This document shows positions 1-52,628 of a stretch of DNA of 52,628 bases, piece by piece. Under the pieces are notes generated by a model. That model saw only the letters and a list, made by a program, of their open reading frames with translations. It was not told where the DNA came from and searched no databases. A program made the translations under genes and the position numbers. The DNA comes from a virus (lineage: Duplodnaviria > Caudoviricetes), in the IMG/VR virus record IMGVR_UViG_3300028840_002598, positions 1 to 52,628 of that record. One strand, written 5' to 3'. Numbering within the stretch: position 1 is the first letter of the stretch; every line of letters starts with the position of its first letter.

Positions 1-144
1 AACTGGCCGCCCTGTTCGCCGATGAGCTGGGGGACGCGATCGAGCGCCTGGCCAAGGGGATCCAGCAAGCGCTCTATGACGGCGACGGCACCACGGACGC
101 CATGTTCGGCCTGTGCGCCACCGGTGGACCGCTGGATCAAACCG
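1..144. repeat. 144-bp exact terminal overlap (copy 1), indicating circularity
   Basis: 1-144 is identical to 52485-52628 and lies inside the capsid ORF; unit genome is 52,484 bp. Confidence 0.97.
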
Positions 145-731
145 GCACCTATGCCGGCGTCGACCGCTCCACCTATCCGCTGTGGGCGTCCAACGTCGAC
201 GACAACGGCGGAACCCCGCGCGCGCTGGTGGTCGATCTCATGCGCGACATGAGGACCACGGTCTATGAGGCGTGCGGGATGCCGTTCGATCTCATTCTCA
301 CCACGCCGGCCCTCCACGCCAAATATGGCAAGCTCATGGGCCAGGAGCGCCGGTGGGTCGACAACGTCCGCTTGCGCGGCGGCAAGATCACCCTGGACGC
401 CGGTTTCCACATGCTGGAATTCGACGGCGTTCCCGTGGTCCGTGACGTGGACGTGCCGGACGGCGAAATGCTGTTCCTCAACTCGCAATACCTCAAGGTT
501 TGCCAGATGCCGGACGGGATCAGCGCCGTGAATCAGTCCATGGCAATGGCGCAACTGGTGGGCTCCGAGGAGGAGCAAATGGGCGAGGGCCGCACCAAGC
601 TGGTGGCCCGGATCAACCCGCTGGGACGCGACGGCGACAAGTACAAGTTCCAGTTGATCCTGTATCCCCAGCTCAAGAACCGCCGTTGCAACGCGCACGG
701 CCGGATCAAGGATCTGGACGCCACCCTGTAG
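1..731 (+). CDS. Major capsid protein, 3' part (gene starts at 52166 and wraps; about 349 aa)
   Basis: Open frame is continuous across the overlap; HK97-fold-like features (LYDGDG, DLILTTP, LEFDGVPVVRDVDVPDGEMLFLN, C-terminal HGRIKDL); follows scaffold, precedes neck genes. Confidence 0.85.
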   Translation, partial: LAALFADELGDAIERLAKGIQQALYDGDGTTDAMFGLCATGGPLDQTGTYAGVDRSTYPLWASNVDDNGGTPRALVVDLMRDMRTTVYEACGMPFDLILTTPALHAKYGKLMGQERRWVDNVRLRGGKITLDAGFHMLEFDGVPVVRDVDVPDGEMLFLNSQYLKVCQMPDGISAVNQSMAMAQLVGSEEEQMGEGRTKLVARINPLGRDGDKYKFQLILYPQLKNRRCNAHGRIKDLDATL

Positions 732-736
732 TCCTG

Positions 737-793
737 AGATCGAGGGCCACGCCACGGGACACGGCGCGCGGCGTGGTGTGGCCCTCGCGATCT
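737..793 (+). terminator. Long hairpin after capsid stop (mRNA stabiliser or attenuator, no U-tract)
   Basis: CGAGGGCCACGCCACG (741-756) pairs with CGTGGTGTGGCCCTCG (772-787), one G-U pair. Confidence 0.55.
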
Positions 794-833
794 ACCCTGG
801 CCGCGCGCCGTGCCGACACAGGAGCGAGTCACG

Positions 834-1223
834 ATGGCCAGAATGATCAACATAAGCGGCGAGGCGCAAACCCTCACGATCGCCGGCAACCCGGGCACGC
901 GCCCGCTGGTGGTAAAACTCGAGCCCGGCCAGGACCACGATTTCGCGGACGGCTATTGTGTGCCCGTCAAGGCCGCACGCCGGACGCCGTTCCCGTCCGT
1001 GATCGAGCGCATGAGCGCACGCCGCACGGGCGGCGGCCTCCCGGAGCCCACCGTGGTGCCCGTGGGGAGCGATGCACACAAGGAATGGCTGGCGAAGCAA
1101 GGCAAGCCGGCCCCGGTGCGCAAGCGCAAGCGCAAGCCAGCGCCCCCAGCTCGCGCCCCACAGCCCGAAGCGCCGCCCCCCACCGCTGAGGTGGAGGAGT
1201 TGACGGAGGGCGAGGAGGACTAG
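834..1223 (+). CDS. Hypothetical head-associated protein with basic/Pro-rich then acidic tail
   Basis: GACACAGGAG RBS at 815-824 and ATG 834; directly after the capsid gene. Confidence 0.7.
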   Translation: MARMINISGEAQTLTIAGNPGTRPLVVKLEPGQDHDFADGYCVPVKAARRTPFPSVIERMSARRTGGGLPEPTVVPVGSDAHKEWLAKQGKPAPVRKRKRKPAPPARAPQPEAPPPTAEVEELTEGEED

Positions 1224-1226
1224 CCT

Positions 1227-1643
1227 GTGGCCCTCACGGACGAACAACGCGCGGAGGTTCGCATGTTCCTGGGGTGGACGCCCCGGTTTGGACAAACGGA
1301 CAACGCGCTGGAACGCGCCATGAACGCGATCGCCACGTTCCCCGCGGACGAATCGCTGATCACGAACGCGATCGGCGATGACCCCCCGGGCCTCCTGGCG
1401 TCCCTCAAGGACGTCGACACCAAGCTGGTGGGCGGCCACGGCCGCCTCAAGGCGGACAACGTGGGATCGATCAAGCTGAACCGGCGCGAAATGGTCCAAC
1501 TGTACCGCGAGGGCAAGCGCCTGGTGGGGCGCCTCGCGCGCGTCCTCGGTGTGGAGGTTCGCGGCGGCCCGTTCGATGGCGGCCGCGGACTCCGCGCGAG
1601 CTACTACGGGCCAGCGGCCCGCAACTACATGGCGCAGGGATGA
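1227..1643 (+). CDS. Putative head-tail adaptor
   Basis: 138 aa; position and helical composition; GAGGAGG RBS. Confidence 0.6.
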   Translation: MALTDEQRAEVRMFLGWTPRFGQTDNALERAMNAIATFPADESLITNAIGDDPPGLLASLKDVDTKLVGGHGRLKADNVGSIKLNRREMVQLYREGKRLVGRLARVLGVEVRGGPFDGGRGLRASYYGPAARNYMAQG

Positions 1644-1674
1644 TCGCGATCTTGAAACCCAACGTTTTCGGCAA

Positions 1675-1731
1675 GGGCGGCCGTTCCTGTGGTGCCTACT
1701 ACTCCAGTGTCGACCATGGGGGCGGCCGCCC
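1675..1731 (+). other. 19-bp intergenic RNA stem-loop
   Basis: GGGCGGCCGTTCCTGTGGT pairs with ACCATGGGGGCGGCCGCCC, contiguous with 4 G-U pairs. Confidence 0.6.
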
Positions 1732-1755
1732 GAACCACTAGCACGGAGCGAGCTA

Positions 1756-2049
1756 ATGAGCGTATTTCAGGACGTTGTGGGCGAGAACGCCACCGGCACG
1801 GGGAACACCGCGGCCGTTCAGTATGATCGCTTCGCCGTGGAGGCCGGCGTCCAGGTGTTCGGCACGTTCGTGGGCACCTATGACGTGGAGCTGTCGATCG
1901 ACGGGACGAATTTTTCCAAATTCGCCACCGGCAAAACCGGCCCGGAGTTTCTGGCGCTACCGGCGGCGCGCAAGTGCCGGCTGGCCGTCACCGCGTACAC
2001 CTCGGGGACGATCGAATGGCGCGTGGGAGGGGTGGCACACCCAAACTAG
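1756..2049 (+). CDS. Small beta-rich virion protein (paralog of 45715-46032)
   Basis: GGAG RBS and ATG 1756; shares FGTFVGT, TGKTGP and RLAxTA(Y/F)TSGTIE with 45715-46032. Confidence 0.75.
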   Translation: MSVFQDVVGENATGTGNTAAVQYDRFAVEAGVQVFGTFVGTYDVELSIDGTNFSKFATGKTGPEFLALPAARKCRLAVTAYTSGTIEWRVGGVAHPN

Positions 2050-2052
2050 GCC

Positions 2053-2535
2053 ATGGGCGGTTCCGCTACACTCGATCCGAACGTGCTAGTCGACTCCTTG
2101 GTTGACGAGGTGATCGACGGGTTGCGCGAGGATCTACACCCGGCGTTCGGCGTGCGCGCTTATCGCACGTTCACCGTTCGCCGTGACTGGTCCGGCGCGA
2201 TCGCCGGCCAGGGCCAGGCCACGGAAACCGTGGTGGAGCTGAGGCCACAACCGCGCGTCCTGATCTGGGACGGGCTCCGCTATTCAATGGAGCCATGCGG
2301 CCTAGATGAGGCCGGGGAGATCCGGCTCACCGAGGTTTCCTTCACCTACACCCAGGCGGAACTGGACGGCGGCGGCGATCTCCCCTCCACCTCCGAATGG
2401 CTGATCCGAATCGATGAGGCCCACGGCCAGGAGCAACGATCGCGCTACTACCAGCACACGCGCCCACCGTTCGCGGACCGTGAAAAGGACATGGGGTTCG
2501 TGCTGTTTTTGCGCGCTGTATCGGAGGCGTTCTAG
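2053..2535 (+). CDS. Putative head-closure (stopper) protein
   Basis: 160 aa beta-rich ORF in neck-gene position. Confidence 0.55.
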   Translation: MGGSATLDPNVLVDSLVDEVIDGLREDLHPAFGVRAYRTFTVRRDWSGAIAGQGQATETVVELRPQPRVLIWDGLRYSMEPCGLDEAGEIRLTEVSFTYTQAELDGGGDLPSTSEWLIRIDEAHGQEQRSRYYQHTRPPFADREKDMGFVLFLRAVSEAF

Positions 2536-3161
2536 TGCCGGCCGCCAGCAACCCGATCAGGACCACGCCGGGAAAGCTAGGCGCGCTCCTCCGGCGCCGT
2601 GACAACGCGGCACGCAAGGCCGTTCAGCGCGCTACGCTCCGAGGCGCGGCCCGCGGCAAGGCGCTCCTGGCGCGCGTGAGTCCCACCGATCTGGGCCAGC
2701 TCCGATCGAGCTGGGAGATCAAGCGCACAGGCATGGGGATCAGCGGGACGGCCGCGGCGTTCACCCGCTCCGGCACGCTTGCCGTTCTCCAGAACAATGC
2801 GCCCCACGCGGGGATCGTGGAGCTTGGCGCACGGCCCCACCCGGTGAGCTGGGAGGGGTTCGAGGCAATCTATTTCTGGGTGTACCGCCATCGCCACTAT
2901 TTCGGCATGGTGACGAAATCCGGGCGCCGCAAGCGCGTCGACGCCAAGGGCTGGCAATCGTCCGGCCGAAGCGGCGGCGAGGTGTGGGAGGAGAACCCCG
3001 AGATCGCATCGATCGCGCGCGGCATCATTTGGAAGCTCGCCCGCGAGGGCCAGAAGCCTACCTATTTCGTCCAGTCCAAGCTGGACTTTCTCCAGGACTA
3101 CGTGGCGATCGAATTCGTCCGGCTCCTCAAAAAGCTGGCGCGCCAGAAGGATCCCAAGTAA
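2535..3161 (+). CDS. HK97 gp10-like neck/tail-completion protein
   Basis: SPTDLGQLRSSW and NNAPHAGIVELG motifs typical of the family; basic. Confidence 0.7.
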   Translation: MPAASNPIRTTPGKLGALLRRRDNAARKAVQRATLRGAARGKALLARVSPTDLGQLRSSWEIKRTGMGISGTAAAFTRSGTLAVLQNNAPHAGIVELGARPHPVSWEGFEAIYFWVYRHRHYFGMVTKSGRRKRVDAKGWQSSGRSGGEVWEENPEIASIARGIIWKLAREGQKPTYFVQSKLDFLQDYVAIEFVRLLKKLARQKDPK

Positions 3162-3775
3162 TGGCGATCGTTCGGCTAGAGGCGCTCAAGCAACTGTCCA
3201 AGGCGATCACGTGCGCCGTGCCGGCGCTCAAGGATCGGATCTGTGTGGGCCAGGCCCCCAGCTCGCGGGAGATGCGCTGGCCCTCGCTGGCGATCATCCC
3301 GGTGCGCTGGCGCTACTTCCCCGATCAGGCGCTCGAACACTCGGACCCGGCGCCGGACCGCGTGATCATGAACGTGGGCCGGCATGAGTCCACGATCCAG
3401 CTCCGGCTGGGGGCGTCCACCCTGTTCGAGCGCATGGAGCTGGAACAGGAGATCAGCAACCTGTTTCTGGAAACGCCACTCCACCCGGGCGTCCTCCTCA
3501 CGGACGTGACGGCGTGCCCCCTCGAATTCCGCGCGGCCTGGGAGCTGGAGGAGGACGAATGGCGCAATGAGCTGGCGTTTGACAAAGCCTACTTCTCGAT
3601 CACCCAGCTAACTGGAATCATCCCGGCCCTGGTCACGCGCCTGGACGCCTGGACGATCGATCAACTGCAACTCGGCGTTGCCCTTGGCGACGATTTTGGA
3701 TCCGCAACGTTCGGGCCGCCTGGCGTGGAGGTGGTCCTCATAGCTGAGGACGGGACGATCACGCCCTCCCCATGA
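3161..3775 (+). CDS. Putative tail terminator
   Basis: ATG overlaps the previous TAA; immediately upstream of the sheath gene. Confidence 0.55.
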   Translation: MAIVRLEALKQLSKAITCAVPALKDRICVGQAPSSREMRWPSLAIIPVRWRYFPDQALEHSDPAPDRVIMNVGRHESTIQLRLGASTLFERMELEQEISNLFLETPLHPGVLLTDVTACPLEFRAAWELEEDEWRNELAFDKAYFSITQLTGIIPALVTRLDAWTIDQLQLGVALGDDFGSATFGPPGVEVVLIAEDGTITPSP

Positions 3776-3797
3776 CCACAAACCAGGAGCGATCACC

Positions 3798-5351
3798 ATG
3801 GCGCAGGATGTCTATTTCACCTCGAACCCGGCCGAATTCACCCAGGTGGAGGGCCTCTATGTAGTCGAGAAAGATCCGCCCGGATTCATTCAGGGCGCGG
3901 ATCTTGGTGCCACCGGCATCGCGGGGATCTGTGTCCGCGGCCCGTCCACGGTTCAGTGGATTTCGTCGACGGCGCGCTTCCTGGAGGTGTACGGCGGCCG
4001 CGATCGTGGCTCCGGTGGCGCGCTGGTGGGCGAGGTGTGGCGCTCGCTCCTCAATAAGCGATTCGGATCGCTGTACATCCGGCGCGTGATCGCAACGGAC
4101 GCGGACACCGGCCACGTCCACGTGGAGGAGGGCGTCGACGGCGCCGGAACCGAGGTGCTGAAAGTCGCCGCCAGCTCCCCGGGCGACTGGGCGGCGGACG
4201 TGGGTTGGAAGGTTGAGGACGCCTCGGACGGGGACGCCAATCACTTCAACCTGGTGGTGCGCTACCTGGGGGAAACCGTCACCTACGAAAACCTGAACAT
4301 TAAAACGGCCAGCGATGACAACCTGGCCGAGGTGATCGGGGATGACGTGGCCAACTGGGTGACCGTCACCAAGCTGGCGGACGGCCGCCCGGCGAACAAT
4401 TCCACGGTGACGGAAACCGATTTCGTGGCCGCGCGGGACGCGGACGATTTCGTCCAGATCGCGGCCATCGGCGCGGCCTACACCACGAACGTGGGCGATG
4501 ACGGGACCGCGGTTTCCGCGGACTACATCTCCGCGATCACCGATCTGGCCTACACTCCAGGCCCCTATTGCTGTTTCGTCGCTGGCGCCTCCGTGGACCA
4601 GAACGCCCTCAACGGGACGCTGGTCACCCTGGCGCCGCTGGTGGCGGACAAGGCGTTCCTGACGTGGAGCGGAACCCACGGCCAGGTGGTGGCCACCGAG
4701 AGCGCGAACAAGGGGACGGACATCACCACGGCCTCCGGGCGGATCTGGTGGTGCTTCAACTCCGCTTACACTCTGGACCCGGAAACGGGCCTGGAGATCC
4801 AAGTCCCGCCACACGAATGGATGGCCGGCATCTGTTCGCAAACGGACGTCGACGTCCACCCGGGCGATCGGGCCAATGCGCAATACTGCGCCGGCATCCG
4901 GCGCCTGGCGAACGAAACCCTGACCAGGGCGGACCTGGTGGCGCTCCGCGCCGCTGGCATCTCCACCCTGGAGAAGCTACCGGACGGCGCGTTCCTGTTC
5001 CGCTCCGCGGTGGTCACGGACACCACCACCGGCAAAACCGAGATCGCCCGGCGCCGGAGCGCGGACTATCTGATCCTCAGCGCCTCGGACCGGCTCCGCT
5101 ACTACGTGAAAAGCAAGAACACGCTGGAGAACCGGGCACAGATGGCCGGCGAGCTGGTGGCGTTCTCCAATGCCCTCAAGGACGCATCGCGCATCATTGA
5201 GGATTTCGCGATCGATCAGTCCATGAACACGGACGCGAGCCGGGGCCAGGGCATCGAGAAAATTCGGTGGGACGTTCGGCTGATCGGCCACATGCTCCAC
5301 CTGATCCTCGAAAGCACGATCGGGACCACGGTCACGATCGAGGAGTCATAG
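3798..5351 (+). CDS. Tail sheath protein
   Basis: 517 aa; GLYVVE, GICVRGP, ASSPGDW, PPHEWMAG, RRRSADY; AGGAG RBS. Confidence 0.9.
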   Translation: MAQDVYFTSNPAEFTQVEGLYVVEKDPPGFIQGADLGATGIAGICVRGPSTVQWISSTARFLEVYGGRDRGSGGALVGEVWRSLLNKRFGSLYIRRVIATDADTGHVHVEEGVDGAGTEVLKVAASSPGDWAADVGWKVEDASDGDANHFNLVVRYLGETVTYENLNIKTASDDNLAEVIGDDVANWVTVTKLADGRPANNSTVTETDFVAARDADDFVQIAAIGAAYTTNVGDDGTAVSADYISAITDLAYTPGPYCCFVAGASVDQNALNGTLVTLAPLVADKAFLTWSGTHGQVVATESANKGTDITTASGRIWWCFNSAYTLDPETGLEIQVPPHEWMAGICSQTDVDVHPGDRANAQYCAGIRRLANETLTRADLVALRAAGISTLEKLPDGAFLFRSAVVTDTTTGKTEIARRRSADYLILSASDRLRYYVKSKNTLENRAQMAGELVAFSNALKDASRIIEDFAIDQSMNTDASRGQGIEKIRWDVRLIGHMLHLILESTIGTTVTIEES

Positions 5352-5404
5352 GAACCGGGCCGCCTCACCGCGCAACCGCCAACGTCAACCGATAGGAGCA
5401 CGCC

Positions 5405-5848
5405 ATGTCGCTGAGAATTCGAGGCCAGGAAGTAACCATGAGGGTTGCTGTGGACGGCCAGATCCAGGAGGGGAGCTTTTTCAAAGCTACCGATTTCACC
5501 CTGACCGAACGCGGGGATCTCATGGAGGAGGATTTCCTGGGGGAGCTGGAGTCCGATCTGGACTTTCAGCACCACGGCTATGATCTGAGTTTCACGGTCC
5601 AGCACCAGGACCGCAAGGTGATCGATTTCCTCCAAACGATCGTAAGCCGCGAGGCGAACCAGCAAGCGCACCCGGCGATCACGATCACCGTGATCTATGC
5701 CTACCGCGAGCGCGGCGAAACGCCGGCGATCCACGTCCTCCAGGAGGTGTTCCTCCGGCCCACGGAGATCTCATTCGGTGGGCGCAAGGAATACGTGTCC
5801 ACGCCGTTCGAGGGCAAGTGCAAAAAAGCCTTGCCCATGTCCGCCTAG
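5405..5848 (+). CDS. Tail tube protein
   Basis: 147 aa beta-rich ORF directly after the sheath. Confidence 0.8.
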   Translation: MSLRIRGQEVTMRVAVDGQIQEGSFFKATDFTLTERGDLMEEDFLGELESDLDFQHHGYDLSFTVQHQDRKVIDFLQTIVSREANQQAHPAITITVIYAYRERGETPAIHVLQEVFLRPTEISFGGRKEYVSTPFEGKCKKALPMSA

Positions 5849-5890
5849 CAGGCTCGAGCCCGCTAGCAACCACCAGACACAGGAGTGATC
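5845..5890 (+). promoter_or_regulatory. Composite intergenic element CTAGCAGGCTCGAGCCCGCTAG plus CCACCAGACACAGGAGTGATC
   Basis: 17-bp identity with 41185-41201; 21-bp identity with 20558-20578. Confidence 0.7.
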
Positions 5891-5893
5891 GAA

Positions 5894-6304
5894 ATGAGCA
5901 ACGCACCAAGACTGATCAAGCGCTATCCCCTCCCAGAGTATTGCGACTGTCGGGAGGTGGTCATGCGCGAACTGGAGGCCAAGGACGATATCCAGTCCGC
6001 GATCTGGGCGGACCAGAACGCCTCCAGCGCCCTCAAGGGCTCCGCGATCGCGGCGATCCAGGCGGACAAGCGGGAGTCCATTCGCTGTTCCCTGGTGGAG
6101 GTTGACGGCGAACCGGTGAACCTGGACGGCGTTCCTTTCATGGCCATGGACTCCTGGTCCCACCGGACCCTGATCTACATCGAAGCGTTTTTCAACGATC
6201 TGAATGGCGTAGAAATGGAGGACGTAAAAAAGGCGGTAGCGGGGGGCGCGATCGTGACCGCGACTCCCCGCGCGGAAAGCGCCGATCAGCCTACCGGCGA
6301 GTAA
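5894..6304 (+). CDS. Tail assembly chaperone (gpG-like)
   Basis: Between tube and tape measure; contains the A AAA AAG slippery site at 6226-6232. Confidence 0.8.
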   Translation: MSNAPRLIKRYPLPEYCDCREVVMRELEAKDDIQSAIWADQNASSALKGSAIAAIQADKRESIRCSLVEVDGEPVNLDGVPFMAMDSWSHRTLIYIEAFFNDLNGVEMEDVKKAVAGGAIVTATPRAESADQPTGE

Positions 6305-6501
6305 CACAGCGCCTCATGGCGGAATTCGTCCGGTGTGGTTGGCACGCGGACGGGATGCCATGGGGGACGTATCTCACCCTCACGCTGAACGAACGCTGGG
6401 CGCTACACCGAGGAATAGATGACCTGATCGAACGGACGGCGCCCGATGACGGAGGCGCCGGACTTGGCTCCCTGGCCCGGCCCAAGCGCTGGCGAAAGTA
6501 G
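6226..6501 (+). CDS. -1 frameshift extension of the chaperone (gpGT-like)
   Basis: The -1 frame is open from the in-frame A AAA AAG heptamer through ORF 6316-6501, ending just before the tape measure. Confidence 0.75.
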   Translation, partial: KKGGSGGRDRDRDSPRGKRRSAYRRVTQRLMAEFVRCGWHADGMPWGTYLTLTLNERWALHRGIDDLIERTAPDDGGAGLGSLARPKRWRK

Positions 6502-6504
6502 GAC

Positions 6505-8427
6505 ATGGCCCAGACAACGCTCTATGATATTCGCCTCCGCTACCAAATGGAGGACCGCGCCACGCGGCCCATGCGGGCCATGTCCCAGCAAGTTGAGCGG
6601 ACGGCGAAGTCCTCGCGGTTGCTGTCCTCCGCGTGGGGCAAGATCGGCGCGGCCGCTGGCGCTTACTTCGGGGTTCGCGCCGGGGCGAAACACCTGATCG
6701 GGTTCAACGCCTCCATGGAACAGGCCAAGATCCAAATGGCCGGCATGGTGTCCCTGACCACAAAAAAGGGCTGGACGGAATCCATGGGCGAGGCCACCGC
6801 GCTGGTGGATCGCCTCCAGGAGCGCGCCAAAAAGTCCGTGGGCACCACCAAGGACATGGTGGACATGTCCTCGCTGATCGTGAGGCCGATCAGCCAAGCC
6901 GGCCTTGGAATGCAAGATCTTGAGGATCTCACCGCCGGCGCCGTGGTGGCCGCGCGCGCGTTCGGCATGGAGGCGGACGTGGCCGCCCGGGACATCGAAT
7001 CCGTGCTAATGGGCCGCGTGCGCTCCGTGGACCTGTTCGCCCGCGCCCTCCTCGAACCCATGGGGATGATCGGGGACAAGGGCCGCGAGGCGTTCAACGC
7101 CATGAGCGCCCAGCAACGCGCCATGTATCTGAAAAGCGCGCTCACCAGCGAAGCGATCACGAACATGGCCAAGGCGCAGGAAAACTCATTCTCCGGCGTC
7201 TATTCCACGTTTCAGGACAACCTCCAGATCTTTCTGGGCAAGGTTGGCCTCCCCCTGTTCCGCGCCCTCACCGGCGAGATCCGATCGTGGAACGTGTGGA
7301 TCCACGCGAACGCCGATCGCGTGGAGGAGATGTCCCAGAAGCTCGCCAAGGGCCTCGCGTCGATCTTCGGGCTCCTCCGGGACGTGGCCGGTTTCTTTGT
7401 GAACCACGCGGATACGCTCCTCCTGGTGGCCAAGGGGTTTGCCGCGTACAAACTAGGCACGATGGCCGGGGGCCTGGTGGGCCAGGTAGGAGGGCTAACC
7501 GGGCGCCTCACGCGGCGAGCTGGCGCCGGGCTCCTCATGGGCAACATGAACAAGGCCGGTTTGTCCGTGGCCAAGTTCGGAGCCGGCATCGCCACGGCCG
7601 CGGGCGCGGTTGCCAAGTACGCGGGCGCCGTGGGTGTGGCCTACGTGGCAATGAAAGGGCTCTATGACTGGTGGCGCTCCGCGGAGAACAAGCGCCGCGC
7701 TGAGGAGCGGAAGCGAATTCAAAAGGGCCAGGAGGTAATGGAGCGCGTTAGCGTTCCCAAGCTGGGGGAAAGTATCGCAACCTACGGCGCCGGCATGAGC
7801 GAGCTGGAGAAGCTCGCGGCGAAACGCGAGGCGGTGGGGTTCTTTGGGGCCAGGGCCGGAACGCCGGAACACATGAAAGCGTTTCGCGCGGAGAATGAGG
7901 AGCAATACCTCCGCGAGGTGCAACTGGCCACCACGCTGGGGGGCAAGGCCGGCGAGATCCGCGGCATGTACAAACAGATCGCCGAATACGCCCAGCAAAC
8001 CGGCCTCAGCCCCACAAACCTGGCCGAATTCAAAGCGTCCGATTTCAAGGGATACGCTCAACAGATCGCCACCAAGGAGGGCGTTCTGGAACAGGAATTC
8101 GCCGTCCAGTCTATCGAGTCCGCGCTACAGCGCCTTAACATGGAGATGGCGAACAGCACGGACCGCGCCGGGGACTTCGCGCGCATGTTGCAGGGGACCT
8201 ACCTCCCCAGCGTTCTGGCGTCCGCCATGGAAACGCACCGGGCCGCCGGCCAGGAGGGACCGTCCACGGCGTTGCCACCGATCGGAGGAGCTGGCAAGCC
8301 TCCCAAGATCAACGTGACGATCCACCGAATCGAGGCGAAGTCCGAGGACCCGGATCGATTCGTGTTCGATCTCGCGCGCACGTTCGAGGACGTGGCGCGG
8401 ACCGGAAGCTACAGGGGAGGCCCGTAA
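6505..8427 (+). CDS. Tape measure protein
   Basis: 640 aa Ala/Gly-rich helical protein with hydrophobic central segments; canonical position. Confidence 0.88.
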   Translation: MAQTTLYDIRLRYQMEDRATRPMRAMSQQVERTAKSSRLLSSAWGKIGAAAGAYFGVRAGAKHLIGFNASMEQAKIQMAGMVSLTTKKGWTESMGEATALVDRLQERAKKSVGTTKDMVDMSSLIVRPISQAGLGMQDLEDLTAGAVVAARAFGMEADVAARDIESVLMGRVRSVDLFARALLEPMGMIGDKGREAFNAMSAQQRAMYLKSALTSEAITNMAKAQENSFSGVYSTFQDNLQIFLGKVGLPLFRALTGEIRSWNVWIHANADRVEEMSQKLAKGLASIFGLLRDVAGFFVNHADTLLLVAKGFAAYKLGTMAGGLVGQVGGLTGRLTRRAGAGLLMGNMNKAGLSVAKFGAGIATAAGAVAKYAGAVGVAYVAMKGLYDWWRSAENKRRAEERKRIQKGQEVMERVSVPKLGESIATYGAGMSELEKLAAKREAVGFFGARAGTPEHMKAFRAENEEQYLREVQLATTLGGKAGEIRGMYKQIAEYAQQTGLSPTNLAEFKASDFKGYAQQIATKEGVLEQEFAVQSIESALQRLNMEMANSTDRAGDFARMLQGTYLPSVLASAMETHRAAGQEGPSTALPPIGGAGKPPKINVTIHRIEAKSEDPDRFVFDLARTFEDVARTGSYRGGP

Positions 8428-8428
8428 C

Positions 8429-9538
8429 GTGTCCAGCGCCGGCGCATTCACGATCCAGGAGATAGGACGGATCGGACGCAAAACCGGAGGGCGGCCGGAT
8501 GGCGGCCCGTCCGCCTCATTCGAGTGGGTGTCCGATCGAACGCCGCCGGACCCGGCAAAGGGCGGCGCGCGCGCGTGCCCCCTCGCGCCGTGGAACATGG
8601 GCGGCACCATGCGGCACGTGCGAACCGACTACAGCGGATCGCGCACGCCGTCCGTTCAAGTCCTTGGCCCCAGGAAAAAGGCCCAGACGTTCCGCGGCCG
8701 CTGGGATGATCGTTACAATTTCGCCGGCTACGCGGCCGGGGAAATGCGGCGGTTCGAGGCCATGTGCGAGCGCGGGAACCTGGTCCGGATCCAGTTCCAG
8801 GGCCAGGCGTTCGAGGGCCAGATCACGGACTGGGATTTCCCCTACCGGCGAGCCTGGTACATCGAATACACGTTCACGTTTGATCCCCACGTGCGAGCGG
8901 GGGAGGCGAACATGGACGATCGTTCGCCCACCACCACCGTGTCCACTCAGCAAGCGTTCGATGATCTGGACTTCCTGGTGGACACGATCCTGGACGCACA
9001 GGACTACGCGCCGCGCACGGCCGTTGCCGGGGATGTCATGGACACCGTGGACGCCTCGCTGGCCTCCATGAGCGCGAGCCGGGACGCCATCGGGGACACC
9101 CTCGATCAGCGTGAGTTGATCAAGGAGGACGTGAGGCCGATCGAGGCGTTCACCAGGATGGCCACGCAATTCCGGCAAGCCCAGAATGACGCGCTTTCGA
9201 TCCTGGACGATCTCACCGCCGTGCGATCGGACCTGGACCTGGCGCACAGGACGGCCATGTCCGTGCTGGCGTTCGAGGACTGGTCACGATCGATCCGGTT
9301 CCGGGCTCGCGTTGCGCTGGGCACCTCGCGCGCGGCGGCGCTTGGCGTGGAGGAGCGTTCGGACCCGAACGCGCTCGCGCTGTACCGTCCCCACCGCGGG
9401 GAATCGCTTATGAAGATCTCGCGGCGGTTCTACGGGACGCCGCATTGCTGGGGCCTGATCGCCGAACGGAACGCGCTCACCACGATGGCGCTCACCGGGG
9501 ACGAATTGCTGATCATCCCGGAGCGGGGGACCGGCTAG
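8429..9538 (+). CDS. Tail tube initiator/baseplate protein with C-terminal LysM-like domain
   Basis: C-terminal GESLMKISRRFYG..WGLIAERN..LIIP; follows tape measure. Confidence 0.75.
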   Translation: MSSAGAFTIQEIGRIGRKTGGRPDGGPSASFEWVSDRTPPDPAKGGARACPLAPWNMGGTMRHVRTDYSGSRTPSVQVLGPRKKAQTFRGRWDDRYNFAGYAAGEMRRFEAMCERGNLVRIQFQGQAFEGQITDWDFPYRRAWYIEYTFTFDPHVRAGEANMDDRSPTTTVSTQQAFDDLDFLVDTILDAQDYAPRTAVAGDVMDTVDASLASMSASRDAIGDTLDQRELIKEDVRPIEAFTRMATQFRQAQNDALSILDDLTAVRSDLDLAHRTAMSVLAFEDWSRSIRFRARVALGTSRAAALGVEERSDPNALALYRPHRGESLMKISRRFYGTPHCWGLIAERNALTTMALTGDELLIIPERGTG

Positions 9539-9539
9539 G

Positions 9540-11126
9540 ATGTCCCGGGTTTACTATCCGCAATGCCGCGCGATCCTCCAGGTGGTTTTCGATGGCTTCG
9601 GGGCGGACGCGCGGGACACGGAACCGATCATCTTTCCCGTGCTTCCCAAGGCCGCCACGGTCCACCGGAACGCCTACGATGATCCGGACTCCTGGGAGAT
9701 TACGTTTGACGCGGACGATTTCCCCGTCGACCCCCAGCTAGTCCGCGCCGGCGCCGCGGAGGTGTACCTATTCCAGACACCCGGCCAGGGCAACCCGGAG
9801 CTAATGGATCGCCAGTTCAGCGCCCTGGACGCGCCCACCTCCGGCCGTGAGCGCTCGCCGGCTGAGGAGCTGGGCCTGGAGGTGAAGGCACAGAACAGCA
9901 AGGAGCGCTTTGTGTGGGGCACCAAGCCCACCGTGGCCGGGCTGTTCGATGACATGACCGCGAACTATGACGATTCCGGCCGGTGGATCACGATCAGCGG
10001 CCAGGATTACACGGCCTACCTGGACGGCCGGCAATGGCCCCCCACGGACAAGGGCAAGCCGCGGCGCATCCCCACCGGCAAGCGCCTGGACAGATTCGTC
10101 CAGGCGATCCTCGCCATGGCGGACCCGGACGATCGCCTGGGTGTTGAGGTGTGGGGCGTCAAGGACTCCCAGCTCCCACGTGTGGGCCAGAACGAAACGC
10201 GCGGCAAGCGGCGCGGCATCCCGATCGAACAGGATACGACCTATTGGGACGTTATCTCGAAAACGGTCCGGCGCCACGGGTTCGTGTGTTTCGTGCGCGG
10301 CCTGGAGGTGATTATCACGCACCCCCAGAACCTCACCACGGCCGGCGCGATCGATGTCCGGCGCTTCACATGGGGAAAGAACCTCGAATCCCTGGAACTA
10401 ACCCGGCACCTCGGAAAGAAAACCGTTCCCTCGATCATCATTCAGTCCTATTCGGACCGGGATCGCGAGCCAATCACGATCGAGTATCCGAAAGGCGCCT
10501 GGCAAAAAGTCAAAACCAGCTCGCGGAAGCTCAAGCGCGGAGGCACCTCCACCAGTATCAAGAAAACGAACGAATACGAGATCATTCCGGTGTATGGAAT
10601 CACCGATCGCGCCGTGCTTCGCCAGATGGCCAAGGCGCGCCACGATCGGCTTGGCCGCGAGGAGCGGGAGGTGATCTTTAGAACACGCGATCTCACGGAC
10701 ATCAGAGATCGGGACATCATGGACCTGGCCGCCGGCGATTCCGTGTCCCTGAACTGGGACGAATTCTCGCGGGACCATGCGCTCCTCAGCGATGAGAAAG
10801 TCCCCGAGGCCACCAAGGTGAGCCACCTCCTATCGCGCGGGTTCACCGAGGGCGCGGCACAGGTGATCGCGTCCAAGTACACCGAGCTACGCGGCCTCAC
10901 GCGCCCGCTCCGTGTGGGTGAGGTGAGCTACGAATACGACGTCGACAACGGCGTGAGCATTGAGGGCCGCTTGCTGGACTACATCGTGGTCGACGGGCTC
11001 CGTGACCAGGCCGCGAAAACGCCGCGGAAGTCCGCGGCCAAGCGCGAACAGAAGCGGAGGAAAAGGGACGGCACCGGCGTGGGCGATCTAACCTGGAACC
11101 ACCTCAAGGGGACGGCGCTCGAATGA
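9540..11126 (+). CDS. Baseplate hub protein (P2 gpD/Mu gp44-like)
   Basis: ITISGQDYT, YWDVI and FTWGKNL motifs; position. Confidence 0.75.
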   Translation: MSRVYYPQCRAILQVVFDGFGADARDTEPIIFPVLPKAATVHRNAYDDPDSWEITFDADDFPVDPQLVRAGAAEVYLFQTPGQGNPELMDRQFSALDAPTSGRERSPAEELGLEVKAQNSKERFVWGTKPTVAGLFDDMTANYDDSGRWITISGQDYTAYLDGRQWPPTDKGKPRRIPTGKRLDRFVQAILAMADPDDRLGVEVWGVKDSQLPRVGQNETRGKRRGIPIEQDTTYWDVISKTVRRHGFVCFVRGLEVIITHPQNLTTAGAIDVRRFTWGKNLESLELTRHLGKKTVPSIIIQSYSDRDREPITIEYPKGAWQKVKTSSRKLKRGGTSTSIKKTNEYEIIPVYGITDRAVLRQMAKARHDRLGREEREVIFRTRDLTDIRDRDIMDLAAGDSVSLNWDEFSRDHALLSDEKVPEATKVSHLLSRGFTEGAAQVIASKYTELRGLTRPLRVGEVSYEYDVDNGVSIEGRLLDYIVVDGLRDQAAKTPRKSAAKREQKRRKRDGTGVGDLTWNHLKGTALE

Positions 11127-11710
11127 CGATCCTCCGCAAGCCGAAGCGCCGGCGCCACGCAACCAAGCGCCTGAACCTCGAACCACTCGCGCGCGCCCTC
11201 CAGTCCGCCGGAGGCCCGGCCAAGCTGTGGGTGGGCCTTGGCGTGGTCGCGTTGCCGGAGGGCGAGTCCTCCCATTGGGAGCTGGTGGAGGAGGACGGCC
11301 AGGTGGTGGACATCCTGGTGGACGTGGAGCTAATGCCGAACGCCCTGGACGTGACGTGCCGGCTAGGCAACGCCGGCGGTGGCGCGGGCCGCGGCATCTG
11401 GGCGATCCCCGCGGTGGGCGATGAGGTGATCGTGGCGATGCCGGCCGGGGAGCTGGCGTTCGCCCCGTCGATCGTTGCCGTGCTGTCCTCGGGCAACGTT
11501 CCGAATCCGTCCGGCGAGGGACCGGCCGCTGGCCGAACGATCATCATGGATCAGGAGGTGCTGATCCACGATGGCACCGGCGGCACCGATCAGGTGGTCC
11601 TAAAGTCCGCCTATGAAGTCCACAAGCATGGCACCGGCACCGGCCCCAGTTCGCCGCCGGACAACGCCGCGGCGCCCACCAGTTACTCCCAGGTGGTGAA
11701 GGTCAAATAA
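11123..11710 (+). CDS. Baseplate spike (P2 gpV/Mu gp45-like)
   Basis: OB-fold motif IPAVGDEVIV; C-terminal HxH apex (HKHG). Confidence 0.85.
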   Translation: MTILRKPKRRRHATKRLNLEPLARALQSAGGPAKLWVGLGVVALPEGESSHWELVEEDGQVVDILVDVELMPNALDVTCRLGNAGGGAGRGIWAIPAVGDEVIVAMPAGELAFAPSIVAVLSSGNVPNPSGEGPAAGRTIIMDQEVLIHDGTGGTDQVVLKSAYEVHKHGTGTGPSSPPDNAAAPTSYSQVVKVK

Positions 11711-12195
11711 TGGCCCTCAGCGAGTCCACGCTGGCCACCGCGCTGGAGAACATGACTCCCACCCTCACGGCGGGGGAGGGGGAACAGGCGCTTGCTGAGG
11801 CTTACGGCGACTATATGGCGAACCGAGCACAGGCATCGCTTGTGCTGATCACCCAAGCCTCCGTTGAATCGTTCGCCGTGCCGGCGATGGCTGGCGCTAT
11901 GGCGTTCACGCCCGGCGCCAGTTCCTCGGAGGGCGCCGCGGCGGTGGTCGCGGGCCTGGTGGCGTTCTGGGGCGCGCTGGTGGCGGCGCCAGCCCTCTAT
12001 TTCAGTGGGGCCACCCTGATCACGCCCCCCACGTTCGCCGGCCTCCAGGCGGCGCTGGCGGCCGCGTTCGATGCGAACACCTCCGGGGAGGCAACGCTAG
12101 AGGAGGCCGCGGAGGCGCTGGGGGCCGTGATCCACCCGGCAACCGACAATCAAGGCACGGCCACGATCGCGTCCGTGTCCTACCCGATCACGTGA
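11710..12195 (+). CDS. Hypothetical Ala-rich spike-adjacent protein
   Basis: Translationally coupled (TAATG) to the spike gene. Confidence 0.65.
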   Translation: MALSESTLATALENMTPTLTAGEGEQALAEAYGDYMANRAQASLVLITQASVESFAVPAMAGAMAFTPGASSSEGAAAVVAGLVAFWGALVAAPALYFSGATLITPPTFAGLQAALAAAFDANTSGEATLEEAAEALGAVIHPATDNQGTATIASVSYPIT

Positions 12196-12202
12196 GGACC
12201 CG

Positions 12203-13159
12203 ATGGCAATCCCCAGCCTAGAGAAAAACTACGAATTCGATCTCAACCGCCACGTGGGCGTGGTCGGAGGACAGCACAACGCCTATCGGGAATGCTATTT
12301 CAACATGAAACAGGCGTGGATCAACTGGACGGCCGGCGCGGCCACCGTGTGGGGATCCTCCGATAAAACGAACTGGTCCAATACGGGGACGGATTACTGG
12401 GTGGATCAGTACGATCTCCTGACCGGTTCGCCGGGATCGTGGATCGTGCTGAACATGTACGGCGGCGGCCAGCTCCTCATGGCGCTGGGCTCCTCCTATG
12501 ACCACGGCTATATCCAGTATTCACCCGCCGGCCTGTACACCGGCGGCGGCGCCACCACGTTGCCCACCGCGGCGGACGCCTACACGTGGTCGAATAACGC
12601 GGACTGGTGGTTCGATGCCGGTAGCACCGAGCGGGACGGCCGCCTCCATTGCATACACTCCACGGACGGGGACGTGGAGCTGGTGTTCCTGGCGGACGCC
12701 GGGATTATCAAGTGCGCGATGATCTTTGTTCGCCCCCAGGACCCGGTTTCCGGCTGGACAGCGAATCACGTGGCGTGGTGCGTCTCCTACAGCGCCGGGG
12801 GCCGCCTCACGAACGCTTACCTTGGCCAATCCACCGATAATTTCGAGTTTCGCCAGGGCGGCGCGTGGCGGGACGGGTTCCTGTCGACCGCGAGCATGAA
12901 CCGCGAGGCGATCACGGAGCGAACGGAGCTATCGATCCAGTCATGGACCGGCAAGGTTCCAATGTCCCCGTGTGGGTTCGCCTCGATCATCGCCGGCGCC
13001 AAGGGCCGCCACGGGCGCATCCCCGATCTCTATTACGTCCACGATACCCTCAGCAACGGGGACACGATCGAGGACAACCCCTCCAGCCCCACCCGTGAAT
13101 GGTGCGTGTTCGAGTCGCTGGCGGTTCCGTGGGACGGTAGCGTCCCGCTCATGGCATAG
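12203..13159 (+). CDS. Putative virion/receptor-binding protein, paralog A
   Basis: Trp/Tyr/Gly-rich beta protein; termini match 13169-14161. Confidence 0.6.
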   Translation: MAIPSLEKNYEFDLNRHVGVVGGQHNAYRECYFNMKQAWINWTAGAATVWGSSDKTNWSNTGTDYWVDQYDLLTGSPGSWIVLNMYGGGQLLMALGSSYDHGYIQYSPAGLYTGGGATTLPTAADAYTWSNNADWWFDAGSTERDGRLHCIHSTDGDVELVFLADAGIIKCAMIFVRPQDPVSGWTANHVAWCVSYSAGGRLTNAYLGQSTDNFEFRQGGAWRDGFLSTASMNREAITERTELSIQSWTGKVPMSPCGFASIIAGAKGRHGRIPDLYYVHDTLSNGDTIEDNPSSPTREWCVFESLAVPWDGSVPLMA

Positions 13160-13168
13160 GAGGCACCG

Positions 13169-14161
13169 ATGGCGTTCCCCAGCAAAGCTAAAACCTACGA
13201 ATTCAGCGTGAACAACGCGATCACGTACACCACACAGGAAACCCTCATGTCCGCGTTTCTGTCGGACATTTACAATTTTTTCACGGGCGCCAGTTCCAAC
13301 CCGTGGATCCTCCGCGGTAGCAGCAACGGCGTGACGGCCGGCTGGCCAGGCCCCGGGTGGGGAAGCACGGGATCGGTGGTGTGGGCAAACGAGGGAACCG
13401 CGCACAGTTGGGCCGTGTTCGAGAACGCGGCCGGAACGGTCCAGATCCTATTCAATTGCCACAACAATAACGCCCTCACCCTCCAGCTTGGGGAGTGGAC
13501 AAGCGGGACCGGGGACGCGGCGAACGGCCCCACCGCGGTGGCGAGCCTCACGGCCGTGAGCGATGACCCCCACGGAACGAACCAGGCCGGCACCTACCGC
13601 TTTTCCTTCATACACGCCGATGACGGGGAGCTGGACTTTGCGATCATGACGGACCCGGGACACAGCGTGCGGACCGTCTATTGCCTTAGCAAGCTGCAAA
13701 GCGCGATCGCCGGGTTCACGAACCCATGGACGATCTACGCCTACCCGTGGGCAACCTACTACACCGCGGACAATTTCCACCGCTACGATCCGAGCTATTC
13801 CTATGGAATGTGGGAATACAATTGCTGGCACGGGTTCCAGGCCGGACCGCTTGGATCGATCTCCAACGTGTGGCGCGGGCGGCCGGTGATCGAGGCCGGT
13901 ATGGGTTTCGCGCTGGGGGAGAACGTGACGGCCATCCCGAACGAAATCAGTGGAAACTGGGGCATGTATCCGGTGGCCATGTGCGGCTACACCACGGGGG
14001 ACTACGGCGTGATCGGCGCGTTCGAGGATTTCTATTTCGTGGGGCCTGGGATGTCCACCGGGGACACCGTGGAGGCGAACGCGGCCAGCCCCACGTTTGA
14101 CTGGGCCGTGTTCGGGGAATTCGCCGTCCCGTGGGAAACCGGCACGGCGCCGATCGTATAG
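13169..14161 (+). CDS. Putative virion/receptor-binding protein, paralog B
   Basis: MAFPSKAKTYEF vs MAIPSLEKNYEF; GDTVEANAASPTFDWAVFGEFAVPW vs GDTIEDNPSSPTREWCVFESLAVPW. Confidence 0.6.
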   Translation: MAFPSKAKTYEFSVNNAITYTTQETLMSAFLSDIYNFFTGASSNPWILRGSSNGVTAGWPGPGWGSTGSVVWANEGTAHSWAVFENAAGTVQILFNCHNNNALTLQLGEWTSGTGDAANGPTAVASLTAVSDDPHGTNQAGTYRFSFIHADDGELDFAIMTDPGHSVRTVYCLSKLQSAIAGFTNPWTIYAYPWATYYTADNFHRYDPSYSYGMWEYNCWHGFQAGPLGSISNVWRGRPVIEAGMGFALGENVTAIPNEISGNWGMYPVAMCGYTTGDYGVIGAFEDFYFVGPGMSTGDTVEANAASPTFDWAVFGEFAVPWETGTAPIV

Positions 14162-14170
14162 GAGGACACC

Positions 14171-14623
14171 ATGACGGCCCTGGACGGAGAACTGGTCCCG
14201 TTTCCAACCGCAACCGGAAGCGGGGACCGCTCGCACAGCGCGGGCGGTTACAAGGTGCCGGTAAGCGCCGGGCCGGACGCCACCGCTCCGACGATCACGA
14301 ACATGACGCCGGCGCCTGGTGTGTTCCCCGGTTCGCGCTACACGGCGAGCCGGACGCCGATCGAATTCGACGTGGAGGACCCGGCGCCCGGGATCCGCCT
14401 GGTGCTGGTCACCCTGAAATATGCGCGCCGAAACGAAACCCTGATCGTCTATGACGGATCGCAATTCGTTTACCCGTTCGATTCGGGCTCGAGCCTGGTC
14501 ACCTCGATCGCGAACGGCTATCACTTCAAAGTCCTACCGCGCGCCGGCTGGGAATCCGACCTGGATCAGCTCTGGGTGTATGCGCTGGACAGCGACGGGA
14601 ACATGGAGGACGGTTTGCCATGA
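14171..14623 (+). CDS. Ig-like virion protein (putative)
   Basis: DATAPTITNMTPAPG ... VYALDSDGN Ig-like boundaries; GGAGG RBS. Confidence 0.5.
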   Translation: MTALDGELVPFPTATGSGDRSHSAGGYKVPVSAGPDATAPTITNMTPAPGVFPGSRYTASRTPIEFDVEDPAPGIRLVLVTLKYARRNETLIVYDGSQFVYPFDSGSSLVTSIANGYHFKVLPRAGWESDLDQLWVYALDSDGNMEDGLP

Positions 14624-15096
14624 GCGGTTACACGTGGACCTTGCCCGGCGTTACCGTGGGGGCCGCGGGGATCGGCGATTCCGATCGCGCGAGCCAATAC
14701 GATCGCCTGTGGGGCCGGGACATTTGGCTGGACGTGACGGGGAGCGCAAACCTGGAGGTGACGCCCTCCGGCGATTACCTCACCGTGGGCGGCGCTCGCG
14801 CGCTTCGCCAGGCGATCGCCCGTCGTATAATCACCGATCCCGGCGAGTGGGCCACGTTGCCGGACTACGGCGTGGGCGCTCGCGCATTCGTCAAGTCACG
14901 GCGCACGCGCGCGGCCATGGACGAATTGATCGAGCGAATCCGCGGCCAGCTAGTCCAGGATCCGCGCGTGGAGGACGTGGCCGCCGTCGCCATCGATGAC
15001 GAAACGCCGGACCAGCTCACGATCAGCGTGTGGGTTCTGGCCAAGGGCCGCCCGCGGCAAACTGAAATGATCCACGCTTCCGTGGAGGTGTCCTGA
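14620..15096 (+). CDS. Baseplate wedge protein, gp25/gpW-like
   Basis: ALRQAIARRIITDPGEW..PDYGVG and DPRVEDV motifs. Confidence 0.85.
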   Translation: MSGYTWTLPGVTVGAAGIGDSDRASQYDRLWGRDIWLDVTGSANLEVTPSGDYLTVGGARALRQAIARRIITDPGEWATLPDYGVGARAFVKSRRTRAAMDELIERIRGQLVQDPRVEDVAAVAIDDETPDQLTISVWVLAKGRPRQTEMIHASVEVS

Positions 15097-16214
15097 TGCC
15101 CGTAGCTCCGAGCTTTGAAGATCTCCTAGCCCAAGGAATGGCCGAAGCGCAAACCCGGCGGCCGTCCCTCCAGTTCTATGACGGGGACGTGAGCCTGGCC
15201 ACCTTGCACGGCGGCGCGGCCATGTCGGACGCTTGCATCCGATTCGGCGCGCAAGCGTTCCGCGAAACGTTCATTGACGGCGCGCGAGGCGATGCCCTCA
15301 CCGCGCTGGTCGACGATCACTATGGGATCCAGCGCCAGCCCTCCACCCAAGCACAGGCCACCGTTAGCTGGTCCAGGCCATCCCAGGGCGGCGGCGAGCC
15401 CGGTGGCACCATTCCGGCCGGCACCACGATCGCCACCGAATTCGACGCGGAAGGGAACGAAGTCCAGTTCACCACGGATGCAAACCTGGTGTTCGGCGTT
15501 GGCGTCCTGGGGCCGCTGGACGTGAGCGCCACCGCGGTCGACCCGGGGACGGACGGCAACGTGGCCGCGGCCTCGATCGTCCGGGTGATCGATGTCCCGT
15601 CATTTGATGCCACGTTCCAAGTCACGAACGCGGCGGCCGCCGGCGGCGGCAACGATGAGGAATCGGACACCGAGCTACGGCGACGGGCGCGGGACTTCTG
15701 GTCCACGCTTCGCCGTGGCACGCTGGCGGCGCTCGAATACGGCGCCCAGCAAGTGGACAGCGTGCGCGTGGCCAAGGCCACCGAGGACGGCCAGGGCCTT
15801 GTCACCGTGCGCGTGACGGACGCGGACGGCAACTCCACCGCCGAAATGGTGGCGGACGTGGAGGCCGAGCTGGAGAACTGGCGCTGTGCCGGCGTCAATG
15901 TCACCGTGCTGGGCGGCGATCCCCTCCTGGTGGACTTCACCGCGGAACTGATCGTCCGGGCCGGGTTCGATGTCCTGGCGCATGTCACCGAGCTGGAGGA
16001 CGCGGCCACCGCCCGAATGGCCAAGCTCAAGGCCGGGGAAACCTGCTATCTGGACATGATCGACGCCTCGATCATCGCCGTTTATCCCGATGACATCCTG
16101 AAAGTCACCCTGACCGCGATCACCGTGGGCGGTTCGCCGGCCTCGATCGCGGACATCGTTCCCGGCGCCGATGAGGTGATCCGGGCTGGTACACTTACGA
16201 TCGTAGGAGCGTAA
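15096..16214 (+). CDS. Baseplate J-like protein
   Basis: ARGDAL, TIPAGT, A..PGTDGNV, GGNDEESDTELRRR, RGT. Confidence 0.9.
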   Translation: MPVAPSFEDLLAQGMAEAQTRRPSLQFYDGDVSLATLHGGAAMSDACIRFGAQAFRETFIDGARGDALTALVDDHYGIQRQPSTQAQATVSWSRPSQGGGEPGGTIPAGTTIATEFDAEGNEVQFTTDANLVFGVGVLGPLDVSATAVDPGTDGNVAAASIVRVIDVPSFDATFQVTNAAAAGGGNDEESDTELRRRARDFWSTLRRGTLAALEYGAQQVDSVRVAKATEDGQGLVTVRVTDADGNSTAEMVADVEAELENWRCAGVNVTVLGGDPLLVDFTAELIVRAGFDVLAHVTELEDAATARMAKLKAGETCYLDMIDASIIAVYPDDILKVTLTAITVGGSPASIADIVPGADEVIRAGTLTIVGA

Positions 16215-16217
16215 CCC

Positions 16218-17105
16218 GTGGCCCTCACTCCAGACGAACAGGACTTCCTGGACTTCGCCCTGGCCGGACTCCCGATCTGGTACCAGGACGAATCCCGCGA
16301 GCTGGAGGACTTGGCGATGATCGCCAAGATGATCGGCGCGGCGAAATCCCAGCTAGATGACTGGTTCCAGAACACCCTGATCGGGAATGCTATCGGCGCC
16401 GTGGGTGACGATCCGGATTGGCTCGATCAGCACGCACAGGACCGCGGCACCTCGCGCCAGGAGGGCGAGGACGATCCCACCCTCCGGGCGCGCATTCAGA
16501 ACGTGGAGGACGCCCTCACGCGCGCGGAGCTTCTTAGCGTGGCCCAAGGTGTGGTCGACGCGGAGGGGATTCTGGGCACCGTGGAAATGGTGGAGCTGAA
16601 ACGGGACCGGGCGTTCCTCGGGACGTTCACCAGCATGAGCGGGACCGGCGGCACGTTCGCCGGCACGGCGCCGGACATGACGTTCGAGCCTGATACCCCG
16701 TGGGACCGGCCACCGCTGGAAATCGCGTTCCCGGGCTACTCCTGGGAACTGGTGGTGTCCGGCGCCGCGAGCGCCGGCAATGATGGCACGTTCCCGATCA
16801 CCGGGCTGGACGGGGACGCCGGCGAATACACGAACGCCTCCGGCGTTGCGGAGGTGGACGCCACGGTGAGCTGGACGGCCCGCAAGCTGGACCAGGACGG
16901 CAATCTGGCGGACGGGTTCGCGCGCGCATTCTACGGGCGCGGTTATCGCATGGGACCACAGCAACCGGTGATCATCGTGATCGTGCCATACGGGAGCGGG
17001 GCCATTCATTCCACGGCGGCAACGGTGGCCGCCGTCACCGAGGCGCTACGAACGAAAAAGGGCGGGGGGATCCGCGTCCTGGTGGAGCGCCGGCAAACCC
17101 CATAG
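16218..17105 (+). CDS. Baseplate wedge protein (gpI/Mu gp48-like) with inserted beta domain
   Basis: WLDQHAQDRG..RQEGEDDPTLRARI motif after baseplate J; insert around SGAASAGNDGTFPITG. Confidence 0.7.
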   Translation: MALTPDEQDFLDFALAGLPIWYQDESRELEDLAMIAKMIGAAKSQLDDWFQNTLIGNAIGAVGDDPDWLDQHAQDRGTSRQEGEDDPTLRARIQNVEDALTRAELLSVAQGVVDAEGILGTVEMVELKRDRAFLGTFTSMSGTGGTFAGTAPDMTFEPDTPWDRPPLEIAFPGYSWELVVSGAASAGNDGTFPITGLDGDAGEYTNASGVAEVDATVSWTARKLDQDGNLADGFARAFYGRGYRMGPQQPVIIVIVPYGSGAIHSTAATVAAVTEALRTKKGGGIRVLVERRQTP

Positions 17106-17117
17106 GAGGCCAAGGAC

Positions 17118-18266
17118 ATGCCCACAATCATCGGAAGCTCCCCCAAGCGCTTGCTGTTCAACGATGGCGAGGGGGTGGATCCAGCGGACTGGAACGACAT
17201 GCAAACGTTCCTCCACTCCATGCTGGGCGATCTGCAACTCCTGGACGCCCGCGGCAACTCCGGGGGCGAGCCCGGCACCCATGCGACAATTCTCACGGAC
17301 TGGCAAAGCGGCGCATTCTCCGGCCCTGGTGGCGGTTACATCGACTACCAGAACGGGACGGCCCGGGGCTACACGAATAAGGCCGGCGTCCTGGCGCAAT
17401 GGGTGGGATCGACGATCGACGGCGAGGACCCCCAGCTCCTCGCGTGCTACGTGCCGGCGGACGCTTTCGCGGAGGTGGTGAACGCGCCCAGTGTTAGCGC
17501 CAGGTGGGACACCCTCGAATACAAGCTGGAGGTGGTCGACGGGGATTCGGAAACGCGCGATTTCGAGGACAGCACCACGCGCGCCAAGACAACCACCACG
17601 CCGAACAAGCGCCGCAAGATCCAGTTGACGTTCAACCGGATCGAGGGCGTGGAGGGCGGTAGCGTTCCGGCCACCACGTCCGGCTATGTCCGCTGGGCGG
17701 CGATTCAAACGGCGGCCGGACAATCGACGGACTACGATCCCAAGACACAGTTTCGCGATTGTCGCATCCCCATGGGCAAGTGGATCCATTGCCGCGCGCT
17801 TGGAAAGGACATCTTTCCGAAAAGCGGATCCTCCTGGACCATTGGAGGGACGCTTGCCTGGGTGGCGGACGCCGGCGCCGGCGCTGAGGTTGGATATTGG
17901 AGCCCGCCGGCGTGCGCCGGTGACGGAAACGCGCGCCTCATGGGGATCCGTTGCGTGGGCGAAATCAACTCCGGCAAGATCGAAACCGCAAGGTGGGAGC
18001 CGGCCCAGAACCCGATCTCCGAGGTGTTCTCCGCGGCCCTGGGTGCGTTCCAGGACTTCCCCACGGGCGCCGGGGAAACCAACATCCGGGACTTCACCAC
18101 GGTCGACAACCTGTATCCGAACTGGGGGAACGGCTACCTTTGCGGCCCGTCCGCGTTCGGTTCTGGCGGCGGCGGCGCCAGCTCCTCGATCGTGGGCATG
18201 TTCACTTGCCAGGCAACGGGCGCGGACAAGGTGGCGGCGGTGGATTTCTGGTTCGCGTGCGGGTGA
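17118..18266 (+). CDS. Tail fibre/fibre-attachment protein
   Basis: Follows wedge genes; N-terminal FNDGE..ADWNDMQ and ARWDTL..VPAT fibre-base-like motifs. Confidence 0.6.
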   Translation: MPTIIGSSPKRLLFNDGEGVDPADWNDMQTFLHSMLGDLQLLDARGNSGGEPGTHATILTDWQSGAFSGPGGGYIDYQNGTARGYTNKAGVLAQWVGSTIDGEDPQLLACYVPADAFAEVVNAPSVSARWDTLEYKLEVVDGDSETRDFEDSTTRAKTTTTPNKRRKIQLTFNRIEGVEGGSVPATTSGYVRWAAIQTAAGQSTDYDPKTQFRDCRIPMGKWIHCRALGKDIFPKSGSSWTIGGTLAWVADAGAGAEVGYWSPPACAGDGNARLMGIRCVGEINSGKIETARWEPAQNPISEVFSAALGAFQDFPTGAGETNIRDFTTVDNLYPNWGNGYLCGPSAFGSGGGGASSSIVGMFTCQATGADKVAAVDFWFACG

Positions 18267-18269
18267 ACC

Positions 18270-18842
18270 GTGGGCCTCGGACGTAACGACAACGGCACGC
18301 CAGATCGCCCCCTCAGCGATGAGGACACCGGGCGAATCTCCGCGCGCCTCCACTCCCAGCTCGCCGGGGAGATCGGCGTGGCGCCAGTCCACACGCCGCC
18401 AATGGGCACACCCACGCCCGATCAGTTCCTCGATCAGCTAGCGGAGAAACTCGCCGCGCGGGTGAACCCTGGGGGCGGCGACGGCGGCGGCCACCGGCGT
18501 TTCCTTGGCATGGAGGTGGGGGGCTGGACAAAGCTCCTGGCCTCCATGATCCTGGCCGGCGCTGTGGCCCTTGCGGCCTGGTGGCTCACCGTGCGCGACG
18601 AATTGAAAGCGCGCACCACGCCGGAACAAGTCCAGACCCGGATCGAGGTGGAGGCGAGGCACCACGCCAAGGACGCGGACGCGCACCCCCCGATCCAGAA
18701 GCGCCTGGACAAGCTCACCGGCGAACAGCGGACGATCCGCGAGTCCCAGATCCGCCAGGAGGAGGCGTCCGCAACCACCGCCAAGGCCCTGGAGGGCATC
18801 GCGGAGGACGTGAAACACCTACGGCGCCGGCGCGGCCGGTGA
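18270..18842 (+). CDS. Single-TM membrane protein with coiled coil (holin/antiholin-like)
   Basis: TM segment LLASMILAGAVALAAWWLTV, then coiled coil and basic C-terminus. Confidence 0.55.
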   Translation: MGLGRNDNGTPDRPLSDEDTGRISARLHSQLAGEIGVAPVHTPPMGTPTPDQFLDQLAEKLAARVNPGGGDGGGHRRFLGMEVGGWTKLLASMILAGAVALAAWWLTVRDELKARTTPEQVQTRIEVEARHHAKDADAHPPIQKRLDKLTGEQRTIRESQIRQEEASATTAKALEGIAEDVKHLRRRRGR

Positions 18843-18895
18843 TAGACTTCCCGCGGGGGATGTCCTCCGCAACCGACACAGGAGAAAACAGGAAC

Positions 18896-18919
18896 ATGGA
18901 CCACTATCACACACCATAG
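18896..18919 (+). CDS. Candidate 7-aa leader peptide MDHYHTP
   Basis: GACACAGGAG at 18875-18884; its TAG overlaps the AGGAGG SD of the next gene. Confidence 0.3.
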   Translation: MDHYHTP

Positions 18920-18928
18920 GAGGGCAAC

Positions 18929-20509
18929 GTGGGCCGCACTTTTCTCCGTCAAGACACCCAGATCCGAAACTCCAGCACCTACGGGGACGCCGTTGCGCCC
19001 TCCGAGGCGAACTACGAAACGAACCCGGGGGACCTGGAAACGGATCTGAACAATATCCGCTCCCAGCTCCACAACCTCCTCAAGGACCAGGCCGGCAACT
19101 GGTGGGACGATCTCAACGTTCCGTCCACCCTCGAAACCGGCTCCCAGCGCGGCGTGAACGATCTGAACAGCGATCTCCACGCCGTGGAGAAAAAGCGCGT
19201 TCTCCGGGATGTCCACAACCTCACGGACGTGTCCGTGGGCGGTTCGGACAATTTCGTGATCCTCGGAGCCGGCGAGCTTCCGGCCCAGACCACCGCGGCG
19301 GTGGGCGCGGTCACCACGCTGGGCACGGTTGTGGCCGCGCACGGCGGGACGTTCGGAACCCACGCCCTCAGCGAGGTGGCCGGGCCGCACGCGCTGAACC
19401 CGCTCAACCTGTGCGAGATCGTCGACGGCGCTACCCGCGATCCCATTCTGTCCGACGCGCGCAAGGTTTATGGCCTACTTCAGGGCGAGGACGGCCTGGT
19501 GGACGGCGACACGATCACGGACAGCACGGACAACCGCGTCCAGATTTCGTTTGTGCGCCAGAACAGCGCCGGCGATGACCTGGAGGCGTGCCCGGCCGCG
19601 GACATTCAGGGCAAAACGATCAACTACTCCACCCGCGAGCGCGTCCGCCTGGAGGATCTGAACGAACACGATTTCCTCACCGGCGCCGTGGTCGACGTGG
19701 GCGCCGGCTCCGGCACGATCAACCGGCAAACCTCCTACTCAAACCAGGGGACCACGCCGGTCGACGCAACCGTCAACGCCATCCTGGACCTGGAGGGCGC
19801 GGGCCTCGAATGGCAAATCCGCGATGACCTGGAGGCGATCCTGTTCCGGGTGATCGAGGGCTCCGCGGGCGGCACCAGCAAGGTGGCCGTGGAGGATGAC
19901 GTCGACGAATTCGACGTCGACGCGGTGGTGTCGGACTTCCTGAACGGCATCAAGGTGGACACCGGCGCGGCCGGAACCACGATCAACATTGGCGTAACGG
20001 CGAACCAGATCGACACCACCGGCGCGCTCACCGTTCAGGGCGCCGGAGATGTCAAGATCGCCTCCACCGGCGGAAACCTCCGGCTCACCGATCAATACGA
20101 GCCGGCCGGCTGGTCCGAGGACGGGATCCAGCTCTCGGACGCCGCGCAAACCTGGACCGATTTCGAGGCCGCCTTTGGGGAGGTTGGCCTCATGGACGCG
20201 ATCCTCCAGGCATACCAGGGCGCCAATTTCGACAAAACCTATGCCTCGGTTACCTCCACCACCGTGGCGGACACGGACGTGGGGGGCGTTGCCGGCGGCA
20301 CGAACCTGGACGCCCAGCTCCACGATCTCAGCGGTGGCACGTTCGCCGATGATCATGACGTGTACCTAAACGGCCAGCTCCTCCGCTCCGGCGCGGACGC
20401 GGCCGCGAATCACGACGTGTACCCGGGAACCTCGCTTCCAAACGGCCAGCTCAAGTTCGAGTTTACGGTTCGAGTCAATGACGTGATCTGCGTCATTTCT
20501 CGCGCCTAG
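18929..20509 (+). CDS. Large acidic virion fibre/appendage protein
   Basis: 526 aa D/T/G-rich; C-terminal VYLNGQLL module shared with 23048-23500. Confidence 0.7.
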   Translation: MGRTFLRQDTQIRNSSTYGDAVAPSEANYETNPGDLETDLNNIRSQLHNLLKDQAGNWWDDLNVPSTLETGSQRGVNDLNSDLHAVEKKRVLRDVHNLTDVSVGGSDNFVILGAGELPAQTTAAVGAVTTLGTVVAAHGGTFGTHALSEVAGPHALNPLNLCEIVDGATRDPILSDARKVYGLLQGEDGLVDGDTITDSTDNRVQISFVRQNSAGDDLEACPAADIQGKTINYSTRERVRLEDLNEHDFLTGAVVDVGAGSGTINRQTSYSNQGTTPVDATVNAILDLEGAGLEWQIRDDLEAILFRVIEGSAGGTSKVAVEDDVDEFDVDAVVSDFLNGIKVDTGAAGTTINIGVTANQIDTTGALTVQGAGDVKIASTGGNLRLTDQYEPAGWSEDGIQLSDAAQTWTDFEAAFGEVGLMDAILQAYQGANFDKTYASVTSTTVADTDVGGVAGGTNLDAQLHDLSGGTFADDHDVYLNGQLLRSGADAAANHDVYPGTSLPNGQLKFEFTVRVNDVICVISRA

Positions 20510-20523
20510 TTAGGCTCGAGCCC

Positions 20524-20557
20524 ACCGGGCGCCGTTGACACGCGGCGCCCGGTTTTT
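20524..20557 (+). terminator. Intrinsic terminator
   Basis: 11-bp stem ACCGGGCGCCG/CGGCGCCCGGT followed by a T run. Confidence 0.75.
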
Positions 20558-20583
20558 CCACCAGACACAGGAGTGATCAGCGA

Positions 20584-21264
20584 ATGGGTGTTGAGAAAGC
20601 GGAACTGAAACGCGCCGTTCTCCATGGCCTCGGAGCGGACACGGAGGACATGCTGGAGGAGGCCGGGCGCCGGCGTTCGGAGAACACCGGAGCGCGCCAG
20701 GCGCTCCTCCTCGCGGCGAAGCACGTCCAGGCCATCGCGGAGGTGGTGGACAAGGAGCTGGAGTCCGGCAAGCTGGAGGAGCTGTGCGAGGGCGAACCGC
20801 TCAAGATCGCCAAGTACGCCAAGCGCCAGATCGCCCGGTGCGTGGACTCGCTGGACCTGGCGGCACAGGCCGCCCGCAACCGCGAGATCCAGGGCCACGG
20901 CGAGGTGGAAGCGCTCAAGGGCGTGGTGGCCCTCCTGGAGAAGCGCCACGCCATGGAGGACGCCGCGATCCAGGCGTTCCGCGCCAGGGAGGCGGAACTG
21001 GCCGCCGCGGTGGCGGTGGCGGATCAGGTGGCTGAGGACATCGGCGTGGGCCGCCCAACCGGCACCAGGCCGCCGCAATCCGAGGCCGCCCAGCGCAAGG
21101 CCGCGGAGGCCGCGGAGGCACAGGCGCCGGCTGAGGCGCCCAGCAAGGGCAACGGCAAGGCCAAGGCGAAGCGCAAGGCGCCCAGCAAGGCCAAGCCACG
21201 GAAGCGGGCGGCCGCCAAGCGCAAGGCGGCCAAGTCCAAGGGGGCGAATGGGGCGAACGCCTGA
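20584..21264 (+). CDS. Coiled-coil protein with histone-H1-like Lys/Ala tail
   Basis: GACACAGGAG RBS; C-terminal KAKAKRKAPSKAKPRKRAAAKRKAAKSKG. Confidence 0.7.
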   Translation: MGVEKAELKRAVLHGLGADTEDMLEEAGRRRSENTGARQALLLAAKHVQAIAEVVDKELESGKLEELCEGEPLKIAKYAKRQIARCVDSLDLAAQAARNREIQGHGEVEALKGVVALLEKRHAMEDAAIQAFRAREAELAAAVAVADQVAEDIGVGRPTGTRPPQSEAAQRKAAEAAEAQAPAEAPSKGNGKAKAKRKAPSKAKPRKRAAAKRKAAKSKGANGANA

Positions 21265-21691
21265 TCCGATCCAGGGCTCCCTGGATCTCCCCGATCTCGG
21301 TGAAGATCCCACCGAGGTGGGCCAGCTCGCGCGCGTGGGCTCGGACATCAAGGCGGTGGACGGTTCCGGCCTATTCAACCTCCGATCGGGCTCCGGCCTC
21401 ACGGAGGCCGCCCACGAATTGCTGGACACGCTGGCCCATGACGTTGTGGAGTCCTGCTATGAGGAGGCCACCCGCGTCGACGGGCGCGTGTCCGCGATCA
21501 CCTACTGGGACAGCGCGTCCAAGACAACCAAGATCAGGGAGCTGGCGTTCACGCGCTCCGGTGGTCGCGTCACCCAGGTGGACGCGATCCAATACGACGC
21601 CGCCGGCGTGGAGTCCTACCGGATGGCCGGCACGGTGGCCCGCGTCGACGGGCGCTACGCCTCCACCACCTGGGTGAGGACGAACGCATGA
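21248..21691 (+). CDS. Hypothetical virion protein (beta-hairpin repeats)
   Basis: ATG 21248 within the 20624 frame; repeated RVDGR/RSGGR turns. Confidence 0.65.
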   Translation: MGRTPDPIQGSLDLPDLGEDPTEVGQLARVGSDIKAVDGSGLFNLRSGSGLTEAAHELLDTLAHDVVESCYEEATRVDGRVSAITYWDSASKTTKIRELAFTRSGGRVTQVDAIQYDAAGVESYRMAGTVARVDGRYASTTWVRTNA

Positions 21692-22170
21692 GCCTCCGAA
21701 TAGTCGAAATCGATGGCGTGGGCCTGGTGGACGGAGCCGGAGGCGTGACGCGCCTCGCGGTCGACGTCAACCACAACCCGGAACCGCCGGCCGGCGCAAC
21801 GCCCGTCCAGTTTGTGGCGGACACGCCGCTGGCGGTGGCGGTGGCCGAAACGGCCGAATACACGATCCCGAATGGTAAGCGGTTCTACCTCCAGCAACTC
21901 CAGGCCGGCGCGGAGGGCGACACCACCGAAAAGGGCAACCGGGTGGAGGTGATCTATTACGACGGCGCCGCGGAACACGTGGTGGCCCGTCAATACATCA
22001 TGGGGCAAACCCAATGGATCAACTTCCCGGACGTGGGCGCGGCCAGGGACGGCACGCCGATCGACGGGGACGGATCCACGAAAAAGCTCCGGATCGTGCG
22101 CGAGCGCCTGGGTGGATCAACCCAGGAGGTTGACGCCGTGGTGTTCGGCTATGAGAGGGATACGCCATGA
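21688..22170 (+). CDS. Small beta-sandwich protein, paralog 1 of 3
   Basis: TIPNGKRF ... GDGSTKKLRIV. Confidence 0.7.
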   Translation: MSLRIVEIDGVGLVDGAGGVTRLAVDVNHNPEPPAGATPVQFVADTPLAVAVAETAEYTIPNGKRFYLQQLQAGAEGDTTEKGNRVEVIYYDGAAEHVVARQYIMGQTQWINFPDVGAARDGTPIDGDGSTKKLRIVRERLGGSTQEVDAVVFGYERDTP

Positions 22171-22493
22171 TCCAGGTGGCCAGCAAATATCAGGAGGTGG
22201 GAGCGCTTGAGGAGGCCACGGAGGAGTGGACGCCGGGCTCCGGCGAGGTGTGGGAGGTGGCTCACTTCCAAGGGAGTGGCGCCTACCTGGACGATACAAC
22301 GGCGGCCGTTGTCTGGGACTACGGCGAGGCCGGCGCCGTGATCGTTGCGGCCACCCACGGGGATGCCGAAGTCCACGCCGTGGGCTACCGGATCACCGGG
22401 GACGGTTCCAAGGTGCTGGCGATCGTTCTCACGAATGACACCGATAGCGCGCACGTCATGGGCGGCCGCTATGAGGCGAAGCGGATCAGCTAA
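22167..22493 (+). CDS. Small beta-sandwich protein, paralog 2 of 3
   Basis: TPGSGEVW ... GDGSKVLAIV. Confidence 0.7.
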   Translation: MIQVASKYQEVGALEEATEEWTPGSGEVWEVAHFQGSGAYLDDTTAAVVWDYGEAGAVIVAATHGDAEVHAVGYRITGDGSKVLAIVLTNDTDSAHVMGGRYEAKRIS

Positions 22494-22828
22494 TGGCACG
22501 AACGCGCGTCGACAAGTATGTAGCCGGCAACGTGGCCTCCGGCGCCACCAGCGTGGACACCCTCGCGGAAATTCCCAGCGGCCAGGTGTGGCGCCTCATG
22601 CACTTTGGAGGCGCGGCGCCGCAACCGGCGATCGTGGGCCTCCAGGTGAACACGGGCTCCGGCTGGCAAACGATGAGGGCCACCGCCGGCACCGGCCAGG
22701 CGGACGACTTTCTGATCGATCGCGACTACACCGGGGACGGCACGGTCCGCTTTCGGATCGTCCGCCAGAACCTCCACAGCGCCACGCAACAGATCGTTGC
22801 ATGGCTGGAGGCGTTCAAGCGCGCGTGA
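22493..22828 (+). CDS. Small beta-sandwich protein, paralog 3 of 3
   Basis: EIPSGQVW ... GDGTVRFRIV. Confidence 0.7.
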   Translation: MARTRVDKYVAGNVASGATSVDTLAEIPSGQVWRLMHFGGAAPQPAIVGLQVNTGSGWQTMRATAGTGQADDFLIDRDYTGDGTVRFRIVRQNLHSATQQIVAWLEAFKRA

Positions 22829-22829
22829 G

Positions 22830-23048
22830 ATGGCCTCGCCGCGCAAGGAGGACGCCTCCGGCGTCATAGATGGCGCGAACCGGGACTTTGCCGTGTCCCG
22901 GGACATTCACACCGGGCGCGCCGTGGTGCCGTTCGTGAACGGCCAGGCCCTCCCAGGCCGCGCCACCGTGACCGGAACGCGCACGTTTCGCCTGGAAAAT
23001 CCTCCTGTGGCGGGTGACACGGTGGCGCTGTACTATCTGGCGATCTAA
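22830..23048 (+). CDS. Single fibre-repeat module protein
   Basis: SGVIDGANRDF..FVNGQAL..GDTV; paralog of the N-terminus of the next gene. Confidence 0.65.
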   Translation: MASPRKEDASGVIDGANRDFAVSRDIHTGRAVVPFVNGQALPGRATVTGTRTFRLENPPVAGDTVALYYLAI

Positions 23049-23500
23049 TGCCGGAACCACAATTCGAGCTATTGAGCGGGGCGATCGACGGCGCGAACGC
23101 GGACTTTTACACGTCCGTTCCATACACGCCGGGCTCCGTGGCCGTGTACCTAAACGGCCAGCTCCTCCTCAACCGGACGGGCAACCCATGGACGGAAACG
23201 GACCCGGCCACCGGCCAGATCACGGTCCACGCCGTCGACCACGTCCTCCGGCCAGGCGATGAGATCGCCGCGTTCTATTTGGACACCACCACCGCCCCGG
23301 ACCAGGTGGTGATCGATGACCTGGTGGGCGTGGTGTCGGACACCGAGGATCGTTTGACTGGCATCCTTGTGGGTGAGGACGAATTGGTGGGCACCGTTGC
23401 CGATGAGGAGCGCCTGGAGGGCCAGGTGGCGACTGAGGACGCCCTGGCGGGAACCGTTGCCGATGAGGACGCCCTGGTGGGCATCCTGGAGGAATGCTAG
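23048..23500 (+). CDS. Fibre-repeat module plus acidic 10-aa repeats
   Basis: SGAIDGANADF..VYLNGQLL; C-terminal LxGxVxxE(D/E)x repeats. Confidence 0.7.
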   Translation: MPEPQFELLSGAIDGANADFYTSVPYTPGSVAVYLNGQLLLNRTGNPWTETDPATGQITVHAVDHVLRPGDEIAAFYLDTTTAPDQVVIDDLVGVVSDTEDRLTGILVGEDELVGTVADEERLEGQVATEDALAGTVADEDALVGILEEC

Positions 23501-23502
23501 CC

Positions 23503-23883
23503 ATGCCGTGTGTGGAACAACCGAAACTGATCTGGGACGGCGAACACCGAACGTTCCGCCTCCGCGTGACGAATCAGAGCGACGGTTCGCGCGTGAGCCT
23601 CACCGGCGCCGCGGTGGAATTCCAAGTCAAGGAATCGGACGGCGCATCCGATCCGGCGCTGATCGCGCTGGAGGTGGGCACCGGGATCACGCTGGAACCC
23701 CAGGCCGGGGACACCCTCGGGGAGGCGCTGATCGATCTTACCCCCACGGACCTGGCCGCCCTCCAGGCCGGTGGCTCGCGCGTCCTCCGATACGACGTGA
23801 TCACCTTGCTGGCGTCCGGCAAGCGATACGTGGTGGTTCCCCCCTCGGATTTCGACTACCGGCTGATCGTGAACCAGGCGTAA
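23503..23883 (+). CDS. BppU-N-like Ig-fold virion protein
   Basis: SLTGAAVEFQVK, G...IDLTPTDL, YDV pattern. Confidence 0.6.
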   Translation: MPCVEQPKLIWDGEHRTFRLRVTNQSDGSRVSLTGAAVEFQVKESDGASDPALIALEVGTGITLEPQAGDTLGEALIDLTPTDLAALQAGGSRVLRYDVITLLASGKRYVVVPPSDFDYRLIVNQA

Positions 23884-23886
23884 GCG

Positions 23887-24201
23887 ATGACGGCCGCCGT
23901 TGTCATTCTCGCGATCCTCCTCACCGGCGCGTCCGGCACGGCGGTGGCCCTCGCCCTCCGAATCAGCGGGATCAAGGCGGACGCCAAGGACGCGGACACG
24001 AAACGCGCGGACGCGGAGCGCGAGCTGGAGGCGGCGGCCCGCGAGCTGGCAACCTCGCGCGAGCGCCACGCGGAGCAACTCAAGGCGATCCGCGAGGACG
24101 TGGAGGGACTCGAACGTGAGCTGGAGAATTGCGAGTGTAGTGGTAGCCGGCGCGATCGGCTTGAACGGTTGCTGTCCGAAACGGCAAACCGTCCGCGTTG
24201 A
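23887..24201 (+). CDS. Inner-membrane spanin (Rz-like)
   Basis: N-terminal TM, coiled coil and C-terminal Cys; overlapped by a lipoprotein gene. Confidence 0.7.
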   Translation: MTAAVVILAILLTGASGTAVALALRISGIKADAKDADTKRADAERELEAAARELATSRERHAEQLKAIREDVEGLERELENCECSGSRRDRLERLLSETANRPR

Positions 24202-24448
24202 TCACGTCAACGTGGGATGCCTGGAGAACGCTCCGGCCAAGCCCACGATCCCGGAGGAGCTGGGCACCGATGATCACACCACCGATCCCGCGTGCCCGGA
24301 AAAGTGGGAGCTGTGCGCGGACTGGGAGGCGGCCGGCAAGATCGATCGCTATGTCCGCGAGGCCCAGCGCTATATCCGCCAGGTGGAGATCCTGTGCGGC
24401 AAACCCAAGGAGGGAGGACCCGATGACAAGTCGACGGATTCTGATTAG
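24116..24448 (+). CDS. Outer-membrane lipoprotein spanin (Rz1-like)
   Basis: GGAGGG RBS and GTG 24116; MSWRIASVVVAGAIGLNG-C lipobox; Pro/Cys-rich; overlaps Rz in the +1 frame. Confidence 0.75.
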   Translation: MSWRIASVVVAGAIGLNGCCPKRQTVRVDHVNVGCLENAPAKPTIPEELGTDDHTTDPACPEKWELCADWEAAGKIDRYVREAQRYIRQVEILCGKPKEGGPDDKSTDSD

Positions 24449-24959
24449 TGCCATGATCGTGGGCGTCATGCTCGCCATGTTCGCCGTGGGAGCCTCAGCC
24501 GGCCAGGACGCCGGCGTGAGCGGTGGGCCTGTGCCGGACTGGGTGGCCGATACCGCCGAACCTGTGGCGGACGTGGCCGCCGTGGACGCCCCCGCGGTGG
24601 CGCCGGACGTGGAGGCCGATCCAGTCGGATCCGTGGAGCGCCTCCTGGCGCACGTTCGCGCCGGCGAATGGCGCATGGTTGCGGCGTTCCTGATCGCGTT
24701 CCTCATGTATGGATTCTCACGGTTCAAGATCCGCGATCGGGTCAAGTGGTTCCGTGGCGATCGAGGAGGCGCCGTCCTGGTCATGCTCCTGGCGCTGGGG
24801 GCCGCCCTCAGCGCCTCCCTGGCCTCACAGGCGCCGCTGGACTGGCGGTTGTTCCTCGGGGCCGTGGGCGTTTGCTGGACCGCGGTCGGAGGGTTCACGT
24901 GGGCCAAGCGCCTGATCTGGCCCAAGGACGGCGCGCCCGCTGAGGAGCCCACGCCATGA
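24423..24959 (+). CDS. Holin-like multi-TM protein
   Basis: GGAGG RBS; signal-like N-terminus plus 3 TM helices; directly before the endolysin. Confidence 0.6.
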   Translation: MTSRRILISAMIVGVMLAMFAVGASAGQDAGVSGGPVPDWVADTAEPVADVAAVDAPAVAPDVEADPVGSVERLLAHVRAGEWRMVAAFLIAFLMYGFSRFKIRDRVKWFRGDRGGAVLVMLLALGAALSASLASQAPLDWRLFLGAVGVCWTAVGGFTWAKRLIWPKDGAPAEEPTP

Positions 24960-25618
24960 GCGCGGCCGGATACAACGATCGCCGAATCGACGCCGGCCAG
25001 ATCGAAGCCCACCACCTCGCCACGCTGTGGGACTGGTACACGAAACAGCCCGGCAACCGCGAGGAGGCCGCGCGCCAGTTCCAGGCCGCGGCCGGACTGG
25101 ACGTCGACGGCATGATCGGACCGATGACGATCGGCGCGCTGGACGCGCCGGAGTTACCAGGCCCGCCGGAAAATGAGCTGGGCCTGGCCGGTCCGTTCTA
25201 CTTGCCGATCCGCGGCGGTTGCTGGTGGTCTGGTAACGCTTTCGACCCGCGCCCGCGCTCCCAGGGTGGACACCACGGACGGGACGGGTTCAGCGGCCCG
25301 AAAACCGATCTTGGTTGGCCGGACACCACGGACGCCATGGTGATCTCATTCGCCGCCGGCGAGGTGATCGCCGTCAAATGGCACGCGAACGGCCTGTGGA
25401 TCAAGATCGATCACGGCCACGGCCTGATCACGAAAAGCGGCCACCTGAACGGAACCGGGCACGTGAAACCCGGCCAGGTGATCGCCGCCGGCGTGGACCT
25501 GGCGCCGGTGTGGGGCGGCCTCACCTTGCCCCATATCCATTTTGAAACGTGGATCAACGGCAAACCCGTGGACTCCGGCAAGCTCCTGGAACGCCTCGGG
25601 GCCGTCCCCCTCAGCTAG
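24956..25618 (+). CDS. Endolysin: peptidoglycan-binding domain plus M23 peptidase
   Basis: FQAAAGLDVDGMIGPMT (PG-binding); HHGRD, KSGHL and PHIHFE M23 motifs. Confidence 0.88.
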   Translation: MSAAGYNDRRIDAGQIEAHHLATLWDWYTKQPGNREEAARQFQAAAGLDVDGMIGPMTIGALDAPELPGPPENELGLAGPFYLPIRGGCWWSGNAFDPRPRSQGGHHGRDGFSGPKTDLGWPDTTDAMVISFAAGEVIAVKWHANGLWIKIDHGHGLITKSGHLNGTGHVKPGQVIAAGVDLAPVWGGLTLPHIHFETWINGKPVDSGKLLERLGAVPLS

Positions 25619-25640
25619 CTGATTCCTTTTATAGCAGGAC

Positions 25641-25669
25641 TGGAAACCGTCACGGCCGCGTGGTAGCGT
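25641..25669 (+). promoter_or_regulatory. Candidate sigma70-type promoter for recombination genes
   Basis: TGGAAA-N17-TAGCGT with extended -10 TG. Confidence 0.45.
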
Positions 25670-25766
25670 CCCACCTCCAACCTACGTGGGTGCCTCGCGG
25701 ACGTCGACGGTTGGACTCCTCCTCCCTCCGGCGTTCGCGTGTCCCCACCAGACACAGGAGGAACGG

Positions 25767-26885
25767 ATGGCATTGACTGAGGAGCAACTGGCGCTCCGGC
25801 GAACCAAGATCACCGCCACGGACGCCGCCAAGGTGTGCGGCGTGTCCAACTACGGCGGACCGCTGGACGTGCAACTGGAGAAGCAAGGCCGCGGCGTTGT
25901 GATCGATGAAAACGATCGTATGCGCTGGGGCAACATTCTGGAGGGACCGATCCGCGAGGACTTCGCCCAGCGCATGGACGTGGCGATCGCCGTGCCCGGA
26001 ACACTGATCCACCCGGAGCATGACTGGGCGGCCGCCACGCCGGACGGGATCGTGTACCCGGGCGGCACGCCATTGGCGCACGGGACGGCGTTTTCCTACG
26101 GGCCGGAGAACGTCAACCCGATCGGTGGGCACGAAATCAAAACTCACACCAGTTGGCTGGCCCACCTCTATGGCGAGCCCGGCTCCGATGAGGTTCCGCC
26201 CGCGGAGCTGGTGCAATGCGCCTGGAACCGCTGGATCGCCGCGGCCGTGTTCGAGGGAGGGGACTTCTCCACGTGGCACCTTACGGCGTTCCTGGACAAC
26301 CTCCCCTCCGACTACCAGATCCACCACAACGCGGAGCTGGAGGAAATGATGATCGGCGTTTGCCGCGCGTTCTGGGAGGAACACGTGATCGGTGGCGTGC
26401 CGGTTCCGCCGGACGGTTCCAAGTCCTACACCGAACACCTGGCGAAGCGCTGGCCGAAGCATGGCCAGGATTACGTGGAGGCGGACGCGGAAACGCTCGA
26501 AACGGTCCGGGCGCTGTACCAGAAGCGCCTGGAGATCGCCGCGCACGAACGCGAGGAAACCGAGCTGGTCCAGCGGATCAAGGTCGCGATCGGTGACGCG
26601 GCCGGGCTCGAGTTTCTGTCCCTCACGGAGAAGCAACCGGAGCCCAAGGGCAAGCGCAAACGAAAGCCGTTGCTACAGCGGATCACGTGGAAAAAGTCCA
26701 AGGACACCACCAGCACGAAATGGGCGGACGTGATAAAGGCGTTCCGCCCCCAGCTCGCCGCGTTTGCCGATCAGTTCGAGGACGCGCGCGAGCTACTGGA
26801 GGCGCTGGACGCGGCGATCACGTCGCACACCTCCCCGAAGCCCGGATCGCGACGGTTCAACGTCCCCAAAAAGTGGAACAGCTAG
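25767..26885 (+). CDS. YqaJ-like (lambda exonuclease family) nuclease
   Basis: RRTKITATD, GNILEGPI, HPEHDWAAATPDG, EIKT, VQC motifs; GACACAGGAG RBS. Confidence 0.88.
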   Translation: MALTEEQLALRRTKITATDAAKVCGVSNYGGPLDVQLEKQGRGVVIDENDRMRWGNILEGPIREDFAQRMDVAIAVPGTLIHPEHDWAAATPDGIVYPGGTPLAHGTAFSYGPENVNPIGGHEIKTHTSWLAHLYGEPGSDEVPPAELVQCAWNRWIAAAVFEGGDFSTWHLTAFLDNLPSDYQIHHNAELEEMMIGVCRAFWEEHVIGGVPVPPDGSKSYTEHLAKRWPKHGQDYVEADAETLETVRALYQKRLEIAAHEREETELVQRIKVAIGDAAGLEFLSLTEKQPEPKGKRKRKPLLQRITWKKSKDTTSTKWADVIKAFRPQLAAFADQFEDARELLEALDAAITSHTSPKPGSRRFNVPKKWNS

Positions 26886-26900
26886 ACACAGGAGCAAACG

Positions 26901-28376
26901 ATGACACAGCAAGGAAACGGAAACACCGGACTGGCAATCCGCCAGGAGGGATTCGGCGGAATGTCCACCCAGGGCGTGGGCGAAACCTCAGCGCTCGCGA
27001 TCGCCGCACAGGCCAAGGCCGCGGTGGAGGCACGCTGGATCGTGGCAATGCGCCAGCGCCGGGACGTGGATCAAGTCCGCGGCGAGATCCTCCGGGAATG
27101 CAAACGCCCCGCGTTCGCGGAGGTGGCGCGATACCTGAAACCGATCGGGGATGGCGTCACCGGTCCCTCGATCCGGTTCGTGGAGGCGGCCCTCCAGGCT
27201 TACGGGAATTGCGACACGGAGGCGATCACGATCTACGATGACGCGGACAAGCGAATCGTGGAGGTGCGCGTGACCGATTTCGAGCGCAACGTGACGCACC
27301 GGAAACAGATCACGGTCACCAAGGTGGTGGAGCGCAAGTTCCTCCGCAAAGGGCAAACCGCGATCGGTACCAGGACGAATTCCTACGGTGACACGATCTA
27401 CATGGTGGCCGCGAGCGATGACGATCTCCTGAACAAGGAGGGCGCGCTGGTGTCCAAGGCCGTGAGGACTTGTGGGCTCCGGCTCCTCCCCGGGTGGCTT
27501 GTGGAGGAGTGCATGGCCGCGGTGGTCAAAACCCAGAACACCCAGGCCGCACGCGATCCGGACGCGGAGCGCAAGCGCGTGGCGGACGCTTTCATGGAGG
27601 TGAACGTCCAGCCGGCCGATCTGTCCAAGTACCTGGGGCACGATCTTGGCAAGGTGTCGCCGGCCGAATTGACGGAGCTTCGCCAGGTGTTCGCCACGAT
27701 CCGCGACGGTCAGGCGAGCTGGCCGGACATCCTGGCGCATCGCCTCGAACAGCGCGGCGAGGAGGCACCGGCGGCGCCCAAGGAGGACAGCAAGCCAGCT
27801 CCGGCGCCACAGCGCGGCACCCAGGCCGCCATGGCCGCCATGGGCAAGGCCGCGGCCGCCAAGGCCACACCGGCCGCACAGGCGCCCCAGGAGCCCGCAC
27901 AGGAGGAGGAACCGCCCCCGCCCGCTGAGGAGCCTCCACCAGTTCGCAAGCGCAAGCCGAAGCCCCAGGCCGCGCCCAAGGGCGGCAAGGCCAAGCCGGC
28001 CGCCAGGAAGCGCAAGGCCAAGCCGGCCGCGCCACCTCCCCCTCCCCAGCCGGAGCCGGAGATCCCCGAGGACGAAAAGCGAATGGCCTCGATCGAGGCG
28101 GCCGCCGCGGAGCCGGAGCCCGAACCCCAGGGCGAATTCGATCCGGACACGGACAACGCGATCGACGCGGAGTACACCGAGGACGGCGAGGCATACGACG
28201 CGGACACCGGCGAGGTGCTGGAGGACGGCGAGGAGTGGGAGGAGGAGCCCGAGGGCCAGGAGGAGGCCGCCCCCGAGGAGCCCGAGGAGGAGGACGAATT
28301 CCAGGAGCCCGACTGGATGCGCGGCCCCACGCCTCCCCGAGGCGGCGGAACGCCTCCCCAGGGCGAGGGTTTCTAG
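26901..28376 (+). CDS. Putative ssDNA-annealing/recombination partner with long disordered basic and acidic C-terminus
   Basis: Directly after YqaJ; FAEVARY.KP..GPSIRFVE..YGN and SKAVRTC motifs. Confidence 0.55.
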   Translation: MTQQGNGNTGLAIRQEGFGGMSTQGVGETSALAIAAQAKAAVEARWIVAMRQRRDVDQVRGEILRECKRPAFAEVARYLKPIGDGVTGPSIRFVEAALQAYGNCDTEAITIYDDADKRIVEVRVTDFERNVTHRKQITVTKVVERKFLRKGQTAIGTRTNSYGDTIYMVAASDDDLLNKEGALVSKAVRTCGLRLLPGWLVEECMAAVVKTQNTQAARDPDAERKRVADAFMEVNVQPADLSKYLGHDLGKVSPAELTELRQVFATIRDGQASWPDILAHRLEQRGEEAPAAPKEDSKPAPAPQRGTQAAMAAMGKAAAAKATPAAQAPQEPAQEEEPPPPAEEPPPVRKRKPKPQAAPKGGKAKPAARKRKAKPAAPPPPPQPEPEIPEDEKRMASIEAAAAEPEPEPQGEFDPDTDNAIDAEYTEDGEAYDADTGEVLEDGEEWEEEPEGQEEAAPEEPEEEDEFQEPDWMRGPTPPRGGGTPPQGEGF

Positions 28377-28422
28377 GGTAGGATAAGGCCCACACCGGAC
28401 GCCATCCGGTCCAGACCCGCCC

Positions 28423-28460
28423 GGCCCCCGCTAGATTCACCCTGGCGGGGGCCATTTTTA
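28423..28460 (+). terminator. Intrinsic terminator
   Basis: 12-bp stem GGCCCCCGCTAG/CTGGCGGGGGCC then ATTTTTA. Confidence 0.8.
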
Positions 28461-28473
28461 TGGGCGGTTTTAC

Positions 28474-28503
28474 TTGCCTCCGCTTTTACTGTGGTCCTAC
28501 AAT
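28474..28503 (+). promoter_or_regulatory. Sigma70-type (probably early) promoter
   Basis: TTGCCT-N18-TACAAT in a conspicuously AT-rich patch. Confidence 0.65.
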
Positions 28504-28545
28504 AATAGTCCGGGCCAAGTTTATTCAGCGACACAGGAGGCAACG

Positions 28546-28812
28546 ATGACACAGAAAAGAACCAGCGATGCAACCCGCGAGGACGTGATCCAGGCGATCG
28601 GCAAGTGCGATGGCATGGGAGTGGAGGCGTTCCTCACCGCGCACGGTTACCGCGCATCCCTCAAGTATCAGCTCCGCTACGGCGGCAAGCTGTATCCGTC
28701 CAAGGCGATCTTGGGCGTGGCGTGCGGCCTCACCGCGCGCCAGTTCTCCGGCGGCGCCGCGCACACGGTCCGCGTTCTCCACGGCCTCGGTTTCGAGGTG
28801 GTGTCACGATGA
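28546..28812 (+). CDS. Stand-alone ScoMcrA-like N-terminal head domain (88 aa)
   Basis: TREDVIQAI..D..G.EAFL..HG...Y.L..GK.YPSKAILGVA...FSGG..HTV..L..LGF.V, recalled from N-termini of type IV restriction enzymes. Confidence 0.7.
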   Translation: MTQKRTSDATREDVIQAIGKCDGMGVEAFLTAHGYRASLKYQLRYGGKLYPSKAILGVACGLTARQFSGGAAHTVRVLHGLGFEVVSR

Positions 28813-30113
28813 CCGCGCACGGTTTCGACGCCACCGAACTGGTGGAGCTTCTGTCCGGCGTGGACTTCCCGATCCCGGCGCCGGCGGACATCGATCTACC
28901 ACTCGATCCGATCGCCTACTTCGCCAGCGGTTGCCAGCGCGGCGAGGTTGCCGGGTTCGCGGCGATCGGCCATGACGTGGGCGTGGCCGCCGGTTCCGTC
29001 AACGCGGACGTGGAGGGCGAACTGTGCGCGCTCGCCGGAACCGATGTCCAGGCGTTCATTGACTCCGGCGCGTTCGCGGAATTCCGAGCCCAGCTCAAGG
29101 GCAAGTCCGCCCCCGTCAAGTGGGACAAGGTGATCGCGCTTTACAAGCGCGTGGGCGCCGTCCTCGGTGACCAGCTCCACGTGGTGGCGCCGGACGCCAT
29201 CGGGGACCAGGGCGAAACGCTGGCGCGCCTCGAACGCTACGCGGAGGACATGCGCGAACTGGACGCCATGGGCGTGCGCGTCCTCATGCCCGTGCAACGC
29301 GGAACGTTCACCCAGGAGAGTTTCTATCGGCGCTGTGTTGAGGTGCTGGGGTTCGAGCCTATCCCCGCGCTTCCGTGCCGCGCCAGCGCCACCTCCGTGG
29401 AGGAGGCGGAACAGTTTGTGGCCGCCGTCCAGCCTACCGTGATCCACCTCCTCGGCCTTGGGCCGCGTGGGCACAAGGCCAAGCGCTACTTGGCCCGTAT
29501 CGCGGAGGCGTGCGCGTTCACCATGGTGCAAATGGATTCGTGCATCATTGCCGCGCACGCTGGGAAAACGAAAGGGCCGGGCGGCGGCCCCCGTCGCCTC
29601 ACCGCGGCCGCGGGGATCGTCAACGGCATGGCCGAACGCGGCGAACTGTCCTCGGACGTTCAGACCCGCAAGGCGGCCGGCGTGATCCTGGCGCTCCGGG
29701 ACATGGACACCGGCAAGCGCCGCGAACTGATCGAGGAGGCCAAGCGCGCGATCGCCGCGGACGCCAAGATCGTGGACCCGGTGGAGATGCCGGCCGGCGT
29801 CCTCCTGTGGCCGGAGGGACCGGCGTCCGTTGCCCACCAGCACGCTTTCCTTTGCCACCCGGACGGCGAGGAATGCCCGGACGGTTGCGACTGCGCACCG
29901 GACCCGCTCCGGGTGGAGGCGCTCCGCGCGGCCCCGGACCTGTTCGAGAGTTGCGAGAAGTGCGGCGCCGTCCTCCTCCCCGGCCGCGAGGTGTGGCTGG
30001 AACTGGACTCCACCACCGGCAAATGGTGGCCGGAGGGCGCCGTCCCCGATGAGCGCTCCCAGGGCTGTTTCGCGTTCGGCGCGGACTGCGCCCGCAAGGC
30101 GGTGAAGCGATGA
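28809..30113 (+). CDS. TGT-fold/DpdA-like base-exchange enzyme fused to Cys-rich C-terminal domains
   Basis: FIDSGAF, VAPDAIGD, MPVQRG, IHLLG and MDS in TGT order; tail CEKC..VWLELD..SQGCFAFGADC. Confidence 0.7.
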   Translation: MTAHGFDATELVELLSGVDFPIPAPADIDLPLDPIAYFASGCQRGEVAGFAAIGHDVGVAAGSVNADVEGELCALAGTDVQAFIDSGAFAEFRAQLKGKSAPVKWDKVIALYKRVGAVLGDQLHVVAPDAIGDQGETLARLERYAEDMRELDAMGVRVLMPVQRGTFTQESFYRRCVEVLGFEPIPALPCRASATSVEEAEQFVAAVQPTVIHLLGLGPRGHKAKRYLARIAEACAFTMVQMDSCIIAAHAGKTKGPGGGPRRLTAAAGIVNGMAERGELSSDVQTRKAAGVILALRDMDTGKRRELIEEAKRAIAADAKIVDPVEMPAGVLLWPEGPASVAHQHAFLCHPDGEECPDGCDCAPDPLRVEALRAAPDLFESCEKCGAVLLPGREVWLELDSTTGKWWPEGAVPDERSQGCFAFGADCARKAVKR

Positions 30114-31021
30114 TCCGCGCGGTCGACCTGTTCGCCGGCTGGGGCGGTTTCACGCAAGGCGCGCAGGACGCCGGCGTCGACGTGGTGTGGGCGGCGAATC
30201 ATTGGCCGCTTGCGGTTCACGTCCACAGCACGAACCACCCGGGCGCCGTCCACGAATGCCAGGATCTCCAGCAAGCGGACTGGACAGCGCTCCCCGCGTT
30301 CGATCTCCTCCTCGCCTCGCCGGCGTGCCAGGGCCACAGCACGGCCTCCCAGCCGAAGCGCCGGCGCTACCATGACGCCCTCCGCGCAACGGCGTGGGCG
30401 GTGGTTGACTGCGCGGACGCCACGGAGCCCTCCGCTATCATCGTGGAGAACGTGCCCAGCTTTCGCAACTGGCGGTTGTTCCCGCTGTGGTGCGAGGCCC
30501 TCCAGCTCCTCGGCTATCACGTCCAGGACATGGAGTTGACGGCGAGCCACCACGGCGTCCCCCAGCGGCGCCGGCGCCTGTTCATTGTCGCCACGCGCCG
30601 CCAGTGTTCCCTCAAGCTCCCCAGCTCCTCCGTGGAGCCCGCGTTCGGTCCGTGCATCGACTGGGACGTGGACGGATGGCGGCCCGTCACGGCCGCCTCA
30701 ACGGGCGCACGCAAGCGCATCGCCAAGGGCCGCGCCAACCACGGCGCGCGATTCCTCACCCAGCACGTGAGCAACCACCCGGGCGTCCCCCTCGATCAGC
30801 CGATCCGGACCGTGACCACGAAAGATCAGTGGGCGGTGGTGGACGGCGATCGCTATCGCCCGCTCACCATGCGCGAGCTGGCGCGCGGAATGGGGTTCCC
30901 GGAGTCCTACGTGTGGCCGGGCGATCTCCGGCGCCGGGACGTTGTGCAAGGACTGGGGAACGCCGTATGTCCGCCCGTCGCCCGCGACCTGATCACCGCC
31001 GTGTCCTCCGAGGTGCATTGA
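30110..31021 (+). CDS. DNA (cytosine-5)-methyltransferase
   Basis: DLFAGWGG, SPACQ, ENV, QRRRR, RGMGFP, GNAV. Confidence 0.92.
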   Translation: MIRAVDLFAGWGGFTQGAQDAGVDVVWAANHWPLAVHVHSTNHPGAVHECQDLQQADWTALPAFDLLLASPACQGHSTASQPKRRRYHDALRATAWAVVDCADATEPSAIIVENVPSFRNWRLFPLWCEALQLLGYHVQDMELTASHHGVPQRRRRLFIVATRRQCSLKLPSSSVEPAFGPCIDWDVDGWRPVTAASTGARKRIAKGRANHGARFLTQHVSNHPGVPLDQPIRTVTTKDQWAVVDGDRYRPLTMRELARGMGFPESYVWPGDLRRRDVVQGLGNAVCPPVARDLITAVSSEVH

Positions 31022-31326
31022 TGCGCGCCAGGGATGCCGTGGGCCGCAAGATCGTGGCGCTCGAACAGCGCCGCACCATGACCACCGGCGGCCCGGTGTG
31101 GGAGCTGGAGGCGATCGTCCTGGACAACGGGACGCGCCTCTATGCGATGGCGCACGAACACCCGAGCGGTGACGGCTACCCGGTGGAGCTGTGCGTTTCC
31201 AAGGCGCCGCGTTGCAACGATTGCAGGCGCGGCGGCGCCTGGTTCATGATCGAATACCCGGGCGCACCCGTGACCGTGTGCCAGCGTTGCTACCACAAGC
31301 GCGCCGGCATGGAGCCGAACCGATGA
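31021..31326 (+). CDS. Hypothetical protein with CxxC pairs
   Basis: TGATG coupling; GAGG RBS. Confidence 0.6.
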   Translation: MRARDAVGRKIVALEQRRTMTTGGPVWELEAIVLDNGTRLYAMAHEHPSGDGYPVELCVSKAPRCNDCRRGGAWFMIEYPGAPVTVCQRCYHKRAGMEPNR

Positions 31327-31646
31327 CCCGGCGCGCACGGGCGCCGCGGATTTTCGTGGAGCGCGGCCAGGTGTACCGCGTTCTACGTGACGGCCAACCA
31401 CCGCGCCACGTCCAGGTGGCCAGCGTGTCCGAGGGCGCCACGTCCAAGGGCCAGCAACCGATCGCGCGCCTGTTCGAGGTGACGCGGAACGGAGCCCGCA
31501 AGGGCCGCAAGCGGATCGTGACGGCGCGCAACCTGGACGGCACGCCGCGCGAAACGAAAGCGAACCTGATCTCCCATTGGCTCACGTGGGACGTGGAGCG
31601 CCACACGTGGAACATGGGCGCACGCTTTGAACTGGTGGAGGACTGA
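31323..31646 (+). CDS. Hypothetical protein
   Basis: ATGA overlap; GGAG RBS. Confidence 0.6.
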   Translation: MTRRARAPRIFVERGQVYRVLRDGQPPRHVQVASVSEGATSKGQQPIARLFEVTRNGARKGRKRIVTARNLDGTPRETKANLISHWLTWDVERHTWNMGARFELVED

Positions 31647-31649
31647 AAG

Positions 31650-31901
31650 ATGGCCAAGACACGCAACGGGAAACCGCTCAAGGTGCGCCCTCAGCCGGCG
31701 CGCCTGTGCGACGGGCGCAACGCATGGAGGCACCTCACGCCGGAGAATCGGTGCAAGTTCCTGGCGTGGATCGCTGAGGAGGATCTGGAGGGAACGCCTC
31801 CAGGGCTCCGCGAGGCGCTCCTGGACGCCGCGGACGTTATCGCGAAACACCACGGCACGCCCGAAGCGGTGGCCGCCATCGCACGGCTGAGGCGCCGGTG
31901 A
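31650..31901 (+). CDS. Hypothetical protein
   Basis: GGAGG RBS; operon spacing. Confidence 0.65.
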   Translation: MAKTRNGKPLKVRPQPARLCDGRNAWRHLTPENRCKFLAWIAEEDLEGTPPGLREALLDAADVIAKHHGTPEAVAAIARLRRR

Positions 31902-32461
31902 GCGATCCGGATGACTGGTATCACGAGGAGGGCCGCGCGATGCCGTGGACCTATGAGGCCGCGGTGGAGCGCATCCTGGAGGAGGCGGACAAGCCCGGCG
32001 AAATTCTCGAGCCCGGCTACGCCCGCGATCGCGCCCGCGTTGCCGCGCGCGTTGCTCCGCTGGTGATTCGCATCGAACGAATGATCCACACGCTTCCGCT
32101 GGACACGCTGTCCGAGCTGGAGGCTATCCTCACCCCTTACGATCAACCGACACAGGAGGCACAGATGACACCTGAACGCAAGGGCAACTTGACCGCGTTC
32201 CTCACCATTCGATCGGACATGCCGCGCCCCAAGGACGCGCCGGAGGACTGGACGCCGCGCGTGGTCGCGGACCAGGAGGCCGCGGACTGGAGGGAGGCGG
32301 GTTACAGCGCCCGGGTGTATTCTCGCGCGCTGTGCGCCGATGGCGAACGCCTGGACGTGTGGTGCGTCCTGGTGCGCGAGCCCGTGGATCTGTCCACACC
32401 TGTGGACAGCGCTGTGGACGCGGAGGGCGGCGCGGACGATAACTTGACGCCGGCCGGCTAA
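31898..32461 (+). CDS. Hypothetical protein with probable in-frame internal start at 32165
   Basis: GTGA overlap; internal GACACAGGAG at 32149-32158 six nt before an in-frame ATG. Confidence 0.55.
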   Translation: MSDPDDWYHEEGRAMPWTYEAAVERILEEADKPGEILEPGYARDRARVAARVAPLVIRIERMIHTLPLDTLSELEAILTPYDQPTQEAQMTPERKGNLTAFLTIRSDMPRPKDAPEDWTPRVVADQEAADWREAGYSARVYSRALCADGERLDVWCVLVREPVDLSTPVDSAVDAEGGADDNLTPAG

Positions 32462-32473
32462 CTGTAGTACCAC
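32383..32473 (+). promoter_or_regulatory. Inverted repeat/DnaA-box-like cluster plus candidate promoter
   Basis: CTGTCCACA-CC-TGTGGACAG (32390-32409) with flanking half sites; TTGACG (32444) N18 TACCAC. Confidence 0.45.
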
Positions 32474-32479
32474 GGCAAA

Positions 32480-32749
32480 ATGGGTGGACGGAACGGCGCA
32501 CACGGCCCCCGCTCGCGCGGGCGGCCTCGCAAGTACCCCCAACCCTCTAGCGCGTTTTCCGCGTGGCTCAAGGAGTGGCTGGAGGTTGACGGGAACACAA
32601 TCCACGGCCTCGGGCGCTCCCTCGGGATCAGTCCGTCGACCGTGTACAATCTGAGGAACGGATACTTTCCACCGGGACGCCAGCTCGCGATCTCCATCGC
32701 GCGCGAAAGCGGCGGCGCCGTCCCGGTGGATTCCTGGGATCCCAAGTAG
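32480..32749 (+). CDS. Cro/XRE-like HTH regulator with AT-hook
   Basis: RGRPRK; LGRSLGISPSTVYNLRNG..P..LA..I..GGAV....W. Confidence 0.85.
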   Translation: MGGRNGAHGPRSRGRPRKYPQPSSAFSAWLKEWLEVDGNTIHGLGRSLGISPSTVYNLRNGYFPPGRQLAISIARESGGAVPVDSWDPK

Positions 32750-32765
32750 CGCCAAGGGGGGACAC

Positions 32766-33749
32766 GTGGGCAATCCGCGCAACTGGGCAAAGTTGGACGC
32801 CCTCCTGTGGTCCAACCCGAAGATCCTCCGCTTGCCGCGCCGGGAGCGCTGGTGGGCCGGGATCGTGTTCAAGCAACTACTCCTGATCAACCGCGCGCAC
32901 CGGTGCGACGGCGAGATCCCGGCGAGCCTCGCGGACCCGGCATTCCTCGCGGCCGCGTGCCACCTGGAGGACGCGCCGTTCCTGGACAAACCGCCTCACG
33001 ATCTGATCCGGTTCGGGCTCCGGGCCGCCACCAGGGCGAACCTGATCGCCGGCCTGGAGGACGGTCCCGGATGCCAGATCGTGGGCTGGGGGCCGGAATG
33101 GTCGCGGAGCCCGGACACGTCCACGGAGCGCGTGCGGCGCTACCGGGCACGCCAGAAAGCGGCCAAGGAGGCGGAACAACAGTCCCTCCCCCTCCCCGGG
33201 GCCGGAAACGGTGAAACGGACGTAACGGACGGAAACGCCGGGAACGGAGTAACGCACATAGAGGAGAGGAGAGGAGAGGAGAGGGATCCTACGGATCCCC
33301 CCTCCGAGATCCCGGAGGGGGGCAAGGAGGAGCCCGAGGGAAAGCCCAAGGCCAAGAGGGCGGCTCCGGAGATCCCGGAGATGGCCCACACCCTCGCCCA
33401 GCTCCTCGCGGATTTCGTGGTGGAGAACGTCCCCGGCTCCGTGTTCGCTCACCTATCGCCCAAGCAACGGGCCGCCCGGGTGATCAAGTGGGCGGACGTG
33501 GTGCGCCTCATGCACAGTCAGGACGGCCATTCCTGGGTGGACATTGAGGGCGTGATCAACTGGTGCCAGCGGGATGATTTCTGGCGAACCACGGTCCAGT
33601 CCGCGGAGGGCCTCCGGCGCAACTGGGATGCCATCCTGGGGGCGAGGATCAAGCGCGGCAACGGCAAGCCCAAGGACGTGCGCGTGGGGCGCGCGGAGCC
33701 CGCAAGCCGCGAGGAGTGGGAGCGGGAACCCGAGGAGGGGGTGGTCTAA
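32766..33749 (+). CDS. Replication initiator protein
   Basis: N-terminal W.KLD, STERVRRYRARQK, VT..EERR linker, C-terminal WCQRDDFW..V.S..LR..WD; upstream of a loader ATPase. Confidence 0.8.
   Translation: MGNPRNWAKLDALLWSNPKILRLPRRERWWAGIVFKQLLLINRAHRCDGEIPASLADPAFLAAACHLEDAPFLDKPPHDLIRFGLRAATRANLIAGLEDGPGCQIVGWGPEWSRSPDTSTERVRRYRARQKAAKEAEQQSLPLPGAGNGETDVTDGNAGNGVTHIEERRGEERDPTDPPSEIPEGGKEEPEGKPKAKRAAPEIPEMAHTLAQLLADFVVENVPGSVFAHLSPKQRAARVIKWADVVRLMHSQDGHSWVDIEGVINWCQRDDFWRTTVQSAEGLRRNWDAILGARIKRGNGKPKDVRVGRAEPASREEWEREPEEGVV
33201..33330. other. Candidate replication origin inside the initiator gene
   Basis: Six AACG-core repeats, GAGGA/GAGGG x5 purine run, then CCCCCCTCCG..CGGAGGGGGG hairpin; lambda-O-like location. 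Confidence 0.5.
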
Positions 33750-34402
33750 TGGCGAAGCGCACAGGAGCGGGCGGCCCGGTGAAGCTCGCGCCGGTTCTGC
33801 GATCGATCGCGAGGACGTGGGAGGAACGCGATCAGGAGATTGTGGCGGACCGCGAGGAGCGCGAGCGCCGCGAGGAGCGCGAGCGCGCGAAGCGATGGCG
33901 CAACCGCGTGGTAATGGGAGGCGCTCCTCCGCGGAGGCTTGAGGAGGCGCTGGTGGCGGACTCCTCGCCGGCGATCGATGCCGTGGGCAAGTGGACGCCG
34001 GAGCGGAATATCCTGGTTCTAGCCGGGCCGGTAGGCGTAGGCAAAACCGTGGCGGCCGTGCGGTGGCTCCTCGAACGCGAGTCCGGCTCCCCGCTGTTCG
34101 TGCGCGCTCCTGAATTCGAGGCCCGCGGCCGCTACGATCACGAATTCCGCGCGCTGTGGAAGCGTGCCACGGCCATGGTGCTGGACGATCTGGGCGTGGA
34201 ATACGCGGACGCCCGCGGCAACCTGGTGGCGAACCTGGACGAATTGGTGGACTACTACAGCGGGCGCCACGCCGGCCTGGTTATCACCACGAACCTAACG
34301 GACAAGGCGTTCCGCGAACGCTATGGCGAGCGCATCGCATCGCGCGTCCATGCGTTCGGCAACTGGCGCAACGTGCGAGGGCCGGACCGGAGGCGATCGT
34401 GA
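33749..34402 (+). CDS. DnaC/IstB-like helicase loader ATPase
   Basis: GPVGVGKT, VLDDLG.E, ITTNL, YGERIASR, GPDRR. Confidence 0.9.
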   Translation: MAKRTGAGGPVKLAPVLRSIARTWEERDQEIVADREERERREERERAKRWRNRVVMGGAPPRRLEEALVADSSPAIDAVGKWTPERNILVLAGPVGVGKTVAAVRWLLERESGSPLFVRAPEFEARGRYDHEFRALWKRATAMVLDDLGVEYADARGNLVANLDELVDYYSGRHAGLVITTNLTDKAFRERYGERIASRVHAFGNWRNVRGPDRRRS

Positions 34403-35265
34403 TCGTTCGAGGTGACTCCCAGAAGCTCCTCCGCAAGCTCCGCGAAGGATCGGTCGACCACGCGATCGCCGATCCACCCTACTCGGATCACGTTCACAAG
34501 TGCGGCCGCCGTGGCTGTACCGGCTACACGGAGCCCACGCGGCCAGGAGCAACCCGCGCACAGTTCAATCGCACGCGCGATCTTGGTTTCGATGCGCTCA
34601 CCGAGGATCTCCGGGCGTTCGTGGCGCGCGAACTGGTCCGCGTTGTGCGCCGGTGGATCCTGGTGTTCACCGATCACGAGGGCGGCGAGGGGTGGAAACA
34701 GGACATCGTGAAAGCGGGCGGCGAATTCGTCCGGTTCGGCGTGTGGCACAAGCTGGGCGCCGCGCCCCAGTTCACCGGTGATCGGCCAGGCGCAGGCCAT
34801 GAGGTGATCGTGATCGCCCACGCGCCGCGGCCCAAGGGCGTGCGACTCCGCTGGAACGGCGGCGGCCGTCATGCGTTCTGGGAATTCCCGATCGTCCTGA
34901 ACCGCTCCGGCCAGGACCCGCGCCTCCACACCACACAGAAACCACTCCCCCTCATGGAAGCGCTGATCAAGGACTTTACCGATCCCGGGGAATCGGTCCT
35001 GGATCCGTTCGCCGGCTCCGGCACCACCGCCGCGGCCGCCAAGCGCCTGGGGCGCAACGCCCTGGGGTTCGAGGTGGATCCGAACTATGCGCGCAAGGCA
35101 CAGGAACGGCTGGAGGCCACGTCCTATCAGGGCGATCTGTTCGCGAGTCACCCGGCCAAGGCCCCCAAGGCGGACCAGCTCGCGCTTGACATCGGCGCAA
35201 CGCCTCCAGCTCGCGGAGGCGAACCGGCCAGCGTGGGAGCGCCAGCGGCGAGCGAGGCGGAATAG
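34399..35265 (+). CDS. DNA amino-methyltransferase (N4-C/N6-A, beta class)
   Basis: DPPY precedes HTTQKP and VLDPFAGSGTT; GGAGG RBS and GTG. Confidence 0.9.
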   Translation: MIVRGDSQKLLRKLREGSVDHAIADPPYSDHVHKCGRRGCTGYTEPTRPGATRAQFNRTRDLGFDALTEDLRAFVARELVRVVRRWILVFTDHEGGEGWKQDIVKAGGEFVRFGVWHKLGAAPQFTGDRPGAGHEVIVIAHAPRPKGVRLRWNGGGRHAFWEFPIVLNRSGQDPRLHTTQKPLPLMEALIKDFTDPGESVLDPFAGSGTTAAAAKRLGRNALGFEVDPNYARKAQERLEATSYQGDLFASHPAKAPKADQLALDIGATPPARGGEPASVGAPAASEAE

Positions 35266-35268
35266 GCG

Positions 35269-35796
35269 ATGGCTGTGGCTCGCGATCCTGATCGTTGCCC
35301 TCCTGGCGGTTTGCTTCTCCGGTTCACGGTGAACGGCAACCCGAGGCCGCAAGGATCAAAGCGCGCCCTCCCCGTGGGGAAACCGTGCCCGGTGTGCAAG
35401 CGCTCGCGCACCGTGCTGGTGGAACACGCGGACGCGAAGCTAAAGCGCTGGCGCAAGGACGTGACCACCGCGGCGCGCGAGGCATGGGGCGGCCGCGCTC
35501 CACTGGATCAACCGCTGATCCTCGGAGCCCGGTTCCTGTTCCCTCGCCCTCCCTCCCACCTGAAAAAGTCCGGCGGCCTCCGCAAGGGCAAGCCCCAGAC
35601 GAAACAGGACGCGCCGGACTTGTCCAAGCTGGTGCGCGCTGTGGAGGACGCCCTCACGGACGCCAAGGTGTGGACGGACGATCAGCGCGTGGTGGGCTAC
35701 TCCACGATCGCCAAGGACTACACCCGGGACGCGCACGCCATCGGCGTGGAGGTGGTGGTCCAGTCCTGGGATCCGCTGTGGGAGGTTGGCCGGTGA
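35269..35796 (+). CDS. rusA: RusA Holliday junction resolvase
   Basis: G.PRPQGSK, F.RP.SH, PDLSKLVRAVEDALT..WTDDQRV; start uncertain. Confidence 0.9.
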   Translation: MAVARDPDRCPPGGLLLRFTVNGNPRPQGSKRALPVGKPCPVCKRSRTVLVEHADAKLKRWRKDVTTAAREAWGGRAPLDQPLILGARFLFPRPPSHLKKSGGLRKGKPQTKQDAPDLSKLVRAVEDALTDAKVWTDDQRVVGYSTIAKDYTRDAHAIGVEVVVQSWDPLWEVGR

Positions 35797-36080
35797 GCAA
35801 CTGGGTTCCACGGCGCCGCAAGCCCGAGGGCAAGGAGGCCACCGCCGGCAAGTGGGGCACGATCTCCCAATGCCTTGGCGGGGACATCGTGTGCGCCCAG
35901 TCATGCGACGGCAAGCGGTTTGCGTGGCTGGAGATCGCCTGGTGCTATGGCGGCCGTGACCAGGACGCCATGGCGCACGTGTTCAACCCGGAGCGCGGTT
36001 GCATCGATCTCCGCGCTCCGTTTTTGCGCCAGATCAAGGGCTGGCAACGGTGCCGGTTCATGGGCGTGAGGAGCAAATGA
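35793..36080 (+). CDS. Hypothetical protein
   Basis: GGAGG RBS; GTGA overlap. Confidence 0.55.
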   Translation: MSNWVPRRRKPEGKEATAGKWGTISQCLGGDIVCAQSCDGKRFAWLEIAWCYGGRDQDAMAHVFNPERGCIDLRAPFLRQIKGWQRCRFMGVRSK

Positions 36081-36343
36081 TGGCCGATCAGCAAAGCAAG
36101 TGCCGGAGCTGTGGCGCGATGATCGTGTGGTGCAAGCTGGTGAGCGCGAACAACCCCACCGGCAAGCCCCACCCGCTGGACGCCGTGCCCACGTTCGATG
36201 GCACGATCGAACGCAAGCGCGACAAGCTGTCCTCCGACTATTACGGGCGCGTGGTCCCGAAGCGCGAGCGCGCCGGCGTTCGCTTGTACACCTCGCACTT
36301 TGCCACGTGCCCGAACGCGGGCGCGCACAGGAGGCGGCAATGA
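36077..36343 (+). CDS. Small Zn-binding phage protein
   Basis: CRSCGAMIVW ... SHFATCP. Confidence 0.7.
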   Translation: MMADQQSKCRSCGAMIVWCKLVSANNPTGKPHPLDAVPTFDGTIERKRDKLSSDYYGRVVPKRERAGVRLYTSHFATCPNAGAHRRRQ

Positions 36344-36729
36344 TTCCCAGCAAGCGAGTGATCTACATGGCGCACCCGGTATCGGGGGACGTGGAGGCGA
36401 ACCTGGCGCGCGCGCGCCGGTGGTTGCTGTGGATCTACAGGGAACACCCGGACACGGCCGTGGTGTGCAACTGGATCCTGGACTGTGAGATCCTGGACGA
36501 TAGCAACCCGGACGATCGCTCCATGGGCCTCCGGCATGACCTGGCCATCATTGAGCGCGTCGACGCTGTGTGGCTTGTGGGCGGCCGCGTGTCCGAGGGT
36601 ATGCAAGCGGAGGCCGATCACGCGGCAACCGTGGGCGTCGACGTGGTCGACTGTACCTACCTGGGAACGGAACCTCCGGCCGTCATGCCACCCGGCCAGG
36701 ACCCGGACGATCCGGACTTCAAACCGTGA
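36340..36729 (+). CDS. Nucleoside 2-deoxyribosyltransferase-like (DUF4406-like) protein
   Basis: IYMAHP.SGD.EAN..A ... DAVWLVG..SEGM.AE..A. Confidence 0.7.
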   Translation: MIPSKRVIYMAHPVSGDVEANLARARRWLLWIYREHPDTAVVCNWILDCEILDDSNPDDRSMGLRHDLAIIERVDAVWLVGGRVSEGMQAEADHAATVGVDVVDCTYLGTEPPAVMPPGQDPDDPDFKP

Positions 36730-37064
36730 CCACCCGCGATCCATACGAACCACCGCTGTGCGAGGACTGTGGCGCCCCCATGCCGGCCGCGGAATGGGAG
36801 GCATGGCGTAAGGTGCCCGGCGTCCAGGGCTCCGGGTTCGGCCTCGCGCTTGGCCCCATGTATCACTGTGGGTGCGTGCGGCGAGCGCAAGCAACCGCGC
36901 GCGATGCCACCCAGATGACCGAAGCGATCAAGCTCCTGGGGCGCGCGTGTGAAGCGCTCGAACAGATCAACGCAACCCTGGAACGCCACCTGGAGGCCGC
37001 GGAAAAGCTCCTCCGGCCTCCTGGCGTTCCTCATTCAAGGCGAGGGGAGAAGCGCAAGCGATGA
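36726..37064 (+). CDS. Zn-finger plus coiled-coil protein (paralog of 39054-39623)
   Basis: CEDCG..M.A.EW ... HCGC. Confidence 0.6.
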   Translation: MTTRDPYEPPLCEDCGAPMPAAEWEAWRKVPGVQGSGFGLALGPMYHCGCVRRAQATARDATQMTEAIKLLGRACEALEQINATLERHLEAAEKLLRPPGVPHSRRGEKRKR

Positions 37065-37465
37065 CAAGCGGAGCGGAGAAGCGAGCGCGCATCCGACGCA
37101 ACCGAATCACGGAGGAGTGCCGGCACTTCCACGGGATCCGGGTGGCCAAGTGCGAGGCCGGCGTGGTTTATCGGGACGTGTGGGGCGATGGCGCCCCGCG
37201 CGCGCTTCCGTGCCTCGCCATCCCGGGCAAGTGCGAGCGCCTGGACACGTGCGACAAGTACGATCCATTGACTGAGGAGGAGGTGGAGGCGCGCGAGCGC
37301 GAGATCGAACGGCGGGTGGAGGAGATGATCGCGAAGCTCAAGGCGAACATTTGCCCGGTGTGCGATCGGCCGATCAGGGCTCGAGCCCGGCAAGGCCGTT
37401 GCGTCTATGCCGTGCCGTGTGGCCACCGCCTTGGACAAGCCATGCGAAAGGAACACAAGCCATGA
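37061..37465 (+). CDS. Cys-rich hypothetical protein
   Basis: CRHF..C..PC..C; CPVC..C..PCGH. Confidence 0.7.
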   Translation: MTSGAEKRARIRRNRITEECRHFHGIRVAKCEAGVVYRDVWGDGAPRALPCLAIPGKCERLDTCDKYDPLTEEEVEAREREIERRVEEMIAKLKANICPVCDRPIRARARQGRCVYAVPCGHRLGQAMRKEHKP

Positions 37466-37743
37466 AAGCGGAAGTTCTCACCGATACGATCCACGGCCTC
37501 GCCGGAGGCCAGTTCCTCCGCGTGGTGCGCCTCGATCCCGAAGCGTGCAAGCTCCTCAGCGAGCTGGGCAACGATGAGGAACAGCGCGCCACGATCCCGG
37601 ACTGGTACAAGATCGGCCAGTCATTCGAGCCAAGCAAGATCCAGACTCCGGGCGCGCCAGCGGGAACCATGTTCCTGATGATCGTGACGCCGGATCCGGG
37701 CTGGTTCGTGACCAGGCTCAACCCCCAGGAGGCGCAGGCATGA
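37462..37743 (+). CDS. Hypothetical protein
   Basis: AAGGA RBS; ATGA overlap. Confidence 0.6.
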   Translation: MKAEVLTDTIHGLAGGQFLRVVRLDPEACKLLSELGNDEEQRATIPDWYKIGQSFEPSKIQTPGAPAGTMFLMIVTPDPGWFVTRLNPQEAQA

Positions 37744-38012
37744 ACAGCAAGGACGCGAAGCTCCTCCGGCGCTACGCTCGCCACATGTTCCGCCGTGCGA
37801 TGGCGGAACGCGAGGAGGCCATGATGGCCGAATCCAACCAACTGATCCCGCGCCGGCCTCCCAAGGACTGGGTGGGGCGCAACGAGGCCAAGGCGATCGA
37901 GTCCGATGGCCACCGCAAGCTGGTGGCCTGGTGGAACGCCCTCAGCGCCACGGACCAGGCCGCGGCACGGCGCAAGCTCAAGCGCGAGCTGGACGGCGAG
38001 GCCGCGGCATGA
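37740..38012 (+). CDS. Hypothetical protein
   Basis: AGGAGG RBS; ATGA overlap. Confidence 0.65.
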   Translation: MNSKDAKLLRRYARHMFRRAMAEREEAMMAESNQLIPRRPPKDWVGRNEAKAIESDGHRKLVAWWNALSATDQAAARRKLKRELDGEAAA

Positions 38013-38509
38013 GGCGCCCCCATTGGGCGCTATACGTGCTGGGCCTCCTGTGGTCCTCACCGCTCACGGCGCTGGGCCTGGTGCTGGCGCTGATCTACTT
38101 GCCCAAGTCCGTGCGGTGGTCGGACGGTTGCCTGGAGGTGGTGTGCGTGTGGATCATCGGCAACCCTGGCGCCCAGACATGGGGGATTGTCATTTGCTGC
38201 GCGTCCAAGGAGGATCGCGACGATCCGATCCTCCGCGTCCATGAGCGCGTCCACGTGGTCCAGGCGTTCTATGGCGGGATCCCGGTGTACGCGCTTGGGT
38301 GGCTCGCCATGTGGGCGTGGAACATGATCGCCATGGAGGAGGCTGATTCCCCGCGTTACCCGGATCATCTCCCCCTCATGTACAAGGGCAAGCCGCGGCC
38401 GCGCTGGTGGCGCGCTTACGTCCTGATCTACTGGGAGCGCGTGGCGTACAAGGCCGATCACGAATACGATCTGGGGACTCGCCCGTGGGCCTGGGGGGCC
38501 GCGGCGTGA
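38009..38509 (+). CDS. Membrane-associated zincin-like protein
   Basis: N-terminal TM; AQTWG, HERVHVVQ and AY..IYWERVAY. Confidence 0.65.
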   Translation: MRRPHWALYVLGLLWSSPLTALGLVLALIYLPKSVRWSDGCLEVVCVWIIGNPGAQTWGIVICCASKEDRDDPILRVHERVHVVQAFYGGIPVYALGWLAMWAWNMIAMEEADSPRYPDHLPLMYKGKPRPRWWRAYVLIYWERVAYKADHEYDLGTRPWAWGAAA

Positions 38510-39057
38510 ACCCGCTCCGCATACCGCTCCGGGGGGAGGCTTGGCCTGTGGCTGAAACGCCGAAACAGATCCACAAGGCCCGGCCGTGTCCGGTGTGCGG
38601 GAAGTCCTGGAGGCCGTGGGCCGGCTCCTATCTCCCATGCCATGCGCGATGCCTCCTCACCGAGGAGGCACAGGAGGCGTGTTTCCAGTCCTGGCGCTCC
38701 ATGGTTGAAATGGCGGCCCACCTCGGTGTATCTGTGGCCGTCATTCGCGCCTCGATTGCGGAAGTTCGCAAGCGGCGCGAGCGCCGGCCAGCTCCGCGGC
38801 GCGCCCGCAAGTCGACCACGGCGAAGCGGGGGAAAGCAACGCCAGCACGCGCGGCCTTGCACGGGGCGCCCGTGGGGCGAACGTGCGCGCTGTGCGTGTG
38901 CCGTGAGGCCGATCGGTTCGTGGAGCATGACGGCCGCCTGGTGGCCGCGTGCGCCGTTTGTTGCGAGGAACACCCGCGATCCGGCCGCTGGGCGTTCGAT
39001 GACGCGCCCCCCGAGGACGCAAGGCCATTGCCGGGGAAAGCGAGATCGGACCAGTGA
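38506..39057 (+). CDS. Zn-finger/HTH hypothetical protein
   Basis: CPVC..CHARC, SMVEMAAHLGVSVAVI HTH-like segment, CALC..CAVC. Confidence 0.55.
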   Translation: MNPLRIPLRGEAWPVAETPKQIHKARPCPVCGKSWRPWAGSYLPCHARCLLTEEAQEACFQSWRSMVEMAAHLGVSVAVIRASIAEVRKRRERRPAPRRARKSTTAKRGKATPARAALHGAPVGRTCALCVCREADRFVEHDGRLVAACAVCCEEHPRSGRWAFDDAPPEDARPLPGKARSDQ

Positions 39058-39623
39058 GGACGATCAGGTGTCTGGACTGTGGCCGCGAGATGACGGCCAG
39101 CGAATGGCGGACCTACTTCGGGCGAGTTGACGGCGTTCTACATGGCGGGATGACGCCGGCGTGGCATTGCGGTTGCGATGGCCCGGCACTGTTCGGCTGG
39201 AACGTTCAAATTCCCGAGGAGGACCCCCTCCGGGAAATGTTCGAGGAGGAACAGCGCGAGGAGCGCCTGGCCCTCCGGGACGCCACGCGCGAGCTGGAGG
39301 AGCGCCTGGCGCGCCACCGCGGCGCCTGGTCCGCCGTGATCGAGCGAATCTCCGGCCAGGGAACGCCCCCGCCGTGTTTCAACCCGGAACCCGAGGCCAT
39401 GGCGGCGATCGTTCTGGAGAAGCACAGCGAGCTTTTGATCCAGCTCGCGAGCCTCAACGATCAGCGCCAGGATTTCCAGCGACATTTCGAGGCGGCGGCC
39501 ATCGAATCGGGCCACCGTAGGACTACAATCGAGCGCCTCAACCGCGAGCTAGCGGAGGAGCGCGCGCGGAGCGCGGCCCTCGCGGCGCGCCTGGACGAAT
39601 ACATCGCAAAACAGGAGGACTGA
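39054..39623 (+). CDS. Zn-finger plus coiled-coil protein
   Basis: CLDCG..M.A.EW ... HCGC; coiled coil. Confidence 0.65.
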   Translation: MRTIRCLDCGREMTASEWRTYFGRVDGVLHGGMTPAWHCGCDGPALFGWNVQIPEEDPLREMFEEEQREERLALRDATRELEERLARHRGAWSAVIERISGQGTPPPCFNPEPEAMAAIVLEKHSELLIQLASLNDQRQDFQRHFEAAAIESGHRRTTIERLNRELAEERARSAALAARLDEYIAKQED

Positions 39624-39626
39624 CCG

Positions 39627-40031
39627 ATGGCGGACGAACACAAAAGCAACTTTCTGATCACCCTGGAGGAGATGACCGAGGGCAAGGTGATCAAGCGCCT
39701 AGATGAGGAACTGGCCAAGGTGATCGAAGCGGTGGGCGACACCACCAAGGTGGGATCCGTAACCCTCAAGCTGTCGATCAAGTGGGAAAACGCCATGGCC
39801 ATGGTGAGCGCCGATGTCACCACCAAGATCCCACAGCACGGCCTCCCCGCGTCCCTGTTCTACTTCGGGAACAAGGAGGACGGGAAGCTATACCGCGAGG
39901 ACCCGCGCCAGCTCACCCTCCGCAACCTCGAACCCAAGAAACCGGCTCCGCTCCGCGCGGTGGCTGAACTACCCGTGGCCCCAATTCGCGAGGGCGACCC
40001 GGGCGACCCGGACACCGAAACCCACCATTAG
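39627..40031 (+). CDS. YfdP-like protein
   Basis: L..V..AV..T.K.GSVTLKL.I..K.P..F..G.L.REDPRQ; adjacent to YfdQ. Confidence 0.75.
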   Translation: MADEHKSNFLITLEEMTEGKVIKRLDEELAKVIEAVGDTTKVGSVTLKLSIKWENAMAMVSADVTTKIPQHGLPASLFYFGNKEDGKLYREDPRQLTLRNLEPKKPAPLRAVAELPVAPIREGDPGDPDTETHH

Positions 40032-40046
40032 ACACAGGAGGACCGA

Positions 40047-40931
40047 ATGGCAACCGAACAAACCGAAGTCCGCGCGGCGGTAACCGCCGGCGCACAGGCC
40101 GCCAAGCTCAAGGAGCGCATGGCAACGCTGGACGGGATCCCGATCGTTCTGGCGAACGGGGACCAGAAAGTGATCGTTCCCCGCGAGGCCCTGGAGTTGA
40201 TCGCGGAGCGCCAGGGCCACCCAGCACGGGCCAGCGGCGTGTCCGTCCACCACCAGCTCGATAGCTTCACCGCCCACGTGAACCGGAACAAGCGGCCGTC
40301 CACCACGCTATGGGCGGACGTGGAGGATCAGGAGGTGCAAGCGATTTACAATTACCACGGCGCGGAGCCCGAGGAGAACAGCTATCCCGGGTGGCTGGAC
40401 TACCGCGCGCGGTATTCGATGCCCACCGCGGACGCCTGGGACTTCTGGACCGGCAAGGCCGGCGACACCATGCACCAGGACGAATTCGGGGACCTGATCG
40501 AGGAGCGAATGGACGATCTCACCTCCGGCGAGGGTTACCCGAAGCCCGCGGCGCTCCTGGAGATGGCGCGCAACCTCAAGATCCACACGGCGGGACAGTT
40601 CACGCGCTCCGTGAACCCCACCACCGGCGAGTCCGCGCTGGTGTGCAAAACCGAGCACACCCAGGACAGCACCAAGATCCCGCGCGCGTTTCAGATCGGG
40701 ATCCCGGTGTTCCGCTCCGGCGTGAGCTACGCGGTGGAGTGCCGGATCCGGTTCCGCCTCCAGCACGGGAACGCGATCTTTTCGTTCGAGGTTCACCGCG
40801 AGCGCGAGATCCTCCTGGACGCTTTCTCCGAGGCCGTGGCCTCGATCGAGTCCGCGTGTGAGGGCGTCCCGGTGTTCTGGGGCGTGCCCGAACAGAAGCC
40901 CACGCCGGCGATCGTCGACTGTCCGTTCTAG
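40047..40931 (+). CDS. YfdQ/DUF2303 family protein
   Basis: DSF..VN, AIYNYH, GW.DYRA, Q.EF..IE, IP..F.I.IPVF. Confidence 0.85.
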   Translation: MATEQTEVRAAVTAGAQAAKLKERMATLDGIPIVLANGDQKVIVPREALELIAERQGHPARASGVSVHHQLDSFTAHVNRNKRPSTTLWADVEDQEVQAIYNYHGAEPEENSYPGWLDYRARYSMPTADAWDFWTGKAGDTMHQDEFGDLIEERMDDLTSGEGYPKPAALLEMARNLKIHTAGQFTRSVNPTTGESALVCKTEHTQDSTKIPRAFQIGIPVFRSGVSYAVECRIRFRLQHGNAIFSFEVHREREILLDAFSEAVASIESACEGVPVFWGVPEQKPTPAIVDCPF

Positions 40932-40933
40932 CG

Positions 40934-41188
40934 ATGCCCGGAAACGTTCACGCCCTCCGGCGCACGCCGGCGACATTGGAGGAATTCCACGCCGTCCTCG
41001 ATCAGGGGATAGCGCATGGAGCGAGGGCCGGCGTTCTGATCCTTGCCTATCCCGAGGACCAGGCGCCGGAGGGCGGAACGTGGGAGGCGTTCGGAACGGA
41101 CGGCATGAACGGCGCGGAGCGCACGTTCATATATCAGCAATTGATCCTGATCGAAATCAGCTCACAGGATGACGGCGGCGACGGCTAG
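40934..41188 (+). CDS. Hypothetical protein
   Basis: Operon spacing and codon usage. Confidence 0.55.
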   Translation: MPGNVHALRRTPATLEEFHAVLDQGIAHGARAGVLILAYPEDQAPEGGTWEAFGTDGMNGAERTFIYQQLILIEISSQDDGGDG

Positions 41189-41219
41189 CAGGCTCGAGCC
41201 CACGACGCAGGAGGAACGG

Positions 41220-41850
41220 ATGGCAACCGAGGAACAGCAACGCGAGATCCAGCGGCGCGAGTCCGCACGCGCGCGCCGCGCAATGTTCGCCGCGCACGCA
41301 ATGGCGGCAATGCTCACGGAGCCGGACATCGATCGGCACTTTGCGGAGGTGGCCGCACGCGCCTGGCGAATGGCGGACCCACCGCGTCCGCAAAACCTCG
41401 CGCGAGGCTTACGCGGCCCTGGTGGAGTCCGGCGGGTTGAGCGAACGGCGCGCGGAGGTGTACGCGGCGCTTTTCGCCATCGGGCCAGCGACGGCAAACG
41501 AGTGTTTCCAGCACCTCGCCAAGAACCTACCGTTTGACGGCAACGTCCACGCCCGGTTTGTGGAGTTGCGCGCCATGGGCCTAGCTGAGGAACTGGGGAC
41601 GAAAACCTGTAGGACCAGCGGCCGCAAGGCCATCCTGTGGGACGTGACCGATCGCGTGGTGCCGTTGCCGTACAAGCGCCCGGAGGACACCCCCAGCAAG
41701 TCCCTCCTGGAGGAGGTGAACCAGATCGCCATGGAGGCCCTGATCGTCCTCCAGAAAGCCTCCGAGGATTACGCGGACTTGATACTGAGGGCGGAATCCG
41801 TGCGCCTCCGGGGCGAGCTGGCGGACTGGCGAAAACGGGCCAAAGTGTAA
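41220..41850 (+). pseudogene. Frame-broken gene(s): FAAxAM/A..AW..AD domain followed by a winged-HTH domain in the +1 frame
   Basis: Coding signal switches frame at about 41376-41380 (ATG GCG G ACC CAC); the second frame lacks a convincing start. Confidence 0.5.
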
Positions 41851-41857
41851 CGGCGGG

Positions 41858-41875
41858 AACGTGGTAACGTTACCA
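41858..41875. promoter_or_regulatory. 14-bp perfect palindrome TGGTAACGTTACCA upstream of terS
   Basis: 41862-41875; overlapping AACGTGGTAACG recurs at 52010-52021. Confidence 0.55.
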
Positions 41876-41893
41876 AGTGCAAGTTTCTGAGGG

Positions 41894-42421
41894 TTGAAGG
41901 TGGCGGGACGGCAAAAAAACCCGGACATGCTGGACGCCGTGGAGCGCGCTATGGCCCGCGGCGTTTCGTTCCGGGACATCCTGGCCGCCTGTGAGGCCAA
42001 ATGGCACGTGAGCGAGGCCACCGTGGCCCGCTACTGTTCCCACATTCGCAAGCGCTGGGCGCGCGAGGAGGAGGAGCTACGCCCGGAGCGCCGCGCCGAA
42101 TTCCGGGCCATGCTGAGGGACGCCTGGCAAATGGCCAGGGAGAACAAGCAAGGGATGGCCCTCGCCTCCCTCGCTCGCGTCCTCGCGTCCCTGGACGGCC
42201 TGAACCAGCCGGCGCAACTCCAGGTTGCCATTGCCGGCCAGGTGGACATCCGGGCCATGACGCCAGGCGAGCGCCGCGAGGAGATCGATCGCCTGATCGC
42301 CTTGCGGCGTGAGGCCATGGACGGGACGGCGGCCGGGCCTCCCCAGCTCCCAGCACACCCGCCAGGCAACGGGCGCGGGAACGGGCACGGCAACGGTCAC
42401 GGGGGGAACGGTCACGGTTGA
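41894..42421 (+). CDS. Putative terminase small subunit
   Basis: N-terminal HTH (SFRDI..WHVSEATVARY), helical core, L.GL..P, C-terminal beta strand plus MT..E; start uncertain. Confidence 0.6.
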   Translation: MKVAGRQKNPDMLDAVERAMARGVSFRDILAACEAKWHVSEATVARYCSHIRKRWAREEEELRPERRAEFRAMLRDAWQMARENKQGMALASLARVLASLDGLNQPAQLQVAIAGQVDIRAMTPGERREEIDRLIALRREAMDGTAAGPPQLPAHPPGNGRGNGHGNGHGGNGHG

Positions 42422-42795
42422 GCGCCACAGTCCAGAAAGCAACGGCGGCCCTCCTCCTGGCCGCGCTCCTCGCGCTCCTCATGGCCGTGGTGGTCCAGCG
42501 GTACCAGATGACCGCGCTCCATGAGCGCCAGGATCAACTTGCGGAGGAAATGGCCACGGTCCGATCGGACGCCACCGCCAAGCTGGCCATGGCGGACGCA
42601 CAGCACGCCGTCCACGTCCGTGAGCTGGCCGAACGCAAGCGGGACGCCGAACTGTGCCACCGAGGAGTCCAGGCCATAGCGCGGAGCCTGGAGGCCGTGG
42701 CGAACAGTTGCCCGGGGCGAGAATGGCCGCCGGCGTGGGATAGAATCCGCGAGCTGGCCAAGCTGAGGCCACCAGGAGGAACCGATGGCAACTGA
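42418..42795 (+). CDS. N-terminal TM plus coiled-coil protein
   Basis: AALLLAALLALLMAVVV then heptads. Confidence 0.6.
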   Translation: MSATVQKATAALLLAALLALLMAVVVQRYQMTALHERQDQLAEEMATVRSDATAKLAMADAQHAVHVRELAERKRDAELCHRGVQAIARSLEAVANSCPGREWPPAWDRIRELAKLRPPGGTDGN

Positions 42796-42997
42796 GATCG
42801 CAGCGGACAAGTGGGAGGAGATCGATCCCACGCCCAAGGCCCTGATCAAGATCGAATGCCCCACGTGTGGCGTGTTCTACCCGTGCCAGCCAACGGTGGC
42901 GGCGGACGGCACAATTGATCCGTGGGCGTGCCCGAAACAGGATTGCACGTTCGCGCCGGACGGCGGCGCGATCAAGCTGGTGGGCTGGACGCCGTGA
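42785..42997 (+). CDS. Zn-ribbon microprotein
   Basis: CPTCG ... CPKQDC..LVGW; AGGAGG RBS. Confidence 0.7.
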   Translation: MATEIAADKWEEIDPTPKALIKIECPTCGVFYPCQPTVAADGTIDPWACPKQDCTFAPDGGAIKLVGWTP

Positions 42998-43230
42998 GGA
43001 AACCGCAACCTGGCCGGTGTGGCGTGTGCGGCACCGCGGTGGTCATGCCCACGGTGGTGGAGGTTCTCCGCATGGCGGACGCCTGGCGCGAGTCCGCGCG
43101 CCTGTGGGTGTCCGGCCATTGTTATGAGGCGGACGATCGCGATCGGCAATGGCGCCTCCGCATGGTGCGGTGTGAGCGCCACGTGGACGAAAGCGATCCG
43201 CGCTACCGCGTGGAGATGATCACCGCGTGA
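42994..43230 (+). CDS. Zn-finger microprotein
   Basis: CGVCG ... CERH; GTGA overlap. Confidence 0.55.
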   Translation: MRKPQPGRCGVCGTAVVMPTVVEVLRMADAWRESARLWVSGHCYEADDRDRQWRLRMVRCERHVDESDPRYRVEMITA

Positions 43231-43269
43231 GCGCTTGCGCGGGCTCGAACCAGGACACAGGAGGAGAGG

Positions 43270-43629
43270 ATGGCAATTCAAAGGCGTAGGAATCGGGACG
43301 GGGACTCGCTCCGGCCCACCGGGAACACACCACGGCGAGCCGCCGCGGCGAAGTCCGTCCACCCGAGGGGGAGAAAGTTCCCAGGAGGCAAGCCCCAGCG
43401 GCGCATGGAGCGCGCGAAGCGTGAGCGCTTCACACGGGCGCTGGAGGAGGAGAACGCCAGCAACGCGGAACAGCGCCGCGCACAGCGCAAGCGGCGCACC
43501 ACGGGCGCGGAGAAGCGCCAGCGGAGGCGTGCGCGCTACCTGGCCACCCTCGGGGAGCGCCTGGTGGTGAACGCCACCGCGGCCGCCACGCCGAACCACG
43601 TGGAGATTTCCGGCGAGGTGACGCCGTGA
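43270..43629 (+). CDS. Arg-rich basic protein (nucleic-acid-binding candidate)
   Basis: GACACAGGAG RBS; EQRRAQRKRR..EKRQRRRAR. Confidence 0.7.
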   Translation: MAIQRRRNRDGDSLRPTGNTPRRAAAAKSVHPRGRKFPGGKPQRRMERAKRERFTRALEEENASNAEQRRAQRKRRTTGAEKRQRRRARYLATLGERLVVNATAAATPNHVEISGEVTP

Positions 43630-43847
43630 CCCTAACGCCGGACACGTTCGGCGGACGAATCCAGGACCGGGCCATGGGAATGGTGTGTCCGTTCTGTGGC
43701 GCGATGCGCGGCCACGGTTGCCGGACTCGCTCCTCCGGGATGCCGGCCCAGCTCCATGCGGCGCGCTGGGCCAAGGCAAGGGCGCGCCTGGTGTCGGAGG
43801 GAGACGGGCCTCACAAGGACTACACCGGGCCAGTGGGGCTGGCGTGA
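43626..43847 (+). CDS. Zn-finger microprotein
   Basis: CPFCGA..G.GC....H.AR. Confidence 0.65.
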   Translation: MTLTPDTFGGRIQDRAMGMVCPFCGAMRGHGCRTRSSGMPAQLHAARWAKARARLVSEGDGPHKDYTGPVGLA

Positions 43848-44098
43848 CGTGCGAGCGATTCGATCTCCCCGGAGGAGGGTTCGCCATCGTGTGTTCCCGA
43901 GGGAAACGCGCGCGGCGTTGCTCCGTTCCGGGTTGCGATCGCGAGGCGTCCAAGCTGTGCGACTGGCCCACGCGATCGAAGTCCGGCACGTGTGATCGTG
44001 CGCTGTGCGAGGCACACGCCGTCCACGTGGGCGAGGATCGCGACTATTGCCCACCGCACGCGAGGCACGCGGAGATCCAGCCCTCACTGTTTCCATGA
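43844..44098 (+). CDS. Cys/His-rich microprotein
   Basis: CSVPGC..LCD..TCD..LC..H..DYCPPH. Confidence 0.65.
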   Translation: MTCERFDLPGGGFAIVCSRGKRARRCSVPGCDREASKLCDWPTRSKSGTCDRALCEAHAVHVGEDRDYCPPHARHAEIQPSLFP

Positions 44099-44307
44099 GC
44101 ATGATCGTTCCACTCCTGTGGCTGTACCTGATCGGCCTGGCGCTCCACGTTCCCGTCCTGGTGATCGTGGCGTGGAGAATGATGCGCGACCCGAAGCACG
44201 AAAGCGCGCGCACCACGATCCTGGCCGCGGGGATCTGTGCCGTGCTGTGGCCCCAGACGATCACCGTGGTGATCAGGGAGATGGCGCGCGGTGGAGTGGA
44301 CCGCTGA
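44095..44307 (+). CDS. Small two-TM membrane protein
   Basis: Two hydrophobic helices with LWP motif. Confidence 0.6.
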   Translation: MSMIVPLLWLYLIGLALHVPVLVIVAWRMMRDPKHESARTTILAAGICAVLWPQTITVVIREMARGGVDR

Positions 44308-45703
44308 ACTAGACGCGCGCCTGGCCGATCTCCTCCGGCTCGAACACGCCGCGGAACCGCTGGCCGATTTCATTGGGCGCGTGAGTCCGCGCCTACCACC
44401 GCCGGCGCACCTCAAGCCGGCGATCGATCTGTTCGAGCGGACCCGGCGCGGACCGGTGCGCGCCGTCCTGGAGATGCCACCACGGCACGCCAAGACAACC
44501 ACGGCCATGCACGGGATCGCCTGGCGCCTCATGCTGGACCCGGCGCTGACTCACTGTTACGCCACCTACGCGGACGCCCTCAGCGTGTCCAAGTCCAGGA
44601 TCGCGAGGAACCACGCGCGCGGCGCCGGCGTCCAGCTCGCAAGGGACCAGCAAAACCTCCACGAATGGCGCACGGTGGAGGGCGGCGGATTTCTGGCCAC
44701 CGGCGTGGGCGGCCCGCTCACCGGCCAAGGCGTCACCGGCGTGGCGATCGTCGATGACCCCCTAAAGAACCGCAAGGAGGCCGAATCGGTGACGATTCGG
44801 GAGGCGATCTGGGACTGGTTCCGGGATGTCCTGTGGACCCGCCTAGAGGATGACGCCTCCGTGATCGTGATCCAAACCAGGTGGCACCCCCAGGACTTGA
44901 TCGGCAAGATCCTGGCCGAGGGCGTGGACGGCGTGGCATTCGAGCGCGTCCGGCTCCCCGCGATCTGTGAGGAGCCCGGCGATCTACTCGGGCGCGCCGT
45001 GGGCGATGCGCTGTGGCCGGAGCGCTACCCGGTGGAGAAGCTCGCGGAGATTCGCTCGCTCCTCGGGGCCTATGGCTGGTCCTCGCTGTATCAGCAACGG
45101 CCGCGGCCACGCGGCGATCAACTGTTTTACGAGCCCGGCCGGTTCGATCTTGAGGATTTCAAGCTGGACGGCCATCGCGTGATCATCGTATGCGACCCGG
45201 CCGCCACCGAATCCACCCGGGCGGATTTTTCCGCCGTCCTGGTCCTGGCGGCCAAGGGGTGGGGCGCGGATATGCGCGTGTGGGTGATCGATCACTTCCA
45301 CAAGCAAACCACCGTTCCCAAGCTGGTGCGGCGCCTGGGGCAATTCCAGCGCCTATGGTATGGCGTCCCGATCGGCGTGGAGGCCGTGGGCGGGTTCAAG
45401 GCGATCCCGGACATGCTCAAGGAACACGATCCCCAGCTCCGGCTCCTGGACATCAAGCCGGTGGGCGACAAGTTCACCCGGGCACAGCCGGCCAGCTCCG
45501 CGTGGAATGAGGGCCGGATCCTGATTCCGCGCGATCGTCCATGGGCCGCCGGACTGATCCAGGAGTGCCAGGACTTCACCGGCGTGAAAGATGACCATGA
45601 CGATCAGGTGGATTGCCTAGCACACGGGTTCAACGTACTATTCGCGGCGAAGCAACCACGGCGGCGCCGGGTTAGGCGCGCCACACACGCGCCATTCGGC
45701 TAG
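44291..45703 (+). CDS. terL: Terminase large subunit
   Basis: MPPRHAKT Walker A, IVDDP Walker B, IQTRWH, YQQRP, CDPA and HDDQVD nuclease motifs. Confidence 0.95.
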   Translation: MEWTAELDARLADLLRLEHAAEPLADFIGRVSPRLPPPAHLKPAIDLFERTRRGPVRAVLEMPPRHAKTTTAMHGIAWRLMLDPALTHCYATYADALSVSKSRIARNHARGAGVQLARDQQNLHEWRTVEGGGFLATGVGGPLTGQGVTGVAIVDDPLKNRKEAESVTIREAIWDWFRDVLWTRLEDDASVIVIQTRWHPQDLIGKILAEGVDGVAFERVRLPAICEEPGDLLGRAVGDALWPERYPVEKLAEIRSLLGAYGWSSLYQQRPRPRGDQLFYEPGRFDLEDFKLDGHRVIIVCDPAATESTRADFSAVLVLAAKGWGADMRVWVIDHFHKQTTVPKLVRRLGQFQRLWYGVPIGVEAVGGFKAIPDMLKEHDPQLRLLDIKPVGDKFTRAQPASSAWNEGRILIPRDRPWAAGLIQECQDFTGVKDDHDDQVDCLAHGFNVLFAAKQPRRRRVRRATHAPFG

Positions 45704-45714
45704 CGGAGGACATC

Positions 45715-46032
45715 ATGGGAAAAGGCACTTTCGGAGAATTCACGGACCTGACCGCGGTTGATCAGTCCGATCCCGTCGACGTTTCGCACCTCGAAACCGT
45801 CTATGTGGTGGGGTTCGGCACGTTCGTGGGGACCTGGGAGCTACAGTTCACCATGGACGATCTGGGCGGGACTCCCAACTGGCACACGCACCCGACGATC
45901 ACCGGCAAAACCGGGCCGTTCAACGGGGAGCTGGGATTCCGCGCCCGCGGCGTCCGCCTCGCCTGTACCGCTTTCACCTCGGGCACGATCGAGGGCCGGT
46001 ATTCCGGCAACGATGAGGACGCCAAGGGCTAG
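45715..46032 (+). CDS. Small beta-rich virion protein (paralog of 1756-2049)
   Basis: GGAGG RBS; FGTFVGTW, TGKTGP, RLACTAFTSGTIE. Confidence 0.8.
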   Translation: MGKGTFGEFTDLTAVDQSDPVDVSHLETVYVVGFGTFVGTWELQFTMDDLGGTPNWHTHPTITGKTGPFNGELGFRARGVRLACTAFTSGTIEGRYSGNDEDAKG

Positions 46033-46299
46033 GCGTCCCGCGCTACCACGGTAAAAGCCTTGCCATTCGCGCGGCCCGTGTGCATCCTGTGGGCGATGCA
46101 CCGGGCCGCGCCATGTTCTCCCCCTCCCTGGATAGGTGGTTCCTCCACCAGCGTGATCGCGCCGCTTACTATGAGTTGAGCGCGCGCCTCGAACACCTCC
46201 TGGCCACCGCCAGGCGCATACCGGTTCGATGCCCCCCGCCGTCCTGGCCCTGGACGTTCCCCGATCCGCTCCGTGTGGCGCGTGTGATAGGGTTCCCCT

Positions 46300-46557
46300 A
46301 TGGCTCGCCGCAAGCGCCAGGCCCCCGAGGTGCATCACCTCGCGGATCCTCCCCCCAGCCGAACTAGATCCCCCCGCCGTGCGCCAGCGCCACCCGCCAG
46401 CCCCCCAGCGGTGGCGCCGGCGCCGGCCCCACCTCCGGCGCAACCGGAGCCCGTGGAGCGCGAGGACCCGGCACCGGCCAAGCCAGCGCCCAAGCGCAAG
46501 GCGCCAGTTCCCAAGCGCAAGCGGAGGCCCAAGGCGAAAAACGGAGGCGGATCGTAA
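46300..46557 (+). CDS. Pro/Lys/Arg-rich disordered protein
   Basis: 85 aa; TAATG-coupled to the next small ORF. Confidence 0.5.
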   Translation: MARRKRQAPEVHHLADPPPSRTRSPRRAPAPPASPPAVAPAPAPPPAQPEPVEREDPAPAKPAPKRKAPVPKRKRRPKAKNGGGS

Positions 46558-46661
46558 TGGGATGCACACCGAAGCGCGGCGGCCGCAAGTCGCCACCGAA
46601 GCCCAAGCGCGGCCCCAAGAAACCCAAGGCACCAGCTCCCAAGCGCAAGCGCGGGAAGTGA
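46557..46661 (+). CDS. 34-aa protamine/H1-like basic peptide
   Basis: GGAGG at 46543; MGCTPKRGGRKSPPKPKRGPKKPKAPAPKRKRGK; 15 K/R and no acidic residue; below the ORF-track cutoff. Confidence 0.6.
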   Translation: MGCTPKRGGRKSPPKPKRGPKKPKAPAPKRKRGK

Positions 46662-46713
46662 TCGCACACGGATCACCAAGATCCACACAGGATCGCGAGA
46701 TCCTCTAAGGATC
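46660..46713. repeat. Array of six GATC sites at about 10-bp spacing
   Basis: GATC at 46660, 46671, 46680, 46691, 46699 and 46710. Confidence 0.8.
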
Positions 46714-46729
46714 TCAGGAGGCACAAGCG

Positions 46730-48544
46730 ATGGCCCTCGAAACGCAGGTCGACCACGAATTGAAAGGGCTCCGCAAGGTGGCCGAACGGGCGGACGAAAT
46801 CACCGGCGCCAAGTACAGCGGGCGCGGGTCGCTCATGGACGGGCTCCTGGAGGCGTCCCCCGAGGAGCGCGCGGTGGCCTGGAAACACTTTCAGCGCCGG
46901 CACCCAGACTATGACGCGGAATATTGGGCGGAATGCCGCGCCCTCTATGCCGGCGGAAAGCGCCTCCTCCGCGACCCGGAGCTAATGGAGCGCCTGTTCC
47001 CTCCGCACAACGCTGAGGACGCCTCCGTCTATGAGGAGCGGAAGCGCCGCGCGTTTTACCTGGCCTACCCGGGGACGATCATCGATAACCTGGTGAGCGG
47101 ACTCGGGGCGGATCCGGTGCGCGTCACGGGCGCGGACGCCGGCGAGGATGAAACCAAGCTCCCTGACTGGTACACGGACGGGGACACCGGGTTCCTGGAG
47201 AACGTGGCGCCCAAGGGCGGCAAGCGCCAGGGATTCGCCCAGCTCCTCCTGGACACCGTGCGCGAGGCCATGATCTCCGGCCGCGGGTGGATCCTGATCG
47301 ATCTCCCACAAACGCCGGACGAATACGTCCCGGAGTCCAAGCTGGACCAGGAGCGCGCGGGACTCCTCGATCCCTACCTGATCGGAGTTGAGCCGGAATA
47401 CGTGATCGACTGGCAAGTGGACAGCAACGGGGAGCTGGAGTGGGCGCTGGTTTGCGATTCGGAAGTCCGGCGAAACTCGCTCACCGAGGAGCGGAACACG
47501 ATCCGAAAAACGTTCACGTGGTACGACCGCGCCGGGTGGACATCGTGGCGGATCGAATACAGAAAAGGCGAGCGCCCTGGCGACGATCAGCCGGTGCCGT
47601 TCCTCGGTGAGGGCTCGCACCCGTTCGGCAAGGTGCCGTTGATCCCGTTCCTCCTCCCCGAGGGACTCCACGCCATGGGCAAGCTGGAATCCCTGGCGCG
47701 CGAACATTTCAATAAACGGTGCGCGGTGAGCTGGGCGGAATTCAAGTCCCTGTTCGCCATGCTTTATGAATTCCTGGCACCGGAGGACGGCATCGCCTCG
47801 ATCTCCAGCGATGCCCAGCAAGATCCGGATCGCGCCGTGTCCCAAGTGCGAGGCCCTGGCCACGTCCAAGAGCGCGGCCATGAGGACCGCGCCGAATTCG
47901 TGGGGCCACCCGTCGATCCGTTCGTGGCCGGGCGCGAGTCCTGTCAGGAGATCATGCGGGAAATGCACCGGGTCATGTATTCGATGGCCCTCAGCGTGGA
48001 CATGAACAGCGCGGCCGTGCGGCGCTCCGGCGAGTCCAAGGCGCAGGACCGCGCCGTGGCCGCCGTGATCCTCAAGGAACTGGGCCGCCTCCTCCGGGAC
48101 CTGGTGCGCCTCCTCATGGAGCTGGTGGCCATCGCGCGCGGTGACGGGCAAACGTTCCGCGTGTCCGGCCTGGACAGTTTCGACGCCGTCGACGTCACCG
48201 CGGCGATCACCGAGGCCGTGGAATTCCTCAACGGCGTGCCCCAGAAGTCCGCCACGTTCAAGCGGGCGTTCCTATATCGCCTGTACAAGCTGATCCTGGG
48301 GGACGAATTGACGGAGGAGGAGCTGGCGACGATCCGCAAGGAACTGGAGGAAATGATCACCATGGAGGAGGCCCTCCTGGAGGACTCCATGGCCTTGATG
48401 GCTCGCGGCGCCGCGGCCGCCGGCGAGGATGGCGAGGACGATCAGGAGGAGGAGGACGGCGAGGAGGACGCGGAGGAGGAGCGCAAGGCGCGCAAGGCCG
48501 CCGCGGACGGAAAGCCGGTTCGATACTCCACGTTCTCCAAATAG
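46730..48544 (+). CDS. Portal protein
   Basis: 604 aa; HP.Y..W, Y..RK.RA, GRGWILID, VIDW, HPFGKVP, RSGESK; between terL and MuF. Confidence 0.9.
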   Translation: MALETQVDHELKGLRKVAERADEITGAKYSGRGSLMDGLLEASPEERAVAWKHFQRRHPDYDAEYWAECRALYAGGKRLLRDPELMERLFPPHNAEDASVYEERKRRAFYLAYPGTIIDNLVSGLGADPVRVTGADAGEDETKLPDWYTDGDTGFLENVAPKGGKRQGFAQLLLDTVREAMISGRGWILIDLPQTPDEYVPESKLDQERAGLLDPYLIGVEPEYVIDWQVDSNGELEWALVCDSEVRRNSLTEERNTIRKTFTWYDRAGWTSWRIEYRKGERPGDDQPVPFLGEGSHPFGKVPLIPFLLPEGLHAMGKLESLAREHFNKRCAVSWAEFKSLFAMLYEFLAPEDGIASISSDAQQDPDRAVSQVRGPGHVQERGHEDRAEFVGPPVDPFVAGRESCQEIMREMHRVMYSMALSVDMNSAAVRRSGESKAQDRAVAAVILKELGRLLRDLVRLLMELVAIARGDGQTFRVSGLDSFDAVDVTAAITEAVEFLNGVPQKSATFKRAFLYRLYKLILGDELTEEELATIRKELEEMITMEEALLEDSMALMARGAAAAGEDGEDDQEEEDGEEDAEEERKARKAAADGKPVRYSTFSK

Positions 48545-48547
48545 CTC

Positions 48548-50962
48548 ATGGCCGATCCGCACACCACCGGCGCGCCGTTCGTGCCCCCCGGGCACTATCG
48601 GCCACCCGGGCGGGATGCGCCGCTGTTCCCCGCCATGGGAAAAAGCGCGCGCGTCCAGCGAATGCTGGAACAGATCGCGGGCGAGGTTGCCGGGCTCGAG
48701 CCCGCTGTGATGCGAAAGCTCCTCCCCGTGTTCATGGAGGCGCGATCGGAATTGCGGAGCGCGCTCACCGAATGGCTCAAGGGCAAGGACGGCGCCGCGC
48801 GTTTCACCGCGCAACAATACCGGCGCGCCCTGGTGAACCTGGAGGGAGCCCTCCGCACCATGGCGAAACTCGATCCGGCAATGCGCGCCGCGCTTGAGGA
48901 CGGCGGGAACGTTGCCGGCCACCTCGCGGCGGAACACCTCGAATTTGAGCTGGCCCGGTTTGCCTCCGCGTTCGGTGAAACGATCCGGCCGATCCAGATC
49001 CAAACGGCGGCCATCATGGCCAAGGGCGATCGCTTCCTGATCCCCAGGTATCGAACCAGCGCGGCCCGCTACGCTGGCAACGTCATGGAGGACATTGGAC
49101 ACCAGCTCTCCGTGGGCGTGGCGCGTGGCGAAACATACACCCAGATGACGAACAGGCTCCGGCGCCTCGGAGGGCCTCGCGGCCTGGTGGCGCTCCGTGG
49201 AGTCCGCGGCGAACCCGGGGCCGTGGTGGAGGAGATCACGGAGGGCCTGTTCCGGCGCTATCGCAACTGGGGGGAGCGCGTGGTCCGCACGGAAATGCAG
49301 AACGCATACAACGTCCACGCGGACAACGGGATCGACGAATTGAACCAGATCGCACGCGAGCCCAAGGAGGCCCGGTTCCTCAAGCGCTGGGATGCGAGCG
49401 CGGACAAGCGCTTGTGTCACGTGTGCCGCGGCCTCGATCGCCAGGCCGTGCCCCAGGACGGCAAGTTCCACAGCGAGCTGGGCGAGCATGACCGGCCGCC
49501 GGCGCACCCGAATTGCCGGTGTATCATTTCGCCGTGGCTCAAGCGCTGGGGGAACGTCAAGCGGCCCGAGGAGCCCACGCCGATCTATCCGGGCAAGGAG
49601 GGCAAGGCGGCCAAGCCGAAGCGGCCCAAGGCCAAGCCGAAGCGCGCCAAGGCACCGGCCAAGCCGAAGCGCAAGGAGTTGACGGGCGCCCAGAAAGTCC
49701 GCGAACTGGAGAAGCTATCCGATCAGCGGGACACGCTGGCGGCCCGCGTGCGGGATCCTGGTGGAACCGAGGACATCCGGCGCGAGATCAAGGGCGTGGC
49801 CGCGGCGGCGAAAAAGGGAAAGATCCCGTTCGATACCTACCTGGAACGCTTGCGCGGCCTCAACGCCAAGCTGGACGCGGCGATCAAGGTGCAACCGGAG
49901 CCCGCGGACCTGTTCAAGCTGGACGCCATCAAGGAGGACATCTCCGCGCTACGCGCCACCGTGCGGCCCCAGGAGTGGCTGGACGCCCTGGTGGACGCCG
50001 GGACGGCCGGCAAGCAAGGCAAGTGGAAGCGCGCACGCCTGGCGCTGGAGGGCCACCTGGAGGCGAGCGAGGGGATCACCAGACAAGCCCACGAATGGGA
50101 TCACTCCGTGGCGCTCGCCAAGAACCACCGCTCCCTGGGGACTCACTACTGGAACGGCAAGATCAAGATCCGGACCGCGCAAGCCGAACACGGCAAGAAA
50201 TACCTGGACGCCTGGAAAGCGGACCCCAAGGCGGTGGAGGCCGTGGCCCGCGACTATGAGGCGAAGCGCCTGGCGATCCCCAGGCTCGAACGCGATCGCG
50301 ATCGGTTCCTGGCGCGCATGGATAAGGTGGAGGCCAAGATCACGGACATGAGCGCGGACATGGAGCGCGCTCGCGAGGCCAAGGACTGGGACAAGGTGGC
50401 CAAGCTCCGCAAGCGCCGCAACCTCCTCCGGGATGGCTGGGAGGAAATGGACCAGAAACTCCAGGCCACGTTCCGCGAGATCGACTCCACCCGCGGCGCG
50501 CTCCGAAAGCACGCCGGCGCGGAGCTGGCCAGGGACGTGGAGGGTTTGTCGACCGTGGTCCATGAGGTTGTCCACGGCACCGGCCCCAACTTTCGATACT
50601 CGGGGATCGGCGTGGCGTTGGAGGAGGTGACAACGGAGGCCACCGCGCGCCTATACCTCCAGCGAAATTTCGCCCTCCAGCGCGGCCTCGCCACCCGCGG
50701 CGTGTCTTATGACTGGTTCTTTGAGGAACAGATCAAGGCCATCCGTGAGGCTTACGGCGTCACGGAGCGGGTGGCCTGGGACATGCTGGAGTCCGCCTCG
50801 CTCAAGTTCAAGCGCGTGGCCTCCAGCTCCACCATGATGTCCGCGGAGGACGCCGCGGATCTGTTCGTGCGCCAGTTCAAGGACGGGGCGAAGCACAAGG
50901 AAGCGCTGATCCAGGGCCTCCGTGAGGGAATGAAACGACAACCCAGTTACCTGGCACAGTGA
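48548..50962 (+). CDS. MuF/SPP1 gp7-like minor head protein with C-terminal HExxH metallopeptidase-like extension
   Basis: RVVRTE..AYN, KRW..D.R.C..C..LD, PPAHPNCRC; then HEVVH (50561-50575) and LEEVTTE. Confidence 0.85.
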   Translation: MADPHTTGAPFVPPGHYRPPGRDAPLFPAMGKSARVQRMLEQIAGEVAGLEPAVMRKLLPVFMEARSELRSALTEWLKGKDGAARFTAQQYRRALVNLEGALRTMAKLDPAMRAALEDGGNVAGHLAAEHLEFELARFASAFGETIRPIQIQTAAIMAKGDRFLIPRYRTSAARYAGNVMEDIGHQLSVGVARGETYTQMTNRLRRLGGPRGLVALRGVRGEPGAVVEEITEGLFRRYRNWGERVVRTEMQNAYNVHADNGIDELNQIAREPKEARFLKRWDASADKRLCHVCRGLDRQAVPQDGKFHSELGEHDRPPAHPNCRCIISPWLKRWGNVKRPEEPTPIYPGKEGKAAKPKRPKAKPKRAKAPAKPKRKELTGAQKVRELEKLSDQRDTLAARVRDPGGTEDIRREIKGVAAAAKKGKIPFDTYLERLRGLNAKLDAAIKVQPEPADLFKLDAIKEDISALRATVRPQEWLDALVDAGTAGKQGKWKRARLALEGHLEASEGITRQAHEWDHSVALAKNHRSLGTHYWNGKIKIRTAQAEHGKKYLDAWKADPKAVEAVARDYEAKRLAIPRLERDRDRFLARMDKVEAKITDMSADMERAREAKDWDKVAKLRKRRNLLRDGWEEMDQKLQATFREIDSTRGALRKHAGAELARDVEGLSTVVHEVVHGTGPNFRYSGIGVALEEVTTEATARLYLQRNFALQRGLATRGVSYDWFFEEQIKAIREAYGVTERVAWDMLESASLKFKRVASSSTMMSAEDAADLFVRQFKDGAKHKEALIQGLREGMKRQPSYLAQ

Positions 50963-50976
50963 GTTAGGATGCGCCG

Positions 50977-51174
50977 ATGACACAGGAGATCACGTTGCTG
51001 GACTTGCCACGCAACGATTTCGCGGCCGCGCGCCGCTACTATGAGGCCAAGGGCAAGCGGATCAGCGCGGAGGAGTTTCGCGTCCTGATCCTCCTCCAGG
51101 ACGATCCGGACGAATTCGAGGAGCGGACGGCCGGGTGGAACGTGATCCAGAAACCCGAACCGGAGATCCCATAG
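50977..51174 (+). CDS. Small acidic protein, candidate immunity protein
   Basis: Between MuF and scaffold; the true start may be in-frame TTG 50995, six nt after GACACAGGAG. Confidence 0.55.
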   Translation: MTQEITLLDLPRNDFAAARRYYEAKGKRISAEEFRVLILLQDDPDEFEERTAGWNVIQKPEPEIP

Positions 51175-51183
51175 GAGGGAACC

Positions 51184-52011
51184 ATGGCACTTTTCAAGGA
51201 CTGGACGAAACCACAGGCGCCGCGTAGCGGCCTGATCTGTTCCGCGGACAATGACGGCGACGGCGGTGGAGGCGGTGGTGGAGGCGGTGGTGGAGGCGGC
51301 GATGACACGATCTCGCAAAGCACGCGAGATCTGATCATGCGAACCGTAAACGCGGCCGTTACCTCCCAGCTCGGACGCAAGCTCCCCGAGGCCATCAAGG
51401 ACGGCATGGGCGAGGCGCTGTCCCCACTCCAGGACCAGCTCAAGGCGATCGCGGAGGGCAAGGGCGGCGGCACAAGCGGCGGCACAGGAGGCGGCGGCGA
51501 GGCCGGCAAGCGCGGCGGTGATCCCCAGGTGGGCGAGCTACAGAACCAGGTAAAAGCGCTCACCGCCCAGATCCAGAACGAAAAGGAAGCGCGCAAGTCC
51601 GAGGCGGAAAAGCACGCGGCCGCGGCCCTGGACGCCGATCTCCGCAACGCCCTGGCCAAGGCCGGCGTTCGCCAGGAGCTAATGGACGGCGCCGTGGCAA
51701 CGATCAAGGGCAACGTGACGCGCGGCGATGACGGCGGCACGATCTGGCGAATGCAACGCCAGGGCTACCATGAGGATCTCCAGCTCGCGGACGGGATCAA
51801 GGAGTGGCTGGGAACGGACACCGGCAAGGCGTATCAGGCCCCCGTGGACGTGTCCGGCTCCGGCCAGAAGCCCGGCGCCGGCGGTGGACCACGGCCAGGA
51901 GGCACGCCTCCAGACCCGGCCACACAAAAGCTGGAGGGAAAGAAAAAGGCGCTGGACACGTTGAGCGGACAAATCAAGGACATGCTGTCCGCCGGCACCG
52001 TGGAGCTGTAA
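51184..52011 (+). CDS. Capsid scaffolding protein
   Basis: Gly-rich linkers, coiled coil, C-terminal GSG; directly before the capsid gene; AGGAGG RBS. Confidence 0.75.
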   Translation: MALFKDWTKPQAPRSGLICSADNDGDGGGGGGGGGGGGGDDTISQSTRDLIMRTVNAAVTSQLGRKLPEAIKDGMGEALSPLQDQLKAIAEGKGGGTSGGTGGGGEAGKRGGDPQVGELQNQVKALTAQIQNEKEARKSEAEKHAAAALDADLRNALAKAGVRQELMDGAVATIKGNVTRGDDGGTIWRMQRQGYHEDLQLADGIKEWLGTDTGKAYQAPVDVSGSGQKPGAGGGPRPGGTPPDPATQKLEGKKKALDTLSGQIKDMLSAGTVEL

Positions 52012-52165
52012 CGTGGTAACGGCCGCGCCGTTTCGCATACTTGACGCGCGCGGGTTTTCGCGCGAGGCTACAGACACGGCCGGGGGGATCTCCGGGACGC
52101 ACACCGGGCGCGGGTGGGACGGCGCGAGGCACGAACCCTAGCGCTCCCAGCAAGGAGATCCAAAC
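52010..52165 (+). promoter_or_regulatory. Structured capsid-gene leader
   Basis: AACGTGGTAACG, TTGACG at 52041, and GGATCTCC (52086-52093) complementary to the SD-containing GGAGATCC (52154-52161). Confidence 0.45.
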
Positions 52166-52628
52166 ATGGCCGATGTCAACCTGGCGGCGATTGCCGCAAC
52201 CCTCGCCACCCTGTTCGAGGACCGGATCACCTCCCAGATCAACCGGTCCTGTGTCGCCCTCCAGCTCCTCCCCGTGGGACCTGGTGAGGGTAAGAATCTG
52301 CAATGGTCGATCCGCGTGGGCTCCGGTGTGGGCACCAAGATCGCGGACGGCGCGGACGTTCAGGCCGGCGATTACCTGAACGATGACAAAATTCCCGCGA
52401 GCCTCGATTACGGGACCTACCACGCCGCTTTCGCGGTGACCGGCAAGGCCCTGGCCGGCGCGCTCGCCACCGGCAACCCCGCCGAACTGGCCGCCCTGTT
52501 CGCCGATGAGCTGGGGGACGCGATCGAGCGCCTGGCCAAGGGGATCCAGCAAGCGCTCTATGACGGCGACGGCACCACGGACGCCATGTTCGGCCTGTGC
52601 GCCACCGGTGGACCGCTGGATCAAACCG
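52166..52628 (+). CDS. Major capsid protein, 5' part (continues at 145-731)
   Basis: AAGGAG RBS; MADVNLAAIAATLATLFEDRITSQINRS..., open through the end of the window. Confidence 0.85.
   Translation, partial: MADVNLAAIAATLATLFEDRITSQINRSCVALQLLPVGPGEGKNLQWSIRVGSGVGTKIADGADVQAGDYLNDDKIPASLDYGTYHAAFAVTGKALAGALATGNPAELAALFADELGDAIERLAKGIQQALYDGDGTTDAMFGLCATGGPLDQT
52485..52628. repeat. 144-bp exact terminal overlap (copy 2)
   Basis: Identical to 1-144. Confidence 0.97.

Follow-up and report, generated by a model that had tools for sequence, protein, structure and literature searches.

A start-associated 10-nt word as a probable extended ribosome-binding site in an uncultivated myovirus-like phage

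The complete 52.6-kb genome of an uncultivated myovirus-like phage, IMGVR_UViG_3300028840_002598 (G000), in which every gene lies on the plus strand, carries repeated copies of a 10-nt word, GACACAGGAG, that is probably a cis-acting mRNA signal, namely an extended ribosome-binding site of the start-associated sequence (SAS) type that serves de novo initiation. In the window, which is the whole stretch of 52,628 nucleotides analyzed here, 11 exact copies were found on the plus strand and none on the minus strand, against 0.17 expected. A preliminary description of this DNA had reported a start-associated 10-mer restricted to the plus strand and had called for a background check; the observation is confirmed, as the maximum among dinucleotide shuffles was 2 and none of the 100 shuffles reached 11 copies. 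GACACAGGAG is the commonest 10-mer on the coding strand of G000, and when up to one mismatch was allowed 19 matches were obtained (3.3 expected). Three additional one-mismatch matches lie on the plus strand, and only the one at 41204 (GACGCAGGAG) is start-associated, those at 38667 and 51481 (GGCACAGGAG) being intragenic without a suitably placed start. The recount recovered all 11 exact positions described previously as well as the 41204 variant.

All 12 copies are followed by a start codon (ATG or TTG) 6 to 11 nt past the motif end. The distances, re-measured, are 9, 8, 11, 10, 6, 6, 6, 6, 6, 6, and 6 nt for the exact copies in order and 6 nt for the 41204 variant, the same range, with 6 nt in eight cases, as originally given. 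An ATG that begins a frame of 5 or more codons is present 6 to 11 nt 3' of 10 of the 11 exact copies versus 6.7% of all plus-strand positions. The AGGAG half, which had been taken for a Shine-Dalgarno (SD) sequence, indeed forms the 3' half of the motif, mostly 6 nt before ATG, and the longer identities noted earlier were also correct (21-mer CCACCAGACACAGGAGTGATC at 5870 and 20558, with 16 nt of it at 25745). The claim that each copy precedes a start holds in that a plus-strand ATG or TTG is always 6 to 11 nt away, but it needs qualification at 3 copies, where this codon opens a mini-ORF (18875), is an internal ATG (32149), or is ambiguous (50979).

That the word is simply the plain ribosome-binding context of the host, or a chance or codon artefact, is very unlikely and the least probable of the readings weighed here. 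CAC is mildly frequent before AGGAG at the starts of distant relatives as well, and unrelated phage contigs contain 2 to 3 start-associated GACACAGGAG copies. Against this reading, beyond the excess of copies and the orthologous conservation described below, GACAC precedes 10 of the 44 AGGAG-plus-start candidates on the plus strand, whereas any other 5-mer precedes at most 2, and the intergenic copies are all outside coding frames. The preliminary description had allowed that the motif might be merely the common ribosome-binding context of the host; this was not found, since 34 of the 44 candidates in G000 lack GACAC and at most 13 copies per genome, similar to a control word, occur among 401 sampled bacterial genomes (which belong to one phylum and include the unpublished genome G399 with 1 copy, on which the result does not depend). 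The host is probably Gram-negative, a weak assignment. GACAC cannot pair with the canonical anti-SD sequence, which we take to be near-universal although it may not be that of this host.

Among the relatives, G001 (76% portal identity) carries 11 motif copies on its coding strand, and G002, which has a tail-fibre-like gene in common with G000 at 63% identity, has just 3 exact copies. In a copy search, exact GACACAGGAG was absent from the more distant relatives G003 to G010, and 3 MAGs bearing distant portal relatives have 1 to 10 copies each. The individual copies are all on the plus strand, and gene boundaries are our own rough calls from a codon log-odds model and inspection. The copy at 815..824 lies 9 nt before ATG 834 of a 129-aa gene that is preceded by a capsid-like gene and a strong hairpin (about 744-784); the orthologous start has the exact motif in G001, GACATAGGAG in G002, and GGCACAGGAG in G003. 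The copy at 5876..5885 lies 8 nt before ATG 5894 of a 136-aa gene flanked by tube-like and tape-measure-like genes, and its ortholog is exact in both G001 and G002. Fifteen nucleotides before this copy, immediately 3' of a TAG stop, is a palindrome-containing 12-mer, AGGCTCGAGCCC (5850..5861, strand not assigned), that recurs at 20512-20523 and 41190-41201. The copy at 20564..20573 (ATG 20584, 10 nt downstream; GACACTGGAG in G001) is directly 3' of an intrinsic terminator, a terminator-like plus-strand hairpin (20525..20557, inner stem 20533-20547) with a 10-bp G+C stem, an 8-nt loop, and T5 that is placed 6 nt before the copy. At 25751..25760 the motif is followed 6 nt downstream by ATG 25767 of a RecE/YqaJ-like exonuclease gene, and the G001 ortholog reads CCACCAGGAGGA, without ACACAG. 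The copy at 26885..26894, whose first G doubles as the last base of the upstream gene's TAG stop, precedes ATG 26901 of a 491-aa gene (phrog_3657) by 6 nt. The copy at 28530..28539 is 6 nt before ATG 28546 of an 88-aa gene, the first of a transcription unit; upstream of it on the plus strand are a terminator with a T-run (28423-28453) and, 27 nt before the copy, a sigma-70-like promoter (TTGCCT-18-TACAAT, 28474-28503), and in G001 both the exact motif and the terminator/promoter stretch 28423..28503 are conserved. Another copy (40031..40040) overlaps an upstream TAG stop and is followed after 6 nt by ATG 40047 of a gene for a DUF2303 protein; G001 has the exact motif with GTG 8 nt downstream. 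The one-base variant GACGCAGGAG (41204..41213) precedes ATG 41220 by 6 nt, and in the G001 ortholog (match at 29708) the motif is exact (29693). The copy at 43254..43263, 6 nt before ATG 43270 of a 119-aa gene upstream of the terminase region, is exact in G001.

The 3 copies with less ordinary starts are as follows. The copy at 32149..32158 lies inside ORF 31898-32461, which is a single ORF in G001 as well (counterpart GACACTGGAT), and the in-frame ATG 32165 located 6 nt downstream is a candidate internal start of a 98-aa C-terminal product. The copy at 50979..50988 is the weakest member: it may serve TTG 50995 as ribosome-binding site, or else encode codons 2-4 of a gene whose start, ATG 50977, overlaps the motif. 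In the ortholog comparison it was not conserved in G001 or G002, and G001 carries the motif before the next gene instead. The copy at 18875..18884 is followed 11 nt downstream by ATG 18896, which opens a plus-strand mini-ORF of 7 codons (18896..18919) with its TAG stop (18917-18919) inside ATAGGAGG. The latter is the SD of GTG 18929, the true start of a 526-aa gene with its own TAGGAGG. G001 has the exact motif with ATG likewise 11 nt away, opening a 4-codon mini-ORF of unrelated sequence, and the mini-ORFs of the 2 phages stop either inside the TAGGAGG of the following gene or 4 nt short of it. The mini-ORF is conserved for its position and not for its sequence, which looks like behaviour at the level of translation.

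In 10 orthologous G000/G001 upstream regions, identity was 95/100 in the motif versus 229/353 in the flanks (Fisher p 9e-11), a comparison limited by the non-independence of orthologous sites and by the preference of the pairwise aligner for matching identical words. GACAC was retained in 9 of the 10 pairs and AGGAG in 8, and the constant GACAC of the preliminary description is thus no less conserved than the SD; it even survives where the SD half has decayed, in the orthologs of 20564 and 32149. For the gene family of the 26901 start, the motif or a one-base variant is present in 6 further lineages (G001, G002, L217, L218/L219, G007, and L222), and it is still there at 54% protein identity, where the flanks can no longer be aligned. 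Related phages, which had been suggested as a check, show the motif conserved in G001, in part in G002, and in the lineages of this family. Judged from these alignments, all ten motif bases are under selection. The copies at 25751 and 50979 are not conserved in G001, where sites particular to that phage occur; turnover is high, and therefore no single site is indispensable.

Gain and loss of sites among close relatives would also fit a strong ribosome-binding cassette that spreads by copying or recombination between gene boundaries, as a PeSL-like linker, with GACAC hitch-hiking without function. Identities of 16 to 21 nt join 3 copies, 2 genes missing from G001 sit just upstream of the 43254 copy, and the PeSL elements are a precedent for shuffling mediated by conserved intergenic elements (PMC2839356, in the part available). 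We consider this quite unlikely, because GACAC is unchanged at 9 of the 10 orthologous sites while the flanks are 65% identical, it is kept at one site across lineages with unalignable flanks, and most genes absent from G001 are not flanked by copies. PeSL cassettes of T4-type phages are described in that source as elements of about 100 bp that combine a stem-loop with a sigma-70 promoter and may facilitate the exchange of modules. Both are conserved intergenic elements near gene starts, but the conserved length here is 10 nt, the shared stretch is 10-21 nt, and a promoter is found near 1 of the 12 copies, and the motif does not belong to this type.

With manual calls, the motif precedes 10 of the 22 G000 starts that follow a gap of 10 nt or more versus 0 of the 58 starts with smaller gaps, and with an automatic caller it is found at 8/26 gapped and 0/50 other starts in G000 and at 7/24 and 1/50 in G001. 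The motif is a mark of starts without translational coupling and not of a functional gene class: copies at 815, 5876, 18875, and 50979 are in the virion module, and early, replication, and late structural genes are all served. ATG is the start codon in 9 of the 11 motif genes, and 6 of the 11 have GCA or ACA as their second codon (GCA in 4/11 versus 4/69 other genes), so that their start contexts look optimized; their codon bias is marginally above that of other genes (p 0.057). A hairpin, palindrome, or terminator, judged by eye, lies upstream of about 7 of the 12 copies, and these upstream hairpins have no common consensus, AGGCTCGAGCCC at 3 sites excepted. A sigma-70-like promoter lies within 60 nt of just 1 of the 12. 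The predicted unpaired probability of GACAC averages 0.70 versus 0.46 at the same offset of 70 other starts, that of AGGAG averages 0.55, and GACAC is mostly preceded by an A/C-rich, G-poor stretch.

The preliminary description had likened the word to CsrA/RsmA sites and had proposed, as a hypothesis, a regulon governed by an RNA-binding protein; its interpretation as a whole is supported in part. The word contains ACA and GGA and overlaps the SD, the usual site of CsrA action (PMC4347634, as available), and, as in CsrA/RsmA sites, the GGA-containing stretch is single-stranded, here by prediction. In the SELEX consensus RUACARGGAUGU of that study, ACA and GGA are one purine apart with GGA in a hairpin loop. 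The CsrA analogy did not survive closer comparison. ACA abuts GGA in our motif or is 2 nt away from it, a shared hairpin was absent among the 12 predicted minimum-free-energy folds, and register and hairpin-loop GGA both differ from those of a CsrA/RsmA site. CsrA dimers typically use 2 sites, and here there is usually one per leader. A six-frame search found no CsrA gene in the phage. That the host CsrA/RsmA binds the word and represses or times phage mRNAs is thus highly doubtful. More broadly, neither CsrA nor S21 nor other known RNA-binding proteins were found in the phage by Pfam and PHROGs scans and six-frame searches, which covered 2 sets of 10 proteins with both libraries, further sets of 10 with one library each, 50 more proteins by Pfam, and 4 families in six frames.

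T4 offers the kind of regulon that had been proposed, in which a phage protein acts on many initiation regions: RegA acts on the translation initiation regions of about 30 mRNAs and RegB on GGAG-type SDs (PMC3014915, the portion consulted). A RegB-like or host endoribonuclease might cut in or next to the word and inactivate or mature the mRNAs. According to the same text, T4 RegB cleaves within GGAG in the SD of numerous early transcripts and requires a wider sequence context, and 7 of the 12 copies lie 5-45 nt past a hairpin or terminator, as is often the case in processed intercistronic regions. However, the defining feature of strong RegB sites is A-rich sequence on the 3' side of GGAG (GG*AGRAYARAA; PMC3014915), and in our motif the conserved extension is 5' and the spacers are mixed G/A/C, which does not match. 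Early, replication, and late structural genes all have copies before them, PHROGs and Pfam scans detected no family resembling RegA or RegB, and in protein scans the RecE/YqaJ exonuclease and RusA were the only nuclease families. We hold RNA processing to be decidedly unlikely.

Recognition on DNA has somewhat more in its favour, although it is still unlikely. Here a protein of the phage or the host would recognize GACACAGG(AG) in duplex DNA, and the site would be an oriented roadblock or an operator that happens to overlap the ribosome-binding site. The word is asymmetric, has a single orientation, and is dispersed over the short intergenic spaces of all modules. In G002, the spacers of 2 paralogous promoters contain CTGTGTC, which is GACACAG read on the opposite strand, and AACACAGGAGG follows some 25 nt further downstream. 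However, the two arms are 24 and 27 nt apart there, and in G000 CTGTGTC occurs just twice on the plus strand (3929 and 52249), neither beside a copy. The ATG spacing is fixed, and the ATG is kept even when a mini-ORF alone follows; the SD lies within the motif, and therefore the same ATG spacing would be expected even if GACAC were read on DNA. Two copies overlap the upstream gene's stop codon mid-operon. Cluster A mycobacteriophage stoperators are asymmetric 13-bp words to which the repressor binds on DNA so as to block elongation, and their placement is independent of the SD or the start codon. Our word resembles them (they are named in the available text of PMC3203893) in being short, asymmetric, oriented, and scattered over intergenic spaces, and the authors of that study favour DNA binding for the extended SAS (ESAS) repeats. 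Unlike in the stoperator phages, no repressor-integrase system was seen in G000: an integrase was not found, weak HTH matches alone were present, at 32480-32749, and repressor-based immunity is not apparent.

The system that most resembles the proposed extended ribosome-binding site is the SAS of Cluster K mycobacteriophages, and most descriptive features of this earlier analogy fit. As far as the consulted text of Pope et al. 2011 (PMC3203893) describes it, the SAS is a 13-bp asymmetric word with AGGAG that is found 11 to 19 times, 3 to 7 bp upstream of start codons that are usually ATG, and its flanking positions are unable to pair with 16S rRNA. Both are asymmetric words with about a dozen copies per genome in a single orientation a few nucleotides before starts, both combine AGGAG with conserved positions that lie, in our word probably, beyond SD pairing (judged here against the canonical anti-SD), and both persist across sub-lineages, upstream of genes from different families, and are rare outside the phage group, in our case as far as the sampled genomes show. 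Some upstream stop codons within the word are a further common feature, and inverted repeats (imperfect ones in the SAS) upstream of about half of the copies may be another. By contrast, our word is GACACAGGAG (10 nt) and the SAS is GGGATAGGAGCCC (13 nt), with AGGAG alone shared; not lying within 2 deviations of GGGATAGGAGCCC, it is an analogue and not a member of that family. The extra bases are solely 5' of the SD here and on both sides in the SAS, virion genes are included here and the SAS is confined to the non-structural arm, and ESAS hairpins have a 17-bp consensus holding putative promoters while the hairpins here share just AGGCTCGAGCCC, at three sites. In addition, SAS phages are temperate actinobacterial siphoviruses, unlike this uncultivated myovirus-like phage of a probably Gram-negative host. 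Citrobacter myophage Mordin, a myovirus of a Gram-negative host, has a 26-bp repeat with an SD-like GGAG end before the starts of 8 genes, which its authors liken to the SAS (PMC4611695, in the text available). It is likewise an SD-containing repeat upstream of starts, but is longer, differs in sequence, lies before hypothetical genes of one arm, and comes without conservation analysis in that text.

Altogether, the word described here is new, of a SAS-like kind that is already known and, in the sources of 2024-2025 as far as available, still unexplained in function. In the proposed mechanism, AGGAG would be the SD element, mostly 6 nt before ATG, and GACAC a second determinant, separately selected and predicted to be single-stranded. 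Whether GACAC acts through a sequence-specific partner (part of the ribosome, or an RNA or RNA-binding protein from host or phage) or as a partner-free, structure-free enhancer we judge, by inference, to be about an even question. The word would be used where the 30S subunit needs de novo recruitment, that is, at cistrons located after an intergenic gap, hairpin, terminator, or promoter, and in tightly packed genes this role would fall to overlapping stop and start codons or to an SD that includes the stop codon (TAGGAGG).

The 10-mer GACACAGGAG, which joins a 5' half, GACAC, to a 3' half, AGGAG, that is a Shine-Dalgarno (SD) sequence, is real, strongly non-random, conserved and start-associated. 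Eleven exact copies are present (815, 5876, 18875, 20564, 25751, 26885, 28530, 32149, 40031, 43254 and 50979), all on the + strand, against 0.17 expected, which makes it the commonest 10-mer on the coding strand of the window. A twelfth start-associated copy, GACGCAGGAG, lies at 41204; the one-mismatch + strand matches at 38667 and 51481 are intragenic and show no start association. The distance from motif to start is 6 to 11 nt in every copy and exactly 6 nt in 8 of the 12, and an ATG follows 10 of the 11 exact copies at 6 to 11 nt, compared with 6.7% of all + strand positions. These numbers bear out the start-associated 10-mer reported in the preliminary description, and the longer identities between copies reported there proved correct on inspection of the sequence. 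Two copies share bases with the TAG stop of the preceding gene, the copy at 32149 lies within an ORF (31898-32461), the copy at 50979 possibly forms codons 2 to 4 of a gene with start ATG 50977, and the ORF downstream of the 18875 copy is a mini-ORF of 7 codons.

The position of the motif was then compared with the spacing between genes, using 80 genes that we called ourselves. Of the 22 starts with a gap of at least 10 nt, 10 have the motif in front of them; of the 58 that overlap the preceding stop codon or come very close to it, none does. The 18875 copy provides the eleventh motif-bearing gap. With an automatic gene caller, it was found at 8 of 26 gapped starts versus 0 of 50 in the window, and at 7 of 24 versus 1 of 50 in G001, the closest related phage genome. 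These statistics, from both sets of calls, indicate that the genome has three start types: overlapping stop-start, stop-in-SD, and GACACAGGAG at longer gaps. The stop-in-SD class consists of ATAGGAG(G) at + strand positions 5392, 13156, 14158, 17102, 18916 and 51171 (ATAGGAG has 6 copies on +, and 9 on both strands versus 1.2 expected). In this class, the TAG ends the preceding gene or mini-ORF and the next start codon comes 5 to 8 nt past the SD, and such coupling occurs chiefly in the virion module. GACAC is absent from 34 of the 44 AGGAG-plus-start candidates of the phage.

Related phages, whose examination the preliminary description had proposed, were found by portal-based searches, and they support conservation of the word among the nearest of them. 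G001 (portal identity 76%) has 11 exact copies, all on the coding strand; G002 (53%) has 3 together with several ACACAGGAG variants, even though its tail-fibre-like gene is 63% identical to that of the window; and no exact copy is present in G003-G005 (40-47%) or in G006-G010. The motif is exact in the window and in the G001 orthologs at 815, 5876, 18875, 26885, 28530, 40031 and 43254. One base differs at 20564 (GACACTGGAG in G001) and at 41204 (where G001 has the exact word), the 32149 site has decayed to GACACTGGAT, the 25751 and 50979 sites lack the motif in G001, and G001-specific sites precede the orthologs of 39627 and 51184. In ten aligned upstream pairs (50979 and 41204 excluded), motif positions are identical at 95 of 100 compared with 229 of 353 in the flanks (Fisher p 9e-11), a figure that is an upper bound on the evidence because the pairwise aligner is biased toward identical words and the sites share common ancestry. 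GACAC was retained in 9 of the 10 pairs and AGGAG in 8 of the 10.

The word also recurs before the 491-aa gene (phrog_3657) that starts at ATG 26901, after the 26885 copy. A single-protein scan found no relatives of this gene, and alignment-based scans succeeded. It is preceded by the word in seven lineages with protein identities of 54-76% and unrelated flanks: exact in the window, G001, G002 and locus L217, GACACTGGAG in L218/L219 and G007, and TACACAGGAG in L222. At this start, the word is missing from the other homologues examined, at 28 loci on viral contigs and 13 in metagenomes (the latter all at 58% identity or less). The heptamer GACACAG recurs across the start codon (ATGACACAG) in motif genes 26901 and 28546, and an ATG that overlaps the motif (ATGACACAGGAG) and shares the reading frame of the downstream start was seen in G002, in L217 (upstream of the 26901 homologue) and at 50977 of the window. 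In G003-G005 we saw no other word associated with starts. A 12-mer present 8 times in G005 (record of L040) was rejected as that phage's own motif, being part of an intragenic tandem 9-nt repeat (GCCGCCAGG-like, approximately 48187-48335) unrelated to the motif. On the minus strand of G002 (record of L033, in our orientation), near 42332 and 41222, lie two paralogous sigma-70-like promoters (TTGNGG-17-TATACT) whose spacer contains CTGTGTCTGAATTC and whose short leader contains AACACAGGAGG. This appears to be a divergent early region and is missing from the window; a strand map of G002 based on G+C3 proved unreliable and was not used.

We next considered the ribosome-binding context of possible hosts. 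Judged against the canonical anti-SD, the bases 5' of AGGAG in GACACAGGAG would not extend pairing. Among 401 sampled bacterial genomes of one phylum, the word has at most 13 copies and typically 0 to 6, similar to a reversed control word; one of the 401, G399, is unpublished and makes no difference to the outcome. Three metagenome-assembled genomes (MAGs) with distant portal relatives carry 1 to 10 copies each. Three copies within 400 bp of contig C242 of MAG G014 were discarded as a phage-unrelated repeat of 39% G+C. In IMG/VR, the 16-mer CCACCAGACACAGGAG gave 23 single matches with one motif each, which were taken as chance. The pattern GACACAGGAGG-N5-ATG was found at at least 118 loci and, among the matches listed, in many copies in G001 only, followed by G011 (3), G012 (2) and G013 (2); these last three are unrelated contigs of 45-70% G+C without protein similarity, too weak as evidence for a shared host factor.

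The window is an entire IMG/VR virus record of 52,628 bp with 144-bp direct terminal repeats and 66% G+C, coding potential essentially on the + strand only, and no tRNA genes found in the window. Profile matches identified a tail sheath (3798-5351), a baseplate wedge (15096-16214), a RecE/YqaJ-like exonuclease (25767-26885), C5 (30110) and N6/N4 (34399) DNA methyltransferases, DUF2303 (40047-40931), the large terminase (TerL, 44291-45703), the portal (46730-48544) and a Mu-F-like head protein (48548-50962), and a Pfam scan of 50 additional proteins added an SU10-type capsid, RusA, an M23 peptidase and further baseplate parts. Judged from these matches, the gene layout is myovirus-like. A six-frame search found no integrase. 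No close relatives or near-identical DNA were found among GenBank phages, and the best protein matches of TerL are below 34% identity with mixed hosts, so that no host was called from them. Three weak hints point to a Gram-negative proteobacterium: a portal-profile search for prophages found relatives of at most 41% identity in the three MAGs, which are proteobacterial (and of 30% in an Arcobacter MAG); position 23887 has a weak Rz-spanin-like match; and promoters are of sigma-70 type with T-run terminators. Window DNA is present in sediment and seawater metagenome runs, and no RNA run is listed among those that contain it. A 697-nt stretch of low coding score before the portal gene (46033-46729), 65% identical to G001, contains small ORFs encoding strongly basic peptides rich in Pro, Lys and Arg, and a GGATC/GATCC inverted-repeat run immediately 5' of the portal SD. 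Another word, GGACGTGGAG, has 10 copies, all on + (11320, 12670, 15854, 24096, 24605, 29006, 31589, 36387, 40316 and 50533), versus 0.23 expected and only 3 in G001; they fall in ten different genes in one reading frame, xxG GAC GTG GAG (Asp-Val-Glu), and may reflect codon or peptide bias or a strand-specific, perhaps Chi-like, DNA word.

Several features bear on the level at which GACACAGGAG acts. Promoter-like hexamers adjoin one copy only, and the sole well-supported promoter lies 27 nt upstream of one copy. At 18875, the ATG is 11 nt past the motif in both the window and G001, the mini-ORF peptides (7 and 4 codons, respectively) are unrelated in sequence, and the stop is inside, or 4 nt before, the TAGGAGG of the real gene. 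The conserved features are a suitably spaced start codon and a stop adjoining the next SD, as would be required of a site that loads ribosomes and hands them over. Nine of 11 motif genes have an ATG start, and 6 of 11 have GCA or ACA as second codon (GCA in 4 of 11, versus 4 of 69 other genes). In these genomes the word also settles which start codon to call, such as 25767 instead of 25686, and it flags a probable internal start at 32165. ORF 31898-32461 is single in the window and in G001, with the motif and an in-frame ATG where its halves join, making it a candidate for two products from one gene. Downstream of the 41204 copy, coding signal runs from ATG 41220 and then in another frame from about 41340-41400, with TTG 41341 the earliest plausible start of the second ORF; in G001, about 360 nt separate the two parts, and the region (41220-41850) may represent two genes, a frameshift or an indel in the assembly.

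The 4 to 10 nt before the motif are A/C-rich with G or T scarce, and GACAC is predicted to be mostly unpaired, at 0.70 versus 0.46 at the same offset of 70 other starts. Folding predicted no common hairpin across the motif leaders, and a hairpin, palindrome or terminator lies 5 to 45 nt upstream of about 7 of the 12 copies. The word AGGCTCGAGCCC, containing a 10-bp palindrome, has three + copies (5850-5861, 20512-20523 and 41190-41201), each 2 to 3 nt past a TAG stop, with a motif copy downstream. A strong G+C-rich hairpin (744-784) directly follows the capsid-like gene ending at 731 and precedes the 815 copy; it is possibly an attenuator setting capsid stoichiometry relative to downstream genes. 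That five particular bases are retained exactly speaks for sequence-specific recognition of GACAC, and the A/C-rich context, predicted to be unpaired, speaks for a standby region free of structure; under a translation-level reading, we regard the two as about equally probable.

The binding-protein regulon put forward in the preliminary description is a possibility. Its analogy with CsrA did not hold, since the CsrA consensus has a different ACA-GGA register and requires a hairpin loop (in the accessible text of PMC4347634), and no common hairpin is predicted here. Strong RegB sites are defined on the opposite side of GGAG, according to the portion available of PMC3014915. Pfam and PHROGs scans of sets of the phage proteins and six-frame searches for four families found no CsrA, S21, DUF3310, sigma factor or other recognized RNA-binding family, no Rfam family matched the window at E up to 1, and a PDB sequence search with the 26901-family profile gave no match. 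A phage-encoded anti-motif RNA was rejected, the + strand having no complement of the word even when G-U pairs are allowed. Candidate trans-factors were sought among the proteins common to the window, G001 and G002 and missing from G003-G005, and only a DnaC-like loader, an N6/N4 methylase, a weak spanin-like match and unknowns came up. Small ORFs at 22830, 23048, 35793 and 36080 are the candidates confined to the window, G001 and G002. A tentative and rather doubtful proposal is that GACAC serves as an address label for a dedicated trans-acting factor, giving a private, genome-wide translational programme. Such a factor would be a phage-encoded protein of no known family or an exploited host ribosome-associated factor, and would either supply ribosomes to, or keep them away from, all phage cistrons beyond the reach of translational coupling. 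The mini-ORF, the internal start and the gain and loss of sites among the window, G001 and G002 are natural experiments that could identify the GACAC partner.

The nearest described system, with the same behaviour, is the start-associated sequences (SAS) of Cluster K mycobacteriophages. As described in the accessible parts of PMC3203893, where they were reported in 2011, these are 13-bp asymmetric words with AGGAG, in 11 to 19 copies, 3 to 7 bp before a mostly ATG start, with conserved positions unable to pair with 16S rRNA, inverted repeats often upstream, and no occurrence in the host. Their role is still termed ill-defined in the available text of papers of 2024 and 2025. A 26-bp SAS-like repeat is described for the Citrobacter myophage Mordin (PMC4611695, in part). 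A keyword literature search returned nothing closer than these papers, and in a full-text search that matched the 10-mer in 109 papers, none of the 15 titles listed concerned phages. Unlike the Cluster K words, GACACAGGAG has a different sequence, is extended on the 5' side only and is present in virion modules too, and it therefore lies outside that sequence family.

Our best reading is that GACACAGGAG is a SAS-type word acting at the mRNA level at uncoupled starts. SAS-type words are known, and this lineage offers useful natural variation for work on their mechanism. It adds to the SAS question the clues that the word marks starts without translational coupling, that it is kept even before a throw-away mini-ORF handing ribosomes to the next gene, and that the non-SD half is constrained as much as the SD. 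The motif leaders are compact material for tests of translational enhancers in high-G+C hosts. If the proposed trans-acting programme is true, the SAS principle would have been invented a second time, independently and with an unrelated sequence, in a myovirus lineage whose hosts are likely Gram-negative. The same behaviour of an unrelated second word in another phage type suggests that phages recurrently use private extensions of the ribosome-binding site, and that this strategy is not peculiar to one mycobacteriophage cluster.

Follow-up and report, generated by a model that had tools for sequence, protein, structure and literature searches.

Surviving CTCGAG sites in a tailed-phage genome are confined to one extended, symmetric and evenly spaced context

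On mobile elements, dimeric proteins may act through palindromic operators or loading sites dispersed over the replicon, examples being parS and, on plasmid RK2, the operators of KorB; stoperators are more numerous than the sites described here and orientation-linked. Overlap with the Dam site GATC blocks the enzymes that cut TCCGGA and TCATGA, and Kruger et al. in 1988 reportedly described refractory, widely spaced EcoRII sites on T3 and T7 DNA. Among published accounts, restriction-site avoidance in phage genomes is the subject of Rusinov et al. (2018; PMC6286503), refractory EcoRII sites are cited within PMC12707154 and, according to PMC9283540, the repressors of Cluster A mycobacteriophages stop elongation at numerous binding sites dispersed over the genome, the stoperators, which are asymmetric and bound by a monomeric repressor. 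The portions of the literature covered by our search contain no report of surviving restriction sites confined to one sequence context.

The window analysed here is a complete tailed-phage genome of 52.6 kb (the whole stretch of 52,628 nucleotides), with all genes on the + strand. Its closest relative, G001, shares 75% nucleotide identity with it and is the sole close relative compared, and differences between the two genomes are unpolarised as to the derived state. Five relatives, G001 included, were recovered via their terminase or portal. The nearest matches of the portal in genomes are 41% identical and come from one Gammaproteobacteria MAG and one Xanthobacteraceae MAG; family searches with the genes found only in the window gave no informative matches. 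The phage encodes its own RecE-like exonuclease and a RusA resolvase.

The preliminary description had counted only nine CTCGAG in the window, although this hexamer should be common at its GC content, and had seen CTCGAC/GTCGAG once. An exact scan gave the same nine positions (Table 1) and a single CTCGAC/GTCGAG, where about 30 would be expected. Dinucleotide shuffles predict 18.4 ± 4.3 CTCGAG, and synonymous resampling (400 runs in which protein sequences and the codon usage of the window were held constant) predicts a mean of 36.8 (sd 5.3, minimum 22), with no run at nine or fewer, so that the depletion is stronger than the shuffles imply. The relatives carry 132 (G001), 82, 121, 87 and 30 copies. 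At the 97 CTCGAG positions of G001 that align with the window, the latter most often reads CTGGAG (19 positions), CTCGAA (8) or CTGGAA (5), and the differences are mostly synonymous. CTCGAG has been purged within the window's own lineage. Zero copies are found for 28 of the 64 palindromic hexamers, and we infer that restriction was the force behind the purge of CTCGAG.

The nine survivors share one context. Each carries GGG on the 5′ side or CCC on the 3′ side (base rate 0.069; binomial tail 3.7e-11), so that each overlaps GGGCTC/GAGCCC, and the earlier claim that every CTCGAG sits in the same 9-mer is borne out by exact counting and by the flank enrichment test. This 9-mer, GGGCTCGAG, has 11 copies over both strands, including all nine CTCGAG, against 1.17 ± 1.09 in shuffles, none of 100 reaching 11. 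GGG/CCC flanks occur at 13 of the 132 CTCGAG of G001, which is not above the base rate of that genome. Six of the nine sites are two-sided and correspond to RGGCTCGAGCCY (RGG-CTCGAG-CCY), and the remaining three correspond to GCCGGGCTCGAG followed by an A/T tract (GCCGGG-CTCGAG, then the tract); the second flank is thus RGG in six sites and composed of A/T only in three. A cytosine at position −1 is found in none of the 18 flanks, yet 62% of the [A/T]TCGAG words in the window have G as the next base. The flank triplets are purine-only in 17 of 18 cases (GGG, AGG, AAA), the eighteenth lying within AAATT. The word GGCTCGAGCC has six copies in the window versus 0, 1, 0, 0 and 0 in the five relatives, with their total of 452 CTCGAG, and resampling predicts about 0.12 two-sided coding copies where three are observed, none of the 400 runs reaching the total of six. 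Since CTCGAG forms the core of six of the 19 window copies of the RGGC-N4-GCCY frame, the core itself is specific. Degenerate copies are not enriched (22 matches with up to two mismatches versus 17.7 in shuffles, and only one with a single mismatch), which is not what a family of protein-binding sites usually shows and weighs against the reading of a maintained site.

Table 1. The nine CTCGAG sites of the window, with their counterparts in the closest relative, and the two DNA methyltransferase genes.
Feature	Coordinates	CTCGAG at	Strand	Sequence	Context in the window	Counterpart in G001
Site 1	915–930	918		AAACTCGAGCCCGGCC	One-sided (CCC 3′, A-tract 5′); inside gene 834–1223, CTC GAG in frame (V K L E P G)	Residues VIVVPPG
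Site 2	5844–5867	5853		CCTAGCAGGCTCGAGCCCGCTAGC	24-nt near-palindrome; intergenic; contains TAG 5846–5848, stop codon of gene 5405–5848	Spacer TTCGAGCCCGGG
Site 3	14485–14496	14488		GGGCTCGAGCCT	Both flanks; inside gene 14171–14623, out of frame (TCG GGC TCG AGC CTG; S G S S L)	Residues S T E S E
Site 4	20505–20523	20515		CCTAGTTAGGCTCGAGCCC	Intergenic; contains TAG 20507–20509, stop codon of gene 18929–20509
Site 5	26600–26615	26607		GGCCGGGCTCGAGTTT	One-sided; in frame (A G L E F) in YqaJ/RecE-like exonuclease gene 25767–26885	GGC CTC GAA TTT
Site 6	32003–32017	32006		ATTCTCGAGCCCGGC	One-sided; inside gene 31940–32461, in frame (E I L E P G)	
Site 7	37377–37388	37380		GGGCTCGAGCCC	Perfect 12-nt palindrome; inside gene 37061–37465, out of frame (AGG GCT CGA GCC CGG)	GAG GCG CGC
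Site 8	41184–41201	41193		GCTAGCAGGCTCGAGCCC	Intergenic; contains TAG 41186–41188, stop codon of ORF 40934–41188; next gene starts with ATG at 41220, preceded by AGGAGG	
Site 9	48691–48704	48695		CGGGCTCGAGCCCG	Perfect 14-nt palindrome; in frame (A G L E P A) in Mu-F-like head gene 48548–50962	ACG GCC CTC GAG CCT
C5-cytosine DNA methyltransferase gene	30110–31021		+		PF00145, E 2e-44; listed for context	No tblastn match
Second DNA methyltransferase gene (N6-adenine/N4-cytosine class)	34156–35265		+		PF01555, E 5.8e-26; listed for context	Homologue, 64% identical

Six of the nine sites lie within genes, with three reading frames represented, and three lie in spacers, while one-sided sites are present in both orientations; the constraint thus acts at the DNA level rather than through protein or RNA. 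No placement relative to genes, promoters or terminators is common to the nine sites. Three of them sit 4–5 nt past a TAG that ends a late structural gene, the gene upstream of site 2 being probably the tail tube gene, judged solely by its place after the sheath gene. These three intergenic copies have a longer motif in common and need not represent independent events.

Only site 9 is also CTCGAG in G001, and none of the 10 aligned GGG-flanked sites of G001 survives in the window; the nine sites are therefore not relics. Several of them appear to have been built through rare codons or amino-acid changes, as judged from the unpolarised comparison with G001. Site 1 is preceded by GTA, which encodes 3% of the valines, and AAA, which encodes 21% of the lysines, and the residues of G001 differ there. 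The spelling of site 5 differs from that of G001 by GGC to GGG and by GAA to GAG, so that both GGG and GAG are synonymous states specific to the window. Site 6 falls in a 14-residue insertion relative to G001, built as AGCCCGGC-GAAATTCTCG-AGCCCGGC, with an 8-nt direct repeat. At site 7, the three consecutive codons AGG, GCT and CGA are all rare (synonymous shares 0.06, 0.04 and 0.07), and at site 9 the flanks are completed in the window by an Ala-to-Gly change (GCC to GGG) together with CCT to CCC. The two full palindromes announced in the preliminary description are indeed sites 7 and 9, and 915–930 is, as stated there, an inverted copy of 26600–26615, exact over 16 nt. The latter identity is unremarkable by itself, since repeated 16-mers are abundant in the window (112 versus about 25 in fifth-order Markov simulations).

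The sites are also evenly spaced: the circular gaps between neighbours range from 3813 to 8635 nt (coefficient of variation 0.235). When nine sites were placed at random 200,000 times, the probability of a coefficient this low was 9.5e-5 and that of a minimum gap this large was 2.4e-4, in a post hoc test run after the pattern had been noticed.

The reading that we favour, tentatively and at somewhat less than even odds, is that the nine CTCGAG are copies of a symmetric recognition site, positively maintained and resistant to cleavage by an XhoI-type enzyme. Extreme restriction-site avoidance would have shaped the genome and removed XhoI-type CTCGAG in its own lineage, and the nine copies would represent one symmetric DNA word, built and kept by this lineage at one copy per 3.8–8.6 kb. 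A dimeric sequence-specific protein, DNA-binding or DNA-modifying and of phage or host origin, would read this word, and the extended flanks, occupancy or modification would make the copies refractory to the enzyme that purged all others. What weighs against this reading is that six of the sites lie in genes and the nine have no placement in common, and that the purge and the motif concern the same hexamer and are both lineage-specific, for which one has to assume either a mechanistic link or a coincidence.

The pattern resembles classical restriction-site avoidance in that a palindromic Type II site of 6 bp has been strongly depleted in one lineage, many other palindromes have disappeared too and the losses are mostly synonymous. 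It differs in that the survivors, which are evenly spaced and seem to have been built rather than left over, all belong to a single extended symmetric word. As with the refractory EcoRII sites, there are few, far-apart sites (minimum gap 3.8 kb) in a phage otherwise devoid of the site, whereas the 9–12-nt context that they share in the window is not explained by spacing. KorB operators and parS are comparable in presenting about a dozen copies of a 12–16-bp palindrome around a replicon, some of them in genes; however, no ParB/KorB-like gene was found among the window proteins scanned, a subset of the ORFs.

One of the two alternatives put forward in the preliminary description was a dispersed, stoperator-like site kept against restriction pressure. 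The idea of a maintained site that survived the purge fits the symmetric flanks, the six two-sided copies against zero or one per relative, the rare codons, the flank-creating amino-acid changes and the even spacing. Stoperators are likewise short, specific words dispersed genome-wide, including beside stop codons, as are three of the nine sites, but features that define them are lacking here: the word is palindromic and no orientation linkage was found, six sites being palindromic and the one-sided sites pointing both ways among genes that all point one way. The word also has only nine copies and is missing from the closest relative, and six of the copies lie in genes against three directly behind a TAG stop. 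No binding or modifying protein was identified for the word. A repressor is not evident in the window, the sole helix-turn-helix candidate (32480–32749) being weak, under the Pfam cut-offs and also present in G001, a genome without the motif; for an integrase, the best candidate (phrog_95, E 0.0027) is unconvincing.

Less likely, but the main competitor of the maintained-site reading, is a passive exemption, in which CTCGAG would be lethal except under an overlapping methylation or next to G- or A-tract flanks that make it a poor substrate, the sites having no function of their own. One candidate methylation would be that of an asymmetric GAGCCC/GGGCTC-type methylase modifying a base inside CTCGAG. 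This corresponds to the second alternative of the preliminary description, survival through overlapping GGGCTC methylation, and its principle holds elsewhere in the genome, where some rare sites persist only at overlaps: all 10 GACGTC of the window (P 3e-8) and all 8 of G001 overlap GTCGAC, and GATC is overlapped by 12 of 13 TCCGGA (P 4e-4) and by 4 of 4 TCATGA in the window. These survivors imply a modification of GATC or GTCGAC, for which the second methyltransferase, common to the window and G001 (Table 1), is a candidate. Of the GGGCTC words, 11 of 66 in the window and 13 of 88 in G001 continue with GAG, which matches neutrality within that context, the number of GGG flanks (11) falls inside the range of the relatives (13, 8, 1, 2 and 0), and with purine-only triplets in nearly all flanks a structural effect on the enzyme is conceivable. 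What this account leaves unexplained is the second flank and the two-sided excess. If one flank sufficed, the other should be random, but it is RGG in six of nine sites and C never occurs at −1; if both were required, the neutral expectation would be far below one site per genome, against the six two-sided and nine total sites observed. Moreover, unlike the overlap survivors just described, CTCGAG is constrained on both sides and no GGGCTC-type methylase was identified, sites were apparently made via rare codons or amino-acid changes although synonymous removal would be easy, the even spacing is left unaccounted for, and other purged words starting with CTC show no comparable rescue by GGG (0 of 6 CTCGGC survivors and 1 of 9 CTCGT survivors carry it).

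Tolerance by spacing is improbable as a full explanation. It supposes that the purging enzyme needs two sites (Type IIE/IIF-like, or Type IV acting on methylated sites), so that sites isolated by more than about 3.8 kb would remain, and PMC12707154 describes such a requirement for Type IIE and Type III enzymes and for one enzyme of Type IV. The minimum gap of 3813 nt, with gaps mostly within a roughly two-fold range, looks as if only close pairs had been counterselected. However, this account predicts random flanks and relic positions, and what is seen is one context at all nine sites, the same 12-mer six times and one site in nine shared with G001; a two-site enzyme could contribute to the spacing but is not the whole story.

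We consider it very improbable that the C5-methylase encoded at 30110–31021 methylates GGGCTC and thereby protects the overlapping CTCGAG. The window has this gene as well as the CTCGAG pattern and G001 has neither, and by reasoning the methylated base would be the first C of CTCGAG, at position 4 of GGGCTC. Its closest viral homologues, in which the target-recognition region is conserved, are encoded by the phage contigs G002 (65% identity) and G003 (64%), and these contain no CTCGAG and no copy of the 9-mer among 105 and 102 GGGCTC, respectively, where about 15% would be expected. Both contigs lack 46 of the 64 palindromic hexamers and nevertheless keep all four NGGCCN (23–79 copies each), a pattern suggesting that methylases of this family recognise GGCC. 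Furthermore, GAGCTC and GGGCCC both have zero copies in the window although a GRGCYC-type methylase would cover both, and the AGG flanks (4 of 18) are not GGGCTC. The link to this gene drawn in the preliminary description thus finds no support in the genomes of its homologues.

Still less probable is that the palindromes act as RNA or DNA hairpins, either transcription terminators or mRNA-processing stem-loops, as the three sites closely following TAG stops and the near-palindrome of site 2 might suggest. Five RNA folds were compared with shuffles (z −1.0, −1.7, +2.1, −1.0 and +0.75) and none was clearly more stable, site 2 (z −1.0) not going beyond the shuffles and site 8 (z +2.1) having no stable fold. 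The terminator scan matched none of the nine palindromes themselves, in the sense that none has a T run directly behind it; its sole match near any site, 20533–20547, belongs to a separate, intrinsic-terminator-like hairpin with a T run (about 20524–20557) that adjoins site 4. Six sites within genes, and one-sided sites in both orientations in a genome with genes all on one strand, also argue against hairpins. Chance combined with base composition and codon usage, to which the frequent repeated words of a low-complexity, high-GC genome might lend some credit, is rejected as next to impossible by the flank probability, by the shuffles, none of which matches the 9-mer count, and by the resamplings, none of which matches the depletion or the two-sided count.

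Beyond a maintained recognition site, we raise as a speculative and rather doubtful proposal that these evenly spaced, restriction-refractory XhoI-type palindromes represent a new kind of genome-wide phage site, made and maintained by the phage itself. They might be loading sites or roadblocks for a dimeric protein acting over about 3 kb on each side, for example in shielding or organising the genome. They might also be attenuated restriction sites, at which occasional breaks would create recombination hot spots for the exonuclease and the resolvase of the phage. Either role, if true, would mean that the flanks of a restriction site had been recruited as a functional signal.

Restriction-site avoidance is usually viewed as plain site loss, and the present case, a natural experiment of two related phages with 132 and nine sites, shows that surviving sites can be informative in themselves. 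The survivors may show which flanks make an XhoI-type site safe, and thus reveal the specificity of a methylase or of the restriction enzyme from sequence alone, or they may mark a maintained, evenly spaced DNA signal. With three clean cases of overlap-only survival in the same genome, k-mer context offers a general route to inferring the methylation targets of uncultured phages and hosts.

The phage genome (52,628 bp, the whole virus record, with 144 bp repeated at both ends; 66% GC) carries essentially all of its genes on the + strand. No cultured phage is close to it: searching a phage collection yielded no match at the nucleotide level and, at the protein level, a best match of 33% identity. 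Its closest relative, the virus contig G001 (52,419 bp), is collinear with the window and about 75% identical across 42.5 kb (85% between the terminases); in a terminase scan of viral and metagenome contigs, G001 was the sole relative found and none was closer than 75% identity. Contigs identical to the window were present in two sequencing runs, from which it may derive, and low-depth identical pieces in a third. In runs X1 and X2, a 138-nt terminase stretch (44698-44835) has two contig alleles, similar in depth, with 15 differing positions, i.e., two strains or a recombinant patch coexisting in the samples. As host clues, we looked in the window for tRNA genes, which were not found, and for the cyanobacterial HIP1 word GCGATCGC, which is not enriched (15 copies in the window and 15 in G001).

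Genes and sites of the window used in this analysis
Feature	Coordinates	Basis
Tail sheath gene	3798-5351	family scan
M23 endolysin	24956-25618	family scan
YqaJ/RecE-like exonuclease	25767-26885	family scan
C5-cytosine DNA methylase	30110-31021	family scan
O/DnaD-like replication initiator	32766-33749	family scan
DnaC-like loader	33749-34402	family scan
N6/N4 DNA methylase (PF01555)	34156-35265	family scan; not mentioned in the preliminary description
RusA resolvase	35269-35796	family scan
Large terminase	44291-45703	family scan
Portal	46730-48544	family scan
Mu-F-like head protein	48548-50962	family scan
GACGTC positions	1410, 4845, 4851, 10938, 19898, 19913, 21763, 25100, 25700, 48191	

Several other features of this genome were recorded. 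A conserved leader word, CCACCAGACACAGGAG, lies immediately 5' of many start codons (e.g., 5870-5884, 20558-20572 and 25745-25759); this extended motif for ribosome binding or processing is common to the window and G001, each with 11 copies of its core GACACAGGAG. A strong terminator-like hairpin at 28423-28503 (12 pairs, then a T run) is followed, upstream of gene 28546, by the best sigma-70-like promoter match of the genome (TTGCCT-18-TACAAT), and likely marks a boundary between transcription units. The 66 called genes end with TAG (22), TGA (32) or TAA (12); given 66% GC and a shortage of CTAG (40 vs 68 expected), this share of TAG is high. The lambda ori sits within gene O; by analogy, a tandem AGAGG repeat of about 5-6 units at 33260-33290, within the O/DnaD-like initiator gene, may represent origin iterons. 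The word GGAGCTAATG has four copies in unrelated genes (9797, 11326, 46978 and 51675), all on the + strand and encoding E-L-M with the rare CTA codon.

The hexamer CTCGAG occurs exactly nine times in the window (918, 5853, 14488, 20515, 26607, 32006, 37380, 41193 and 48695), and the preliminary description was correct in placing all nine in one 9-mer context: counting both strands, GGGCTCGAG has 11 occurrences, which take in 9/9 sites (shuffles gave a mean of 1.17, and 0/100 reached 11). A GGG/CCC flank at every site has a binomial tail of 3.7e-11, given a window base rate of GGG before CTC, on either side, of 0.069. The two full palindromes that it reported (37377-37388 and 48691-48704) are present, as is the 16-nt inverted copy of 26600-26615 at 915-930; identities of 16-17 nt between site pairs are unexceptional, given that the window holds 112 repeated 16-mers (about 25 in Markov simulations). 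Six sites, flanked on both sides, read RGGCTCGAGCCY, and the three one-sided sites have GCCGGGCTCGAG in common, followed by TTT, TTT or AAT. All nine survivors represent a single symmetric word of 10-12 nt, in its full or its one-sided form. They are distributed over all three reading frames plus spacers, the one-sided ones in both orientations, and the constraint acts on the DNA. The CTCGAG core is specific within the frame RGGC-N4-GCCY, being present in six of its 19 copies.

Near-matches to the symmetric word are not enriched in the window, and neither degenerate-core palindromes nor spaced GGGCTC half-sites in any other arrangement occur. A second motif, GAACGGC, lies at most 100 nt from 6/9 sites, but its distance varies and the null model gives comparable sharing. 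The symmetric word resembles a tRNA T-arm, a reading that was discarded, since the sites lie in both orientations and within genes. Across viral contigs, a 14-nt form of the motif matched at least 119 stretches, one place each, a chance level with no clusters among the matches listed; two-strand matches at one place correspond to the 16-nt palindrome CCGGGCTCGAGCCCGG.

CTCGAG has been purged in the lineage of the window. Over 400 rounds of synonymous resampling, with the protein sequences fixed and codon usage as in the window, 36.8 +/- 5.3 copies were obtained (minimum 22) vs the nine observed; G001 has 132, and the more distant relatives found via the portal protein have 82, 121, 87 and 30. 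At 97 aligned CTCGAG sites of G001, the window has mostly silent variants (CTGGAG 19, CTCGAA 8, CTGGAA 5). This purge is part of a wider and extreme palindrome avoidance: 28/64 palindromic hexamers are missing from the window and 23/64 from G001, with observed/expected counts in the window of 0/30 for GAGCTC, 0/27 for CAGCTG, 0/19 for AGGCCT, 0/19 for GGGCCC, 0/18 for ACGCGT and 0/14 for TTCGAA. Site avoidance in phages is described as well established (PMC6286503), and we infer that an XhoI-type enzyme within the host range lies behind the purge. Pressure of the AvaI type (CYCGRG) or SmlI type (CTYRAG) was rejected, CCCGGG, CTCGGG/CCCGAG and CTCAAG being undepleted. Separately, AG comes after each of the three GGTACC sites; two such sites (16279 and 27366) have GGTACCAGGACGAAT in common. 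Several non-palindromic words are nearly missing as well, which suggests several more restriction specificities: CTCGAC/GTCGAG occurs once, as the preliminary description stated, vs 30 expected (0 in G001); GAGTTC/GAACTC, GAGGTC/GACCTC and CTGAGC/GCTCAG have no copies in the window; CTCGGC/GCCGAG has 6 vs 146 in G001, and CTCGT/ACGAG 9 vs 71.

A serious rival explanation is passive exemption, in which CTCGAG is tolerated wherever overlapping methylation or flank effects protect it. Blocking of restriction by overlapping methylation is standard enzymology, and the window contains other sites that survive almost solely in overlaps: GACGTC overlaps GTCGAC in 10/10 cases (P 3e-8; 8/8 in G001), and GATC is overlapped by 12/13 TCCGGA and 4/4 TCATGA, both overlapping words being enriched (GTCGAC 45 vs 13.8 expected, GATC 737 vs 517). 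These patterns look as if two methylation targets could be read from the sequence alone, and the N6/N4 methylase, common to the window and G001 (64% identity), is a candidate for one of the two modifications. Such survivors match the expectation for overlapping methylation, so the second idea of the preliminary description, protection of CTCGAG by an overlapping methylated GGGCTC, is sound as a principle. For CTCGAG itself it does not suffice, since the second flank is also constrained: among the 18 flanks, each read in the direction of the hexamer, GGG accounts for 11, AGG for 4, AAA for 2 and ATT for 1, and C at -1, the commonest flank in G001, is found in none. Other TCGAG in the window have G next in 62%. 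Double-flanked copies are also in excess. The five relatives have 0, 1, 0, 0 and 0 copies of GGCTCGAGCC among 452 CTCGAG in total, vs six in the window, a number reached by 0/400 resamplings; for coding copies, about 0.12 were expected and three observed.

The history of the sites also argues against passive exemption. G001 has CTCGAG at only 1/9 of the window sites, and none of its 10 aligned GGG-flanked sites survives in the window. Rare codons and an amino-acid change were used to make or complete sites: at 37380 the window has AGG GCT CGA, with shares of 0.06, 0.04 and 0.07 for these codons, vs GAG GCG CGC in G001; at 48695 the ancestral Leu-Glu-Pro is retained, both flanks having been gained through replacement of Ala by Gly together with CCT to CCC; and at 26607 the GGC and GAA of G001 are GGG and GAG in the window. 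The same lineage thus shows silent removal of CTCGAG and costly flank-building, and flanked copies were therefore made or completed at some cost. The 32006 site falls in a 14-residue insertion; the sequence at 31985-32014, AGCCCGGC-GAAATTCTCG-AGCCCGGC with an 8-nt direct repeat, suggests that it may have arisen by a small duplication or slippage. No variants were seen at 32006, 37380, 41193 and 48695, the sites covered, in assembled contigs of three sequencing runs.

The nine sites are also evenly spaced, with circular gaps of 4935, 8635, 6027, 6092, 5399, 5374, 3813, 7502 and 4851 nt. When nine sites were placed at random 200,000 times, the coefficient of variation was as low in 9.5e-5 and the minimum gap as large in 2.4e-4 of the placements, P values that are generous because the even spacing had been noticed before the test. 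The other overlap-only site families are visibly clustered. The intergenic sites 5853, 20515 and 41193 have in common CTAG(C/TT)AGGCTCGAGCCC(R)C, in which TAG is the upstream gene's stop codon; these three copies may derive from one element and so are perhaps not independent. As hairpins or terminators they are unconvincing, and a separate terminator-like hairpin follows the 20515 site. A two-site requirement is described for several restriction enzyme types (PMC12707154), and such a requirement of the purging enzyme could contribute to the spacing. A McrBC-like reading is unlikely, as it would need the 303-residue methylase to act solely on this rare word.

The proposal that the C5 methylase methylates GGGCTC and thereby protects CTCGAG is not supported. 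Its absence from G001 fits the idea, but the phage contigs G002 and G003, which encode the viral homologues closest to it (identity 65% and 64%, with a conserved target-recognition region), have no CTCGAG, and none of their 105 and 102 GGGCTC lies in GGGCTCGAG. These are unrelated 65%-GC contigs from which 46/64 palindromic hexamers are absent, even GCGCGC and CGCGCG, yet all four NGGCCN are kept, a pattern which suggests GGCC as the target of this methylase family. None of 5333 C5 methylase homologues named a specificity, and solved structures show the general fold only. The Planctomycetota MAG and Polyangiaceae MAGs with the nearest methylase homologues have ordinary GGGCTCGAG counts. An RGCY-type specificity was rejected: AG-flanked sites, common in G001, would be spared under it too, but the window has none.

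The symmetric word thus has more copies in the window than in relatives, is partly built by costly changes and is evenly spaced. The preliminary description had alternatively likened the sites to operators or stoperators, which are described as dispersed repressor sites (PMC9283540). The dispersal is indeed shared; however, stoperators are asymmetric in that description, unlike the word found here. The nine sites combine elements of avoidance, overlap blocking and stoperators, and lack the defining features of stoperators and of simple overlap protection. We propose that a putative dimeric protein would read the symmetric word, which would itself be refractory to the XhoI-type enzyme.

Follow-up and report, generated by a model that had tools for sequence, protein, structure and literature searches.

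Viral 7-deazaguanine DNA is recognized by its signature, the DpdA proteins, of which five subfamilies have been named (PMC10516641). The phage DpdA1 enzymes (phrog_887), represented by DpdA of phage 9g, insert preQ0, and some phages on record carry dpdA only and rely on the pathway of the host (PMC6884629). More recently the TIM-B/Beta_protein family (PF14350), which includes the beta protein of phage P4, was joined to the deazaguanine-transglycosylase fold (preprint 10.64898/2026.10.19.760177). Two further systems bear on the locus analyzed here. ScoMcrA is a type IV phosphorothioate- and 5mC-dependent HNH endonuclease whose N-terminal head domain (PF26345) is left without an assigned role in the account of its structure (PMC6224610). 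Giant polyvalent proteins, DarB-like injected multidomain proteins, are reported to carry effectors against many host targets, and the words queuine and Tgt are absent from the main text of the paper that founded this class (PMC5512222).

The window is a complete phage of 52.6 kb (52,628 nucleotides), of which we analyzed the locus at 28423-31021 and the genes after it by computing homologies, fold, residue conservation, the pattern of fusion and splitting, and genomic distribution (Table 1). A preliminary description had presented this locus as a promoter-led cassette of three genes behind a terminator. The terminator and the three ATGA-coupled genes of 88, 434 and 303 codons were all found, with overlaps at 28809-28812 and 30110-30113. 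The terminator hairpin occupies 28423-28453, is followed by ATTTTTAT and comes first in the terminator list for 24-36 kb, and scans of 1-20 kb and 33-52.6 kb gave no site exceeding 8 pairs. The sigma-70-like promoter is also present, but as a pattern it does not rise above chance: the matches found against those expected from shuffled sequence were 1 and 0.7 in 24-36 kb, 1 and 2.9 in 1-20 kb, and 0 and 1.6 in 33-52.6 kb. Only its position makes it plausible, in a 169-nt AT-rich gap, directly past the terminator and upstream of a strong ribosome-binding site. The extended motif of this site has 12 copies in all, every one on the + strand, where 0.29 are expected. The idea of a self-contained cassette did not hold. 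Further coupled genes follow at 31021-31326 (TGATG overlap), 31323-31646 (ATGA overlap), 31650-31901 and 31898-32461, and no terminator was found between 31021 and the genes up to 32461, so that a longer early/replication operon begins with the three genes at its 5' end. A search for clues to the host with the large terminase gave no close relative among 185,579 genomes, and no tRNA genes were found in the phage.

Table 1 Features of the locus and of the genes that follow it, in positions of the window.
Feature	Position	Strand	Remark
Intrinsic-terminator-like hairpin and T-run	28423..28463	+	12 pairs, 10 of them G-C; closes the upstream recombination genes
Sigma-70-like promoter match, TTGCCT-N18-TACAAT	28474..28503	+	9/12; plausible by position only
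Extended ribosome-binding motif GACACAGGAG	28530..28539	+	16 nt upstream of the ATG of the 88-aa gene
88-aa ScoMcrA_N-type head gene	28546..28812	+	Predicted cap subunit of the barrel enzyme; ATG at 28546
434-aa barrel gene	28809..30113	+	DpdA-like TIM barrel plus C-terminal tail
Residues 1-304 of the 434-aa protein	28809..29720	+	Linker helix and (beta/alpha)8 barrel, unnamed DpdA-like family
C-terminal 130 residues of the 434-aa protein	29721..30113	+	Cys/His-rich; low-confidence model
303-aa C5 cytosine DNA methyltransferase gene	30110..31021	+	Start overlaps the stop of the barrel gene (ATGA)
Two small coupled genes, 101 aa (Cys-rich) and 107 aa	31021..31646	+	No family match

The AF2 model of the 434-aa protein (P0001) contains a confident TIM barrel over residues 5-300, with eight beta/alpha units and a pLDDT of at least 87 in every 10-residue block of residues 11-300. 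The last 130 residues are Cys-rich, are modeled at a pLDDT of 31-69 and are common only to the closest relative (P0005). Foldseek against the PDB returned tRNA-guanine transglycosylases (TGT) in all of its best 50 rows (E 7.5e-7 to 9.9e-6). When the model was ranked against 48161 PDB representatives, the DNA preQ0 insertase DpdA (7ui4_A) came first (Z 14.3, rmsd 3.4 A, 196 aligned), with ArcTGT third and TGT fourth, and the best matches among DpdA, TGT and ArcTGT had Z values of 14.3, 13.3 and 13.0. The predicted (beta/alpha)8 barrel is therefore closest to TGT/DpdA structures, which agrees with the TGT/DpdA fold that had been assigned to this protein from its motifs.

All five of those motifs are present: DSGAF at 85-89, PDAIGD at 128-133, PVQRG at 161-165, HLLG at 213-216 and DS at 243-244. 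They provide as active-site candidates Asp85, Asp129, Gln163, His213-Leu215-Gly216 and Asp243. In an alignment of 59 barrel domains D85, D129, D243, H213, L215 and G216 are invariant (59/59), and the residue at position 163 varies (51 Q, 4 H, 4 P). The barrel family aligned by hhalign with the DpdA1 alignment (95.8%, E 7.8e-9) and with phage 9g DpdA alone (91.4%, E 9e-7, 149 columns), pairing D85 with D72, D129 with D114, Q163 with H141, H213LLG with H196GFG and D243 with D215. By this alignment the three putative active-site Asp (acid/base, base-reading and nucleophile), for whose DpdA equivalents roles are given in PMC10164549, are in register with 9g DpdA. Out of the 59 domains, 26 matched phrog_887 at an E value of at most 0.1 (best 3.3e-8), the match of P0001 itself being weak (E 0.02-0.04), and the experimentally validated 9g DpdA belongs to phrog_887 (2e-98). 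The sequence comparisons thus place the barrel family, in all likelihood, as a sister group of phage DpdA1 (phrog_887), with 9g DpdA as its nearest characterized relative, rather than as a member of it.

Curated models do not recover this family. Pfam and PADLOC scans of P0001 gave no match to Pfam TGT (PF01702), DUF6610/DpdA4 (PF20314) or any other curated model, and the DpdA model of PADLOC is insensitive, 9g DpdA itself reaching only E 0.02. Membership in DpdA4 was rejected, since P0001 is unmatched and the barrel of one other locus (L011) reached only E 0.0094, short of the cut-off. We also rejected membership in TIM-B: hhalign against P4 beta gave 0.4% (E 0.15), and Pfam scans of family members gave no PF14350 match. 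A PF14350 search of 50 viral records likewise had no matches, its controls being unmatched as well. By features, the nearest Atlas cluster (0.95) bears the automatic name 'T4 beta protein family' and serves as a lead only. Among PDB sequences, phmmer and profile searches with the barrel gave no match apart from that of the head to ScoMcrA, and hhalign against the single E. coli TGT (1.75%) aligned only the DSGAF motif. The 59-domain alignment was also inspected for the structural Zn2+ site, a Cys/His cluster after strand 8, and contains no near-invariant Cys and no such His beyond H213; many members end near residue 300, and the Cys-rich tail of P0001 is lineage-specific. In TGT the loop after strand 6 reads the 7-substituent. 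In the barrel family this loop has the form P-A-L-P-C-K/R-x-A, with P189 invariant, and is unlike that of TGT.

The 88-aa protein had been described as the head domain of a type IV restriction enzyme, and our searches support this. It matched ScoMcrA (5zmm_A) at E 5.1e-9, or E 9.6e-15 in a profile search, and its fold superimposes on the ScoMcrA head with Z 11.0 and rmsd 1.6 A (69 aligned, 38% identity over the aligned core), residues 5-93 of ScoMcrA being the region matched in both sequence and fold. ScoMcrA was the sole fold match, the runner-up having Z 3.2, and the N-terminus of the PADLOC model mREase_IV was matched at 4e-10. In the 88-aa ORF the N-terminal head of ScoMcrA has a free-standing homologue; the PF26345 (ScoMcrA_N) label was taken from precomputed columns and from the Atlas. 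Among 17 longer relatives, 4 are HNH_2 proteins of about 424 aa that carry this head as well. It had been regarded as a domain borrowed from modification-dependent nucleases, but it is instead fused to the barrel in 46/65 sequence relatives and in 11/80 viral loci. As fusion is the usual state of head and barrel, the enzyme of the window is a split version, and the closest relative (L001) has the same ATGA split of head and barrel. The predicted head-barrel complex scored 0.91 (runs 0.91, 0.90 and 0.91), compared with 0.10 for the best control. The mark set by this score was reached by 58/80 solved complexes and by 2/110 mismatched pairs, at least 83% of contacts agree between the runs, and the partner has a pLDDT of at least 92. 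In these models the head is predicted to cap the narrow (N-terminal) face of the barrel, resting on residues 32-37, 54-56, 77-81, 210-211 and 236-239, rather than to read DNA.

The third gene had been called a Dcm-type methyltransferase. The 303-aa protein matched PF00145 (2.1e-44), phrog_116 (1.7e-72) and TIGR00675 (5.7e-39, over the cut-off of 100.65 bits) and contains SPACQ, ENV, QRRRR and GNAV, which we take to be the catalytic Cys, ENV, QxRxR and GN motifs. By its sequence it is an intact Dcm-type C5 cytosine methyltransferase. As a recurring system, in contrast, the triad did not withstand a search of gene neighborhoods. In the closest relative, a complete phage whose barrel is 76% identical, head and barrel are likewise split but Dcm is missing throughout, and L002 is the only other locus in which Dcm, head and barrel adjoin one another. 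Dcm is present in 22/50 family-bearing viral records, and in 9 of those 22 (11 counting two weak matches) it lies in the barrel polypeptide or within about 2.2 kb. Head, barrel and Dcm do not form a conserved recurring system.

To describe the surroundings of the family we compared its loci. In 39 of 80 viral loci the barrel lies within a giant polyvalent protein (ORF length 1000-4283 aa), alongside ART-PolyVal, InPase, Dcm, Mom or DUF6884, and the fusions seen comprise these five and a PAPS-reductase-like domain; in L044 the barrel is fused with both Dcm and Mom. All-against-all ORF clustering around 56 small-barrel loci gave no neighbor family in more than 7 loci, antisense artefacts aside, and a fixed multi-gene system is therefore rejected. 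The family is almost wholly viral and adjoins DNA enzymes. A tblastn search of 50,697 phage records with three family members gave no match in isolated phages, the one contig that a metagenome scan with P0001 brought up was that of the closest relative, and a genome scan for the barrel with a single pattern gave 15 loci. QueC was found in 2/50 family-bearing records (2/34 near-complete), whereas it was found in 16/17 DpdA1 records, a comparison set that is one close clade. In one of the family loci, L011, QueC and a QueE-like radical-SAM gene adjoin the barrel and Mom is close by; PTPS and FolE were not found in the record of this locus. In the complete phage of the window no QueC, QueD (PTPS) or FolE was found and no preQ0 genes. 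This phage makes no 7-deazaguanine precursor, so that either the host would have to supply the incoming base (as preQ0, preQ1 or CDG) or another base would be used. The 7-deazaguanine insertion put forward in the preliminary description thus stays conjectural.

We lean modestly towards the reading that the two genes encode one enzyme, a ScoMcrA_N-type cap and a DpdA-like barrel, which would exchange DNA bases beside Dcm and block restriction. What we infer here is that DNA is the substrate, that bases are exchanged, which base it is and that the DNA is protected against restriction. By analogy with the DpdA mechanism the enzyme would act on dsDNA after replication. Asp243 would attack C1' of the target deoxyguanosine to give a covalent enzyme-DNA intermediate, Asp85 of the DSGAF motif would serve as general acid and then as base, with Phe89 as gate, and a free base would take the place of guanine. 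The head would bind the N-terminal face as a structural cap and the adjacent Dcm would add 5-methylcytosine. With a base exchanger and Dcm leading an early/replication operon, new phage DNA would carry restriction-blocking changes at both G and C, and the putative early anti-restriction role fits the position of the three genes between recombination and replication genes. For the copies in giants of the injected type, self-modification and an attack on host molecules are equally plausible.

A second reading, which we regard as less probable and still worth serious attention, keeps the fold and the covalent chemistry and has the barrel insert a nucleobase other than 7-deazaguanine into DNA, or act as a glycosylase/lyase-like effector that removes a base, either as a step of phage DNA hypermodification or on host DNA. 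It would account for a family almost uncoupled from QueC, for a strand-6 loop unlike that of TGT and for fusions with Mom, Dcm, ART-PolyVal, the PAPS-reductase-like domain, InPase and DUF6884. However, the base-reading pair (Asp129 with Gln or His at 163) is as in guanine-specific enzymes, the barrel of L011 adjoins QueC and a QueE-like gene, and phages with dpdA only are already on record. That the barrel modifies RNA (tRNA, like TGT) or protein (like the CBASS TGT-like Cap10), Dcm being an unrelated neighbor, appears improbable to us. TGT, ArcTGT and a Cap10 complex (9ntn_B, Z 11.6) are among the structural matches, and the varied host targets of polyvalent giants would suit such an activity, but the nearest profile is that of the DNA-acting DpdA1 (91-96%, when the single-sequence tests gave 1.75% for E. 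coli TGT and 0.4% for P4 beta), the best structural match is a DNA insertase, and the recurrent partners Dcm, Mom and DUF6884 are DNA-modifying or DNA-binding.

We hardly credit an ordinary metabolic TIM barrel of the aldolase, phosphatase or sugar-phosphate type that would be TGT-like by fold only. Class II aldolases and DERA do reach Z 12-13.4, by Z tied with TGT and about 1 unit from DpdA, and P0001 has a weak Pfam 'Phosphatase' match (E 0.055). Against this stand the profile homology to DpdA1 with catalytic motifs in register, the phrog_887 matches of 26/59 domains, the uniformly TGT best 50 Foldseek rows and the almost wholly viral distribution beside DNA enzymes. A more speculative proposal, to which we give little credence, takes the head as a dedicated barrel cap that ScoMcrA-type restriction enzymes would carry as bait, docking on head-less phage barrels so as to sense or block them or to be recruited to the modifier, and has the largely QueC-free, often injected family insert a base that is not a 7-deazaguanine.

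Whichever base is handled, the barrel family, unnamed and with no Pfam model, is a sixth, sizeable DpdA-like branch (1230 clusters at 50% identity) and points to a large group of putative phage DNA-modifying enzymes. It is unseen by Pfam, NCBIfam and PADLOC models and absent from isolated phages, so that surveys relying on known models or on cultured phages would miss it. In the texts that our literature search covered we found no description of the family; members may already be among the homologues tabulated with PMC6884629, PMC10516641 and the TIM-B preprint. Its uncoupling from QueC and its presence in injected polyvalent proteins raise the question of which base is used and whether DNA bases could be exchanged just as the phage enters. 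The head of ScoMcrA gains a first testable role, as predicted partner of a TIM barrel.

Compared with phage DpdA1, the barrel family has a similar TIM barrel of about 300 residues with a nearly identical FxDSGAFS acid/base motif, the D-x-IGD base-reading Asp, H-x-x-G in strand 7 and the D-S nucleophile, and it is phage-encoded among DNA-metabolism genes. It differs in having no BLAST-level similarity to DpdA1, in replacing the second base-reading His by Gln in most domains (51/59), in its ScoMcrA_N cap, fused or encoded alongside, in the half of its copies that lie inside giant polyvalent proteins and in its scarcity of QueC. Bacterial DpdA (S. Montevideo, 7ui4), TGT and ArcTGT are its best structural matches, with three active-site Asp in equivalent strands, and its barrel has no N-terminal beta-sheet lid of its own, as is described for DpdA in PMC10164549. 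Unlike TGT and bacterial DpdA, the family has no Pfam TGT match and no conserved Zn-site Cys/His, and the barrel of the window has no large insertion after strand 8, its narrow face being predicted to lie under a separate head domain. TIM-B shares the recruitment of a TGT-like barrel into phage-host conflict, as presented in preprint 10.64898/2026.10.19.760177, but it sits with toxin effectors in defence operons. Half of the barrel copies are built into ORFs like those of polyvalent proteins, whereas the copy of the window is a small two-gene version in an early operon and not a virion-type giant. With ScoMcrA the likeness is confined to the head domain, which in the window is a free 88-aa protein without SBD, SRA and HNH domains; in ScoMcrA this head is described as flexibly attached (PMC6224610), whereas that of the window is predicted to dock on a TIM barrel.

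The locus is a split, capped, DpdA-like enzyme beside an ordinary Dcm methylase, heading an early operon; its chemistry is putative, as is any base it would insert. It encodes an 88-aa head protein, a 434-aa barrel protein (P0001) and the methylase, and lies between a lysis and recombination block on one side and replication genes on the other. The window holds 52,628 bases and is a complete virus record (100% estimated completeness) with an exact 144-nt direct terminal repeat (1-144 = 52485-52628), hence 52,484 unique bases, and the + strand carries all likely genes. The upstream phrog_3657 protein, whose tail (some 200 residues) abounds in Pro, Ala, Glu and Lys, is probably the annealing partner of the RecE-like exonuclease because the two adjoin. 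In the MuF-like minor head protein (804 aa, 48548-50962) the head-morphogenesis family match covers residues 55-390 only, and the remaining ~400 residues could be an injected effector.

Features of the locus and its surroundings in the window
Feature	Position	Strand	Remarks
Endolysin-like	24956	+	upstream of the three genes
RecE-like exonuclease	25686	+	upstream of the three genes
phrog_3657 protein, 491 aa	26901-28376	+	upstream of the three genes, adjoins RecE-like exonuclease
Terminator-like hairpin	28423-28453	+	12 pairs (10 G-C), then ATTTTTAT; terminator scan
Candidate promoter, TTGCCT-N18-TACAAT	28474-28503	+	sigma-70-like pattern match
Head gene, 88 aa	28546-28812	+	ATGA overlap with barrel gene
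Barrel gene (P0001), 434 aa	28809-30113	+	ATGA overlaps with head and Dcm genes
Dcm gene, 303 aa	30110-31021	+	ATGA overlap with barrel gene
HTH	32480	+	downstream of the three genes
DnaD-like	32766	+	downstream of the three genes
DnaC-like	33716	+	downstream of the three genes
RusA	35269	+	downstream of the three genes
Terminase, portal, MuF-like protein	from 44291	+	downstream
GACACAGGAG copies (one = GACGCAGGAG)	815, 5876, 18875, 20564, 25751, 26885, 28530, 32149, 40031, 41204, 43254, 50979	+	

No Pfam, NCBIfam or PADLOC model matched P0001. From a 25-row alignment AF2 modelled residues 5-300 as a confident eight-stranded beta/alpha barrel and the Cys-rich tail poorly. This Cys/His-rich extension (residues ~338-434, window 29820-30110; CH...C...C.C...C..C...C...C), common only to P0001 and its closest relative and of low model confidence, may bind zinc. 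The best 50 Foldseek PDB rows were all tRNA-guanine transglycosylase (TGT; 50/50), and in an exhaustive structural scan the top match was the DNA preQ0 insertase DpdA (Z 14.3, rmsd 3.4 A, 196 aligned), with ArcTGT at Z 13.3 and TGT at Z 13.0. Because aldolase-type barrels score within about 1 Z unit of these matches, the fold is insufficient alone, and it is sequence comparison that decides the predicted assignment. Profile-profile comparison of the family (the unnamed, mostly viral branch containing P0001) with a DpdA1 alignment gave 95.8% (E 7.8e-9), and in comparisons with single sequences the family profile scored 91.4% against phage 9g DpdA, 1.75% against E. coli TGT and 0.4% against P4 beta. 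A match to phrog_887 (E <= 0.1), of which the validated 9g DpdA is a member (2e-98), was found in 26 of the 59 barrel domains from viral loci, the best at 3.3e-8.

In the 9g alignment FIDSGAF stands opposite FLDSGAF, APDAIGD opposite LDGIGD, PVQRG opposite CFHAGE, HLLG opposite HGFG and MDS opposite CDS (family/9g). At the corresponding residues of S. Montevideo DpdA, Asp95 is the general acid/base and Asp256 the nucleophile, Asp130 and His181 read the base, and Phe99 and Leu236 are stacking residues (PMC10164549). D85, D129, D243, H213, L215 and G216 are invariant in all 59 family domains. At position 163, 51 domains have Gln, 4 His and 4 Pro, and there is no conservation of the canonical Zn site across the same alignment.

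The 88-aa protein resembles residues 5-89 of the type IV enzyme ScoMcrA (5zmm_A, E 5.1e-9), and the N-terminus of the PADLOC type IV enzyme model matches it at E 4e-10. Its model (pLDDT 94.4) superposes on the ScoMcrA head domain with Z 11.0 and rmsd 1.6 A over 69 residues (38% identity), the runner-up among 48,161 chains reaching Z 3.2. The preliminary description had named the folds correctly, among them a type IV restriction head and a TGT/DpdA barrel. The structural paper on ScoMcrA describes the head as a small domain on a flexible attachment whose function is unknown (PMC6224610). Of 17 longer proteins that contain the domain, four carry an HNH_2 nuclease and one DUF3427; the other 12 have the head label alone and most are barrel fusions.

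Several observations join head and barrel. A precomputed N-terminal PF26345 label is present in 46 of 65 proteins found with P0001 and missing from its 10 closest relatives among them. In the alignment the 88-aa protein lines up with the fused heads, and the first 30 residues of P0001 with the linker. The closest relative, a complete 52.4-kb phage (76% identity), has the identical split including the ATGA overlap (coordinates by arithmetic), so the split is inherited rather than an artefact of sequencing. The predicted complex scored 0.91 in three runs versus 0.10 for the best control. In the calibration, which holds only roughly here because the alignments were of our own construction, 58 of 80 solved complexes attained this mark, as did 2 of 110 mismatched pairs. 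Contact agreement between the runs was at least 83% and partner pLDDT at least 92; this is support for head-barrel contact, not proof. The predicted contacts (barrel residues 32-37, 54-56, 77-81, 121, 124, 155, 157, 185, 210-211 and 236-239) lie at the N-terminal ends of the eight strands, the narrow face, and would leave the catalytic face free. In tRNA enzymes an N-terminal beta-sheet closes that face, and DpdA is described as lacking this sheet (PMC10164549).

The three genes do not make up a recurring system: ORF clustering around 56 small-barrel loci gave no fixed neighbour, and a PF00145 search found no Dcm anywhere in the closest relative. Of 50 records with a family member, 22 contain PF00145. 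In 4 of the 22 it shares a polypeptide with the barrel (weak same-ORF matches in two more) and in 5 it lies within ~2.2 kb (distances by arithmetic), against about 2 of 22 expected from random placement in 40-90 kb genomes, a comparison in which records are non-independent and DNA-metabolism genes cluster anyway. One Dcm (L043) has the same 4-nt overlap as in the window, and another (L002) immediately precedes a gene in which head and barrel are fused. We take head and barrel together to be the functional unit, which Dcm accompanies often but not of necessity.

The hairpin, promoter-like site and three ATGA-coupled genes are all where the preliminary description had put them, and the hairpin has the longest stem among terminator-like sites in three scans of the window. 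Matches to the promoter pattern are no commoner than in shuffled sequence (1 versus 0.7, 1 versus 2.9 and 0 versus 1.6 expected in three scans); the site is a candidate whose position is the sole argument in its favour. Nor does the unit end at 31021 as proposed, since translational coupling continues through at least four further small genes with no terminator between. One ORF (31021-31326, 101 aa) overlaps the Dcm stop by TGATG, has zinc-ribbon-like C..C and C..C pairs and had no match in a PHROG search. The head-gene start is real and well served because GACACAGGAG sits 16 nt ahead of its ATG. All 12 copies of this motif in the window (0.29 expected) are on the + strand, 5-9 nt upstream of ATG or TTG and often preceded by CCACC; some of the genes would seem to use it as an extended ribosome-binding or translation-initiation signal. 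The copy at 32149 points to a start at 32165, within ORF 31898-32461.

The complete phage had no match to TGT, QueC, PTPS or GTP cyclohydrolase I, while control genomes were positive. QueC accompanies the family in 2 of 50 viral records (2/34 near-complete) and DpdA1 in 16 of 17 (13/13 near-complete), the latter set being one close clade. A telling positive case is L011, a 70-kb phage with no PTPS or FolE: next after the barrel come a radical-SAM (QueE-like) gene and QueC, and Mom lies 2 kb beyond. This island (5959-10469), where the 433-aa barrel converges on the radical-SAM gene, QueC, a 135-aa ORF of no family and the Mom-family gene, is a compact multi-modification cluster. Phages with dpdA only are on record, and their hosts mostly make the precursor (PMC6884629). 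A large-terminase search of 185,579 genomes and a tRNA gene scan found no host for our phage. Our leading guess, and only a guess, is that the inserted base is a host-supplied 7-deazaguanine.

The family profile retrieved 1230 clusters at E <= 1e-3 (855 at E <= 1e-30) from 1.84 billion representatives, with lengths of 203 to 4271 aa among the best 150 of the 1230. From 90 relatives in IMG/VR, 80 loci were retained; a scan of 185,579 species genomes, in contrast, turned up 15 family loci with a single search pattern, and tblastn with three family queries found no member in the isolated-phage collection. The barrel ORF has at least 1000 aa in 39 of the 80 viral loci and 500-999 aa in 7, is fused to a head in 11, and is headless in 13 (<360 aa) and 10 (360-499 aa). 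A Pfam scan of seven giants found InPase, DUF6884 (in two), Dcm with Mom, and ART-PolyVal with a PAPS-reductase-like domain; two had no domain match. DUF6884 is a probable DNA-binding, base-flipping domain (PMC11701544). One 1177-aa chain (L044, 4564-8097) holds three DNA-base-modifying modules in a single polypeptide: Dcm (51-426), DpdA-like barrel (~475-743) and Mom-like (1003-1089). In the giant ORFs of L032, L046, L062, L073 and L077 the barrel-profile match is much longer than one domain, a hint that some polyvalent proteins contain the barrel twice or carry large insertions.

The family is a large, uncharted viral group, although supplementary tables of the compared papers may list members; the main text of the polyvalent-protein paper contains neither queuine nor Tgt (PMC5512222). 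Neighbouring ESM Atlas clusters, leads only, carry 'T4 beta protein family' labels; in one, 17% of members bear PF23859 DpdA, and in another 100% bear ScoMcrA_N. P4 beta (TIM-B, PF14350), found in defence operons, is assigned to the same fold in a preprint of October 2026; membership of that branch is rejected by the profile comparison. Five DpdA subfamilies are named in PMC10516641, bDpdA and DpdA1-4, and neither BLAST nor Pfam matches the family to any of these. Given its profile kinship to DpdA1, its conserved active-site residues and a Zn site that is not conserved, it appears to be a sister group that should work like DpdA, outside every named subfamily.

What the first reader, a model, noticed from the sequence alone, without database searches (positions are those of the whole stretch)
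28546..28812. Nuclease-less ScoMcrA-like head domain as the first gene of the early operon
Seen: the entire protein is the pattern T..DV..AI...D..G.EAF...HG...Y.L..G.LY.SKAI.GVA...FSGG..H.V..L...GF. From recall, this matches the N-terminal head domain of ScoMcrA and related HNH/McrB-type enzymes. Inference: without a nuclease it could be a decoy or dominant-negative inhibitor of host type IV restriction, a shield for modified sites, or a targeting subunit for the neighbouring TGT-like enzyme.
Basis: partly seen in the sequence, partly recalled or inferred. Interest (0 to 1): 0.75.

Follow-up and report, generated by a model that had tools for sequence, protein, structure and literature searches.

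The report
Split-off head subunit, phage DNA transglycosylase
This 88-residue phage protein is a true copy of the small "head" domain of the restriction enzyme ScoMcrA, but it looks like a piece split off from the neighbouring DNA base-swapping enzyme and probably works as that enzyme's partner, not as a decoy against host restriction.

Summary
ORF 28546-28812 (88 aa, P0001) matches the ScoMcrA N-terminal head domain by sequence (PDB 5zmm residues 5-89, E 5e-9) and by fold (Z 10.8, rmsd 1.6 A over 69 residues; next hit Z 3.4).

The lead interpretation, a decoy or dominant-negative inhibitor, is not supported. The next gene (28809-30113, P0031) encodes a TIM barrel whose best fold matches are DpdA, archaeosine TGT and TGT. 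Of its 65 homologues, 46 carry the head domain fused at their N-terminus. The 12 unfused cores form one clade nested inside the fused ones, so the 88-aa gene arose by gene fission.

The two genes overlap by ATGA. The same junction, promoter and terminator recur in a relative with 76-78% protein identity. A complex model supports binding: score 0.91, best control 0.01.

A more distant head-less homologue (L047) sits directly after QueD-QueC-FolE-QueE. The window phage has none of these genes, so the base it inserts is unknown. The head's own biochemical role is still inferred.

The parts
28423..28453 (+). Terminator-like hairpin (12 pairs, 10 G-C) followed by ATTTTTAT. It closes the preceding recombination genes.
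   Evidence: An equivalent hairpin with a T-run occurs in the related locus L001.
28474..28503 (+). Sigma-70-like promoter, TTGCCT-18-TACAAT.
   Evidence: the only such site in 24000-36000 (shuffles give a mean of 0.7). TTGCCT-17-TACAAT is conserved at the same place in L001. This is a consensus match only; no transcript data.
28535..28540 (+). Shine-Dalgarno AGGAGG, 5 nt before the ATG.
   Evidence: Read. The same AGGAGG occurs in L001.
28546..28812 (+). Head-domain gene (88 aa, P0001): a stand-alone ScoMcrA_N domain.
28809..30113 (+). DpdA/TGT-like TIM-barrel gene (434 aa, P0031). Its ATG overlaps the head gene's TGA (ATGA). Residues 1-31 correspond to the linker of the fused forms, about 32-305 are the barrel, and 311-434 are a Cys-rich tail of low confidence.
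30110..31021 (+). C5 cytosine DNA methyltransferase. Its start overlaps the stop of the barrel gene.
   Evidence: PF00145, 2.1e-44; phrog_116. A homologue lies within the fetched flanks in 6 of 80 related loci, so it is a recurrent but not constant neighbour.

Best explanation
P0001 is the N-terminal ScoMcrA_N 'head' module of a two-domain phage enzyme that became a separate gene by fission. The enzyme is a Pfam-orphan relative of the DpdA/TGT DNA/tRNA base-exchange transglycosylases.

Proposed mechanism:
- Head and barrel are made from one transcript with coupled translation (ATGA overlap) and reassemble into a heterodimer.
- In the model, the basic head (pI 9.75) sits on the N-terminal ends of the barrel strands, which is the face opposite the catalytic one. 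It uses its YPSK and FSGGAAHTVR segments against barrel residues conserved only in head-associated enzymes (A36, D56, G77, D79, Q122).
- I infer that it stabilises the acidic barrel (pI 5.3) and gives it an added basic, DNA-facing surface. The pair then exchanges a base in phage DNA soon after infection, alongside the adjacent Dcm-type methylase, to blunt host restriction.

Shown here: domain identity, the fusion/fission history, gene coupling, and the fold class of the partner. Predicted only: the complex and its interface. Inferred: DNA tethering, the substrate base, and the anti-restriction purpose.
For: Identity of the head: 5zmm E 5.1e-9; a profile of the fused family hits 5zmm at E 9.9e-17; Z 10.8.

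Rosetta-stone fusions:
- The best longer homologues of the head are 376-428 aa proteins. P0015 aligns to P0031 residues 32-250 at 51% identity, E 9e-70.
- 46 of 65 homologues of P0031 carry PF26345. The 12 closest do not, and 11 of those 12 share their longest-contig length with a stand-alone head.
- 37 of the best 150 head-domain representatives carry the barrel.

Fission: in a tree of 131 cores, the 12 unfused ones form one clade (support 0.91). It is nested within successive fused outgroups inside a head-associated clade of 67 (support 0.95).

Coupling: the ATGA overlap, SD, promoter and terminator are conserved in L001, where the head is 78% and the barrel 76% identical.

Complex model: score 0.91 against a best control of 0.01. 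The mark was reached by 58 of 80 solved complexes and by 2 of 110 mismatched pairs. Runs agree in at least 87% of contacts and the partner pLDDT is at least 92. My own alignments were used, so those counts hold only roughly. I know of no solved head-barrel complex.

Interface conservation: 5 of the 13 positions conserved only in head-associated cores fall in the 24 interface positions out of 242 compared (Fisher p 0.0047). The catalytic-face residues F83, D85, G87, A88, D129, P189, H213, G216 and D243 are invariant in both groups.

Partner fold:
- The Foldseek top 50 are all TGT (E about 1e-6).
- The VIA top three are DpdA 7ui4_A (Z 14.8, rmsd 4.9, 232 aligned), archaeosine TGT 1iq8_A (Z 14.7) and TGT 3unt_A (Z 13.6).
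- Motifs are collinear with E. coli Tgt: DSGAF/DSGGF, VAPD/IFDE, VQRG/IIQG, LLGLG/LMGVG, MDSC/DMFDC.

Pathway link: the L047 homologue directly follows QueD, QueC, FolE and a radical-SAM QueE-like gene, and has a sub-threshold hit to DUF6610 (7.1e-5). DUF6610 is DpdA4 according to passages of PMC10516641. QueC also lies about 0.5 kb beyond the homologue's ORF end (about 1 kb beyond the matched barrel region) in L011.
Against: - Binding is a model, not a measurement.
- The head segments buried in the model (YxSK, FSGG) are the ones conserved across the whole head family, including heads fused to HNH or PD-(D/E)xK nucleases that have no barrel. That surface may have a different general job, or the docking may be wrong in detail.
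- In ScoMcrA the head is flexibly attached and is not listed among the dimer contacts.
- The barrel works without a head in most relatives. 68 of 80 viral loci and 19 of 19 genome loci have no head gene nearby. The head is therefore an accessory, not needed for catalysis.
- The TGT/DpdA relationship has no HMM-level support for P0031. Pfam gave no TGT, DpdA or DUF6610 hit for any of the 64 family members at E up to 10, for 10 head-less relatives, or in the genome. hhalign against E. coli Tgt found nothing. Generic TIM barrels follow closely in Z (13.3).
- The phage encodes no FolE, QueD or QueC, and 0 of 10 head-bearing records searched have QueC. The base inserted is unknown.
- There is no expression data.
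Confidence: 0.72

Rival explanations
1. Anti-restriction decoy or dominant-negative. The free head competes with the head domains of host type IV enzymes (ScoMcrA-like HNH, NOV_C or McrB-type fusions) for whatever they bind, or poisons their assembly.
For: The head domain is common in putative type IV enzymes. Among the 113 head-bearing representatives without the barrel, Pfam found HNH in 15, HNH_2 in 11, NOV_C in 10, AAA_5 in 5, MrcB_N in 4, EVE in 3 and SAD_SRA in 2. The gene is promoter-proximal in a phage.
Against: - The stand-alone form arose by fission of an enzyme fusion and stays translationally coupled to it.
- All 12 other stand-alone heads found are 59-84% identical to this one. 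The contigs of 10 of them match, by longest-contig length, those of the unfused barrels; the other two sit on contigs of 513 and 976 bases.
- In ScoMcrA the head is not among the dimer contacts and its function is unknown, so there is no known interaction to titrate.
- The protein is basic, not a DNA mimic.
Confidence: 0.05
2. Independent small DNA-binding protein, such as a regulator of the operon or a shield for modified or target sites. It would act on DNA by itself and not be bound to the barrel.
For: It is basic (net charge about +6). There are weak fold echoes of TetR-type HTH and winged-helix domains (Z 2.4-3.4). The head is loosely tethered in ScoMcrA.
Against: Those fold echoes are at noise level. 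The complex model passes with a wide margin. Barrel-face residues co-vary with the presence of a head. A fused ancestry argues for joint action.
Confidence: 0.1
3. The head is purely a structural cap or chaperone-like stabiliser of the barrel's non-catalytic face, with no contact to DNA or to any ligand.
For: The modelled interface covers the N-terminal ends of all eight strands. Charges are complementary. Interface residues are clade-specific.
Against: It does not explain why the same domain, with the same invariant Y/K/FSGG residues, sits on nucleases, McrB-like ATPases and other DNA enzymes that have no barrel.
Confidence: 0.13

Closest known systems
ScoMcrA N-terminal head domain (PDB 5ZMM; Pfam PF26345 ScoMcrA_N)
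   Same: Same fold and motifs: 34-38% identity, Z 10.8, rmsd 1.6 A over 69 residues. In most proteins it sits at the N-terminus.
   Different: Here it is a free 88-aa protein with no SBD, SRA or HNH. Compared with general heads, it and its fused cousins lack about 8 residues in the loop before FSGG and have YPSK and AAHTVR. Its partner is a transglycosylase-like barrel, not a nuclease. The passages read from the 2018 paper call the head's function unknown.
DpdA DNA transglycosylases (bDpdA 7UI4; phage DpdA1-4, DpdA4 = DUF6610) and TGT
   Same: The partner P0031 is a TIM barrel whose best fold matches are DpdA, ArcTGT and TGT. It has three invariant Asp in TGT-like motif order. A homologue sits in a FolE-QueD-QueC-QueE cluster.
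   Different: No Pfam TGT, DpdA or DUF6610 hit for P0031 or its family. The Zn subdomain is not conserved. There are no preQ0 genes in this phage. No head-type accessory domain is mentioned in the passages read from PMC10516641, where 'McrA' occurs 0 times.
TIM-B / Pfam PF14350 Beta_protein (phage P4 'B' protein), linked to deazaguanine transglycosylases in bioRxiv 10.64898/2026.10.19.760177
   Same: The Atlas places P0031 next to a 'T4 beta protein family' cluster (feature score 0.95; structure TM 0.71). The preprint predicts nucleobase transfer for that fold (passages).
   Different: P0031 and its family do not hit PF14350. The preprint's TIM-B pairs with toxin-like effectors as a negative regulator. 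Here the partners are a head domain and a DNA methylase. The preprint's main text does not mention ScoMcrA or a head domain (0 occurrences).
Phage anti-restriction decoys (Ocr, ArdA; from recall)
   Same: A small phage protein, promoter-proximal, in a DNA-modification context.
   Different: Those are acidic DNA mimics. This protein is basic (pI 9.75) and is evolutionarily part of an enzyme.

Membership tests
ScoMcrA_N head domain (PF26345) | Significant sequence match to the head of ScoMcrA or to the family model | tested here: met
   5zmm_A residues 5-89, E 5.1e-9. PADLOC mREase_IV positions 4-88, E 4e-10. PF26345.1 is listed for P0001 by the homologue database. The model itself is absent from the local Pfam copy.
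ScoMcrA_N head domain (PF26345) | Same three-dimensional fold as the solved head | tested here: met
   The model has pLDDT 95.2. Z 10.8, rmsd 1.6 A, 69 aligned; the next hit is Z 3.4. Foldseek TMq 0.72.
ScoMcrA_N head domain (PF26345) | Family-wide invariant residues (G25, Y50, K53, G57, F67, G69, G70 in P0001 numbering) | tested here: met
   All are present. Invariant in 45 short head proteins. K and GG are invariant in 113 multidomain proteins.
Type IV modification-dependent restriction enzyme (ScoMcrA / mREase_IV) | A nuclease domain (HNH or PD-(D/E)xK) | tested here: not met
   88 aa, a single domain. Neither P0001 nor P0031 has a nuclease family hit.
Type IV modification-dependent restriction enzyme (ScoMcrA / mREase_IV) | A modification-reading domain (SBD, SRA, EVE and the like) | tested here: not met
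   The match to the 560-position PADLOC model covers positions 4-88 only.
DpdA/TGT transglycosylase superfamily (for the partner P0031) | TIM barrel most similar to DpdA/TGT | tested here: met
   Foldseek top 50 are all TGT. VIA ranks 1-3 are DpdA, ArcTGT and TGT at Z 14.8, 14.7 and 13.6. Aldolase barrels follow at Z 13.3, so the separation is small.
DpdA/TGT transglycosylase superfamily (for the partner P0031) | Match to the family HMMs (PF01702 TGT, PF23859 DpdA, PF20314 DUF6610) | tested here: not met
   No hit for 64 members at E up to 10 or in the genome. Only the L047 homologue gives DUF6610 at 7.1e-5, below the cut-off. I did not confirm that PF23859 is in the local copy.
DpdA/TGT transglycosylase superfamily (for the partner P0031) | Catalytic Asp residues in TGT-like motifs | tested here: inconclusive
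   D85, D129 and D243 are invariant in 131 cores, and their motifs are collinear with E. coli Tgt. No residue-level structural superposition was available, and hhalign found nothing.
DpdA/TGT transglycosylase superfamily (for the partner P0031) | Genomic link to 7-deazaguanine (preQ0) synthesis | tested here: inconclusive
   Absent from the window and from 47 of 50 related records. Present next to head-less homologues in L047 (full set) and L011 (QueC).
DpdA/TGT transglycosylase superfamily (for the partner P0031) | Base-exchange activity on DNA | not testable with these tools
   Needs nucleoside LC-MS or an in vitro exchange assay.

The most novel reading that the evidence does not exclude
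ScoMcrA_N is a portable reader of a DNA state that both sides of the phage-host conflict use. On host nucleases it would help find foreign modified DNA. On this phage transglycosylase it would couple reading to writing, so that modification spreads processively or is maintained. The head-associated clade is never found with phage-encoded preQ0 genes (0 of 10 records), so it may insert a base other than preQ0, taken from the host pool.
Probability: 0.12. Interest if true: 0.85.

Novelty: new variant of a known kind. Interest (0 to 1): 0.6.

Why it matters
The ScoMcrA head domain has had no assigned function since its 2018 structure, yet it is widespread. A profile of 13 stand-alone heads finds 2470 cluster representatives at E up to 1e-3.

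This locus shows that the head is a standard N-terminal module of a phage DpdA-like enzyme family, and here a separable subunit. That gives a clean two-protein system for asking what the domain does.

It also marks a family of transglycosylase-like barrels that the Pfam models searched here do not recognise. The family occurs alone, with the head, and inside giant phage proteins. One branch is tied to preQ0 synthesis. This widens the set of candidate DNA hypermodification enzymes.

No paper in the searched library links the head to DpdA-type enzymes: 'ScoMcrA' with 'head domain' found 1 paper, 'ScoMcrA_N' found 0, and the DpdA and TIM-B texts searched contain no 'McrA'. Supplements were closed and may hold domain tables I could not see.

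Tried and rejected
- Local Pfam, PHROGs and NCBIfam gave nothing for P0001. The Pfam blank is explained by PF26345 missing from the local copy.
- INPHARED phages: no DNA match for 27000-32000 and no tblastn match for P0001 or P0031.
- PDB by sequence for P0031 alone gave nothing meaningful. The family profile hit only the ScoMcrA head.
- hhalign of the family against E. coli Tgt found no relationship.
- Pfam on 64 family members and on 10 head-less relatives gave no TGT, DpdA, DUF6610 or Beta_protein hit.
- BFVD viral structures: no match to the head model (best E 0.65). Apart from 5zmm, the head has no fold relative above Z 3.4, so a winged-helix or HTH reading was dropped.
- Species-representative genomes: 19 loci hold the barrel and none has a head nearby, so no host could be named.
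- Dcm as an obligate partner was rejected: homologues appear in only 6 of 80 loci, and the closest relative L001 lacks one there.
- A sequencing frameshift as the cause of the split was rejected. The stop and ATGA junction recur in L001, and 12 other stand-alone heads end within a few residues of the same point.
- Programmed -1 frameshifting to remake the fusion was considered, because the barrel frame is open upstream to 28509. I did not look for a slippery site or downstream structure, so this stays open but unsupported.

Full report
**What is there.** The window is a complete 52,628-bp virus record with direct terminal repeats. It has 66% G+C, and all convincing genes lie on the + strand. 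After a RecE-like exonuclease gene (25686-26885) and a phrog_3657 gene (26901-28376) comes a 169-bp gap. The gap holds a strong terminator-like hairpin (28423-28453, then a T-run) and the only sigma-70-like site in 24000-36000 (TTGCCT-18-TACAAT, 28474-28503). AGGAGG at 28535-28540 precedes the ATG at 28546. The ORF ends at TGA 28810-28812 and encodes 88 residues (P0001). Its stop overlaps the ATG (28809) of a 434-residue gene (P0031). That gene's stop in turn overlaps the start of a C5 cytosine methylase gene (30110-31021; PF00145, 2.1e-44). Further downstream lie a replication initiator, a DnaC-like loader, an N6/N4 methylase and RusA.

P0001 aligns with residues 5-89 of ScoMcrA (5zmm_A, E 5.1e-9) and with positions 4-88 of the 560-position PADLOC model mREase_IV (E 4e-10). 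The homologue database lists PF26345.1 for it, and the Atlas names that family ScoMcrA_N. My own Pfam scan was blank only because the local copy lacks that model. An AlphaFold model built on 45 short head proteins has pLDDT 95.2, with the order helix, helix, beta-hairpin, helix, helix, strand. It matches the ScoMcrA head and nothing else: Foldseek TMq 0.72 at 34% identity, and VIA Z 10.8, rmsd 1.6 A, 69 residues, with the next chain at Z 3.4. There is no match in BFVD.

**What the literature says about the head.** Passages read from Liu et al. 2018 (PMC6224610) say the head is small, of unknown function and flexibly attached. They also say the other three domains (SBD, SRA, HNH) make the dimer contacts. 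A 2020 screen (PMC7461809, passages) only names the domain. I found nothing that gives it a function. 'ScoMcrA' with 'head domain' finds that one paper, and 'ScoMcrA_N' finds none. Supplements were closed.

**The decisive evidence is the neighbour.** The closest longer homologues of the head are 376-428-residue proteins whose remainder is homologous to P0031. P0015 residues 118-342 align with P0031 residues 32-250 at 51% identity, E 9e-70. In the other direction, 65 proteins match P0031 at E up to 1e-3 among 8000 scored candidates. Of these, 46 carry PF26345. The 12 closest (including the query; 56-82% identity; about 300-650 aa) do not, and 7 more distant ones do not. Eleven of those 12 unfused cores share their longest-contig length with one of the 13 stand-alone heads, so the two genes travel together. 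In the one relative for which I hold DNA (L001; barrel 76% and head 78% identical), the terminator, the TTGCCT/TACAAT promoter, AGGAGG and the ATGA junction are all conserved.

**Direction of the split.** I built a FastTree (LG+gamma, midpoint root) of 131 distinct core sequences: 54 fused, 12 unfused with a head gene or presumed so, and 65 head-less. Identical rows and rows with more than 40% gaps were dropped. The 12 unfused cores form a single clade (support 0.91). It is nested inside successive fused outgroups of 1, 13, 16 and 24, within a head-associated clade of 67 (support 0.95). One head-less member, L017, sits inside that clade. The stand-alone gene is therefore the product of one fission of a fused ancestor. 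The first 31 residues of P0031 correspond to the old linker.

**What the partner is.** P0031 residues about 10-300 fold confidently (pLDDT above 90) as a (beta/alpha)8 barrel; residues 320-434 do not. The Foldseek top 50 PDB hits are all tRNA-guanine transglycosylase (E about 1e-6, TMt 0.40-0.45, 12-16% identity). An all-against-representatives search ranks DpdA first (7ui4_A: Z 14.8, rmsd 4.9, 232 aligned), then archaeosine TGT (Z 14.7) and TGT (Z 13.6). Unrelated aldolase barrels follow closely (Z 13.3), and Cap10 and QTRT2 appear lower. The family's invariant residues (F83, D85, G87, A88, E91, V126, A127, D129, Q134, G155, Q163, G165, P189, H213, G216, G218, D243, R262) form motifs collinear with E. 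coli Tgt: DSGAF/DSGGF, VAPD/IFDE, VQRG/IIQG, LLGLG/LMGVG and MDSC/DMFDC.

There is no HMM-level support. Pfam TGT, DpdA, DUF6610 and Beta_protein are all absent, and hhalign against E. coli Tgt is blank. Genome context fills part of that gap. In L047 a head-less homologue (HMM E 2e-48) lies directly after QueD, QueC, FolE and a radical-SAM gene, and scores 7.1e-5 on DUF6610. Hutinet et al. 2023 equate DUF6610 with DpdA4 (PMC10516641, passages). In L011, QueC lies about 0.5 kb beyond the homologue's ORF end, and about 1 kb beyond the matched barrel region. The Atlas places P0031 beside a 'T4 beta protein' cluster and a cluster partly annotated DpdA. A 2026 preprint links Beta_protein/TIM-B to the deazaguanine transglycosylases (passages). 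I therefore treat P0031 as a DpdA-like base-exchange enzyme from a family the Pfam models do not capture. The base it inserts is unknown. The phage has no FolE, QueD or QueC. Only 3 of 50 related records have QueC, and none of the 10 head-bearing ones does (50 of the 80 loci were searched).

**Do the two proteins bind?** The complex model supports binding but does not show it. The score is 0.91 (three runs: 0.92, 0.91, 0.91) against a best control of 0.01. That mark was reached by 58 of 80 solved complexes and 2 of 110 mismatched pairs. The runs share at least 87% of contacts, and the partner pLDDT is at least 92. My own alignments were used, so the calibration holds only roughly. I know of no solved head-barrel complex that could have been memorised.

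Head residues 3-7, 36-41, 52-53, 62, 64-77 and 79-80 touch barrel residues 32-37, 54-56, 77-81, 121-124, 155-157, 185, 210-211, 236-241 and 300-305. Set against the strands of the model, these are the N-terminal strand ends, which is the face opposite the invariant catalytic-side residues.

As an independent check, I compared 66 head-associated and 65 head-less cores. The catalytic-side residues are invariant in both groups. A36 (0.98 against 0.02), D56 (0.98/0.17), G77 (0.98/0.38), D79 (0.88/0.15) and Q122 (0.92/0.35) are conserved only when a head is present. Five of the 13 such clade-specific positions fall within the 24 interface positions out of 242 compared (Fisher p 0.0047). Because the head-associated sequences are one clade, this enrichment is supportive, not conclusive. 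The head is basic (pI 9.75, net +5.7) and the barrel acidic (pI 5.3, net -9).

**What the head may contribute.** A profile of the 13 stand-alone heads finds 2470 cluster representatives at E up to 1e-3 and 1014 at E up to 1e-10. Of the best 150, 37 carry the barrel. Among the other 113, Pfam finds HNH (15), HNH_2 (11), NOV_C (10), DUF6884 (6), AAA_5 (5), MrcB_N (4), EVE (3), HNH_5 (3), SAD_SRA (2), and single cases of HEPN_Swt1, SduA_C, HD_4, PUA-like and ResIII. The common thread is enzymes that act on DNA, often modified DNA. That is why I favour a DNA-facing role for the docked head over a purely structural one.

Two facts cut against this. The family-wide invariant Y50, K53 and FSGG lie in the modelled interface. 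The barrel also works without a head in most relatives: 68 of 80 viral loci and 19 of 19 genome loci.

**Rivals.** The decoy or dominant-negative idea would need an interaction that the ScoMcrA structure does not suggest. It also does not fit the fission history or the basic charge, so I give it 0.05. An independent DNA-binding protein gets 0.10 and a pure structural cap 0.13. These differ from the best explanation mainly in what the head touches besides, or instead of, the barrel.

**Verdict.** The domain call is confirmed and the headline function is replaced. This is a split-off accessory subunit of a phage DpdA-like enzyme, and the head-transglycosylase pairing was not found in the literature I could search. 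I class it as a new variant of a known kind, with interest 0.6.

Noticed in passing
window 29739-30110 (P0031 residues 311-434): A Cys- and His-rich C-terminal tail (about 11 Cys), with low model confidence and no Pfam hit. Most family members lack it. The relative in L001 has a longer version (a 650-aa protein) with similar CHxxLCHPxGEDC and CCFCG motifs. It may be a zinc module specific to this small clade.
   Followed up: partly
IMG/VR loci L021-L080 (e.g. L060 3-16547, L054 3504-16616) and protein P0113: Many head-less homologues of the barrel lie inside giant open frames of about 1,100 to more than 5,500 codons in phage contigs. P0113 (3378 aa) holds a head at 2025-2103 followed by the barrel at 2135-2410. 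They look like giant multidomain phage proteins carrying a transglycosylase-like module.
   Followed up: partly
L047 5712-10390: A compact operon: QueD, QueC, FolE, a radical-SAM (QueE-like) gene, the barrel homologue (7860-8645, weak DUF6610 hit), two unknown genes, and an Eco57I-type methylase. It is a candidate 7-deazaguanine DNA modification cluster using this Pfam-orphan transglycosylase family.
   Followed up: partly
window 36100-36729: The protein matches phrog_355 'nucleoside 2-deoxyribosyltransferase' (3.1e-12) and Pfam DUF7768 (1.2e-16). It is conserved in L001. Any link to base or nucleotide supply for the transglycosylase is untested.
   Followed up: no
window 30110-31021 and 34156-35265: Two DNA methyltransferases lie in the same transcription direction: a C5 cytosine type (PF00145) and an N6/N4 type (PF01555). 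Together with the transglycosylase-like enzyme they could give three layers of DNA modification. L001 keeps the second but not the first.
   Followed up: partly
window 28509-28808: The reading frame of the barrel gene is open for about 300 bases upstream of its ATG, across most of the head gene (ORF 28605-30113; stop-to-stop from 28509). A -1 shift late in the head gene would recreate the ancestral fusion. Open alternative frames are common at 66% G+C, and I did not search for a slippery site.
   Followed up: no
window 26901-28376: The phrog_3657 protein (491 aa) ends in a long Pro/Ala/Glu-rich low-complexity tail (about residues 290-491). It follows a RecE/YqaJ-like exonuclease, so it may be the annealing partner. 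This was not examined.
   Followed up: no
L017 7800-9080: This is the one core inside the head-associated clade with no detectable head in its ORF or nearby on the same strand. It could be a secondary loss or a diverged head.
   Followed up: no
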